Shown: piece by piece, positions 1 through 64,000 of the stretch
How the letters are laid out: each line of letters opens with the position of its first letter
Numbering within the stretch: position 1 is the stretch's first letter
Source of the DNA: Tubulanus polymorphus
Taxonomy: Eukaryota > Animalia > Nemertea
Reading direction: 5' to 3'
Length of the DNA: 64,000 nt
NCBI RefSeq assembly: GCF_964204645.1
Contig: NC_134030.1
Span: 19,428,210 to 19,492,209 of the forward strand
Notes under the pieces: generated by a model
The model's input: only the letters and a program-made list of their open reading frames with translations
What the model was told of the DNA's origin: nothing
Database searches by the model: none
Made by a program: the position numbers and the translations under genes

Positions 1-100
1 ACTCGGAGTGTTTAGAGAGGGTTAACGCGTATCCGTCGTCGAAAGTGCTCTCGGTGTAAGACGATAAGACCTCGCTGTTAAGTCGTCTTGTGCGCGGCGG
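1..100 (-). CDS. Possible next exon of the same unidentified gene (PPRTRRLNSEVLSSYTESTFDDGYALTLSKHSE...), running off the window
   Basis: Acceptor gtctattgaaatag| at 101. Phase 0 matches the 285 donor and the frame is open to the window edge. Confidence 0.35.
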
Positions 101-284
101 CTATTTCAATAGACACAACTCTCCACGCCGCTCAACACCAGTAAAACACGTTAATAGTTCCATCGATCAATACGCGCTCAGAAACACACACACACACACA
201 CGCATGGACACATTAAAGTGAATGCGCGATTGTCAGAGACATTTTTTTCCTCACTCACGATTTCTCTAAAAAAAAAAACGTTAC

Positions 285-599
285 CTGCTGCTCAAATGAG
301 TCCCCAGAAAATGGCCATTCCGCATTCCACCGAAGATTTCGCTTGTGGCAAGTGTGGATCCACCGGAGGGGGCGCTGCTGTATGGTATGGGATATGGTTC
401 TGGTCCAGACTGAGGGGGTTGCAATGAGGAATTCAAGCCTTGTAGCCAGGCCAAGAGGGCGTATGGAGGCTGAGAGGGGAGGGTGCAGGCTCTGAGAGCA
501 TATTTCCATCGGCTTAGGAGTGGGGCTAAGGGAATGGGTTTTACAAGGCCAGGATATTAGGCCAGGCGGAAGGGTGCTTTGGTCCTCGGCTAACGACAT
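285..599 (-). CDS. Possible first coding exon of an unidentified gene (MSLAEDQ...SFEQQ, 105 aa); the exon probably starts at the acceptor at 901
   Basis: accATG with an in-frame stop just upstream. Open for 105 codons to a good donor CAG|GTAACG (phase 0). Pyrimidine-rich acceptor ...tttgttaagtgcag| at 902. No recognisable domain. Confidence 0.35.
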
Positions 600-3074
600 G
601 GTTCAGGTTCACGCTTAACGGATTGTTTGAGATACCTAATCTTTAGGGTCCACGGTGAGTAGCCTACCGGGGTCGAGGTATGATGTGGTGGCGCTAGAAA
701 AAGGGATAAACCCAGGCTGTTGGAACTGTTCCAGTCTTTATTGGTTGGATGAATATGGCTCCAGTCTTTATGGGTTGGTTTAGAGATCCGGCGGAGGGAA
801 AGGAAATAGCAGAGCTTTGAATGCATCGCTAAAAATCGGCGGCGAATTTTTCGTGTAATCACGCGCTTTCGCTAGGAAGCCACCAGTTTTCCGTGTGGAG
901 TCTGCACTTAACAAACAGATAAACAAGAAACTAACAGAGCGACGCACAGACTAAGAGGATTTCGCGGATACTCCTTGACGCGGTCGACAAAGACGAGAAA
1001 TTCGGTCTTCGGGTGTTTTTAAAAACCGAATTTACGGAAGGGCTTTTAGGCCCACGCGCGTCGTAGTAATACGATGATCTATATAGCGGGGCTACTTCGC
1101 AAATAAGGATGGGTTGCCGAGTCGAGAGGCGCGCATAACCGCATCCCAATACATTAGTCTGATAAACCGTTTTAGATTAGTCATTACGCAGACAGTAATC
1201 AATCAATTTAGTCCGCGCTTGCAGGTTACGCTAAAGCATATCGGGACGCATTTTCCGAAGAAAGCAGACACCTCTAAGAGGAACTTTTCAAACGGACTTT
1301 ATAGTGATTGCATAATAAATAGACATAAAGAGCCCGTGTCGAATTAAGCCATCGTAACCGTGAAAATGGGTGCAGAGCCAACTCACTACGGATCCGACAC
1401 GACCGTGAAATAAAGTCCATGATAAAACCCGTACATTTTTTTCAATACCCTCAACCCGCTAAGCGCCACGCAGGGCATTATAATTTGGTTCGCTGTTTCT
1501 TTTTTCCCAATGCGGGAGAGACCGGAGAAGAACCTTCGACCAAGAAACCCTGTCGGCACCAGGGTTAGAACTCTGAATTGATGAGACCAGCGATGAATTG
1601 ATGAAACTCGTATATTATCTGTGAATCAAACTCGGTTCTCCCATCTCGGATATTCATCTACGTCTTATATTATGTGTGCACAGTTTGGTTCCAGTTTCGT
1701 GCGAGTTCAAACGCGGTTCGCCGCGCGCGTGTTTGTTCGAAGGGTCACGGTCGCGTGACCTATTTTATAGTCGCCTCGAAGCGGCGTCGTGTAGGCCTTT
1801 AATTACATCCGGTCTGCCGCCATTATAAAATCGAAACGCGATCGCGAAACGGCGTCTACCCTGCAGCTCCCTCCACCGATTCGTAGAAACTAAACGCTTG
1901 TTATTTGTTCTCGAAAAGATTTTTCCAAACCGAGTATCTCATTATAAGTGCTGTTTTCTTCGGATGTCAATCGTCGAAACAAATTCGCTAAATGGCGTTT
2001 AAAGTTTCATGCACCGGTGACTTAAATCCTCCTGGGAGCTTGGGAAGTGAAAAACACGGAATTGAGGAGTCGAATATTAAAAAAGAAAACTTTTGAGGCG
2101 TTTCCCATTTGATGTATACAGTAAACAGTATACTGTAAATTGTATTACGTTTTCATGGACACAAATAATTATGCAAAATTATGGATCCGCACTGCAGTTG
2201 TGTAGATCTAAGATGTCTCCGTACCAGGTTCCACAGCGTTGCGGGTGTATAATTCGCTTCTGAATCCAGTGCGCCGCGAGTAAGTTTAAATTGACACTTT
2301 TAAAGCCAGTTCGATCCGATGGAAATGTCAACCGTCTTGATTTCGGCTCGGAGCATAGTAATCAACTTTCTATTTCGGCCAAAAAGAATATATGTTCTGT
2401 TTCTGGTCAGGTCCTTCTGCACAAAATGATGCGGTTTTTTTCAAATCCTACATTTGACTATCGAATGTGATGGATTAGTCGACAGGGACAGATCCGAACG
2501 AACGTATAGTAGCCGGCCCTTTCAAAATTGATATCGATATCAACATGCTTTTGGTTTTCGTTTACAATCAGATAAAAGATGAATTGCTGGACTAAACTTC
2601 CGCGTTTGACGACATCGGTGACTAGATGGCGCTAGCGCACGGTGCGTGAATTTTGGAGCCGACTTTTGTTTCCGAAAAAAAAATTTCGAAACGGCGTTTC
2701 TAGATCGACGTGCGTGCTGAATAGAAACAGAATACATTTTTTGTTTGGCCTTATGTCAGCACAATATACATCAGACTGAAAAACCCCTCAAAACACATCT
2801 GAATCAGAAGGTTATTTTAAAGAACTTGAATAGATACATGGCAAGTCGCGGTACTAGGGGTGACAATCGTTTTCTATCTTGACACTATTTCCTCATGGAT
2901 GTATCCGGTAACCGCGTTACCAATTACTTCGTGATATAACTACATGGATTTGACATTTAGATGTCGGTGCTCCATTTATCCGCATCTCGAATTTCTTAAT
3001 AATCTCATGTAGATTGTATCAATCGGGAGAAGGGAACCACCCCTCAAGACGTCAAGTAACGAAGTCTGGACGGC

Positions 3075-3830
3075 GCTCAGTTCTCGGAAGTGTGCGGATA
3101 AAAATGTTTAATGTCTGCTACTTCATTACAATTAATTCCTAGCTGAAGCACTGAAAACATGTGAAGTGTGGAGGATCAGTTTTTAAAGATGCCCTGATAA
3201 AATGTCTAATATCTGGTGTTTGTAGTTCATTTTCAATTAAAAATGTCTCAGGCGAAGTTCTGAATACATTTGAAGTGTGGACGATCAGTTTTTAAAGATG
3301 CGCTGGTGAAATGTCTAATATCTGGTGTTTGTAGTTCATTTTCAATAGAAAATGTCTCAGGTGAAGCACTGAACACATGTGAAGTGTGGACGATCATTTT
3401 TGAAAGTTTGCTGATAAAATGTCTGTCTGGTGTTTGTAGTTCATTTTCAATTAAAAATGTCTCAGGTGAAGCACTGAACACATGTGAAGTGTGGACGATC
3501 ATTTTTGAAAGTTTGCTGATAAAACGTCCAAGGCTAAACAAAAATGATACCTTGTTTCTCCGCTGTGGTCGGGTCATTTTTGTAAAATATGATGAAAATT
3601 GTAATCAGTTCATTTCTATAGCGGCCGGTTTCTTGTGGTAAAATTGATCACAATTCAAAAAAAAGTAATGTATAGGGTAGATAGGCAACCGGCCGGGTCA
3701 ACTCAGCAGAGCGGAGAAACAAAATATCACTTTTTAGCCTAATGTCTGGTATTTGTAGTTTATTTTCATTTAAACATGTCTCAGGTGAAGTACTGAACAC
3801 GTGAAGTGTGGACGATCAGTTTTGAACTGT
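3075..3830 (+). repeat. Dispersed ~108-bp tandem repeat family A (interrupted here by a MITE at 3532-3739)
   Basis: Unit gtgaagcactgaacacatgtgaagtgtggacgatcagtttttgaaagtgtgctgataaaatgtctaatgtctggtgtttgtagttcattttcaattaaaaatgtctcag. Further 2-4-unit arrays at 12285-12650(-), 18235-18575(-), 19310-19648(-), 32515-32612(-), 39570-39985(+), 49736-50215(-) and 57575-57885(+). Confidence 0.9.
3532..3739. mobile_element. Tourist/PIF-Harbinger-like MITE, TAA TSD
   Basis: TIR ggctaaacaaaaatgataccttgtttctccgc...gcggagaaacaa..tatca..tttttagcc. Splits family A at gtc-taa-tgtc. Confidence 0.75.
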
Positions 3831-5473
3831 TTGCCGGAGTGATTAAGGTTTTGCAGGTTTTTATGAGTGATTAAGGTTTTCGTTTTTCGATTTCGACATT
3901 ATAGGTTATACGTGCACATACGCATGCATAACGCTTATTGAAAGGTCATTTCAACCATTACTCGCCGAAGCTATGTGTGAATGAGGTTAAAATCTGATAT
4001 TTCATAAAATGGGGAATCGGTACAAACCACATCACACTCAGTTTAGAAAATACGTAGTAAAAATTAGTTCATTTTCAATGAACTTTGAACTGGATTTTTA
4101 GGCTCCCTAATGGAAATATCGCCAAATAAGTCATCGAATTGTTATACGACTGACGTTTCCAATAAAGTGTATATGGTATAGTTTTATTAGAAATTTATTT
4201 ACTAATCAGAAAAGTTGACTCGAATTTAATTGTAATGTAGAATAAATTGAAGCGCGGTAACCGAATAACCACTAGCGAACCTAGCGGATCCTCGCCTGCC
4301 GTACTTGGAATCCTCGATTGCCACAGTTAGTAGCGGTGCCGGCACCCCATTGTGCAAATTCAATCACAATTTCACGCTAGTTCTGTTTGATTCTTTTTGG
4401 TCTTGAGGTATTTAGATACCGGCATAAATGGAGAAATAGATGTAAAATCACTGTCACTTGTCCATAACAACACAGGACACTGGCTGTATAGATTAGCTCT
4501 CCAGAGGCCTCGGGAACGAGTCCCTGACTTCCCATTGAGGATATCCTTTTTGTCGAGAGAAAGATTATCAAAACTTGCAAAGTAATTGACGCTTGTCTTC
4601 CCTGAAACTGCATATCTGTGGATGTATTTCTTCAAGAATTTCCTATACCCGTCCCTGCCCTATGGACCCAGTTTCATAAAAAGGATTAACTCCTGAATCG
4701 ATTTAAGATAAAGTGAATTGATGAAGAAATAAAAGTCTAACTTTTTGTAAAACTGAAACCTGAAGGCTTCAGGCTACGGACTTTTGCTGCCAAACACCAA
4801 CAGACCAGATTTTATATGAAATATACCTTTTATTTTGAAATTTTCATCGATATTCACAGAAACATAGATTCCTATAGAGAAAGTAAAAACGACTTTTGTT
4901 CGAAAGATCGGGAACAGATTATGTTAGATACAACTATGTATGTAATATGTATATATATATATTTATATATACATATATATATATATTTTTCAAATTTAAA
5001 CAAAATGAAAACTTTTCAAATTTAATGCAAACCTCATTCGACACTTATTGTTCTCAATATTACATATTTCTATTTTCCAACCTCTAAAATAAAGTCCCTC
5101 AGTCAAACAGGACACATACGGCGATGATATATATATATTTATAGATGTTGTTTCGCGGAGAGTTCCGACGTTTTTCCGAGTTCTCTTGTTGGTTATCAAC
5201 ACCGTTCAGCCTTAAGAGAACTCGCCATAAGTAATATCAACAGGCATCCAGCGATGGGGTACAGGCAACTGTGGCAAGTGAGCAGTCACTAGGTGTCGCC
5301 AGCCGAAATAAATCAATCTTGAACATTTCAATGAAAAACGTATGCACTTTTCGTATCTCTGTCCTAACATATCAAATATCGATAAGAACTATGCAAATCT
5401 TCGGGTAGAAAATTATAATTGAAAATGAATCATTTTTCGAGACTCATAATCAAGTTGTAAGTTTAGAAATCTA

Positions 5474-5598
5474 GGGCCAGGTGCTCATAAGTTGGTTAAA
5501 GATAACCGGCGGATAAATACCATAGCAACAATGATATTTCAATTGTCACTATGTCAACCATCCACTGGTTAACTGTAACCAACTTTTGAGCAACCTGA
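5474..5598. mobile_element. MITE family E (second, inverted copy at 52153-52274)
   Basis: TIR gg..ggttgctcaaaagttggtta; the two copies are colinear in reverse complement. Confidence 0.7.
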
Positions 5599-6024
5599 CA
5601 TCAACGGTTAGAATTTAAATGTAACTGTTCTAACCGTCTGTTTCATCGCGCCATCTGGCGGCATAGTCGGTACCACTTAGTTGAATGGGTAACCGGAACT
5701 AAACAGATGGCGCCATGAAACACTGGGTCAGACGTAGTGAAAACCAGTTCATTTTCGATGAAATTGGAACTTGTTTTTTAGGCTTACAAATCTGAAAACT
5801 ATCAAACAGTTCATGATCGAATAGATATAAGATTCACTTTCTTGCTTAGCTCAATTAGTTTACGGTTCTTGCAGATGACGTCGAGATTTGATTTACTTAT
5901 GTGAAATATCAACTCGAATTTGATTGAAACGTTGAAGAAAATTGAAGCGCGGTAACCGGATAATTACCAGCGACACCTTGCGGAACACTCACTTGCCACA
6001 TAATCGAGGCCGGTACCCCGTTCT

Positions 6025-6030
6025 TTTATT
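6025..6030 (-). terminator. Candidate polyadenylation signal (AATAAA) of the tachykinin gene
   Basis: First minus-strand AATAAA I saw downstream of the putative stop at 6330. Confidence 0.3.
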
Positions 6031-6329
6031 ATCCGAGAAAGTAAAAACTGCTATGCGAAATATCGGATGCTGTATTAAATCCATTGAACGTGTTTTAGCG
6101 TCGACGAATCCGCTTCCGATTTTTGTCTTGTTTCTTTTTAATTAAGGCGAATTCGCTATATTGCGAAATTATCAGCCGAGAAATACCATCGTTGAAAAAA
6201 AAAATAAAGCGTATCGATTTTTTTCGACGAAGATCAGGTTGCTATCGTCGAAATGAGTTGCATTGTTGTCGACTATCCCCTGGCAGACGAACGAAACGTG
6301 CAAGTTAAGTTCAAGGTCGTCCGCGTTGC

Positions 6330-6337
6330 TTACATTT
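6330..6337 (-). CDS. Tk: Probable terminal coding exon of the tachykinin precursor (...E-M-stop), followed by 3' UTR
   Basis: Very strong acceptor gtttctgtttttgtgtttttcag|AA ATG TAA. Phase 1 gives E-M-stop. AATAAA on the minus strand at 6030-6025, about 300 nt downstream. The coding part is too short to validate by itself. Confidence 0.55.
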
Positions 6338-7140
6338 CTGAAAAACACAAAAACAGAAACCGTTGAATGAAAATACAGTTGATTATCCATTTCGAAAAGT
6401 AAAGTTATTCGAGCAGCTATAAGCTCGGATTAACAGGACACACGAACGCGTCGAGTTGTGAGATACCGGTATACACCACCAGATGGCGTGAATAACCGAA
6501 AGTGTTCAGATTTTATAACGGGTCCATAATCCAGAATTTAGATTATTGCTCGCCCCTCGAAAACAATCTCAAACATAAATATCGTCACCAAATCCTAGAA
6601 CGATAAATGCAATTTATAACACGGTTTTTGGAGTAGTTTTCATCGATTTACTTCGCGAAGAAACATTGAATCGATTATAATCTGCAAAATACGTCGACAA
6701 CTGAGTGTATACCAGCGACACCTAGAGTCTCATTTACCATAAGTAGAATCCTTCAATTTTTCGCAGTAGTTGGAGTCCTACTGCACAGTAGCGACAGTTG
6801 ATGGATCCTTACTTGCCACAAGTGGAATCCTCCATCCATTCTTCCGCAGTAGTTGGTCCTGCTGCCTACTAGCGTCGCCTTCCGGATCCTCACTTGCTGC
6901 GAGTAGAGACCTTGATCCCCAAAACAGCCGTCCTATTGCCCTAATGGATCCTCGCACGTGCGCCCAGGATTCCAGGAGTCGACAACGCGCAGTTGGATGT
7001 TTACTACTGCGGCAATCGAGGATTTCATTTGTGGCAAATCAGGAAACACCAGGTGTCGCTTGTAGTTACTCGGTCTTCCACGCCACATCTAGTAGGAATA
7101 CCACTAAGATGAAATCATAAAGAGATAACTTCTGTTGTAA

Positions 7141-7359
7141 GGCTAAACAAAAATGATACCTTGTTTCTCCGCAGCGGCCGGGTCATTTTTGTAAAATATG
7201 ATAAAATTTATAGACAGTTCATTTCTATAGCGGCCGGGTCTGTTATGGTAAAATTGGTCACGATTTTAAAAAAAGTAATGTATAGGGCAGCTAGGCGGCC
7301 GGCCGGGTCAACATTTAAGCTCAGCAGAGCGGAGAAACAAGGTATCAATTTTTTTAGCC
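7141..7359. mobile_element. Second copy of the TAA-TSD MITE
   Basis: TAA|GGCTAAA...TTTAGCC|TAA, TIRs of about 32 bp, colinear with 3532-3739. Confidence 0.8.
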
Positions 7360-7656
7360 TAAGCATGCCAGATACTGTTGTATTCACAAATATCTGTATT
7401 TATCGCGGATAGATTTCGAACAGCAGTTTCCTCGTAATCTTCTACGATATTTTACGTTTTACGTAACTTTTCAGGATTTCAGTTCAAACAAGCCTTGATT
7501 TTATTCCGAAACCGCGAGTGTTATTTTACAAGATAATGTGTCAAACACATTGTTGCAATTGTTTCTAAAATAAACAAAGAAACTATAGCGGGATAGCTGA
7601 CGCCACGTGGCCTCGAGATTAACGGTTAACGGTACCGATAAAAAAGTTGCGATCCC

Positions 7657-7935
7657 AATCATTCGCCTGCCGGTTCAGAATGAATGAATGATTGTTTGAA
7701 TGAAATAGAACCGACATTTCCAATTATGTACTTCGATTTAAACAAACTGTTGTAAACCCGACCGCCGATCACACAACAATATCTGTACTTCGATTTCCGT
7801 TTCAAAATCAAACCCCCTGTTTCGCTCCCGGCAGGTGTGGTGGGTTTGTAAGGGACACCAAAATAAAAAAATTCAAACAAAATTTTTCAACCAAATTACT
7901 AACAGGGTCAATCCCTATTTCAAGACCAAAAAGCT
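7657..7935 (+). repeat. Unclassified ~280-bp dispersed repeat family H
   Basis: Shared cagtcgcttgccggttcag...ccggcaggtgtggtgggtttgtaagggacacc...ccctattt. Copies at 8415-8670(+), 13075-13300(-) and 37047-37330(+). Confidence 0.75.
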
Positions 7936-9654
7936 GCGATACGGCAATGTACCAATTAATATTGCCGATCAGTAACCGAGTCTAAAACTGCTATCGCGTC
8001 TCGTGGGCGAAAACCGTTCCAGCTTCTTGAATTAAACGCAAGCTATTCGAGAAGCAATGAGAACTTCTCCCTCAATATGAAACATAGTACGGTTTTCATT
8101 CGTTCGCAAAACACATTTCGAAAGATGATTCCTCGAGTGACCTTCGATGATCGCGGAAACAGGACTCGTTTTCAAAGCGACGATTATTTCGACGTCTCAC
8201 CTATTACTTGCAACCTGAACCTATAGATATGAAGGCTTAACGCCGGTTATATATTTCCGCAGGGGGAGGGGATTAGCCAGTCGACGAATGTTTTCATATT
8301 TGATAAGCTTCTTTCCTCGGGTGTGTTTTATATTGCACTCAGAAAAACAATAGACAAAAGGTTTGCATTCGGTTTTTTGAATAAAATGACTTTTCCGAAC
8401 GCCCGTCAAGGCTGGTCAGTCGCTTGCCGGTTCAGTTCAGTCGGACGATTATCAAAACGAACCAGAACCGAATTTACCGATTTTGTGCTTCGATGAAAAC
8501 AAAACATTATGTTGATCAACTATATGTGTACTTACATTTCTGGTTTCGAAACCAAACACCCTATTTCGATACCGGCAGGTATGCTGGGTTTGTAAGGGAC
8601 ACCGAATAAAAAAAAATCAAACGAAATCTACCAGGATCGACCCTAACCCTATTTTGCGATAGAAAAATACTAACTAGCTGACTGAAAGTCAGAAAAAGTC
8701 AAAGATTTCGGTTGTATACGTCTCCTCGGTATAGAATAAAACTCAACAAATTCTAGATTGGAGTAATATCCATGGTTTTAAGGAATGCTGTAAAAATCTA
8801 AACGCGAGCGAATCTTCCAAATAAGTAAAACATGTTCCGGGTATTGTTTGTTTCAGAAATGTTCCAGAGAATCATTAACTAATTTTTCGCTAAAAATCAT
8901 CATCAATTTTCACAGTTAAATGGAAAAAATATCATTTTCAATTATCTGTATCAAAATTGTGTGGAATATGTACAGTTAAGAAAACAAAAATTTTATCGAA
9001 ATGTTAACCGATAAATGATACGCAGAAATTGGGTAAACCTGTTTAATTCCGACGTATTCCGCGCCGATTTTTGAATAGATTTTTTATCAGGATATGCGCA
9101 ACGCGCCGAGGACGCTGTCAGTTGGATAATGTCACGGAAAGATGAGAATCAAATTTCTTTTTCAACGAAATTCGTAAAACCTTACGAGCAGATTGCGAAG
9201 ACGCGTCTTCAAACAAGAGCGGAGTAAATTTCCAACATTTCCGACGTGGCAAAAAACACCCCGCTCGTGAAACTTTATGTGAATGCCGAATGCGGGCGGC
9301 TCCGATTACATTAAGGGGACTGGAGGTGACGACGAAACAGGTTTTTATCAAACAAAACTAAATATACGGATACTTATATTCTACACCAACATTGTTTGAA
9401 TTATTCAGCATTACCGAGAATTCGAAAACGTTCGTTCGTAGAGGTGGGCGTGCAGCACTTTCGTATCGGGTGACTTGATCAAGGGGTCTGGCACTAACCT
9501 CAAAGGCATAAAAATGATTCATGAAGTGAAAATAGGTGCAACTGATTTAGCGGTGGAAATATGTCGTTTTACGTTTTTGTTGTATCTCTTAGTGATCTTT
9601 CGAACTGACAAACTTCGTTAAACATTTGTAGGTTGAACTGGTAGACTTCAAAAG

Positions 9655-9949
9655 TACTTTTAAGTTCACGATTGATAGAACACTATATCCGTGTTGACGC
9701 GATGTGGAGAGAATCCCACAATTATAACGAAAAAGTCCGAAAATGAAACTTCGAGATAGTAGTTTATTTCAACGTTTCGACTATATCCTAATAGTCATCT
9801 TCAGGAATAATGATTCCTGAAGATGACTATTATTCCTGAAGATGACTATTAGGATATAGTCGAAACGTTGAAATAAACTACTATCTCGAAGTTTCATTTT
9901 CGGACTTTTTCGTTATAATTGTGGGATTCTCTCCACATACTTTTAAGTT
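9655..9949 (-). mobile_element. Penelope-like (PLE) non-autonomous insertion: inverted pLTR pair carrying minimal hammerhead ribozymes
   Basis: 12-bp TSD tacttttaagtt (9655-66 and 9938-49), a 35-bp unpaired tail, and a perfect 110-bp inverted repeat (9702-9811 / 9829-9938). Each arm has CTGAAGA-t-GACTAT/ATAGTC-GAAA-CGTT. Confidence 0.8.
9831..9875 (+). ncRNA. Minimal type I hammerhead ribozyme motif (mirror copy on minus strand at about 9765-9809)
   Basis: CUGAAGA at 9836-42, 6-bp stem II, GAAA at 9862-65, palindromic ACGU stem III, GUU site, short stem I UUC/GAA. Confidence 0.65.
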
Positions 9950-10663
9950 GTATGCGATTAGAACGCGTAACCTCGGGGTGGGTTATACATATATAGAGCT
10001 ATGTTGTAATTAGAGAACTCTAAGTGGTTTTAGAAATTAAAATTCCGAAGTATCTCTCACCGATTGGTTGGTTGAAATGATGAACTTAGCGAATTACTTT
10101 CCAATGATTCATCAACTAATGAAGTACTAAGCATGTGATTCGTGAATTTCATAAACTGAAGTACCTTTAAGTCATTCGTCGGTTAGACTTGCAAATTCCG
10201 TAAGTGTTTCAAGTGTATTGTGATTTTACATATCATATACTACACTTCCGGTTACTGCCAGTAGGTTGAACTGAAGTAAACTTTTGGCGGTAAAGGTCCT
10301 GCAAGTGATTCGTCGGTTAAATAAGTGTACTTCTAATTGAATGGTGGTTTTAAGGGTTTGAACTAGTAATTTGCAGAGTACTTCTTTTTAAAGTTTTCGG
10401 GGAGTATAACTGATATCCTGCTGTTGAAGGACTTTTAGTTAATTCGTAGCCAAGCGATAAAAGGGTTCAATTTGCAAAAAGAATAATGAACTAGTTTTGA
10501 GCGAATCTCGGGATGGACTGACGAGATTAGAATATTGCAACTAAGCTATACTGAAATGAACACAATTCGTTCAGCCCCCGTAAAAACGAAAACATCTGTA
10601 ACTGGGTCATGTGGAGCGTTTGAAAAATTTCTACCTGAAAATTAATTCTGCGACCTTTAAACT

Positions 10664-10669
<6 letters not shown>

Positions 10670-10722
<53 letters not shown>
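10670..10722 (+). repeat. (CT)n microsatellite
   Basis: Read directly from the sequence. Confidence 0.95.
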
Positions 10723-10723
<1 letters not shown>

Positions 10724-11091
10724 AGATTAAACGAAAAAATCTATACAACAACAAGTGTTTTGTAAAGCATCGCGGGGGGATTAAAATAAACCGTGTGTAC
10801 GGCGTAATCTGCTTACGTCAGGGGAGTTAGTAAACAAATCAAAAACTTCGTGCGTCAATAACTTTTAAATCATCACCGCTTAGGAAAATACTATTACTAA
10901 TGATAATGATGATACTAACTATAATGACAATAGTCATATATGATTTAGCGCAGGTATCCAAACTAAGAGTCTGTTCAAGTGCACTCCAGATTTGGTATTA
11001 TTACCCCTAGCCTATAACTCTGTTTATGCATCATTCATCTCTCCCTGGGGAGAAGTTACATCCAAGCAGCTGCTAAGTGACAGGTTGTTTA

Positions 11092-11625
11092 CCAGGTTCG
11101 AATCCCTGCGACGGGGGTATGTGGCAAAGTCTCACGATGTCATCAGGTTCAACTCCCTGCGAGGGAGGAACGCGGCAGAGTCTCACGATGTCATCAGGTT
11201 CGAATCCCTGCGAGGGAGGAATGTGGGAGAGTCTCACGACGTCATCAGGTTCAACTCCCTGCGAGGGAGGAACGCGGCAGAGTCTCACGATGTCATCAGG
11301 TTCAACTCCCTGCGAGGGAGGAACGCGGCAGAGTCTCACGATGTCATCAGGTTCAACTCCCTGCGAGGGAGGAACGCGGCAGAGTCTCACGATGTCATCA
11401 GGTTCAACTCCCTGCGAGGGAGGAACGCGGCAGAGTCTCACGATGTCATCAGGTTCAACTCCCTGCGAGGGAGGAACGCGGCAGAGTCTCACGATGTCAT
11501 CAGGTTCAACTCCCTGCACGAGAGGAACGTGGCAGAGTCTCACGATGTCATCAGGTTCAACTCCCTGCACGAGAGGAACGTGGCAGAGTCTCACGATGTT
11601 AACAGGTCCGAATCCTTGCGAGGCT
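11092..11625 (+). repeat. 51-bp minisatellite, about 10.5 near-identical units, tRNA/SINE-head derived (A box + B box per unit)
   Basis: Unit caggttcaactccctgcgagggaggaacgcggcagagtctcacgatgtcat. GGTTCRAMTCC matches the B box and YGGCAGAGT is A-box-like. Diverged relatives at 23075-23225(-), 32305-32350(-), 36445-36560, 50600-50775(+) and 55445-55505(-). Confidence 0.9.
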
Positions 11626-14600
11626 GAGTCGTCCAGGGCGTTCATCCTATCAAAATGCAATACTTCACGCTTGTGCGTCGTCGGTCGGTGGCAATCCTAA
11701 GCAATCCTGGGCAGTAAGGTAGATTTTTCTATGGCAAGAAAGTGTGTTACAGACTCTTAAGAATATTATCTTCATTTTTTCTTAGTCATCGGGTTCGAAT
11801 CCTGATTAATACACACAAGATCGCGTGTTGTTTATCGCGAGTTCCGATTAGCAATGTTCCGGCTGGCTAGTCAAAGCTCAGACGATCGGAACCGATCGAT
11901 CCTCGCTTGCCGCAGCTAGCAGCCACAGAATCGATGTAAGCTTATGCGAAAAAAAACTAATTATTGTAAAGCTACGAAAAGAAATCGGACTATCTGTTTT
12001 TCCTATCGGATAAACGGCCAAATATCTACGGGCTCGAGAGCTCCCTTATTTCATCGTTCACTTGGCAACGATAATCCGTGAGCTCCGATCGATTTTCAGA
12101 AATCGGCAGGTGATTTCAAGATGATTGCTATGAAATCTTTCCGCGTGCGTGACGATCGAATAGTTGACGTAAAGAAGGTTTATATCAATATGCAGTCAGA
12201 ACCCGATATATATATTTACAATGTTATTCTACTAATCTATTACCATCTAGAAAACACATACGTATTGCCTCCATGACTTCAGGATACTTTTATCAGCGCA
12301 CTTTCAAAATTTGATCGTTCATACTTAGTTCAGAACTTCGCCCGGGACATTTTTAGTTGAAAATGAACTATAAACACCAGACATTAGACATTTTATCAGC
12401 GAATCATCGAAAACTAATCGTCCACTCTTCGCATGTGTTCAGTGCTTCACGTGAGACATTTTTAATTGAAAATGAACTACAAACACCAGACATTAGACAT
12501 TGAAGACATTGACACAAGCAAATTATCGAAAACTGGCCATCCAAACTTCACAAGTGTTCACAACTTCATCTGAGACATTCGTGATTGAAAATGAACTACA
12601 AACACCATTAGACATTTTATCAGCACACTTTTGAAAACTGATCGTCTACGTAGGGACACTGCAAGTCACGTGACCGGAATTAAAAAGGAGTTTGAATTCC
12701 CTATGTCAGGCTAGGATGACAAGCTTCATTGCAGTTTCACAAAACATATATCCCTAATCTCCTATCAAAAACTATAATTCCAGTGGTGCCATCTAGCGGG
12801 GAAGTGGGAGGTTATATGCGATCAACAAGGTGGGCGGACGAGTGATTTGATGTTCGGTCTCGGAGAATTAATCAAAATAAATCCCTCCTTTGTAAGATTA
12901 GCGGTCGCGTTTCCAATGGCTTCAGCGAATTAATGAATCCATTAATTTTTGCTGGATACGCTTTTTAAACGCGGCGTCGCCGGCGACGGCCGGGGGTCTT
13001 CAATCCATTGATGTCACAATTCAGAAATATTCCAGGTTGACTAATGGCCTACGTTTTAAGACTACGTTTTAAGTCGGTTTGTCGGAATCATTTGAAATTA
13101 AGACATTTATCATAAGCGAAATGCACCGATATTTTAGTTTTGAGTTCAGATTTGTCGGAGTCGGTCGTCCGCACCCGGCAGGCCTGTAGTGAGGGAAACG
13201 CGAGGGCGGATTCATTTTTAGTTGGGCCAAACTGAACGGGGGTATGTGGCGAGGCCTTCTCCGAAAGGAAAGAAATCTTTGAGAATATCCTTTCTGGAAC
13301 AAAATGAGGCGGGACCCTCGTAGAGGTCATCTATCAGGCCGAGGATAAATTAATGTTCCCGTTGTTCGAATACCTGAGGTCGTGTACGTATCGGATGTTG
13401 AACAGATCCAAAGAGAGATTGAAAATATTAGATTTTACGTAACGATTCGATCATACTCATCAACCTAAAAATATGACGAAACATATGAAATGTATATAGC
13501 GAGAAAAGCTGTGCTTTAAATGGCAAGGTCACTTCGGCTGTAGCTGGAGATTTCTTGAGTTTCGAGGCCCAAGCAAGACGTTTTATGACTGTTTGGAGCT
13601 ACCTGGTCTGATAAATGACACCTACGCATCGAGGTTACTTCTCTTCTCTCGCAACCTAGGAGAAACTGAGGGTACCTGACAAAAGATGACCAGTCGCGAG
13701 GCCTTAGTATTGTAGCTCTAAAGTTTTTTTCCGCTCTTTCGACCCAGGAGCAGCGTCATTTAGTCCCAGAAGAGACCATTGATACAATACCATTTACGAT
13801 ACTGGCGCATTCATTCACGGCATATCGTCGTAAATTAATCTTCCACAGATTTCGATTTACTTAAGGATGGAAATTTGGACTAATAACATGTTGGTGAATC
13901 TTCTGAATTAACGTCGCCGAGAAAACGGACTTTTTTCTCGGCAACGGGATGATCATCTTTTCACGAAGTTGTTGTCAACAGTTTTTCTTACTGTGAATTA
14001 ATTCGGATGAAACCGATCGTCTGGCGGCTCGGAAAATGACGTCATATCCATAAATAATGTTTCGAGAGCGAGACATGCTCCAAACCGCCCACCATCCCCC
14101 GTACGGCCAAAAAAAAAATCGAGCACAATATGGCTGACTCATGCCAAAGTTAAATCAGTCCAACTTCGATTATCTGACTTCATTAGGAATCACAGGTATC
14201 TTTAGACCACGACGAGTCTATGATGTAACAACTAAATACCAGTCTAACCTTATTTTTGGTTCTATAACCAAACTGATATTGAGACCAGTCCATGCTTATT
14301 TTGGCTCAATAGCTAATCTAACAACTTAAGTCCAACCAGTCCTAGATAATTTTGGTTCTATGTGTTATCTAACAACATAAGACCAGTTCCAGTTCATTTT
14401 GCTTTTATGAACACTTAAAACTAGTCTATGCTCATTGCTATTCTATGACCTATCTATCAAATTATTACTAAATCTTTTATATTTCATCACAATTTCAAGT
14501 TTAAAGTGGAAATAGATAGTTAAAATAACTTAGGATAAGGAGTTCATTTTAATTGAATAGAGTGAGAGGTTCCCCTCGTCGACTACTGACATCCTGAGTT

Positions 14601-14711
14601 GTTGTTAGATTGGCCAGAGTCTAACCGCTGATTAATTTTCAACCCAAACTTACGAGACCGAAGAGAACTCACGAAACATTATACGAATTGTCGATAGTCT
14701 GTTTAACTTAC

Positions 14712-14777
14712 CTACAGAGGAACGTTTTCCGCGTAGAGCGTGGAATCCCGTCGGGGTTCGTTTTTCCGACAATATTT
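14712..14777 (-). CDS. Tk: Tachykinin precursor coding exon 4, encodes TPTGFHALR-amide
   Basis: Acceptor tgtttctaattgtag| and donor GTAG|GTAAGT. 66 nt, phase 1-1. Reads ILSEKR-TPTGFHALR-GKR-SSV. Confidence 0.92.
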   Translation of the reverse strand, partial: KYCRKNEPRRDSTLYAENVPL

Positions 14778-15610
14778 CTACAATTAGAAACAGCGTAAAC
14801 ACGATAAGATTATAGAATTTCAAACGTTCTCTATAAGACTCGGAGAGGAGCCGTGTTAACCGGGCGTAGAGTGAAAACAACAAGACGAAAAGTACTTTAA
14901 TGGTGAACTATTTAAATGAGGACTTCGTGTCACCGGCTATCCCGCTAGATGGCGTGCGTAACAGTGCGACAACCCCGTCAAAATCTAGTTCATTTTGAAT
15001 GAACATTCATCTAGATTTTTAGCCTCCGTCGTCAGAAATTAGGCAAATCACTCCTCTTGATAAACACAGATGATCTTAGGGTTCATATTTAAGGTGGTTT
15101 TTAACAAATCATCATTCAAGGAATTTGGGAAATTATGGATAGACTTTAATCTAATACGAGAAGAAATCCGGGAGTTGTTGTTTGAGCGCACACTAGCGAA
15201 CCTGGTGAATCCTCGCTGCATCCTCGCTTGCCACAAGTGGAATCCTCGATTGCCACGGTCGAACGTAGAGTCCCCATGAAAGCTCGAGCTTTCACTACTA
15301 GTGTATACTAGCTTCATCGGGTAAATGAATGAGTGACTTGATGAAGCTGATGAAACTTCTTTACTACATTAGTAGCGAAAGCTCGTGCTCCACATAAAAT
15401 AACTAACTTTAGCACTACACATCTCCGAATCTCTGTATTCAAACATATCCAAAACAGATTTAGAATGTGAAAAAGCCTAGAGGGGCGGATCCATGAGCCA
15501 TATCCCATTGTATTCCAGATTCAAAAGGGCCCTTAATTATTCTATACCTTCAGTACACTGAGTGACAGGGAATCATCTGATGTCATAGATCTATGATCTA
15601 TAGATGATCT

Positions 15611-15900
15611 TTTTTTTTTTTCTTTCTATAAATTCTCTTTGTTTTGTTTCTTTATCTTGTTATCTTTGTTTGTTTGTTTTTTGTCTTGTTTTGTTCGTTT
15701 TTTCTTCTCTATTATAACTCAGGAGGGCGGTACATAACACAAGCACCGAGCTTCCTTGTACCGTCCTCGCTGGTTTGTTCTTAAAATACATTCTATATTT
15801 ACATCATTGTAACAATACAAATGTACGTATTATATAACCTATTGTATGAATATATAATGTAAAAACAATCGCAGTAAGTAAAGTTATTACTAATAAATAG
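15611..15900 (+). mobile_element. Probable L2/Crack-type LINE 3' UTR remnant
   Basis: T-rich tract, hairpin gagggcggtaca...acaagc..gctt..tgtaccgtcctc, and an AT-rich end with aataaa. Confidence 0.4.
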
Positions 15901-16006
15901 GGCACCTCCAGTATGTAAAATTATGAGGGGATTCGATAGATGTTGAAGACACCGTCGCCATATTTTCTAGGAAGGCAAAATCTATCTTGAATATCTTGAA
16001 TATTAC

Positions 16007-16072
16007 CTTGTGAAGCACGCTTTCCTCTAACTGCATAAAAACCATTTGGAGGCTGCCGTTTGACTGCATTTG
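16007..16072 (-). CDS. Tk: Tachykinin precursor coding exon 3, encodes pQPPNGFYAVR-amide
   Basis: Acceptor ttttaatattttacag| and donor CAAG|GTAATA. 66 nt, phase 1-1. Reads NAVKR-QPPNGFYAVR-GKR-ASQ (dibasic site, amidation Gly, dibasic site). Confidence 0.92.
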
Positions 16073-16222
16073 CTGTAAAATATTAAAACGAACGCATGTT
16101 TAAAATGATAGTTGTTTTCACAGCGAAATTTCGCTATGAGCAACTTCAGGGCGCCAAAAAAAATATGTTCGTTATAGCCGATAGTTTCCTAGACAGCGGA
16201 ACCTCGTTACAACGAACTCCAG

Positions 16223-16360
16223 GGGCCAGTTGCAGAGTCGTGACTTAAGTCCAAAAGTGGTCTTAAATTTTAAGACTGGTCTTAGGTAGTTGGATTGGCT
16301 ATAAAACTTAGTTGGTCTTAGACTGGTCTTAAGTCTAGGCCATGACTATGCAACCGGCCC
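16223..16360. mobile_element. PIF/Harbinger MITE family C, CAG TSD
   Basis: cag|GGGCCAGTTGCA...TGCAACCGGCCC|cag; inserted in a pogo-TIR-derived array. Confidence 0.85.
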
Positions 16361-17584
16361 CAGGACACCAGAAAATCTGTTCGTTATAACCGATAGACTT
16401 TTTAGACTGTGGAATAACCCCGTTGGAACTAACATCAGGGTATCAGAAAATATGTTCGTTTTAACTGACTGTTCTATCAGCGGAACCTCGTTACAACGAA
16501 CTTCAACGATCTGCTTTGATTTTTTTTTCTACACAAAAATGTTTATAATTAACAAAGTATATAAGATTTACAATATGGTATTTAGACAATACAATCTGGT
16601 TAAAACGAACCTTAGGGCACAAGGTAATCTCTCCATTATTATAACCGATATTGTTGATCAGACAATATATTGTTCCTAGGGCTTTATTTAATCTTCCTAC
16701 ATCGGGTTTTCTACGCAGTCAGCTTTAGCCGAAACATTATGATAAAAGTAAATGGCTAAAAAATTGATAAGTTAAAATTTTTATTACGGACATCAAGGCA
16801 CCAGAAAATAGATATAAACCTATTTATTCTACATCTGTGGCCACATGGCGGAAATTGAAAATTGATGTTCATCCCACGTGGGGAAAGAAATACGATAGTT
16901 TGCAAGTCGTGTTTCTGGTAGACTTCCAGAGATAGAGTTTCAATTTTTCAACTTAATCGCCGCGGTGTCTGGCTGATTCTAGTTCCCGGGAGCCGGTTAC
17001 ATTTCACTTCACTTCTCTTCGAAATTTGTCAATTTACACGTAAACCCAAGGGCTGCTTTTATGTTTGGTCTTGAATTCACTGTGACGTTAAAAGAGGACC
17101 TGAAGTGTTTGAACATCGCACTACTTTGACCAGACTTTATTGTATAGAAATCTGTTGTTTAGAAATCTTGTTCATTGTTTCGTATAAGTCCCGTTGGGTC
17201 TGATTCTAAAACTAAGTTCACCAACTCAATTTAGCTCAGAAATCCCTTTATAGAAGTTTAGTAGGTTTTTTCGCCTAGTTCATGGAGTTTTAAGATTTAG
17301 CCATTCCTCGAGAATTAAGCCCAGATTAAACGTTAGTTTTTCCAGATATCCCCCCGAACTAGGGTTTTAGTCTCCATAAACCCCTAGAATTCGCTGTTTC
17401 AATCGCTCTTCTCATAGAGCCCGTTATCTCACCTTTCCATCGAGGTCAAGTCATCCTCTTCCCCGATAATCCCAGTTTTCACAACCCTAAGAGCGCTGAA
17501 TTTCCCATACACAATGCCCAAACAGCTCGAGATTTAGTTTTTTCTGTAACTCTTATTTTAATTAGGTCCTTTCTAACCCACACC

Positions 17585-17587
<3 letters not shown>

Positions 17588-17641
<54 letters not shown>

Positions 17642-17722
17642 CATCATTATTATCATTATCATTATTATTATCATTATGATAACTATTATTATTGATGTAA
17701 TAATTATCATTGTCATTATCAT
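17588..17722 (+). repeat. (ATT)n/(ATC)n microsatellite
   Basis: Read directly from the sequence. Confidence 0.95.
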
Positions 17723-17923
17723 TAACTTTTTTCAGGGCATCGGCAGCTTCTATGAGTTCAGCCACTAGGCTTGTCGATGTCCTCTCTTTGCATTGATTGC
17801 CATTATTATTATGTTAATTAATCAATATGTTATTTATAATGCTTAGCTAAATAAAGATAATTATATTATATTCTACCCCTACGGTTCAGTTTCAATCCGA
17901 GAATTATACCATTTCTAACTTAC

Positions 17924-18104
17924 GTCGGTTGTAATCACTGCCGTGTTTGAGTTCCATTAGTCTCGTCAGTTCGTTAAGTACGAGTAGATTTTTGTTTTTG
18001 TCGTTACTGAAAGCGGATGACCGATCGATCGTCTCTTCAGATGAGCCACTTCTGTCCCGTTCAACGGGCGAAATGTCAGCGTTGAATATCGAGCTTAACA
18101 TCTC
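17924..18104 (-). CDS. Tk: Tachykinin precursor coding exon 2 (acidic/polar propeptide EMLSS...GSDYNR)
   Basis: Acceptor attgttttgttacag|GAG and donor CGAC|GTAAGT. 181 nt, phase 0 in and phase 1 out, no stops. Phases match both neighbouring exons. Confidence 0.8.
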
Positions 18105-21100
18105 CTGTAACAAAACAATACGATGCAAAAGATGAGCGCCTCGTAGCTTTGAGAAATCAATGGCTGCGGTAATAATGCAGCTTTTTCATCGGCTGTTCAG
18201 GATTTCAGACTCATCTAGCTGAAAACAATACTACAGTCACCAGACATTAGACATTTTATCAGCACACTTTCAAAAACTGATCGTCCACACTTCACATGTG
18301 TTCAGTACTTCACCTGAGACATTTCTAATTGAAAATGAACTACAAACACCAGACATTAGACATTTTATCAGCACACTTTCAAACAATGAACATCCACACT
18401 TCACATGCGTTCGGAATATCGCCTGATGCATTTTCAATAGAAATTGAACAGGCATTATAAATCATATCGGTGCACTTTCAAAAACTACTCATCCATAAGT
18501 TCAGAACTTCACCCGAGACATTTTTGATCGAAAATGAATTATAGACACGAGACATTAGACATTTCATCAGCTCAATTCAAGGATTTTACCAGCGTCCATA
18601 GCATGTATATGAATATCCAAACCTAATGATAAAATCAGTCCATCTAGCGGATGAATAGGTTAGTAGGTCAGTCATCTGTTAGGTGACCTTGCCCATACTC
18701 CAAGGTTTTCATTGTCACCACACGATAGGAGAAGCTGTTCCTATAAGTAAGTTCTAGGTGAATTTGAGATATTTTCGGAGGGCTTCAATTTGCCCCCAAT
18801 ACATGTAAAATCGCTGCTTTCATACAGGTATTCCTTTAGATTCGAATCTTGTTTAGTATAAGCCGCCAGAAAACGCTACTTTGCGGCCATATTTAATATG
18901 AAAGATTGACATCGGATCACATCCTGCTCGCGAACCTGTACCGAAAGACAAAAAATCAATAGAGATCGTCGAATTTGAAAATATCATATTAATACATTGA
19001 TGAATATATGAGCTCTGCCTCATGGCTATATTCGTGGCCATATATCGGTATTGGTATTTTGGATATATTCTTCAAAACGATTTTTGAAGAAGACTTATTT
19101 AACCAGTCGATTTTGCGGCTTCTTTCAATAACGATAGTTAGAAATATCATCTTGATTTAGAAAGCTCGCTTATTGGAACGCTGCCCATTGCCGTTTTCAG
19201 TGCGTAGGTAGATTGGCACAAAACTTTCATGGCACTCGGACGCCTTTTCATGTAATTGATTCTTCTCAGATTCTGTTCTACATCTTTTATTTCTCGAAGA
19301 ATTATGTAGCACCAGACATAATAGATATTTTATCAACACACTTTCAAAAACTGGTCGTCCACACTTCACCTGAGACATTTCTAATTGAAAATGAACTACA
19401 AACACCAGATATTAGACATTTATCAGCACACTTTCAAAAACTGATCGTCCACACTTCACATGTGTTCAGTGCTTCACCTGAAACATTTCTAATTGAAAAT
19501 GAACTACAAACACCAGGCATTAGACATTTTATCAGCGCACTTTCAAAAACTGATCGTCCACCCTTCACACGTGTTCAGTGCTTCACCTGAGACATTTTAA
19601 TCGAAAATGCCAGCACCAGACATTAGACATTTAATCAGCTCACTTTAATTCGAGAATCACTTTCGACTTTAATTTTCATTAATAATATCAGATTTTCTAT
19701 ATCGTCGTCACGACACAGGCCAGGTTTCATCAATGAGAGATGATACAAATTACAGGCAATTCATTAACAACAATTGGCATAAAGGATGACTAGAAAGTAT
19801 CTCAGTAGTTATTATGAATAAATGAATAGCAATGTCAATCAAAAGTTAAGCTGATACAATCGCATTCGCCAGAAGCGTACTAGATTACAGAGACGACGAC
19901 GTCTTCTATAGGGTTCACTACTGCGGGTAACCGAACATCTCAAAAAGCAATTACGTCATAGATCTCATTTTGTGATGAGTATAATCAGTTAATTTAGCAG
20001 AAACGCTAAAAGGTTGGCTGCGTTCCCATTTCAAAAATGAAAGTTATCCTCGAGTTTCTTGATAACACGATCGGTGAAATAAAAGCGAGATGGTTTTTTT
20101 TCAAAAATAAATATTTACACCGTATTTAGGCTAATCCGATGCCTGGGCGTTGTGTCACAAAAGACACGGCGAACTGGGGCCGCTGTGACGGATCCTGCGA
20201 GTGCAATTTCGCGGTCGCTTCCTAATGAAATTGAACGCTATTCTATTTTTCACACGTCGCGGGCAATATTTGCGGAGATAATGGATTAGAAGTTCTTCAC
20301 AGACACAGGCGCACACACCTGAGTTGATATCGAAAAAATCTTCCCTCGACATCGGCGAACCAATTCCGGAGAGAGCGCGCACGCAAACCCGGCTCCGTGC
20401 CTGCAACGAGCTTGTCGGCGTTTATTTCATCTCAAACTTTTAGAGGAACCTCAGTAATCTAATCGAAATGTTCATTCGCTCGAATGAAAGTAGATAACTG
20501 ATAAAATTGCAAACATAGCATCCCTCGTATTTTTATTTCTTTTTTATACATAAAAAGCGTGCATTAAAATAAGTGATTCGTTTCGTCGACGTCTCGCGAG
20601 TAATTTTCGTTTTACGACCGATCGGCGACCGGTTGGTCGTTCGCTGCAGTTAAAACACGAACTCGACGCCCGACGAAGCGACGGCGCCGTTTTGTGTCAA
20701 ATCATCATCAGACGTTCGGTCGAATAAAACCAATCTACAATTCAAACCGAGACGCGTAATTCGATTTCTTCTTCAACTGTTTATTTCGTGGCGTTTATGA
20801 AAATTCAATCAACGAAATGTCAACTCGAATTATCAGCAATTATTCGCCTTTTCCACGGTTGGAATTTTGATAATGGTCGGTGCTTTAAAAAAGTTCAGAC
20901 CAGTCGCGATAATGATAGTAATAGCAATAATAACAATGCTGATGATGAATAAAGATTCAGTGTTGTAGCGATCACGGGTTTTCTGCACATTTCACATTCG
21001 AATCGAAGGAAATGATATTGTAAAAGTTAATATCGTCTGGCATTCGAACCCGATATCGTAATTGGAGGAAATTGAGAAAGTTACGGAAATTGATGCGTGA

Positions 21101-21481
21101 TCTGGGTATCTCGGAGCCATCCTCTTTCTCTGGCACGTAAACGGCGCCACAAAGAAACGATCTAGCTACGCCCGATTTCCTTCAGCAATTAATGCGTACC
21201 ACACTATTACTTTATCTAAACAACGACTTTAAAATAGCATGGACAGCACATACATAAAATCTACTGGGCTTGGAAAAACTGATGTATTTCTGTCATAACT
21301 TTTCATCAGCTTTTTAGTAGTCGAATGATGGGTGAGAGATCTTTTTTTACGTTAACTGGAAAGGGGAAATAATATACACGGGAAAATAACAATATGGGTT
21401 TTTTTGCGGGATCGCTAATAAAGATTTCGGCCAGTCTCTCCGCAGGCACGTTATTCATTACAGAATAGAGCATAAACATCG

Positions 21482-21800
21482 TCAATTCAATTCAACATTC
21501 ATTCTACACAACCATGCATTATACATTTAGTTATGACACCATTTCAACTATAAGCCATCTAACAAAGCCTCATAAAGTAGAGGCCGAACCTTCTCTCTAA
21601 GTGTCTGAATATAAGGTCAGTAAGTGTATTCCTCGTGAAATTAAAAAAATTTAAGATCCATAGAAGCTAAAACAGTACAAATCTCATTTTCTAATGAGTA
21701 ATATATATTCATTAAGCGAACGTTTTCGGGAGTTACATTATCTCCTCTTCGGGCATAGCGCAAGTGATTAAATTTACATATCATACTGGTACTTATATAG
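21482..21800 (-). mobile_element. Degenerate LINE 3' end
   Basis: (GAATT)n-type tail at 21482-95 and a CKFNHLR-like post-knuckle peptide. Isolated tails also at 40677 and 55511. Confidence 0.45.
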
Positions 21801-22230
21801 AATAAGACGAAGCTATTTACAAACGATTTCAAATTACTGAGTGACAAGATAATTACAATTCAAAGATAATTAATTACACACACAATCTAAATTACTGAGT
21901 GACGATATTTGACTAGTAGTTAATTATCTAAAAACATTGAGAATGAATCCTGACCCGTGTTCGAATAGTTGTTGATTAAGGGAGGGCTGTTGAGTTTCGA
22001 TAAAAAGTGCTTCTCTAATTTTGCAATCTAAATCAGAAGATCCTTTATCTAAAATTTTGATATTCTTTTCGCTAAACGAGACCTGACAGTCACGGCAATT
22101 TGACGGATGTTGGCCAATTGCTGAAGTCTAAATATATATTACTCATTAGAAAATGAAATTTGTATTGTTTTTGCTTCTATGGACCTTAAATTATCTAGAC
22201 TATCTAGCTGAGATCTAATTAAAAAAATGG

Positions 22231-22313
22231 TTTGGATACCGAGCCTTGACTGTGCAGCAGGGCCCTCAAACATTTGGATACCGAGCCTTGACTGTGCAGC
22301 AGGGCCCTCAAAC
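22231..22313 (+). repeat. Perfect 42-bp tandem duplication
   Basis: tttggataccgagccttgactgtgcagcagggccctcaaac occurs twice. Confidence 0.95.
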
Positions 22314-22958
22314 GAAATGTGTCGAAAAAAATAAACAAATATGTATGTTTTGATGAACAAAAACTCAACCATTCGAAGTCATTTGTTCTTTTGAAAGCGG
22401 AAATGCACACAAGACGTCAACGACGTCTTTCAAATGTCTGGCAACGACATATATTTCATCATCAATGAAAAAAACCAAGACAAAGTTACTGCACTCAACG
22501 ACTAGAATAGAGTCTATTTTTAATCCACATGTTCAGAAAATGATCTCGGTAACGTTTTTAAGCTCGTCTCGGGTTGCAATCCCGCACCGTAGCATTCAAA
22601 TTACGTAGTCGGCCGAGTTTTGAATAATTAATCAAAACGGCTGAAGTTAACGATTAAATATATGCGTATGTATTCAGAATGTGCGTGATTTATTAAAATC
22701 TTCCCCGCTGTAAACGGACGCCGATTCAACTGAAAGCGCTGCTCGGTGTCTGCTCGGTCCGTGTTTTCTACGGACTATTATTCATATATCGTCAATTTTT
22801 GGCTGCATAAATGAATGGTTACGACAAAACTCACGCACGCACGCATGCACGCACGCACGCACACATACACGCACCGTGGGTTAAATGCCAGCCTATAAAA
22901 CTGGGCCCGGATGGCCCCATTCTTGAACTATTCAGAAAATTTACATCTTTACACTCGA

Positions 22959-23039
22959 CCTAGTTTCCTCATCGCGGGCCTAGTTTCCTCATCGCGGGCC
23001 TAGTTTCCTCATCGCGGGCCTAGTCGCCTCATCGCGGGC
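22959..23039 (+). repeat. 20-bp tandem repeat x4 (cctagtttcctcatcgcggg)
   Basis: Read directly from the sequence. Confidence 0.95.
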
Positions 23040-24061
23040 ATTCTAATCCGATGGGGTCGCGGGACAATGCGTCATCCCGCCCTCGCAGGGATTCGAAACT
23101 ACCGCGAGACTCTGCCGCGTGCCTCGTTAGCGGGCATTTGAAAACTGATGACATCGCGAGACTCTGCCACGTTCCTCCCACACAGGGATTCGAACCTAAT
23201 GACATCGAAAGACTCTGTCACGTTGGGTAACATGGTAAGTCAACTTGAGCGGAACCACTCCTCTTAAGGTCGAAAGCTAAAAACAGCGTTTAAAGCGAAG
23301 CCCTTTCAAACATCACACGATTCTAAATGTTAAACGCTCTTTTTAGATTGTTGCGATTTCCTTTAATCACAAAACATTGAACAACGCGGATCGTCCCAGC
23401 AGTTTAGTTATTTGCCTTTGAAATTCGGAAAACAGGAACGCGATGATTAATACATCGACTTGGCCAAACCGAGTTTATCCGGAGCCGCTCACTTGGGAAA
23501 CGAAAGATCACCCTTCAGCGCAATTAATTTTAGGAGTTATCCTTTGATATAAAAAGCGGTTCATATAACCGTTTTTGAAGTCAATTGGACCAATCATAAC
23601 TCGCGTGTTGACTTGTTTATCTGAACGTAACTGATTTTGATCAACTACCGCGCGATGAACTCGGTCTGAAGAATATTCGCGTCGATACAAACTGCGACCG
23701 TACATCGACGACTTTTAAAAACGCGCTTAACAAGGTGACAAAATATCTTAGTTTTTTCGCCGAACGAAATGAATTATGATCTTTTCGTTCTAACGGAATG
23801 TTTTTCGCGTCTTTTGTAGAGACGAACGTTTATTTCCGAGAAAAAAAACCCATTTCGCAAAAAGAAAACATGTCACATATTTGGATCCAAGGAATCAAGT
23901 ATTTTCAGCTTGTAACCTCTCCTGTCGGAATAACTCAAACCTTGTACCCAGTTCCAAGTTATGAGTTAGAGTTAACTCTGAGATAAAGTTAGTTCATTTT
24001 CAATGAGTTTACTCAGAGTTAAATCTTAATTCAGAACAGTGTAGTGTGAAACTGGGCCCAG

Positions 24062-24200
24062 GGGCCGGTTGCATAGTCGTGGCTTAGACTTAAGACCAGT
24101 CTAAGACCAACTTAGTTCTATAGCCGATCTAACAACTTAAGACCAGTCTTAAGATTTAAAGACCCCTTTTGGACTTAAGTCACGACTGTGGAACTGGCCC
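24062..24200. mobile_element. PIF/Harbinger MITE family C (opposite orientation), abutting a family D MITE at 23945-24058
   Basis: cag|GGGCCGGTTGCA...GGAACTGGCCC|cag. Confidence 0.85.
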
Positions 24201-24532
24201 CAGGTGTACAGAAAAAGCCCGTGACGACCGTATAGGCGACTAGCGATTGGTCCATTAACCTTGTCGAGAATACAGTACGTTCCATTTTAGGAAAAAGAAC
24301 AGGAACTCCCAGGGCAGAGGCTAGGGGTGGGGTGTAACATTTGAGAGAAGTGATTTAAAAATGATACGCACTCGTGCGATTCTGTCTGCCGGATGATGGA
24401 AGGTCATTATCGACGTTGACAAAACCTGGCAAATTCATCATTTATTCAGATTATAGAAATAGACTGCGCTTATTATCGATGACGTGTAGAAATTGTAGGC
24501 TAATTCTCTCTGAGTTTGCAGCGTTGACTGGT

Positions 24533-24890
24533 GGAGAGGGAGAGGTAGAGGTAGAGGTAGAGGTAGAGGGAGAGGTAGAGGTAGAGGGAGAGGGAGAGGG
24601 AGAGGGAGAGGGAGAGGGAGAGGGAGAGGGAGAGGGAGAGGGAGACGGAGACGGAGAGGGAGAGGGAGAGAGAGAGGAAGAGGGAGAGAGACAGGGAGAG
24701 GGGCAGGGAGGGACAGGAAGAGGGACAGGGACAGGGACAGAGAGAGGCCCAGGGACTGGGATGGGAACGGGACAGGGACAGGGAGGGACAGGGACAGAGG
24801 CAGAGAGAGGGACAGGGACCGGGACAGGGACGGGACAGGGACACGGACAGAGACAGGAACAGGGACAGGGACTGGCAGAGGCCAAGGGGA
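24533..24890 (+). repeat. Compound purine-rich hexamer tract (GAGGTA)n-(GAGGGA)n-(GGGACA)n
   Basis: Read directly from the sequence; it explains ORFs 24374-24904 etc. Confidence 0.95.
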
Positions 24891-25470
24891 GAGTCAGCGC
24901 CTAGCTATCCAACACGACAGTTTGTTCCACGCGAAAATAAGAATTAGCTCATTTTCATCTTTTTTTTCACCGCCATAGTTTTCTTATTAAACTGAAGAAC
25001 CCCAAAACACTATCACACGCGAAGCCTTTCAACAGATATCAGATATTTTACTCATCTTTAGTCGGTTTCGGATGCCGTTTTCGTTGATACTTGATTCACG
25101 AGTACAAACGAGAAACAAGAAACGTTCATACGATTTTGACTGAAATGTCAAACGAACTGAAGGACTGAGGAACGAGTTAACAACTAAACTAGCTACACCT
25201 GGTGAATCGGGCAGATTTTCGAAATTTGAAATGCGAAAAACGGCTAACGATAACTGACCGAACTTCGACTGCCAGAGAAGTAATCCTGAATTTACATTTA
25301 CTTATGCACACCATCCACTGGTCTTGTTAACCTTCATTTCAAATTAATTCTAATATTTTCATCATTTTTCCTAAGATTTGCTCCGATTCGTTTTGATTCG
25401 GTGTCCAAATACAAGCCTGCGCCACACCTACCGGCAGCGAAACTGAATGGGACGAGGCGCTGCGGGTAAC

Positions 25471-25782
25471 CAACGATATCATAATAGAACGATAACCACA
25501 CTCAAACGTGGTGAACGGATAATAAGATAAAAACCCACTATCTACAGATTAAAAGAATCTAAAAACAAGAATTTATTTATTCAATCTAAAATACATAGAG
25601 TACACAACGTTTCGATCTCATCCTAGAGATCATCGTCAGGTGTGACAACGCACCTGACGATGATCTCTAGGGTGAGATCGAAACGTCGTGGCTTATATAT
25701 ATTTTAGATTGAATAGAAAAATTGTTGTTTTTAAATTCTTTTAATATGTAGATAGTGGATTATTATCTTATCAACGATATCA
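25471..25782 (-). mobile_element. Second PLE-like hairpin insertion (different family) with hammerheads on both strands
   Basis: 11-bp TSD caacgatatca (25471-81 and 25772-82), a tail of about 40 bp, and imperfect inverted arms of about 120 bp (25522-25644 / 25649-25771). Confidence 0.8.
25650..25692 (+). ncRNA. Minimal type I hammerhead ribozyme motif with canonical GUC site (mirror copy on minus strand at about 25602-25643)
   Basis: Plus copy: CAC-CUGACGA-u-GAUCUC(uagggu)GAGAUC-GAAA-C-GUC-GUG. Minus copy: ACAC-CUGACGA...GAAACGUU-GUGU. Confidence 0.75.
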
Positions 25783-26896
25783 GAAACTGGAAATAACGTT
25801 TCGCGGGCCTTTGTCCCAATGTCGGACAGAGCTGGCGAGCGATGAACTAAACCTAGTGACGTCACCGTTTTCGCCGACTTCCTAATACGGGCATGTTATT
25901 GTTTCGTTGTTCCGTTCGGGGAATCGGATATAAACTGAAAATTAATTCATTTCGTCTCCCCTGAGACGAACGCAATTTGGCGGCGCGAATATCGATAACA
26001 TTTTAATAACCGACTTTTTATGACATTTTTTACGGCGAAAAAGATATATTGACGGACAGCTGAAATTTATCGTACTAATTACGAATTTAATTGCTCTGAC
26101 AATCGTAGAAATGACGGATACATTCTGCGCGTACTCAACCATGACTTGGGAATAATGAATAATTAATTTCCTTTTGGTTTGGAATAGAATTTTGATAATG
26201 AATTTTGAAGTGTTTTCAATTCTATCATTCTCACTTAGGATGTCGGGTACTAGAATGTTTGGGAGTAACTACAGGTTTGCCGCCAGGTGGCGTGATGATC
26301 ATTCCGCAGTGTTATGGTGTAAAACTAGTTCACTATCAATGAACTTTGAACGGAATTCTTAGGTTTCAAAATCGATACATTATCACATGACCCACACCCA
26401 GGTATTTGATAAATTCATAATTTTGATACTGGCATATCCTTTATTGTACTGCGCCGATTGAAGGTAACACAATTGTGTCGTATCTTGATTATACCTAAAT
26501 GATTACAGTTCTGGGTCCAGTTCCACAGTTCCGAGTTGGTATTTAACTCTGAATTGACTCATCGAAAATGAACTTACTTTAACTCAGAGTTAACTCCAAA
26601 CTCATAACTGCGGCACTGGGTCCCGATGATAATAATGATAATACCAATGTTTAGAATTCAGTTGACATCGAATTTGAAAGAAAAAACTTTATACTGAGCA
26701 CGTTGTATTTAGGTAGCCCGCATGACGTCATACGCATAGCAAGTTGTCAGTGCGCGTTCAGAAAATTCGTGCACCTGTTATTCATTTTTCAAACCCGTAT
26801 ATTTATTCAAGTTCAGTGTTTATCGAAAAACTAACATTTATTACTGGTACGTATATCGGTTAGTAAACTATTGAATGAGATCATAATTTGAACGGA

Positions 26897-27083
26897 TTCG
26901 TTCGTTCGTTCGTTCGTTCGTTCGTTCGTTCGTTCGTTCGTTCGTTCGTTCGTTCGTTCGTTCGTTCGTTCGTTCGTTCGTTCGTTCGTTCGTTCGTTCG
27001 TTCGTTCGTTCGTTCGTTCGTTCGTTCGTTCGTTCGTTCGTTCGTTCGTTCGTTCGTTCGTTCGTTCGTTCGTTCGTTCGTTC
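26897..27083 (+). repeat. (TTCG)46 microsatellite
   Basis: Uninterrupted tetranucleotide run. Confidence 0.98.
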
Positions 27084-29531
27084 TATCGTTCTATCGTAAA
27101 AATTACGACATCTTTCGCACAAGATCGAAAACTCTTTGTTGTCACACCGCGCAAAAAACCGGCTACCAAAAGTATTTGTGTCTCATTAATCATTAAACTT
27201 CAACCCTGGAAAAGAATTTTGAATTAATTCTTGGATGAGAATGGAACAAACCGCACCATCCTTAGAATTTTTTTTCGCGAAATCCGTTGCGAGCTCAGTT
27301 CGGAAATGCGCACTTCCTTTGGCGGACAATCGAACCACGCGAAATTCAGATCAAAAGATTTCTTATGATATCGTAATCCGAAGCCGATCCAAAAGGTTTT
27401 AGAAACAAAGTTCACAACTGGAGGATCTGAAAAAATCGGAACTCGGAATCGAGAAGGAAAATAAAATGAAATTCGCGGATAAAGCTGCACCGCATAGGTC
27501 GCTCTGCGTTGAATATCTTTGAAGAAAAGATTCAATTTCCGAGTGGGTTAGATTTAAATTCGTTCGTTTTACCAATCCTTTGTAATACGAAAAGCAACCT
27601 CGATAAGAAAACAGGTAATTTGCACACCCGAGCGACACCCAACAGCCTCTCCCCTCAATCCGCCCGTGAACGCGGTAAGATACCTACTAAACACAAACCC
27701 TTTGTTTAACTGTTCATTCATTCTTACATTCATAAATTTGGACGTTAACGAATCTGGCCGTCTTCGAGCCGAATTTCGTCCCGAAAAAGATCTACCCGCC
27801 CGATGTTGGGAAACCGTTCTTTCCTTGGAGATAAATCATCCTTCCAGGTTTATCAACTTGCAATTGCTTGTAAACTAATAGAAATTGACTAGCAATCAAG
27901 TTACATTAGATTACATAAGAGATGAGGGAAAACCCGGTTTAATTCAGCCGAAAAGAAGAAAGTTCTTGTGAAAATTGATTTTAGCAACTTTTCGTTTATA
28001 GACAAACAGCTATAACCAACCATACTCAGTTCTTAATTACCGAGATCGCCCGATCAGTACGATGATGGCTATTAGTATATAGCCGAATCATGGTTCAAAT
28101 ATGTAAAACCTTTTCTCGAGAACTTTTCATGTTTAGCTGAAGTGATGTGGGTACTCATCTTACACGGATATGTAATGTATTTTTTTCGACTCGGGATGAG
28201 TAGACCTAAAGCTACTTCAGGGCACGGTTCAACAGATCTTCGGGCTCAACTTTTCGTAAACTCGTCCATTCAAATCAATCCATTTCTAAACAGTTTATAT
28301 AATGAACATCGTCGATTTACGAGTTTTTTGCATAATTTCGTGAGGATCTTCGGGGCTCGAAATCGGCAGGAATTGGATTTTAACCCCGAGGTTTCCGAGA
28401 ATCAAAGTAATTTGCATCCGGGCCAACTGCTATGACCACATAATTCGTTAATTTCAGTTTTCTCTGACTCTGGGGCACGTTTTCTAACCTGGATGACGGA
28501 ATTGGTGTAACTGCTTTGTGTACGAAATGAATGTTATGCTCTTTTCTAAAAATTGTTTTCGCTCTATCCCATCTGCAGGAACCAAACGGATTCTGAGTTA
28601 ATGGCAAAAACACGTCTGTTAATACAACGGTGTGTAGGGTGAGCGGTAAAAATGTCTAGATCATTTTCAAATAATTCTCTTTTTATTCTATACGGGTTCG
28701 TAGTCCGAACGAATTTAAAAATACGAATCAGTTGAAAAATCGATATTTATACGAAAGACAGAGCACCGTCCATCACGGCGAAAACGAGGTTGCATACGGC
28801 AGACGATTTGTTAAATCGAGCGCGATGCGGTGACGAGCGAGATTCGGCGAGATTTGACGAGGAAGGGAAATACGCGTGAACTGATGTCGTAAATAATACC
28901 GCAATTTCCGGTAACGATTCAGTCGACTTCCGGTCGGCCTCGTCAACTTTTTCTGATTGATTGCTACAATTTATACGATGTTACTAGTATGTAACGTGCG
29001 TGCATTCTATCTAATCAATATCGCCTCCAAATGTAAACAATAGTTATGTACCATTTTGCCCCTTAAAAGTCGAATAGATATCGCGTAACCGCTGCCCTGG
29101 TAAGTTCAAAAAGATGTTGGGTACATTTTCTGCCCTTAATCTAACGTCAAATAGGCGTCATGTGATTGATTAACCTTACCAATAATAATCCTTCACCAAA
29201 GATTTCAAAAAGAAAGTCTATCGCCACTTCGTGAAATCATTATTCATAATTAAATAACATTATTTTACTGCAATTGTTTTTACTGAAATATGAAACAATA
29301 TTATGCAATAGTAAATTCATATAGTTACAATAATGTAAATATAAATTGTAAAGTAAACTGTAAAGTTGCTGCCAATATTTTATTGTAAAAATACAACAAT
29401 ATTTCTAACAGTGTATATCTACCAACGAGTCAAAGTTTTGAACTTTTTAAAAATTTTATAAATTTCGATAACTTACACACGAATGAGTCAATAGCGACCG
29501 AGGATATATCACGATATATTTATTCATTTAC

Positions 29532-29666
29532 CTTTACGTCGATTAGGTTACGATTCAACTGCTTCAGTTCGCTGACGATATCGTCGGTGTTGAATTCCGT
29601 TTCCAGTCCGGCTGCCGTGCATAAGATTATCAAAAACACCCCCATAACACTTCGCGTGTAATCCAT
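29532..29666 (-). CDS. Tk: Tachykinin-related peptide precursor, first coding exon (signal peptide + start of propeptide): MDYTRSVMGVFLIILCTAAGLETEFNTDDIVSELKQLNRNLIDVK
   Basis: ATG in gaaATGg context, 16 nt after a strong acceptor (cattttcgtttcag|, exon start 29682). Hydrophobic core VMGVFLIILC with A-A-G cleavage site. 45 codons ending at donor AAG|GTAAAT (phase 0), which joins in frame to the 18104 exon. Too short to appear in the ORF track. Confidence 0.8.
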
Positions 29667-31277
29667 TTCGATTCTTCGGTGGCTGAAACGAAAATGTTGA
29701 CGATATTGAGCTTTATCCGAGATATATTAGTCATATCTCGGGAGTTAACAGTTACTAACGGAAACACAGGAAGAATGCACGGGTCTCGTGCGAAGAAAAC
29801 AGGAAGGGACCGCCGCAACGAACGTAATCCCAATTCCAATAACAAATTCCATAGAATACATGGGGAAGTGTACAACACCATCTCTACGATCAGTTAGCAA
29901 TTCATTTATGTTGGCTTAGAAATTCTGAACTTAGTATTTTCTTCATACAGATTGCTGAATGCTTTTAATGTAAATTCGCATATGTTTAGTTAATGTATAT
30001 TGCTTTCGTTATGATAGTCCCGAAATCGTCAATATACCGAAATCTTTGTTTAGGGTGTACAACATTACTAATTTATTGCATTGCAACGTATTGAATCGAT
30101 TCACTTTTCATTTCGGTGAAGGTGTTTTTAATCATCGACCTTCCCGAATTTACGTTTTTTTTTTAACTCGCGAATCCAATCTAGCCTCGATAAAGATTTA
30201 CACTTTCTACCCTCGGTTTTATTATAGTTTGCTTTGATAATCAATTTCCTCAAAGAGAAGAAAAAAATCAATTTTGAATCTAAATCTACAATAATTTGGT
30301 GAGTAACTACTAGCGACACCTGGTGGATCTCATTTCGCCCTTTTCTGCAAATGTAAGTTAAAAGTCAATCCTCGTTTCGGAACTGAATCCTCGATTGCCA
30401 CAGTAGCGCTGCGGGCACCCACGCGGTTTTACTAGCGCATACGGTAGATTTTCATATCTTCGCTTGCCACTGCAGTCGGTTCGTCAACAGTGCGTTCGAT
30501 GCCTTTTTTCAGAATAATCGAGTAAAAATATTGCGTCGTCACTACCTACAGAGACTCGAAACTACGATCGACAATTCGCCACTTACATCATCAACGCGAT
30601 CTTGTTAAGAATAGCAATCGAATCGATCTATGAATTTGTAAGACGCGTTTATGTCTTTCAGGTCACACCAATCGATAAAATCCCTGTATCTAACAATTAA
30701 TCCAGGTCAGGACAGGTAAACCAATCATGTCAGTCGGTAAAAAATAGCGCTTATTGTGACGGTAAGTATTTTGTCACAGAATTTCACAATATGAAATAAA
30801 TATGACTAATTTTTTTTTTCAAATCGATCGATTTGATCAAAATGACTGCTTTTGCAGTCTAAACCGCGAAATCGAAATATTGACTGTTGAAAAATCTAGA
30901 TTTAATTGTAATTGAAGCAATAAAACTAACATCGACACGCACGCCGAACCCGTTAAATAGTGCAGGTTTGGGTTGAGAAAACAACATATCAGCGTCAGAG
31001 CAATAATAAAAAATTACGTACGTCAAAAACTAACTCACTGGTAGGCTAGAGGCTAGTTCACTAATTACCTCGTAGAAGGAGACATCTTCCAAAATGGCTG
31101 ATGTTGTCTTGATGATTAATAAATTTTGTTACGCTTTTTTCTTTTATTACATCTAATGCCACCTTGTAATCATTCACATTTAAAACCAACCCTTGTCACA
31201 TCAACATGAAGCACTAAGCCCAATAACTGTGATGCCCGTCCTTCAAAAAACTCCAAACAATTTGGTTATCTAGATCC

Positions 31278-31734
31278 TATGGTGGCTGATAAGGGCCAAA
31301 TGCATTAATGTTTACACGACCTCGATTATAGAAAAACTCAAAACGAAACCTATATAGCAAAAGCGAAAACTTCGTTTTTGCTAGGGCGAAAAAACGAAAT
31401 ATCATAGAGCATTGCTCTATGATTTTTTGTTTTTGCTCCATGATATTCGTTTTTGTGCCCTAGCAAAAACGAACTTTCGTTTTTGCTCTATTGAGTTATT
31501 TTCATATGACCTCGATTATAGAAAAATGCAAAACGAAACTTATAGAGCAAAAACGAACTTTTCGTTTTTGCTAGGGCACAAAAACGTATTTCATGGCGCA
31601 ATAATGTTTCGTTTTTGCGCGGTAAAACTCGTTTTTGCGCGGTTCGTTTTTGCTCTATAAGTTTCGTTTTGTGTTTTTCTATAATCGAGGTCGCGTGAAA
31701 ATTAGTGTATTTGGCCCCCTAATCAGCCACCATA
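31278..31734. mobile_element. Non-autonomous TIR element, IS3EU-like (TAYGG termini, 6-bp TSD)
   Basis: agatcc|TATGGTGGCTGAT...ATCAGCCACCATA|agatct. Long TIRs and internal gcaaaaacgaa repeats in both orientations. Confidence 0.7.
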
Positions 31735-34700
31735 AGATCTACACATCGTTAGATATACATTCGTCGTTGTATCGGTTTTTACGGCCTCAAAAATGCGTAT
31801 CCCGATTTTGTAAATTAATTTTCGTATTGGATTGTCAGTTTTTTTTTATTTCCAGTATCGGAATAGTGATAATTGCGCCAATGACGATGAAATCTAGAGT
31901 TGGATCGTTTTTTTTCGTTTCGTTTCGTGTCGCGCGCTGGTATTTCAAACAGTTCTGTTTCGACACGAGCCGCGCCGCCGAAACGATGTTATTTACTCCG
32001 GGAGTAATCGGTTTTCGTCGTCAGTTATAACGCAACTCGTCTATCGTTAATTAGCCGTAATTTCGTAGTAATTATAGTCCGGGAGTAAAAATATGGATTT
32101 GCACGTACGTGTGTGTGTTGGCAGTTTGTCGGGCCGCGGGGTACACGCGACGTGTGTATCAACGAGTCCGCAATTAACGTTAGATTCACGCGCTGTATGA
32201 TAGTTCAGATACGAGAGAGACTCAGCCGCCTATGATCAAAACAAAAACTCTTCTCGTTCGCTACTGAAACGGCCATCACTGTCAATGAAAAGTCCATCGT
32301 AACCCATCCTCCCCCGGCTGGGATTCGAACCTGATGGCATCGTGATTACCAAGGTACGAAACCCTGCTACGCTAGATCGAGTGCGCAGCTTAGACGAACT
32401 TCGGTTATCGGAGTTAGTCGACCTAAGTCGAACTAAACGAAACCGAATGTCAGTTAGTCGGAACCTTGGTCCGGAAATGGGCGACCACGGTCGCTGTAGT
32501 TCCTTTGAGCAACTGATCCCAGACATTTTATCAGTGCAAATTCAAAATCTGATGCATTCAGAACTTCACCTTTAAATTGAAAATGATACTAAAAAACCAG
32601 ACAATTGACATTTACCGTGACGACTAAGTTTGGGAAAAATAAATAAAAATATTTCCACTGTGTCTAAAAGAATGCTGCTGGGCTGCAGATTACCTGGTTT
32701 AAACGTTTTTAATTAAGTCATCACGTGTCTCTCAGTCTGCCAGACATTATCAACCTCACAAAATCCCCGAATCCCTAACTTAAAAAATGTTCATCTTTCT
32801 GCCGCCAAACTTCGCATTAGTTCCCACAAACAACGACGATGTTAACATGGCGGCGGTTTGAATCAGTGGTGCGAAGTGCTTATTTTATGGCTACCATAGC
32901 ATCAACAAGGCACAACGAACGAAACAGTAAAAATTGTTGGACGGTAGAAAAATGCTTTGCTCGGATTTTCTCCCGAGACTACTCATTGTTAGATAGTTTT
33001 CAAAGCAACGCACGGAACACGTTGATGTTTTTTGCTATTAGTTCAACTAAGCCATTTTAACTTGAGACCGATAAGCCTGCGATTTATGTTCTAGAAATAC
33101 GTTTAGATACGTGAACTCGTTTTCGGACGACTTGTTGTCCAAAAACGGGAGTCGAACGTTCTCATTGTTATCTGCACTCCGAATAAGCGCCGTCTCTCGA
33201 AATAACCACCATCCGTCAGTACAGTTTACCGACCAGGAAACAAAGGACAATATTCGAATGAAAATGCGGATACTCTCGCGAGAATTCCCGTGAGGATTGG
33301 ATCTTGAATGCACGCGAATAAGCAGTTGAGTAGTCGATTGCTGCGGCGTGTACCCTCGAAACAATAGTTCAAGTTCAAGTTCAAATCTATTTCGCAGAAA
33401 GCTTGACAGGCTATGTACAGAGATTGAGAGCAAAAACAAACGGACGATAAAATTTACAAATTTTGAACAAGCACAATATTGTGAAAAGGGAGAGAAACGT
33501 AGTTTTTTGTGTGGGCCAAGCAAAGCCCTAAGGACTCGGGAAAAAGGAAAAGGGAAAGGAAATGAGAGTTGATAAATTTCGTTAATGTCAGCAGAGTTTA
33601 TACGCGTAAGCTAGAAAGTTCAGGAGAATGAGCAGAATGAATTAAGAGAAAGAGCCGTAGGTTTACAGTGAACACATTGTACGTATCTGTAAACATGAGA
33701 TATTTTCCATCTCAGAAAATGAATTTGTCATTTACGTGGAGGCGGCGGTTCCGATATGCGAAGAGTCAGTTTACAACTGGATACTCGCCTTCCGTATTAC
33801 CCCTTATTTGTTAGTTTTATTATCTTTATGTAGCGCAACGTTCGCACACACATCTCCTCCAGTTTTTGGCTTTCTGTCGCAGACTCTCTTCTTTCGGGTT
33901 CGAACGACCTTCACAATATGTGAGCACCAATTTACACGTCTTATTAGTAAGACTTTTCATCATAGGCGTCCCCGAGAGGGGTGTTGGGGTAGCGGGCGCA
34001 CCCCTTTTCGAGCTGAAGTTACTATGTAATCAATGTTCAAGATTTGTCTTCCCAATTTGACTAGTCTTTTAGGTCTAAATGGTTCATTTACAGCCTCGAA
34101 AAAGCCTTCAATTTTCAAAAAGTTGTTTAGGGGAGGCCAACCAAGCACCCGGTTTTTTAATACGTTACACTTTCAAATGAAAAATCGAAATACAATTGCA
34201 GATCCCCCGACCATAGACCCGTCTAAACTAGACTGGTCTAATTTGGAACGATACTTTTGTCCTCGTGAACGCTTGGTCCGGTCTAAATTGGAACGGACCA
34301 AATTTAGACCGGTCTTAATTTCGTCGTGTGAACGCGCCTCATATTTGTAAAATAGAAAACTCATTAACTAGACCTAAAAATGCCATGTTAGTTTAGGCTA
34401 TATCGAGTGATCCCTTTCGTCTCTCCTTTTCTATCTGACTGCCTCGCCCACCATCACTCAGCCACTTTTCCGCACCCACCTCAGTCTATCAAGATCAGTC
34501 TCCGATTTTTATCGAGCGCAATCTTAAAGATTCGTCATTCACGCTGTATTTTCGATTTGCAAGTCTATCAACAATCGCTGAAATTTTCTTTTCCCGTCTC
34601 GATCGGAAATATCAAATTCGAAGAAAACCCGCAAAACATGTTATTGTCGTCCGTAGAAACGAGAAAGAAATTGTATTATCAGAAAACTCCTTCAGATTCG

Positions 34701-34854
34701 AATCCCACTTCATAACCTTTAGATTGTGAAGAGAAATATTTGACCGTTGGAAGATCGTATTGCCGTCTGCAGTGACCAGATTCAGCGGTTATATATTTGT
34801 GGAACTTGGCGCGGCGTAACTATATGGAGAATTATCTAAGTCGACATCGTATTC

Positions 34855-35188
34855 TACGGAAGCCCCTAAGTGAAATACGAGATAATTGTTTCTCAATGTC
34901 GAATTATCAATCCCAAATTCGACATAATAAGTCGAAATTCACCATAATTAGTCGAAATTCGCCATAATTAGTCGAAATCATGTTTAATTCGACTTATTTA
35001 TGTAGGAATTCGAGTTATAATGTGGAATTTCGAGTTATTTTATGTTGAATTTCGATAATAATGAGTCTTTGTGAAAATAAAACGAAATTCGACATAATCA
35101 ACTCGAAATTCGACATTATAAGAAAACTCTTAATTCGACTTATTGAATCGTATTTCGACTTTCTTTATGTCGAATTTCGAAGAAATAA
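34855..35188. mobile_element. Truncated IS3EU-like element with internal gtcgaaattcgac repeats
   Basis: Begins TACGGAAGCCCCTAAGTG and has many short palindromic repeats. Right end not found. Confidence 0.45.
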
Positions 35189-35194
35189 GCTCAG

Positions 35195-35330
35195 GGGCCA
35201 GTTGCACAGTCGAGACTTAAAAGTCCATAATTGGTCTTAAATCTTAAGACTGGTCTTTAGTTAGATTGGCAATAGAACGAAGTTGTCCTAGACTGGTCTT
35301 AAGTCTAAGCCATTACTATGCAACTGGCTC
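35195..35330. mobile_element. PIF/Harbinger MITE family C inserted in a SINE fragment
   Basis: cag|GGGCCAGTTGCA...TGCAACTGGCTC|cag. The empty site ctcaggag is seen in the SINE copy at 49080. Confidence 0.85.
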
Positions 35331-38164
35331 CAGGAGTCATCCAACGGACCAGGCGATAGGTGTCTTGCCCGAACACACTACGGGCTTCGAACACTAGACC
35401 TGGCTTCCCCGCAGTCGGGTGCTCTAACCACTCGGCCACAACGCCTGCTCGAACATCCCAAACAACAAGAGCACTGTCAAAGAAAAAAAAACTGTTCTGT
35501 CCTCAAGATGATTTGTCAATAACTAGAATGGTGTTGATATTTTGGGAATTCTAGGACGTGGATTCAGCGATTAATTAATTCATGCAGTCATTCAACACTC
35601 ACACAAGCTGACGGTGTTACTCGAGTCATTGCCATCTTTAAAGATGGTCCAGTGCCGTGTCAGTGTCGATGTTTAAGTCACTCACTTTTACAAAATGGAA
35701 TTATCGAAATCATTAAATATTTTGGTGGTCTATGCGCAAAACGAGAAACGCTTCTTTAAGCTCGGAATACAGCGGGAAAAAATGGAACTCTATGCCTTGA
35801 CGTTTCTCCACCGATTGCCCCGTGCGGTCTGGCGTTTGGTATTCACTCGAAATCGTAAATCGGAAAACGCATAAAAAACCTTCAAATTTTAAAAATTCCC
35901 ACGGCGCTCGTGATTGCCGGCAAATGAGTTTCAGCGATGGTATGTACGTACCCGCTCAAAGTTCGCCATCTTTTGAATATTGATTGGAATATTAACCGCA
36001 TTTTACGTGAATCGAATAGAGGCGCAGTAAGTACTATAGGGTTGGGGCGAATGAAAGCGTCATCGTCACTTGGTTTGATCACAACAACTACACGTGACGG
36101 ATGTGACATTGCTATTATGTTCGCGGGAAGTGTCAAGACAATCAATTACTTAAACATCTCTATTATATACTAGCTAACGTCGCGCTAGATAATACGATAA
36201 TATACTACTAATATTCTCTACGAGTCCCGTTGGCTCACTACTGGTTAACATGCTTGCTTTCTGTGTGCGAGACCCGAGTTCGAACCGCGTAATTTCAACT
36301 TGATTTAAAGTAGAGATTCTTCGATAGTATATCGATATTCACCGAAATTATTCTACTGATTTGAATTTTAGTTTAGCTCAGCTATTCGCTAAGAATTGGA
36401 GCCTTTAATCACAGACATTCCCGTATTTGTACGGAGGCATATCCATCGGCAAGGATTCGAACCTGATGGCATTAAAAGTATCACGACAGGTTGGGAACAC
36501 TGCCCGCGTAGCCCGAGTGCGCAGACAGCGCGTGGCAGTCTCGCGGTGTCATCCGGTTCGAGAGTGGATGTTACGCAAGGACACTTAACAACAAAACCAA
36601 GGCCCTCACCTCAACCCTATGACTTCGCAAAGAAACACCTCAAAGCTTCGACAACAAAGGTTTAACAATGTTAACCGTTTAGAAAAGTTTTCCCGGCTTC
36701 GCTTTTGTTTTCGACGAATAGTTTTATATTGAATGAAGGAAAAAATTGACATTCGGTTAAATTCGAAGTCTTCGGCACGATGTATCAAAAATCGATCGCT
36801 TATATAGGGCGCATTGGTTGGCGCAAAATGTTACGCAAATTAAGTCATTCTCGGAAAGACGGCTTCGCTTTGTTTAGCCTCGAAGATTCATTGCTAGAAC
36901 AGATGTTTTCGCGGCAATATATCCAATCGACCAGGGTTAGCAGAAAACGACCAAAAATGTAAAAAGGAGGAAATGATCTTTAACCTTGTAACATAGTTAT
37001 TTCCAAAATATCGGATGTATTGAATTAGGCAGCGAATAAAATTCACCCCAATCAGTCGCTTGCCGGTTCAGACTGGTTGGAAGATTGTTTGAATGAACCG
37101 GGTCCGAATTTCACAAATCTTTGATCTAACTCTTTGAATGCGGGTTACTTGACCGCCGATCACACATTCCCATATCTGTACTTCAATTTTCGATTTCGAA
37201 TTCAAACCCCCTGTTTCGCTCCCGGCTGGTGCGGTGGAATTGTAAGGGACACCGCGACAAACCGACAAATCAAACGAAATCTACCAATTTAATAAATGAC
37301 AGGGCCAACCCCTATTTTAAGATAAAAAAAGTAAGTTGAACTTTCGAGGAGGGTGGATATTCGCGACAAGACGATTCGATTATGAACACAAGTTCCAATC
37401 GCGTGTCGCAGTAGTCGTACTAATTTAGAGATAGACCCCACCTTCACCTGGGGGCGGAGAGATACAAAGAAAAGATCTCGATTAAATACTTCAACAGTTT
37501 CGCTCGTCGTTAAGTCATAATGATAGCACACATGGGCGGAGTGCGAATACGATTTACGTTTATCCGTAGACGCAATAAGAATTTCAAAATTAACGACGCA
37601 AATTGAATGTGTTCTTTTGGGTGGATCCAGAATGTATTGGATTTCTAGATTTATTTTCAGAAATGCATCAGACAGTTGAATATCAATTTCGCTTACAGCA
37701 TACTGTAACTCGAGACCGGTATCAGCTCGAATTTCGGCATGAATCTGGTACTGTCTAAAATCTGACCGTCTCTGATTCGCAAGAGCAATCAACGATCATT
37801 TCGTTCTGTTCGACTCAAAAAACTGCCAGCTCATACGTGCATCTTCACCCGTCAAGGGATTCGAACCCACTACGCTAAAGTTTTTCCCCGAACCCCTTGA
37901 CCTCACGAGTCGTTGGAGTCGTTACTAGCCGACCAGAATCCAGTCGTACCAATCACAGCGCTTGTAACAAACGACATTGGGCTTCTGTTGGTTTTCCCCT
38001 TAAATGGACCAATCAGCGAACGTTTTACCGAACAAGGAAGTATTTCGCAATTCGATGTATGACGTCATGCTCAACAGCGCCAGTAATGAAATCGCGCTTC
38101 GTGAGGCCAGGGGGAAGCGAGTTCGGTAGTGATACCGGACCCCTGGCAAGCGAGGATGATGTGC

Positions 38165-38365
38165 AACCAATCCACTTGACTGTAGTGAACTGATATAAGT
38201 CTCATTACGGTTAACGAATAAAAAACCACAGAGAGATTTGTAGAAACAGTTTATATCCTTAACAATTTCGAGGTTAAAACTTAACCTCCTCTTCAGAGGA
38301 ACAAAAAAAAATAAATAAAGTGTTTCTACAAATCTACTGTGGGTTTTTTTCGAACCAATCTACTT
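38165..38365 (-). mobile_element. Third PLE-like insertion with one hammerhead motif (minus strand, 38256-38300)
   Basis: 13-bp TSD aaccaatc(c/t)actt, a tail of about 38 bp, and inverted arms of about 39 bp (38216-55 / 38315-52). Minus strand reads UCCU-CUGAAGA-g-GAGGUUA/UAACCUC-GAAA-uug-UUA-AGGA. Confidence 0.7.
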
Positions 38366-39430
38366 CTTAAGACAACGTTTAAGCTAATATAGGTTCTATA
38401 AATATTTTAGCAACTTACGACCATTCTTAGATCAATTTAGACCCATGGTCAACTCGATAATATAAGACTAGTGTTGTAGGTACAATAGCCAATCTGACAA
38501 CTTAAGACCAGCCCTTGAAGCTCATTTGGTTCGACAGCCAATCTGACAACTTAAGACCAGTCTTAACCTCATTTTGGTTCTACAACTAATCTAAAAAAAG
38601 ACATAATACTAGTGTAAATTCATTTGGTTCGAAAAAAACCTAAGACAAGTCTAAGCTCAGTTTGGTTCTAAAACCATCTAACAACTTTAGACCAATCTAA
38701 GCTCAGTTTGGTTCTATAGCCAATCTAACAACGTAAGACCATTTTAGGTTTATTTTAGTTCTATGGCCGATCTGATAACTTAAGACCAGACTAAGCACAC
38801 GTTGGTTCAATAGCTAATCTACGTTACAACCTAGAGACCAGTCTAAGTACGTTTTGGTTTTATAGCCTCATCTTAAAACTAGTATCAGAAACCGCGAAGG
38901 TATATTCGCGAAAATATTTCGGGCTCTTTTTGTCGTCATTCAGGTATATGAGAACTATCGATCGCTGGTCTAATCGCAGTTCATGCATTATGTATGCCAA
39001 TCATGACCTGCGATATGCGCGACATTCCTTTGGAAATTACAACCGGGAATCAATTTGCGACTGATGCGGTCGCGTCCTCTCGGCAAATACTCTTGAAAGT
39101 TCAAATGCGGTTTTGATGAGCTACGACATCCCTCACGGTGAACGCGTTCGGGAAATGGATTCGCGCGATTGATACATATCCGAGCACTTAAGTTATATCT
39201 ATATACGCGTCTCGGAAATCGACGCTGTATCTATTTCAAAATAAACTCGTCGTTAATCCGATAATGGCTAATATATCGACCGTTGATGAATCGTCGACGA
39301 CGAACGGAAATTCGGATATCGCGTCTAAATCGATCAGTATCGTCACAGAACGGCACCGCCTCCTACCGATACCCGACAACCGCCTCCGACAAGCGTGGGC
39401 AGGCGAGGAGGCGTGAGGCGCGTGCTTCCG

Positions 39431-39440
39431 ATGACGTCAT
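39431..39440. promoter_or_regulatory. Palindromic CRE/ATF site in a GC-rich unique block (one of six)
   Basis: ATGACGTCAT. Other TGACGTCA sites at 14037, 25857, 26723, 38060 and 52834. Confidence 0.4.
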
Positions 39441-39510
39441 CGATTGTAGTGCTTTTGTTTTTCTATTCAGTTCACGTTATTTACGAACACGATTTAGGAG
39501 GAAACGCGAT

Positions 39511-39785
39511 ACGAGAATTATTAAATGGCCGATTCATTTTGATATTCGAATATATGTCTCTCGTCAATTCTTGAACGCATGCGAAGTGGGGGTGATTAGT
39601 TTTAGAAAGTGCTCCGATAAGAAGTTTTATATTTGGTGTTTGTAATTGAAACGAGAATTATTAAATGGCCGATTCATTTTGATATTCGAATATATGTCTC
39701 TCGTCAATTCTTGAACGCATGCGAAGTGGGGGTGATTAGTTTTAGAAAGTGCTCCGATAAAAAGTTTTATATCTAGTGTTTGTAG
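39511..39785 (+). repeat. Recent 140-bp tandem duplication at the edge of a family A array
   Basis: acgagaattattaaatggcc at 39511 and 39651, near-identical thereafter. Confidence 0.9.
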
Positions 39786-41305
39786 TTGACTTACAATGAT
39801 AATGTCTCAGGTGAAGTTTTGAACACATGCGAAGTGTGGATGATCAGTTTTAGAAACTGTTCTGATAAAATGTCTAATATCTGGTGTTTGTAGTTCATTT
39901 CTAATTAAAAATGTCTCAGGTGAAATTCTGAGCGCGTGTGAAGCGAGGACGATCGGATTTTGAAAGTGTGCTGATTAAATATCTTTGTTTTCCATTCCAT
40001 TTTCCGTGGAAAATATCTCGAAAATATAAATTGTTCTGATCAAATATCTTCTGGTGTTTTCGTAATTTTCATTTACGATTTAAGGCGTCTCCGATTATTT
40101 AATGATTCGGCCTCATGAGAACCGGATTAAGGTATATACGTATTTTGAGTTACAAACTCAGCCATCGGGATAAAGTAAACGTGATTAAAACCTCGCAGTC
40201 GAGGGATCGCACCGAAAGTAAAGAGATGAGAGAAAATATGTTATGAAAAAGCCCGATCGCAATTCAAGGGATTCCAATGAAATACGGATAGGATTTCATC
40301 CTGAACCATTGTTAGAATTCTTATCGGTATTTCCTTGCATCTCTGAAGATAAGGATAAGCATTCATCCGAAGCGATTAGGATTTACAGGTATCGACTACT
40401 AGCCCCAGGAAATAATACAGATCCTATTCTTAATTTTTTGACACCGTTAAAACCAATATCGTCCGTTACTTAAGCTTAAGGAGTATTTTTGAGTCGTTGT
40501 GCAGTACGTCACCTATTTTGGAATTTCGAAATAAGAATTATAAATGCTTACAAATTTGTCGTCATTTTTGACCGAATGACTGTACTTTAACAACTCGTAT
40601 TTTGATTTCAATGTTTTTTTTTATACAAAACAATGAATTATGGATGTGTACTACGTCATCAATATTGGGCGGTGGTCAATTCAATTCAATTCAATTCAGT
40701 CGATATATTCAAAAGCAACATAAGTTTGTTGACCCAGCCTCATCATCATCGATATCATATTATTCTTTTTCGACAATATCGAGCAAATGCGAACATGTTG
40801 TTTTCCAAAAACGTCTACGGACATTCAAGTCAGTTTTCGCATCGTATGAGTCTAGCATCGCCTATCATACAAACTGTTCATCCGAGTGCAAGCGCGCTAC
40901 CGCTGATATTCCAATTTCAGACCAGCGACGGTCGCCTTTTGGCTTTTAGTCGGATTGGTATTTCACGCAATGTTGACGGGGATTTTTTTGCCAGCGCCAT
41001 CAACGCGAGAAAACACGCAGAGACCCGAGGCAATGTCCTGTCGATGATGAATTATTTTTCTACCGTTGTTATTTTCGACACAATTTCAGAGATGCTTCGT
41101 AAGATACCCGAATTGAAAGGTGGGCGATGGTTTAAAAATTCAAATCAGATTAGCAGCAACTGTCAGCGGGGCAGAGAAACGATTCTTCTGTTAAGAACCT
41201 AATAAAAAATATGTTAGGCCTAAAATGCTTGTCAGTCCTTAGTACGAAGCGTCCTGGGGACATAGTTATTTTTTGTTTAAATATTTTGCTGATTGAAAAA
41301 AACTA

Positions 41306-41351
<46 letters not shown>

Positions 41352-41505
41352 AAGCCAACCAGCCAGTCATTCAGTCAGTCAGTCAGTCAGACATTCAGTC
41401 AGTCAGTCAGTCAGTCAGTCAGTCAGTCAGTCAGTCAGTCAGTCAGTCAGTCAGTCGGTCGGTCGGTCGGTCGGTCAGTCAGTCAGTCAGTCAGTCAGTT
41501 AGTTA
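41306..41505 (+). repeat. Compound tetranucleotide microsatellite (CAGC)n-(CAGT)n-(CGGT)n-(CAGT)n
   Basis: Read directly from the sequence. Confidence 0.95.
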
Positions 41506-42189
41506 GCAAGCCAGCAAGCCACTCATCAAGGGTTCCTGTATTTGAATCCATAGTAGTATGCCTTTGATAACAGTCCAAGATTATTCAGAATGGACCCACT
41601 AGTTAGAACACTCTACGACGTAAGCCTAAATTGGAAAAAACCGAAAATGTCTACAATTGTTGTTAATCATTAAAATATGATGCCGGCGACGATTCTAATT
41701 CCGCTCGCGTATCGTCGTCGTCGAAACCACGAAGCCATAATTCCTAGTCGAGCGGAAGGTCGTGACTCACCGTTTTAACAAACCTATCAATTACAAGATG
41801 CAACATTGTCGCAAACGACAGCAGACGTATTTTGTCAATGGAGCTAATCTAACCGGCACGCGATTTTCATGTAGCCATTTTGTCGCCGCGGTGTTTATTC
41901 CGCGTGCGAATTTGACGAATTAATAACAATAATGATGGCGATATTTCTAGCCAGGCAAAAGCGGCTTTTTCTTTCTCGGCAGCCGGTATATGCTATTTAA
42001 CACGCGTTGTAATAAATAGTAAAAACACGAAGCGGTTCGACGACTTCAGAATACAATCGACACCCCCGTATTTCGCGCGGGATTCTCATGAGGTTTTCTA
42101 GCAGCAGCAGCAGCAGCAACAACAGCAGCAGCAGTGAATAATTCAACTGACGCAGCTGTATCACACATCAGACCGATGTTTAACACAGC

Positions 42190-43040
42190 AAAAAAACTAA
42201 TTTCACAGTTTTGAGCGTAATTAGACTTTGAATCCAGTTCCGTAGTTGAGTGGCTCTAATTTGACTCGAAACCCGGTGTATTTTGATCTAACTCGAAACC
42301 CAGTTCCACTGTGTCAGTTGGTTTAACTGCAAACCCGGGTTCCACGGTTTTGTGGCTTTAATTTGGCTCTCGGTTCATTCCTTATGTCGCGTGGGTTTGA
42401 TTTAACCCTGAACCCAGTTACACAGTTGTGTGTGTGTGTGTTTAGTGGTTCAGTTCCACAGTTGTGTGGTTTGAATTTGAATATAAACCCAGTCCCACTG
42501 TGTCAGTTGGTTTAACTGCAAACCCGGGTTCCACGGTTTTGTGGCTTTAATTTGGCTCTCGGTTCATTTCTTATGTCGTGTGGGTTTGATTTAACCCTGA
42601 ACCCAGCTACACAGTTGTGTGTGTGTGTGTTTAGTGGTTCAGTTCCACAGTTGTGTGGTTTGAATTTGAATATAAACCCAGTCCCACTGAGTGGGTTTAC
42701 TTCGACTCTGGACCCCGTTCCACATGTCTGTGGGTTTAATTTTAACTCTGGATCTAGCTCCACAGTCCTGTGCCTTTTTGACACTGGATACAATTCCACA
42801 GTTGTGTGGCTTTAATTTACTCTGGATCAGTTCCACAGTTATGCGGTTTGAATTGCACTATAAACCCAGTTCCACTGTCTGGGTTTAATTCGACTATGGT
42901 TCCAGTTCCACAATTGTGTCGGTTTGATTCGAGCCTGGATTCAGTTCCACACTTGTGTGGGTTTAATTTGACTGGAAACGCAGTTCCACTGTGTGAGCTA
43001 AATTAACTCCGAACCCATTTCCACAGTCGCGTGGGTCTGC
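42190..43040 (+). repeat. ~38-40-bp degenerate minisatellite built on the MITE-D terminal sequence (ccagttccacagtt), with a recent 189-bp internal duplication
   Basis: Recurring ccagttccacagttgtgtggtttaatttgactctggat. gtgtcagttg at 42311 and 42500 marks the 189-bp period. Confidence 0.8.
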
Positions 43041-43467
43041 GTAATTTATTCCATTTGTACAGGGTTTCTGAAACAAGGCCGTGTACTTGGTGGATTAAAA
43101 CGGATTTCTAGGCTTAATCTTGCGTTCTAAATTCCAACCAATTTCAGTTGTAGAAGACTGGACAAGAAAACCAGATATGCCATCGGAATTTACTGCTTAA
43201 GATTGTTGTAATTTTTTTGTTGTGGCTTTAAAGGTTTTCGGAGGTTGCTTCAGAATTTCTTTCGAGACTTTCCGCGACCTACCTAAGGCCAATTATTGGA
43301 ATTTCCATCCCCTGTTACATATTCTTGCACTGGTATCATCTATCTCTTTTGGCGAGACAAGACAAACGGATCATAAAAGAATCATTTTCTTTTTCATAGT
43401 GTTTGGTATTGCTTTCATTAATAGTTGATTAAATTGAAATTTATGATATTGGAGAGCGCAGGAAACT

Positions 43468-43840
43468 GGTTGACTACAAGCGACAACTGGTGTGGATCCT
43501 CACTTGCCATAAGTGTAATCCTCTATTGCTGCAGTAGACAATGTCGCACTGCACACTAGCGACACCTGGCGGATTCTCACTTGCCCCAGGCGGAATCCTT
43601 TATTTCAACAATAGCAAATATCCAATTGCACACTAGAAAACCTGGTGGATCCTCACTTGCCACAAGTGGAATCCTATATTGCCGCAGTAGTATATATCTT
43701 ACTGCAAATAAGCGACACCTGGATAATCCTCACTTGCCACAAGTGGAGTCCTCTATCACCGCAGTAGTTGATATCCCTCTGCGCACTAACGACACCTGGT
43801 GAAACCTCGCCTGCCTCAAATTGATCCGTCTATTGCTGGA
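43468..43840 (+). repeat. Family B ~77-bp tandem repeat carrying a CTCF-like motif
   Basis: Unit ctagcgacacctggtggatcctcacttgccacaagtggaatcctctattgccgcagtagttgatgtcctactgcaca. Other arrays or monomers at 4253-4350, 5948-6020, 6705-6990, 6995-7075(-), 15165-15275, 30300-30480, 44645-44880, 45250-45510, 46130-46490, 55575-55670, 56192-56570, 59255-59350, 60775-61100, 62060-62150 and 62430-62590. Confidence 0.9.
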
Positions 43841-46800
43841 GTGAGTATAGTTGACATCGAGTTCTCGATCGGTCAAATCCGTGTCTAACGTGTTGAACAT
43901 TTCAAATCGCAGGCCGTCGTTATGAATTTACATAATTATTAATAAACGCAAAAAACGGATAGAAATATCAAAATAGAAATGCGCGCGAGCTCAATCAACA
44001 ATCCGCCCACCATTGATACGCCAAAATCCAGCACGATAATGGCAGCTTCGTGTTTGTACTTCGAGGGTTGAGTCGCGCGGAGGCTTATTAGAAAATAAAG
44101 TAACAATTACCTCGGTAATTTCGGCGTCGATCGTCGGCGCAGCGCGCGGTGGCCCGATTTATTTCGACGCGAAATTTCTGATTAGAACCGACCGATCGGC
44201 GACGTGATTATGTTTTTAGCTTCATTAGATACGGTGACGTACGGATGACGGGTTAAATAGAATATGTCAAGTTGATTTGTGACGCGCGCTGCGCCGGCAA
44301 CTGAGCGTCGCCGGCGCGCACTAATCAGTGTCAATAGATGAGCGTTTGTTTGACATTAAACGCCGCCTGCGCTGATTGTCAAATAAACAGAGTTCGCGTA
44401 AAAACAATCATCTGCGTCGACTCTATACACAGTTAACTCTATATATAGTGTGACATCCGATCGTCAAAAGGCCCAGCTAGTCGAAGCTTAAAATTGAAGA
44501 TGTTTTTGATCATTGAATCGGGATTGAACGAGTTAATCATTTGATTGGCAGATTTAATTATCATAATGACGATGTGTGTCTTATATAGCGCTAAATCCAA
44601 CAGAGCCGTTTACATTTTTCGGTTACATTATAACCCCAGCCATTTGACTACAAGCGAAAACTGGTGTGGGTCCTCACTTGCCACAAGTGTAATTCTCTAT
44701 TGCTGCAGTAGTCAATGTCGTACTGCACACTAGCGACACCTGGCGGATTCTCACTTGCCCCAGGCGGAATCCTTTATTGCAACAATAGGTAATATCCAAT
44801 TGCACACTAGAGACACCTGGTGGATCCTCACTTGCCACGAGTGGAATCCTATATTGCCGCAGTAGTATATATCTTAGTAGTAGTATATATCTCTTAGCAG
44901 TAGTATATATCTCTGTACGTATCAGCCATCTTTTAAGCAACATCCAAACACCGAAAAGGCGCTAACATGCGCCCAGGTGTCATCTATCAGGCCAGGTACC
45001 CATTTACTTCTGCTCGAGGATACGTAATGTACGGGGTTCGAACCCACACGAATTGGCTACCCAGAGTCGAGCGCTCTAACCACTCAGCCACTCCTCGTTT
45101 GATTTCGATTTCGATTTCGTTTCATTTAGTTCTGATTTGGTGTCCTTTACGAACTAACCGGCGAACCAGGGGATTCGATTCTGAAATCGGAAATCGAAGC
45201 GCTGAGTGAGATCACGGCTTTATTCGAGCATGGAAAACGCATCTGAGGCTTCTTGATGTCCCGCTGCACACTAGCGACACCTTAAATCCTGGATCCTCAA
45301 TTTCCACAAGTGAAACCACGTTTCAACATAGAATCGGTGTCCTACTGTACACTAGCGACACCTGGTGTTTCCTCACTTGCCACCCAGTGAGAACCCACGA
45401 CTGCCACTGACAGTAACGTCTCTGGATCCTCATTGATTTCGAAGACTGCCATTCGAATCTTTAATTGACAATTTCCTTCGTGCGATCGAGAACTGCCACG
45501 GCAGTTGATGTGCACCGGTATATAGCGCGCGGCGAGTTGTTTATCTCAATTTTATCCGAAATGAAATTCACCATATTGGCGTTTGATCACGAGCCCGAAA
45601 TGTCGAGGGTTCGTGACGATCTTTTAAGTTGATTAAGCGTGCTTCTGAAAAACCGTGGTCTAGCCCGGAGCGTAATGTAAACCGGGCCTTCAAACAAAAC
45701 ACGTACGCCTCGGATATTTGGTTTTTGCGACGCGCTAAAGCGTTCTCGTACAGCGGAAGTCGGGATCGACGACCTTGAAGACGACGCGGCTGAAAGAAAT
45801 TCAGCGCTGGCTTTCAATCGACGTTCTCTCCAAACAGATTTTTGGGTAGACACAAAATAGATGTTTGCATCCCTTCAGGCGAAACGCGGCGTATTTCAAC
45901 TGCCGATCTTTAATTAGATTCGCGGGGATTTAAGCGAAAATTCGGTAGTAACGCCTCGGTATTTGCCTCTCGCGAGTATCGCGTGCGTGTGTGGAATCGT
46001 CATACGATATTTTTGTGTCTTTTTTTTGTAAAACGAAGATGATTGAAGCGAGAAAAGATGATAGCTCCATAATTGAAGATGTTATTAAACCCCGGAATAT
46101 TTCACCTAACTAATTGCAGATTGAACTCAGTGCATCAGATGGATCTCCTCCTTACTTGCCGCAGGTTGAATCCTCGATTAACTTAATTACTGGCGCTGGT
46201 ACCGTTCAAAAGTGTAGCTGTGGTACATACCCATTCACCACCAAGGAATCCGTTTTTGCTGCAGAAGTTGATGTCCTACAGCGCACTAGCGACACCTGGT
46301 GGATCCTCACTTACCACAAGTCGAATTATTTCTGACGCAGTAGTTGATGTCGTACTGCACACTAGCGACACCTGCTGAATCCTCACTTGCGAAAAGTGGT
46401 ATCCTCTATAGCCGCAGTAGTTGATGTCCTACTGGACACTTGAGACACCTGGTGGATCCTCACTTGCAACAAAAGAAAACATCTATTGTCACAGACCGCC
46501 TACGGTAAGATGTAGCAATACGCTGGGGCAGGCGGCGGTGTACGGGGACGCTAGGACTCGGGCAGCGGTGTACAACAACGGCTCTTAACGACAGCCATTT
46601 GATGTTGTCAGACCTAAGACCCTAACGCAGATCAAGGCGGTACTAGCGGCGTGAGCTATACTCTTACTGCTGAAATAAGCCCCCAGCGGAACCGGATAGA
46701 TAAGGACTTACGGTGACACGCGTCTTCTAAAAGCGCGATCGAAAATACTCTCTGGGAGTAAAAGATCAACGTATAATAAGATTAGGAGACGTCTGCGTTT

Positions 46801-47249
46801 CACTGCGGCAGTAGTAATGCACCGATTTCACTGTTTTAGACCTATTACTCACGCGAGAACTGTTCAGGTCCAACGAGTTCAAAACAACGTCGCGGCAAGA
46901 CGCGAACTTAACTCAATTTCCTCGTTCTTTTGTAACCTCTTTTTCTAATCGATGACAGAAAACGTTGGCAGATGCACTGAGTATATATAACCGCGGCAGA
47001 TCCGCAGTGATAAGAACACTCCATCCTTTGGAAGATACAGTCGGATGCGCTCAAGTCGAATTTACCGTTCAGTTTTTGAAATCTTTTGTGATACTTACTA
47101 TTTATGAAATACATCACATCCGGCTCGGGTATTACTCGAGTCAGACGGATTTTTACGGTGCTGAAAGATCCGAATTCAGCGAAGTCTATTATTCAGCACA
47201 CTTATCGGGTACATAGAATAATAGATAAGTAATAGACTGTCTGAGGCCA

Positions 47250-48345
47250 CTGTGGTTTCATAGCCAAACTAACGATGTTAGGACACGACCAAGTCTATGC
47301 GGTACTTGGTTCTTAAGGTAATCAAGCGAATTAAGACCCAACTAAGCTGATTTGGTTCTGTATCTAACCTAACAATCATTCTGGGGTCGTCTAAGCTTCT
47401 TTTGGTTCTATAAAACAAACCAAACAAACCACCAAACAACTCAAGATCAGTCTATGCTATATTTGGTTCTTTAGCCAGGCTAACAAGACCAGTCTCAGCT
47501 CATTTTGGTCCTTTAACCAACCAAACAACTCAAGATCAGTCTATGCTATATTTGGTTTTTTAGCCAGTCTAACAGCTCAAGACCAGTCGCAGCTCAATTT
47601 GTTTTTATATCCAATCTAACAATTTGAGACCAAAGCTAAAGCTCATTTGGTTCTATAGCCAATCCGAGAAATTAAGACCATTCTAAACTCATTTTGTTTC
47701 TATAACGAAGTTCATCTCGCTTTTATAGCTAATCTAACAACTTAACACCAGTCTAAGCTCATTTTGGTTCTATAACCAATCTAAGAACTTAAGGCCGGTC
47801 TTAGTTGATTTTGGTCCTACAGCCAATCTAACATCTTAAGACCATCAATCTAAGCTCATTTTGGTTCTACAGCCAATCTAACATCTTAAGACCAGTCTTA
47901 ACCCATTTTGGTTCTATAGCTAATCTAAGAACTTAACCAGTCTAAGCTCATTTTGGTTTTATAACCAATCTAAGAACTTAAGACCAGTCTTAGTTAATTT
48001 TGGTTCTACAGCCAATCTAACATCTAAAGACCAGTCTTAACCCATTTTGGTTCTAGCTAATCTAAGAACTTAACAACAGTCTAAGCTCATTTTGGTTTTA
48101 TAACCAATCTAAGAACTTAAGACCAGTCTTAGTTAATTTTGGTCCTACAGCCAATCTAACATCTTAAGACCAGACTTATCCCATTTTGGTTCTATAGCTA
48201 ATCTAAGAATTTAAGACCAGTCTAAGTTAATTATGACTCTACCGTAAATCTAAACACACCAGTGAATTCCTCAGTTCGATTCTATAACCGATCTAACAAC
48301 TTTTCAAGTAATTAGATAAACTTGCATGACTATACAACTAAGACT
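47250..48345 (+). repeat. 47-bp minisatellite (>20 units) derived from the interior of Harbinger MITE family C
   Basis: Unit aatctaacaacttaagaccagtctaagctcattttggttctatagcc matches 24091-24150 inside the MITE. Related arrays at 14195-14470 and 38360-38885. Confidence 0.9.
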
Positions 48346-48900
48346 AGGCCAGGATGCAGCTTACGTATTCTAAAAACGTGTATGTTTAGTAGCAAAAAAA
48401 AAATCTTAAGACGAATTGGTCGTAAATTATGCAGAACTCGCTAGATTGATGTATTCTAGGAAAATTAGATTTTGCTGCCTTTAAATAATTGAGTGCGAGA
48501 TTTATCAATTACTCATTAGTTAATTGTCTAATAAGTCGCCAACGAAGATTAATTTGTTTTTGATGTTGTTAAAAGTAATCATTAGAATGTCCTTAAAGCG
48601 CGTAAATTGTCCTTTTATACCGGTACGCGGGGCGTCAATGAAGCAGGAACGATACAAGCAGCAATCGATAATTCATTATATATCTCTACGATATATAGCA
48701 TCGTCTGCGAAGTAATTATTCCAATCATCTATCTAGCGTTCTAATTATTACACGAAACGTATTCAAAGTGCAAGGTGCTTACATAAATCGTGTAAGTTTA
48801 GCTACCGATTGCATCAGAAATCCCGCTTTCGCAATTAGTGCAAAGATACTTCAACAAGTCATCCGAACATGCGAGCACAACATTTAATTCGGTACCAGCT

Positions 48901-49217
48901 TGATAATGATAATGATAATAATAAAACTGATAATAATACTGGTAATCATAATTGACATTTATTTAGCACAGGTATCATAAGCAGTGTCAAATGCGCTCCA
49001 AATTGGCATTATAACTCTATTCCATGTATCAGTCATCTCTCCCTGGTAAGAAGTGACATCCGAGCAGCTGCTATAGGCGCTCAGGAGACATTCATCAGAC
49101 CAGGTAGTTATTTACTCCTGGATGGAGAGAGGCAATGAGGATGAGTGTCTTAGGTGCCAAGAACCTACGACCTGGCTTGCCACAGTCAAACGCTCTAACC
49201 ACTCGCCTACACCGCTA
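48901..49217 (-). mobile_element. tRNA-derived SINE (CORE-like centre, (ATT)n tail)
   Basis: Minus strand: A-box taggcgagtggttagagcg, B-box remnant ggttc, then aagacactcatcctcattgcctctctccatccaggagtaaat and an att-rich tail. Fragments at 10900-11095, 35331-35447 and 44955-45095. Confidence 0.75.
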
Positions 49218-49735
49218 GCTTTCGATAATTTTCGATAACATGTCTTCTCTAGGCTCCAATTTCTGAAAAGTGAAGCGAACTCTACGCGGAATAATAACAA
49301 AAACGAAACAGGAGAAAGGAACTCGAATCATCGTTTCGGGAAACGATGATTCCTCGATCAAACGCGGTTGTTTCCATGTTTTTTTCTGCGTTTCCTGTTT
49401 ACCCGCGTCGTGTGAGTTGTCGGCTTTTGGTTCCCCACACGAATACGCCCGCTCATTCAAATTTTAGAACGTTACCTTTACGGTTTGCCATTATTGGGAT
49501 TAGATGATACCGATGAAATCATGATGTCGGATAAGGAATCGTTAAAATGTCAATAAAAACCATCGTATTAAGCGCAAAATGTCGCATGTGAAAATAACCG
49601 AGTTAAAATGCGATTTGTACAAACTACCACGAGAAAACAACCGAGAGAAGCAATTACTGATAATGTCATCATAAGCGCCATAGGTAGAAAGTTAAGAGGT
49701 AAATATAACAGAGGGCGAAACACTAAAGATGCCCG

Positions 49736-50215
49736 ATCAGCACAATTTCGAATATGATCATTAACACTTCACATGTATCAAGAACTTCAACCGAGAGATT
49801 TTTAATAGAAAATGAACAACAAACATCAGACATTAGACATTTTATCAGAACACTTTCAAAAACTGATCACCACACTTCACATGTGTTCAGTGCTTCACCT
49901 GAGACATTTCTAATTGAAAATGAACTACAAACACCAGACATTAGACATTTTATCAGCACACTTTCAAAAACTGATCGTCCACACTTCACATGTGTTCAGT
50001 GCTTCATCTAAGACATTTTTCTCTATTAACGAACTACAACCACCAGACATTAAACATTTTATCAGCATACTTTCAAAAACTGATCGTCCACACTTCACAT
50101 GTGTTCAGTGCTTCGTCTGAGACATACTTATTTGATAATGAACAACAAACACCCGATTTGACAAGTCGTCAGTACTTTTCGAAAACTGAAAGTCCAAGCT
50201 TCACATGGGTGAGTT
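49736..50215 (-). repeat. Family A ~108-bp tandem array (about 4 units)
   Basis: Periods of 108 and 109 bp measured between successive ctgatc motifs (49863, 49971, 50080). Confidence 0.9.
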
Positions 50216-51334
50216 CTGGATTTCAGAAGCATGTTGATATCAGGATACAATTGATAATCGCCATAGAATTTAATGCAATAATTTTTTTCTCAATTATTCA
50301 CTTTTTTCCGAAGCGAGTTGATAACCAATCAGCTAGAAGAGCTGATAGCTACCGATCCTTGGTGCCCGCATCGGAATCCCGATTCTGATTACGATGACGA
50401 CTCGGTTATCGTATTCTGAGGTCAGAAGAGAATTCGTTCTTTCAAATAGATAAATGATTAATTTCACAACCCTTACGGTACCGCAGCAACTGTATATTGC
50501 AGAATCTAAGCTGTCAGTCAAATTCCAACCCGAATTAACATTAATTCATGCACGGTAAGGGCGTGGCACAATCTTACAATGTCTGAAGGTAAGATTCTAA
50601 CGACAGAGTCTCACGACGCTATCAGTTTCGAAAGCAAGCAAATGAGAACGTTTTCGGACCAATAGGTCAAATCCAAGCGAGAGAGGAACGTGCCAGTCTC
50701 GCGTCATCATCGGGTTAACCTCACGCAACAGAGGAACGAGTCGTACGATGGTGTCAGGTTCGAATCCCTGCGAGACAATACAACTCGCGGCACAATCTGC
50801 AATAGAGGACAAAGCGCGGGGGCTATCTCGCAGTATATGTACTATTACAACTATTGACGAAAGACTATTCAATCCGTGTGTTGTGACGATACAAAAGCCG
50901 CGAACACACGGACACGCATTTGGCCCGAGCCAAATTGGCACATCAGGTTCCAGCCAAATTTGGCCCATCGCTAATCGGAGCGCGCGTTCACACGTGAACC
51001 ACTCACTAGTAAACAATGCTTAAACAAAGCGATCTGAGTTCCGGAACCAGTTGCAATTCAAACGCAACCGTTTGTCCCGTGCTTAAATTTGGCGCGGGAT
51101 TGGTCCGACGTTGCTTGGTCGAGAGAAATTTGGCCCGGGGCCAGAAATACTCGTGTGTGAGCGTGGAAAAAAGAACATGATGTTGAATTCAGTTAAAAAG
51201 TGCGTCTTGCGGCTCGTCAAAACAGAGAGTTTCAGCAGACCTTTCAAAAAAGGAAAATTTAGTTTGCCGCGCTAAAACGGACTTTTTAAAGAAATTCAAC
51301 AATTTGCGTGCTGGCGCGCTCGTTCGCATACCAG

Positions 51335-51494
51335 GGCCCGGTTTCATAGACTGAGTATGAAAATTATTCCTAGGGGTAAATCCTCGATGCGGGTGACAAA
51401 CACCGTAGTCACAATGAGGAACCGTGATTTTAACTGAAAAATTTCCAAAATGATCCCTGGGATTATTTTGCTTTCACATTTATGAAACCCGGTC
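51335..51494. mobile_element. PIF/Harbinger MITE family F, CAG TSD
   Basis: cag|GGCCCGGTTTCATA...TATGAAACCCGGTC|cag. Similar-ended element at about 4665-4760. Confidence 0.7.
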
Positions 51495-52866
51495 CAGGAA
51501 TCTGACGTTACGACGGCATTATAACGATGAACAGTAACACAAACTAAGCAACGCCTTGTATTGCCTCGCTTTCTATTTGCCTCGGTTATCTAAGACGTAG
51601 CTGCCGTCGCTACCGTTTTCAAAGCGATTTAATTTCAATTATCGAAAGGTCGATTCATCACCGAGGCTCTACTATTGAAAACGGTGTAAAATGATACGAT
51701 ATGCCCCGGTAGCGCGTCGGTACATGTACACACACCCCCGCGGCCGCTTGCCGTATCTTTTCGACGAAAAAGACGACAGTAAAGGTGGGCTAATTAGTGG
51801 AAAACGGGGGTTAAGAATCTGGTGTTGTTGTTGATCCCTACGGGAGTTTACCGTAATCTGAGCAGCGCGTACGTCTCTGAAAGCGGTTCCTCTACAATTA
51901 GATTCGACTCCGGGTTCAAACGTTATATAAATGAACACGCGTTCACCTTAACCGAGATGTTGAACGAGCTCCGATTGAGAGAGAACGTTTTTCGCTCGAT
52001 TCAAATTTTTAACCGGCAGCGTCACCAATACCCGAGGACAAAGGTCGCCTAGTTGATTTTTTTTAAAGAGATTAGGAACCGAAATTTTTGAAATTCATCC
52101 TGATTCAACGATGCATCGCTTGATTATGTTCGTGTTCGGCCTAGAAATTCAGGGGCGGTTGCTCAAAAGTTGGTTAGAGTTAACCAGTGGATAGTCGACA
52201 TAGTGACAATAAAAACGTCATTGCTACTATAGTATTTATCCGCTGGTTATCGTGACCAATATTTGAGCAGCCCCTTTATTTTTATGTGCAACCTAGGAGC
52301 CAACTGCATATTAAGTTGAAAATGAAACCAGTAATAAATACGAATACGAATATCTATTACGCTTCGACCATCTCCATGGTATATGGAGGAAAAAGCGTAT
52401 TTTCAATTCATTATAAACACAGAATAAGATAAAAGCACCTTCAAACAGAACAAACGTTATTTGACGTTTTACAAACGGCAGGTACATGCGACACCTCTCG
52501 GTCGGATATTGACTTAGCTACCATTTTGTATGGACGAAAGATGATCGTTTGATTCCGATGAGTAAAAGACTACTTAATCTCAATACGACGACAGTTGACA
52601 AAAGCCAATTTAGGTGAAGCCGACGGTCTTTATATTAAACCGGTATTTTTTGCCGACTTGTCACGTTTCGATGTCGACGTCGAACTATGATGGATGTTTT
52701 CCGCGAGCCCCGCGCAGAGCTGCGTGAGTTTTGGCTAACAGAAATAAACCGCCATATATAGAGCAGATATCGATATCCTACAGGCGATCGCTTCCAGGAA
52801 TCTAAACTGTTGGTTACACCTCCGCCGCCGCAATGACGTCATTTACTCTTTCCATTGACCTTTACG

Positions 52867-53253
52867 TTTGTGCCACATCTGTAATGTGTTGGACGGGGAA
52901 TGTCACTTTTTGTCCCATTGTAAAAGAGTCGCTAATCTGAGAAAGGAATCAAAAACATCTATCTTAGACGTAAATAGTTTAATCTCCACTTTCGACAACC
53001 TAAACCCTACGACCAGTATTGTTCAGCTAGCAAAATTTATCAAACTCGGTTTGCCATTGTCCTAATATTTCTTCGATTAATGTTTTGTATTATGTTTTTC
53101 CTCATCTGTCATTCGTGTTAATTATGTCTCATTTTATTATTGTTTATCTCCTATTATGTATATACTTGGTTTTACCGAAACTGTCTCAGTTGCAAACAAT
53201 GTTTCTTTTTAAATGTTTATGCCGAATAAAGATCGAATTGAATTGAATTGAAC
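52867..53253 (+). mobile_element. 5'-truncated non-LTR retrotransposon (LINE) 3' end
   Basis: ORF tail CHICNVLDGECHFLSHC..LR is a C-terminal CCHC knuckle, followed by LAKFI and a stop, a T-rich UTR, AATAAA and a (GAATT)n tail. Confidence 0.8.
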
Positions 53254-53806
53254 TACGGGCATCCACAGCTACTGTTTAGATTATATCTGGTCCAACCGAG
53301 AGCTGCTGTGGGATTTTACCCGGAACGCACAATATACACGATATCACCCTACCCGCGACCGAGTTTCATCCGGTAGTTCCAGAGCCCGTTGCGGTTGCAG
53401 ACCAGCTTAGAGGCAAAAGTGAATCGAAGTCGGTCACAAGTTGACATTTTTCTTTTTAAATTAGACCAGTCGAAAACTGTATCATCTACCCAATCACCAA
53501 ATCTCATAATTCCCCAAATTTCTTAAAACTTCGATTTCAAATTTGCAATTCCACATTAGCTTATCCCAGAAATTCTACATTTTTTCGCAGGCGTCAAATA
53601 ATTTATTAAAGTTTATTTTCTTGTTTCTCTTGGATTTGGGTCTGAACTCGGTTCCGCAATTATGTGGGATCATCCCCGACCTCGGGACCTTTTTCAAAAT
53701 TTCGCTTATACGATTAGACTTTGTGTCCATCAGTTCCACAGGTGGATTTTGATCGATTCCACAAGTTGCGTGGATTACTATATACGGACACGTTTTCACA
53801 GGTATA

Positions 53807-53936
53807 CAGTGGAACTTCGTTACAGCGAACTTCACGCGGCCATAAAATAGGTTCGTTATAACCGATAGTTCGTTACCGGAATTTGTGATATCCGATTAAT
53901 CATTGTACCCGAGTTCGTTGTAGCGAGATTCCACAG
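53807..53936. mobile_element. Tc1/mariner (pogo/Tigger-like) MITE, TA TSD
   Basis: ta|CAGTGGAACTTCGTTACAGCGAACT...AGTTCGTTGTAGCGAGATTCCACAG|ta. Its end sequence is tandemly repeated at 16120-16660. Confidence 0.75.
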
Positions 53937-55669
53937 TATAGGATTTCATTTAACACATGATAAAGTGGATTGTAATTAGTAATTAGTAAGAGAATATCAC
54001 GCAGATATTATCTGTAATTTGTAATAGTACACTATTGTATAGTTCGTATCTATTCGGAAGAGATGAATCGAAACCGATTGAAACGAGAATCGTTTTAACA
54101 AGTTCATAATCATCACGAAGATTTTGACAGTTGCGTTAATACTATTATTTATCTGAATGCTCTTCCGAAATTATATTTCTATACAACTGCCCTGTCCGGT
54201 ATCTCAGCCCACAGATTCACAGATGCTTCGTACGGCTCTTTCAAGGAAACATTTCATACTCTGTTTACTGTATATAGCGTGGGTTTTTATATCATCTTTC
54301 GACGCAGTGTTTGGTTCAATGGCAGCGTTGCGGTGCCCATTATTGCGGAAAAGACTCCGCCTCCCCAAACACCTCGATTGGCTGTTCTAAGTATTCTATC
54401 ACAGAAATATGTCGACAGAGAATTTCTTCCCAGCAAACACTTAACCAAAACTCGACGTTGGATGAACAGTGAAAATATAACAAACAATGAAAGAACATAG
54501 TCGTTGAAATGCCCTAACACAATAGATCGTGGAACTTTTTGAAACATTTTCTTTTTTAGGGAAAATCGCCAAAATCCCTTATATCTCGAGCTAATTAGGA
54601 TCTTTATTCGCCGAAGAAAGGGTTGATCGAAGCTTCTTAGATGTGTATTTTAACGGTACATGGTCATATAGGGCAATGTTATTCCTAGAAACGACGAATT
54701 TACCGTAGTGAAGTTAAATGACAAGGCCTGTTTTCTAAATCCAAGCCAAACATTATTTTTTCAACATTGACGAAACGTGGAAATTTCAACGTTGATGCAT
54801 GGTTGAAATCGCGACCAATTGGCAAAATTCGTCGTCTCGGCTCAAGTACTGACTGAGCGAATCGCATTGAAGACGGTGCATTAAAAGAAAATCAGTTAAA
54901 AGTAATCAGAAGACAGATTCAATCTAAGTAAGTTTGCTGAAAATTTGGCTGAATCGTACAAAAAAAATAATGTTTTACTTCTTAAGGGTTCCGATAATCG
55001 AACATCGCATCAAAAACGTCTCTGCAATTATCATCGAGTCAGATCGCTTTTAGAAATATTTCCAACATTCGCGCGCGGAGTCGAGATAGGAAAAAGTTCG
55101 ACGTTTCCATTTTGAAACGAATCGACGAACGACACAATTAATGCCGATAAACTAATAACATGTACTAATTCGCGTTCAGTTGAGCGCGTGTACAGATAGT
55201 CTGAGTGGGCTGCGTCGACGAGTCAGCGCTTCGAACTCGTGTTCAATTACACGCAAACCTGACTCGAACAACGAACTGTTCACGATGTCGCTCGTCACTG
55301 GACGGTTTCAATTCGTTAAAATAATCACCCATCGATTTTACTTCGGAAAAAGATGTTACGGTGCCGGTGTCCTTATAGTCTTAAACGAGGAATTGCTACG
55401 ATACTGAGAAATTTCAGAAAGTATTCTTATTCAGTTGAGATAAAATCCTCACACGGCGGGGATTCGAACCTGATGACATCGCTACACTCGGCCACGGCAC
55501 GAAACCTTGTTCAATTCAATTCAATTGAATTCAATTTTTTCATTTGCATCGGATGAGGTAAACATATATACAAGATCTCCCACTGCACACTAGTGACTCG
55601 TGGTGACGCTTGCAACAAGTAGGATCCGCAGTCGACACAGAATGTCCTGTACACACAGCAGTGTCCTCT

Positions 55670-56191
55670 ATAAAGAAGTTTCCAGTTTCTAGGCGCCATT
55701 TTGTGGCGGTCCCTCGAGGTCCCCATTGTTGCGATAATTTGCGCTCATTTTCAAAACATAAGTTTAGATTGAATATCATATAGTACTGCAGTCCCTTGCT
55801 CGACGAAATCAATTTATACACCATTTTAAAGGAAATGAAATGCAGATATTTGCTGGCGATTCTTGGAATTTTTGAACGCAACAATTGAGAACAGTGACGA
55901 TGTGAAACCAAGGACCGCATATCTTAACTGTGCGTAAAAGAAATCGCAATATTTATTAATTTTAAAATATCTAAGTATCTCTTAAAGCTATATTTCCAAT
56001 TTTCACAGAGGTTAAAGAGGGTTATTTGCAGTTAAAGCCTGCGTTGAATTTTTTAAAATATCTTTCCTGACGACTGATCTGTACCCGCTTGAGTTTGAGA
56101 TTACGCGCAAAAGGGGTCTCCCACTGCGCATTGCAATTTCACTGAACATTGAGATTGCAAAATGGCGCCTAGAAACTGGAAACTTCTTTAT
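55670..56191. mobile_element. TIR element (34-bp perfect inverted repeats), superfamily uncertain
   Basis: ataaagaagtttccagtttctaggcgccattttg...caaaatggcgcctagaaactggaaacttctttat. Splits a family B unit at cctctat|tgtc, compatible with an AT TSD. Confidence 0.75.
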
Positions 56192-58748
56192 TGTCACATA
56201 GCAGTCTTCGTCCTACTGTACGCTAGCGACACCTGGCGGATCCTCACTTGCCCTAACTGGAATCATGAATTGCGGCAGTTGTTGATGTTTGTTTGTTTGT
56301 TTGTTCGTTTACTTGTTTGTTTTGGCTTAAGGTCGCTTGGATCTTGGTTTCCCGAGACTAACCCTATTGGATTATTCATTTAACCTCACGCCGACGGGAC
56401 GGCGGCCTTCGGAGTGTTGACCGCACACTGTAAGCAGCCAGCAGGACTCGAACCCACTTGTTCTACTGCATACTAGCGACACCTGGTGGATCTTCGCTTG
56501 CCATGAACGGAATATTCTATTTCACGCAGCAGTTGATGTCCTACTACACACTAGCGACACGTTGTCGATCTTTCAAAATAATATTAGTTAGAAACATCCA
56601 ACATTTTCATTATATTTCCAAAAATTCGTTACATTTACAAAAGAAAAGAAAAGAAATAAAATGAAATTATGTAAAATGTAAAATATCGAATCATAATTGC
56701 GATATCCACCGTTCGTTCTGTCGAGTACTGTACAGATGTACTACTCATCAGTCGGTGGAGTTCAAACTTTAATTAATATCATGAAGATTATTCATTAGAC
56801 ACTCTATACCGATGGGATAGTAGGCGACGATAGTTCTCCCGAGGCCTGTGAGCTATATACGATTTCGAAATAGAGTTTAATTGGAATGGGACCGAGAGGG
56901 TTGAAATGAGTTCATGTTTGATAATTCGGTCAATTTCAGGAACTGCTGGATGGGGATTTATCGGCGAGTTTTAACGCTGTCAAAGTTAGAGTGTGTTTAG
57001 CGCAATGTATGTCGCGTAGTCAGGGTTCGAACCCCCGCATCTCAAAACAGGTGACGTGCCAACCAGTAAACCAATGAAAGTAGTCCATTTAACCAGTGGT
57101 TATGCAGCTTGCCGTTCGTGAAGAATTATCGCTTGTTACGACATTGTTGCACTAGGTTTTAAGGATAGGCCTTTCGCATTCAAATCGCTGGAAAGAGCGT
57201 GGGTTCAGGCGAAACACGCCGAGTGGTTGAAACATTCGTATAGGTGTAAATGATTCAGGGATGGTGAAATAGGATAAATCGTATAGTCGACTAATGGTCG
57301 TTACGTCATAGAGTCGACTGTCGTTGAACCGGGTCCGACCTACAGCAACCGTGCTCGATACCGTGGTCGACCGAATAACTGACATGATTCGGTTGATAAA
57401 TAGGCGAATAGACTCTACCAAGTTAAACACACCATTGAAACTAACTGAGTAGAATAGCCTCGCTATATGAGATCCTGTAATGAAAAACTTGAAAAATGTT
57501 TCACATTTTATGAGAGTAGTAATTGAATGAGCTGCATGAAAATACTAGACATCCAAACCCGGCACTCTAATCGATCAGGTTCTGAAAGCGTGCGGATAAA
57601 ATGTCTAATGTCAGGTGTTGCAGTTCATTTTCAATTAAGAATGTCAATTAAGAAAAGTGAAGTAATAAATGCATAGTGTGGACGATCAGTTTTTGGAAGT
57701 GTGCTGCTAAAATGTCTAATGTCTGGTGTTTGTAATTCATTTTCGATTGCAAATGTCTCAGGTGAAGTTCTGAACACATGTGAAGTGTGGACGATCAGTT
57801 TTTGAAGATGCGCTGATAAGATATTAAATTCCTGATGTTTGTAGTTAATTATCAATCATGAAAACAGTTCTGAGTGAAGTCCAGTGAGTGTAGCAGACAA
57901 TCACAATTTACAATGACTAAAGTATGAAATATCTGAGTTGTCCGTGTGCTGAAATTGCTAATATCAATCGAAGGGTAAATAGAGCCCGAAACGAAATGGT
58001 CCTTCTGTTGGGTACGTCGTTTTTTTTTCAAAAATAAGATATAGCTTAGCGATAATTGAAATATTACACTTTTGATTAGTGGGGGAGAGTCTACATTAAA
58101 GACCGATGTATCGTGTATACAATATAAATAAACCTACAGCTGCCGTGTGAATGCTTCACGACAAATCGCGCAACGACAAAAAAGGAAATTCATTAGTAAT
58201 TTCACAATCAGGCCTCCTCCCGGCGCGCGTGGTACAAACTATCGAGATGCAGAAAATTAATTTCTTCGTATGGCACTAATTAGGAATCGAACGCCTACGA
58301 ACGGCCTGTATATATCGTTTTAATCATGAACAGAACTTCGCTACTCGAACGAACAATGTAATAAACTACTAAGCGAAAAACAGCAAACTCTCAACGATGT
58401 ATATTATAGAGAAGTCTATTATCGCCACTATATTAGTTCGTCGACGTGTTGATTGTTCGAACCTAGAAAGCGATAACCAGCTTCTTTTCAATACGTAGAT
58501 CGACGTACGAACGGGTATTGCCTCAACCTAGTCTGCCAAGTTACTTATTGCTTTGTCTTTATCCTGGCCCGATCATAACCGTATTTCTTTTTTCAGCTTT
58601 ACAACTGATTCCACGAATTTAATAATTCCATTTTCGAATAATAATGTGTTTCTGACTATTTCGCATGGCTCAGAATGACCTTTATATCAAACTTAGAAAA
58701 TTCCAAAGAAGAACAACGATAATTGGGATTCGGCCGCAAAAACATCGG

Positions 58749-58856
58749 GGTCCAGTTCCACAGTTCGGAGTTAAGATTTGATCCTGAGTTAACTCATTGA
58801 AAATGAACTAATTTTAACTCAGAGTTAACTCTAACTCACAGCTGTGGAACTGGATC
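58749..58856. mobile_element. PIF/Harbinger MITE family D (~110 bp)
   Basis: GGTCCAGTTCCACAG...CTGTGGAACTGGATC with CWG-like flanks. Other copies at 23945-24058, 26514-26622 and 60566-60679 (ctg TSD). Confidence 0.8.
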
Positions 58857-59670
58857 CAGCGTAACGCTCTACTAACTGAGCCACGAATCCGAACTGCCGA
58901 AGCGTGGCCTTCCAGTTCAATCTTTGAATATGTTTTAGCCCGTTTGTTTCAGTTATGAGCTGGCATCTGACTGCAAGTGTTTTATCTGAATATATCTAGT
59001 CGGGAGACTTCATGTGAATAACCATGTCTTTTCCGAATACAAAATTTAGAAACACATTCGTTTTGCTTGGCAAAGTGGAGACCGACTGTCAATATCCTAC
59101 CCGAAATGGTGAAATGCGATAAACTCGATCGTTTAATCCGTACAATCCTGACTCGTAAACTCGGATGATCTCGAGATTCAGATATAGGCTGGACTTATCA
59201 CCATATGCAGAATTTGAGAAATAATGGATCGATTTTAATTGAATATGAGAAGAAATCCGGGAGTTGTTGTCCGAATGTGCACACTAGCGAACCTGGTGGA
59301 TCCACGCTTGCCACAAGTGGAATCCTCGATTACCACAGTCGAACGTAGAGTATAAGCGATATGCTACATTGCTTTGTTTTCCTCGTATTTTGAAAACGTA
59401 GAATATAAAGGAGTTAACGTATTATGAGAAAGGCGTGATCGGTAACTAATGCTGCCGGTGTGTACACGTAGCCCGCACAGCGTGCTGTTTGAACTGTGCT
59501 GTATAGATTATTAGTTATTCAATGATATAATATCTGCCGTTAACGAGCTGGATAAGAGTTTGTACATGTCTTGAATCGGAAGTGTTAAATGCGGTTTGAT
59601 AGTGCGTCCGTCTACTTCAGAATATTGCATCGCATCTAGAGCGCAGTGTTACAATACAGAACCAAGAAAC

Positions 59671-59920
59671 GGTGGGTCGGTGGGTCGGTGGGTCGGTGGT
59701 GGGTCGGTGGTGGGTCGGTGGGTCGGTGGGTCGGTGGGTCGGTGGGTCGGTGGGTCGGTGGGTCGGTGGGTCGGTCGGTCGGTCGGTCGGTGGGTGGTTG
59801 GCTGGGTCGGTCGGTGGGTCGGTCGGTCGGTCGGTGGGTCGGTCGGTGGGTCGGTCGGTCGGTGGGTCGGTCGGTCGGTCGGTCGGTCGGTCGGTCGGTC
59901 GGTCGGTCGGTCAGTCGGTG
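59671..59920 (+). repeat. (GGTG/GGTC)n compound microsatellite
   Basis: (GGGTCGGT)n grading into (GGTC)n. Confidence 0.95.
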
Positions 59921-61884
59921 AATCCTGGTGATAGAAGTGCGTCAGTGCCAGTTGCGCAGACACCAAAATTCGTTCTTCTAAAATTCCAATAGCAAAAATA
60001 CTCGCAAAAATACCAAAAACTCGCATCAGAATGAACCTGTTCTTTGTAGAAACCAATTATTCAAATCGCTACATACATCATACTTCATGTATTCATAGCG
60101 AATGAAAAAAAAAAACATAACAGTTACCATCACTAATTTGAGGTTGATTGATCAGCCTGAGTAAGACCACGCGCGTCCCCGTTGGATCGACAAAACCCAA
60201 ACGCACTTAAATTGATTATAAAATAAGCGGCATGTTTTCGCGCGTGGTCACTAAACCGCGATATTAAGCGGAACAGTTACGAAACGAGCAAAACATCTAT
60301 GAATCGTTAATTAAGACGAATTGTTCGCCGGCTGGAAATACACTAAAAAATACATGAATATACGCAAGGATCTCCTAATGGATTTGGATTGCTGGTTCTG
60401 TAGAGACCGCACTGGGGATTATGTTTTCGATATTTTAAGCTTTTCCAATAAACATACTTCTCATTCCAAACAGACAAATATGGAAGAAGCATCACGAGGC
60501 CTACCTACACAACCGTGGAACTGGGCCCAGAGCCAGAAAGAGCTATATACTCAACTGTGGAACTGGACCCAGTTCCGCAGTCTGAGTTAAGATTTGACTC
60601 TGAATTTAACTCATTGAAAATGAATTAATTTTTAACTCAGAGTTAATTTTTAAATCACAACTGTATGTGGAACTGGATCCTGGATCAAATGTGTGAAGAA
60701 CATGATTTTTTTTCAGACGCATTCCCAAATTGTTTTGATACTTTCTCAGTTTGTATCGAAAATAGTACTAACCTAATATCCTACTGCACACTAGCGACAC
60801 CTGGCGGATCATTTCTTGCCGCAAGTGTATCACTTAATAGCTACAGTAATTGATGTCATTCTGTACACTAGCGATACCTAACGGATCCTGACTTGCTGCA
60901 AGTGTATTACCTATTTGCTACAGTAATTGATGTCCTTCTGTTCACTAGTGACACCTGGCGGAACTTTAATTGCCGCAAATGTATTAGTTAATTGCTACAG
61001 AAATTGATGTCCTTCGGTAAACCAGCGACACCTGGCGGATTCCCGTTACCATTCACATGGTCTATCATCACTTACCACCTAATTGCTACAGCAGTTGACC
61101 TTCACATTAGCGCACTTGGTCTGGTTGGTACTCGGTCGCCGCTCTACAGCATTGTTAGGATTGCGTCAAAAGCTGCCGAAGGGCACGGACCGGAGACACG
61201 AGTACGTACGAACTTAGATGAATTAATCTTGCGCTGGAGTAAGTCATCGCGTGGGGACGAAAAATTACTCGCCATACCCGCAGCCTCGCGGGATCGAGCG
61301 AGTTGATTGGTAAGACGTCGGCGGCTGGCACGCATTGCTTAGGTGACCGGATGCCTAATCAAACGTTAACGCCTGGTTGCGTTAAAAGTGGACGTTTTAA
61401 TAATGCGATCGACGAGATTTTTGCGCCGTTGTCGCTGCCCGTTTATGTTCATAAACACGAAGTTATCTAAAGTTGGCATCGAAAACGTGATTTAACGATA
61501 AAATGTCTAATACTTAGTCAGACATGTTTTGGTTAGTCACCGGGGACGAGTTCCTTAAATAGCAACTTATTCGATATGTTTTTTAAACGCCGAAATCATT
61601 AAGACAGAGAGGAGATTCTCGTTGTTTTCGTAATCTCAAGTCATCGAATCAAGAAGGTTGTCAAAAGTCAACTATCATAATTTCACTGAATTATTGAAGT
61701 CTTTGAAATGAGAAGGTCGATATCAATAACTTGTCTTGGCTTTTTTTGCTCAACGCATCATTGGAAGAACGCCCATCAAAGACAACAAGCCGTCGCCATT
61801 AACAAGGAGAACGCGAACCCCTTTTGAAATTGAGGTTAAGAAGCTCGCTTTATTCGTCCTTCAAATGGGGAACCGGCAACACCC

Positions 61885-62530
61885 GATATGCCACCAGATG
61901 GCGTGAGAGAGCAGTAGGTCTTCCGGTGTCAAAATGTTCATTTTCGTTGAATTTTGAACTGGATTTCAAGACTCCCGAATCCATATACTATCGCAGGACC
62001 ACCAAATATACGATTTATTCACTTTTCCACCCATATCGGTACTGCAATGTAGAAAAATCGAACGCGGTGACATAATAGCGACACCTGGCGGATCTCCGCT
62101 TGCCATACGTGGAATCCTTGATTGCCACAGAAGCGGTGTGGGTAGCCCGTTATCAGGCATGCATTCCCGAGAGCTTTGAAATATAAAAAAAAACGTTAGT
62201 CATTGCGCCAGATGGCGTGGCGAGCACTCAGTCTCATGTTGTCCGATTTATTTTATGTTTAATGATCTTTGAACTGAACTTTGAGTCATCGATATCTTCA
62301 TTATCAAAGGACCCGCCAAATACACGTTAAATTATTTTGCTACTCAGTAATTAGTAAGAGTTTTCACCAGTAAATTGAATTTTTCGAGAGAAAATGTCAC
62401 TTCCGTTTTTAACGGAAACGTAAAATGAAATCGAACGCGGAAGACCGAGTAACTACTAGCGACGTCTGGTGGATCCAAACCAGCCATAAGAGGAATCCTC
62501 GAATGCCACAGTAGCGTTGGCAGCCCCGTT
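61885..62530 (+). mobile_element. Two tandem copies of an unclassified ~270-330-bp dispersed element whose 3' module is the family B unit
   Basis: Order: CCRCCAGATGGCGTG, then AGTTCATTTTCAATGAACTTTGAACTGGATTTT, then AACGCGGTAACCGAGTAACTACTAGCGACACCTGG. Also at about 4010-4350, 5700-6020, 14935-15275 and 26275-26370 (5' half only). Confidence 0.6.
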
Positions 62531-63433
62531 TTTCAGTGAGGAGCTTAACAGTAGAAGTGTTGACGAATCCCCGCCGCAAGAGCACAAGCGACCGCTCATT
62601 ACAAAGTCATCGCGTCCGTTACGAAAATCATATCGACTCCGAGACAAAACGTATTAGCGATTCGTCCCCGCCATCCAGGGCAGCGTCCGCGCTGACGCTT
62701 TTAGAAACGAAGGTCTTCTCCAATCTAGCTATCGACCGCGGCACTTAGTAATCCGCATGTCTGCCAGATTACGACCTGTTCGGTAGCGACTTTCCACCTT
62801 CCTGTTATCATTATGAATATACGGCGCATTATTGATCACATCCAGCGACGCTATTGTTATTTATGAATTCGGATATATCCGAAAATTCGCCGAGTCTCGA
62901 GTCTATCTAATCCGCATTCGAATTTTTCAATAATTTGTGTAGTTGAGTTGCGGCGATTTTATGGTTCGAATTACGTCGTAGATTTCAATGGAAAAACATC
63001 TTCAGATAGTTTTATCGATGCAAATAGTAAAAATTGGTTTTCTAACGAGACAGGTATAAATATGTATTTTCGATATCATAGATGCGAACCGTGTATAAAA
63101 CAATTCAGTCTACTTATCAAGATCCGCGCTGTACATTGCGTTCTTCGGTAAACTACTGGTTTTCTTTAAGGATTTTTAAAAAGGTGTTCACAATCAATAC
63201 AAGTGGAACTTTACCCCATATTTGGCGCCGTATCCACCGAGCGTCGAAAGCAAACGAACAATTTTGAATCCTTGAAATCGCTCGGATTTTCTTGAAATTG
63301 TTCTACGTACGTTTGAGATTCGAAGCTTGATCGGGTCATTATTTTCTGGTCCTTTTAATGCGAAATATTTATGAAATTTCCGGATATTGATAAACAAGAT
63401 TCTGAACACTAACCCCCGCTGTTGTCGCCCAAA

Positions 63434-63622
63434 TGTTTGTTTTCATTTACGTCTTGGTTTTCAAAGACTAACCCTATTTGCTTTTTTCATTCGACCTCAC
63501 GACGGGATCACGGCCTCTAAGCATTTTTCACGGATTCTAAGCATTTAGCAGGACTCGAACCCGCTTGTCACATGGCAGCGCTGATGCGCGATGCGTCACA
63601 CCTTATCCCGCTAAGCTACCGA
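63434..63622 (-). mobile_element. Second tRNA-derived SINE family, (AAAC)n tail; 5'-truncated copy at 56286-56457 inside a family B array
   Basis: Minus strand: gtagcttagcggg (A box)...gggttcgagtcc (B box). Body shared with 56340-56457. Confidence 0.7.
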
Positions 63623-64000
63623 AACAATGCGCGCTCTCGACTGGTGTTAATCGCGCGGAGGATCGAGGGATTGTATCCAAACTGAAAATTAGGAATTTCG
63701 AAATTCAATCCGCCAAAGAATGACCTTCGCGGATGTTGTTTACATCAAGTTCGGAGCTTAACCCACGCAAGGTCATCGAATAAACGACGATTAAAACTGA
63801 CTCAAAATAAAAACAGCAAATATAGGTCGACAAATAGGTCGACAACTTTTTTCCCAAATTTGAAATGATTTCTAATCGGATGAAAGTTAAACCGCGTAAC
63901 GGGAAGGTAACGAATTTCGACGTAATTCGCTTTATGAATATTTCACACAGTTTCACGGAAGCCATTCAGTTATAGGTTTAACGTGGTCTCTGTAAGCCGA

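Follow-up and report, generated by a model that had tools for sequence, protein, structure and literature searches.

Protostome tachykinins (TKs) follow a textbook consensus with Gly at position -3 (FxGxR-amide), and Ala or Pro occupies this position in many accepted members. Ala is frequent there in spiralian TKs, being found in Anodonta, Crassostrea, scallop, Platynereis and all listed nemerteans. A peptide of this kind is also known from the stable fly (APTGFFAVRamide, which has no entry in the review tables consulted), and partial agonism of Ala-type TKs has reportedly been studied, in a paper that was not found in the literature. At the Aplysia receptor, Phe, Arg and the amide are required, the change from Gly to Ala is tolerated (neutral) and pyroGlu raises potency (PMC11365428). 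The closest systems outside Nemertea are the TK-related peptides (TKRPs) of annelids and molluscs, namely Platynereis TK2-2, Aplysia apTKRP-2b, abalone Hdh-TK1-3, Anodonta Anc-TK and scallop TK-1/2, with a shared N-terminal (p)QP; their receptors or peptides have been tested by experiment, those of Tubulanus polymorphus being predictions from sequence. Natalisins have the loose FxxxR-amide end in common with these peptides, but are restricted to panarthropods and have a receptor clade of their own.

Tachykinin precursors of ten nemertean species were published by Thiel et al. in 2021 (PMC8557429). In eight nemerteans other than Tubulanus (Cephalothrix, three Lineus, Cerebratulus, Notospermus, Nipponemertes and Paranemertes), a single gene with a similar spacer encodes a single cassette, (Q/D)P-x-x-GFYAVR-GKR, in the position that cassette 1 has in the precursor described here (PMC8557429), and the peptide is nearly invariant over palaeo-, hetero- and hoplonemerteans. 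Each of these eight sequences holds one peptide; the second Tubulanus peptide is absent from them, and the listed sequences show no counterpart of its exon (exon 4 below). Tubulanus itself is represented by tachykinin_Nemertea_Tubulanus_polymorphus comp21864, which has both cassettes (Thiel et al., PMC8557429, Suppl. 1). The Pacific animal and the Atlantic Tubulanus polymorphus are different species (PMC8468679), and comp21864 probably comes from the Pacific one; a T. polymorphus transcriptome exists from San Juan Island material, which we infer to be the data set of Thiel et al. The gene treated here is not new: it is annotated, unnamed, in RefSeq, and its orthologue from the sister species was published as a tachykinin in 2021.

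The window, that is, the whole stretch of DNA analysed, comprises 64,000 nucleotides of T. polymorphus. On its minus strand, five coding exons separated by four GT..AG introns (11427, 1851, 1229 and 8374 nt) join into 151 codons plus TAA, with no internal stops:

29667..29682, minus strand: 5' untranslated part of the first coding exon, adjoining an acceptor-like AG at 29683-29684
29532..29666, minus strand: coding exon 1, 135 nt, residues 1-45, signal peptide and start of the spacer
17924..18104, minus strand: coding exon 2, 181 nt, residues 46-105, spacer with VLNELTRLMELKH at its end
16007..16072, minus strand: coding exon 3, 66 nt, phase 1-1, cassette 1 (KR-peptide-GKR)
16026..16055, minus strand: predicted mature peptide 1, residues 112-121, (p)QPPNGFYAVR-amide, [M+H]+ 1130.57 with pyroGlu or 1147.60 with unmodified Gln, assuming the predicted processing
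14712..14777, minus strand: coding exon 4, 66 nt, phase 1-1, cassette 2
14731..14757, minus strand: predicted mature peptide 2, residues 135-143, TPTGFHALR-amide, [M+H]+ 998.55, likewise assuming processing
7066..7103, minus strand: alternative last coding exon of RefSeq isoform X1 (XP_074653161.1, 161 aa)
6330..6337, minus strand: last coding exon, 8 nt (completes E, then M and stop), the same as the RefSeq isoform X2 exon
6025..6142, minus strand: candidate polyadenylation signals 190-300 nt past the stop (ATTAAA 6142, AATAAA 6030)

The gene structure and reading frame are confirmed at the level of the DNA sequence: re-derivation returned all five exons, the splice sites and the phases (0,1,1,1) of the original prediction. 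A protein search with exon 2 only retrieved XP_074653162.1 (151 aa, LOC141907422 isoform X2, Tubulanus polymorphus, 'uncharacterized'), which is identical to the model exon by exon, including the final two residues. The gene had been called hidden and easily missed or truncated by automated annotation; neither description is supported, as a protein of the same 151 residues already stands in RefSeq together with another isoform, and the gene was therefore not missed but only left unnamed. The RefSeq entries give the same protein (X2) but no name or function, and X1 ends with exon 7103, a second last exon that the original prediction did not contain. Because of the acceptor-like AG at 29683-29684, a non-coding exon may lie upstream of 29682, as a candidate only. 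In two sequencing runs covering 13300-18900, contigs cross the exon-intron borders and behave as DNA, the joints of the model being absent among those listed. A motif scan of the introns found no further peptide exons. An F-x-x-x-R-G-R reading in a 51-bp minisatellite (11093-11623) was rejected, lying on the opposite strand.

The 8-nt last exon is the weakest part of the model. Its DNA is unique within the window, and the acceptor at 6337 outscores all others in the 14.7 kb that follow exon 4. The gene could be right and its main mRNA different, with exon 7103 as last exon or one of the 66-nt cassette exons skipped; this is compatible with the explanation preferred below, and we consider it unlikely. 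X1 is listed by RefSeq, exons 3 and 4 (phase 1-1) can be skipped in frame, and other nemerteans have a single cassette. However, the best-scoring acceptor is that of the model, whose product ends like the two-cassette transcript of the sister species, and the X1 exon extends into a dispersed repeat with 77-bp units. The peptides are the same in both isoforms.

The features of the encoded protein are those of a neuropeptide precursor as originally described, with one adjustment. On hydropathy, a signal peptide is predicted at about residues 1-20, with Arg 5, a hydrophobic core at residues 6-17 (9-residue windows up to KD 3.26) and A-A-G at 18-20. The spacer, said to be acidic, is so only mildly (17 D/E vs 11 K/R in 85 residues). 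The sole dibasic pairs of the protein, KR at 110, 123, 133 and 145, flank both peptides, with Gly directly before KR at 123 and 145 (amide donor), forming the two proposed KR-peptide-GKR cassettes, one per 66-nt exon. Both predicted peptides have Phe at -5 and Arg at the C-terminal amide position (FYAVR-G and FHALR-G), and the small residue at -3 is Ala in both, so that the strict FxGxR-amide consensus is unmatched. Exon 4 is an old duplicate of exon 3: the two are alike at 31/66 nt (shuffle p 0.0002), with third codon positions at chance level.

Chance occurrence of such motifs can be gauged from the window and from the genome. A loose KR..G[KR][KR] motif has 24 matches in six frames over the 64 kb, and just two of these end in F-x-x-x-R-G-K-R; both sit on one strand, 1.3 kb apart, in AG/GT-bounded 66-nt exons. 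Genome-wide, a DNA pattern for the F-x-x-x-R-G-K-R type of motif has 8 matches (vs 4 for a reversed control), among which only the two of this window have an upstream KR.

As originally claimed, the locus encodes a tachykinin-related precursor: both predicted peptides match published spiralian tachykinins. Near-identical peptides are Platynereis QPPQGFHAVRa, scallop YGFHALRa and Anodonta pEYGFHAVRa, the last being the bivalve peptide named in the original prediction. The annelid and mollusc TKRPs share with this precursor the GF-x-[AG]-x-R-amide end and KR/GKR processing. Correspondence to published nemertean tachykinin precursors extends over the whole length. A comparison by eye with Suppl. 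1 of Thiel et al. shows that the published Tubulanus transcript follows the model collinearly through all five exons: 17/19 residues match where exon 2 ends, 16/22 match in exon 3 and 18/22 in exon 4, and its C-terminal end is S-S-x-E-I vs S-S-V-E-M here. Like the model, comp21864 has a signal peptide, a spacer with VLNELTRLMELKH, two KR..GKR cassettes and, following S-S-x, two final residues; unlike it, its peptides are QPPQGFYAVRa and PTGFHAMRa, and the first half of its spacer has diverged. Protein searches, exon by exon and with the RefSeq protein as query, matched solely the RefSeq protein itself, and neither the exons nor the RefSeq proteins had a match in Pfam. A weak Pfam 'Bradykinin' match (E 1.3) was dismissed as chance. 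A literature text search for the predicted peptides in main texts returned unrelated papers only, and the orthologous peptide of Lineus longissimus is absent from the mass-spectrometry files of the orthologue paper (PMC8557429).

Tachykinins have been recruited in the glands of cephalopods, the jewel wasp and mosquitoes (PMC6880623), and nemerteans are toxic, which raises the idea of a peptide secreted against prey or in defence (proboscis or skin mucus). This seems very improbable, as the peptide is near-invariant across nemerteans and looks like the endogenous TKs of annelids and molluscs, not like the vertebrate FxGLM-amide mimics; both Tubulanus peptides end in Arg-amide, not in the vertebrate or gland-type FxGLM-amide. 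Furthermore, a nemertean toxin survey including Tubulanus makes no mention of tachykinin. No second locus resembling the precursor was matched in the genome, and three DNA patterns searched genome-wide for a second TK-like gene gave chance matches and a repeated element only; as the sole family-matching locus, this one is therefore needed as the endogenous gene.

The genome contains three TM6-7 exons, at C4:4.076 Mb, C2:7.141 Mb and C4:22.981 Mb, with the tachykinin-receptor TM7 motif, not told apart from luqin-type receptors, and these TK-receptor-like exons are at 61-75% identity to the query exon. Two receptor-like exons were tested, and their best matches are NK1R/NK2R/NK3R (E ~1e-19, next family 1e-10). 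In the table of Thiel et al. (PMC8557429), the Tubulanus transcriptome has no TK receptor entry, and five other nemerteans have one each. Three such exons, along with Ala for Gly in both peptides and the activation of the natalisin receptor by Drosophila DTK-6 (FVAVRa), would suit a sister system, natalisin-like (FxxxR-amide) and distinct from TK, in which the peptides act at a receptor of their own instead of the canonical TK receptor. We regard this as highly doubtful, since accepted TKs of annelids and molluscs often have Ala here, a change that makes no difference at the Aplysia receptor, the five other nemerteans have a single TK receptor each, and natalisins are reported from Panarthropoda only, while the present host is a nemertean.

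The reading that we prefer, with a probability of about 0.93, is that LOC141907422 encodes the endogenous tachykinin (TK/TKRP) precursor of T. polymorphus, a palaeonemertean. The unmatched strict consensus, the empty Pfam searches, the absence of the Lineus longissimus peptide from the mass-spectrometry files and the missing TK receptor entry for the Tubulanus transcriptome count against it. By the known pathway, in neurons or gut endocrine cells the signal peptide would take the precursor into the secretory route, where prohormone convertases would cleave at the four KR sites, a carboxypeptidase would remove the basic residues and the amidating enzyme would convert each Gly to an amide. Peptide 1 begins with Gln, which probably cyclises. 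The resulting pQPPNGFYAVR-amide and TPTGFHALR-amide would act as short-range neuromodulators at a tachykinin-type rhodopsin GPCR, which may signal via Ca2+/cAMP, as shown in abalone and Aplysia.

LOC141907422 can thus be named as a tachykinin precursor, and it gives the exon-intron layout of a nemertean tachykinin gene, with one peptide per symmetric 66-nt exon. No deorphanisation of the tachykinin family in Nemertea was found in the literature, and for that purpose the masses of both peptides and three candidate loci for receptors are offered here. It is a speculative suggestion, to which we give little weight, that the Tubulanus TK system has been multiplied: exon duplication would have added a second peptide, TK-type receptors would have as many as three genes, and there might also be a second TK-like precursor. 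A difference in receptor preference between the two peptides would then amount to a parallel, within Spiralia, to the split between tachykinin and natalisin.

Re-examination of the window sequence upheld the five minus-strand exons of the original prediction, and translating them one by one confirmed both the phases (0, 1, 1, 1) and the GT..AG boundaries of all introns in the model:

29666-29532, minus strand, exon 1 (45 whole codons)
18104-17924, minus strand, exon 2 (60 whole codons)
16072-16007, minus strand, exon 3 (21 whole codons; cassette 1, KR-peptide-GKR)
14777-14712, minus strand, exon 4 (21 whole codons; cassette 2)
6337-6330, minus strand, exon 5 (1 whole codon, then stop)

Three junction codons (P, E and E) bring the product to 151 residues. 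The 8-nt exon 5 has the top-scoring acceptor within 14.7 kb below exon 4, and candidate polyadenylation signals lie downstream of it on the minus strand (6142 and 6030). Two sequencing runs compared with the window behaved as genomic DNA. Long open frames pointed to no further protein-coding gene in the window. The window as a whole lacks CpG depletion (observed/expected = 1.3).

Used as a protein query, the open frame around exon 2 gave a single match, a 151-aa protein at 100% identity: 'uncharacterized protein LOC141907422 isoform X2 [Tubulanus polymorphus]' (XP_074653162.1). Exons were searched separately, this being the sole whole protein used; the four larger ones fall on its residues 1-45, 46-105, 107-127 and 129-149, and its C-terminus is E-M, as the model predicts. 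The expectation that annotation would miss the gene was thus wrong, RefSeq holding the identical protein, merely unnamed. The correct annotation without a name is consistent with the lack of any Pfam match for the exons and RefSeq proteins. Isoform X1 (XP_074653161.1, 161 aa) instead splices to an acceptor at 7103 and continues into a dispersed repeat, leaving both peptides unaltered. Its last exon (7066-7103), which overlaps a copy of a 77-bp-unit dispersed repeat matching arrays near 43.5, 44.7 and 46.4 kb at 76-81%, may be an exonised repeat. The dominant isoform could possibly be one other than the model's; the family assignment would stay the same.

The hydropathy profile of exon 1 resembles that of a signal peptide, in line with the one first proposed, and the precursor has no dibasic sites other than the four KR pairs that border its two peptides. 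Across all six frames of the window, a loose KR..GKK/GKR/GRR motif turns up 24 times by chance, and among these occurrences only the two cassettes end in F-x-x-x-R-G-K-R. Genome-wide, a DNA pattern for the cassette motif gave 8 matches (4 in the control), and none but these two is preceded by a KR. In a 51-bp minisatellite (11093-11623, 10.4 copies), both strands are open over long stretches; R-F-N-S-L-R-G-R recurs in one frame of the plus strand, and its likeness to an amidated cassette is probably due to chance.

Assignment to the tachykinin (TK)-related precursors is borne out by the layout shared with a transcriptome-derived Tubulanus precursor, one of those from ten nemertean species in which TK propeptides were described (Thiel et al. 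2021, PMC8557429). The two are collinear from signal peptide through tail, with identities, counted by eye for the published nemertean orthologues, of 17/19 for the end residues of exon 2, 16/22 for exon 3 and 18/22 for exon 4; the tail reads S-S-K-E-I in the published sequence and S-S-V-E-M in the model. They probably differ because the published sequence is from a Pacific animal (a link between data sets that we infer), which is a different species from Atlantic T. polymorphus. Eight further nemertean species have one cassette apiece, each ending GFYAVR-GKR. The orthologous Lineus peptide was absent from the MS files of that study. Recruitment of a tachykinin as a gland secretion is unlikely, as the peptide is conserved across nemerteans and a single locus in the genome matches the precursor. 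Equally, natalisins being panarthropod, a natalisin-like system is unlikely. Tachykinins listed beyond nemerteans include Platynereis QPPQGFHAVRa, scallop YGFHALRa and Anodonta pEYGFHAVRa (PMC6880623 supplement). The gene is a real, correctly read and ordinary tachykinin precursor gene, already present in RefSeq and with a counterpart already described in the genus.

Exons 3 and 4 have the same length (66 nt) and phase (1-1), and share 31 identical bases (16.8 expected, p 0.0002), distributed over codon positions as 12/22, 14/22 and 5/22 (first to third), with nothing in common in their flanks. They are an old duplication kept by protein constraint, older than the divergence between the two Tubulanus species. 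The second cassette may be a gain in Tubulanus or a loss in other nemerteans, since molluscs and annelids likewise carry two or more peptides per precursor.

Two of the introns contain fold-back repeats. In the last intron, both arms of a perfect 110-bp inverted repeat (9702-9938) have a minimal core resembling a hammerhead (CTGA-GA, 6-bp stem II, GAAAC), so that the pre-mRNA includes one copy in sense orientation; no hammerhead was recognised by Rfam in this repeat. The arm itself is a young repeat present in high copy number, with 1071 candidates, of which dozens are 96-100% identical. An older fold-back in the first coding intron (25522-25771; 121-nt arms, 88% complementary) has one hammerhead-like core per strand.

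The TK-receptor TM7 motif was found in three exons of the T. polymorphus genome:

C4:4075898-4076098, TK-receptor-like TM6-TM7 exon (L017)
C2:7140842-7141042, TK-receptor-like TM6-TM7 exon (L016)
C4:22980610-22980807, TK-receptor-like TM6-TM7 exon (L018)

L017 is 75% and 61% identical to the other two, and for the two exons tested NK1R-NK3R came far ahead of all other solved GPCRs. Five other nemertean species are listed with one TK receptor apiece. On these sequences there may have been a receptor expansion, or one or two of the three may be luqin receptors.

Gene structure and precursor anatomy come from the analysis itself; from the standard neuropeptide pathway we infer that the precursor would be secreted, cleaved at the KR sites and trimmed, the Gly of each cassette becoming a C-terminal amide and the N-terminus of peptide 1 probably pyroglutamate. 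The predicted products are pQPPNGFYAVR-amide (1130.57) and TPTGFHALR-amide (998.55). Both have Ala at the Gly position of the textbook motif, a change without effect on receptor activity in Aplysia, where Phe, Arg and the amide are required and pyroGlu increased potency (PMC11365428). Abalone tachykinins, expressed chiefly in ganglia, trigger both Ca2+ and cAMP signalling in the nanomolar range (PMC9521575). The family's general role is short-range neuromodulation and gut signalling (PMC6880623), and by that family role the LOC141907422 peptides would serve the same functions in T. polymorphus.
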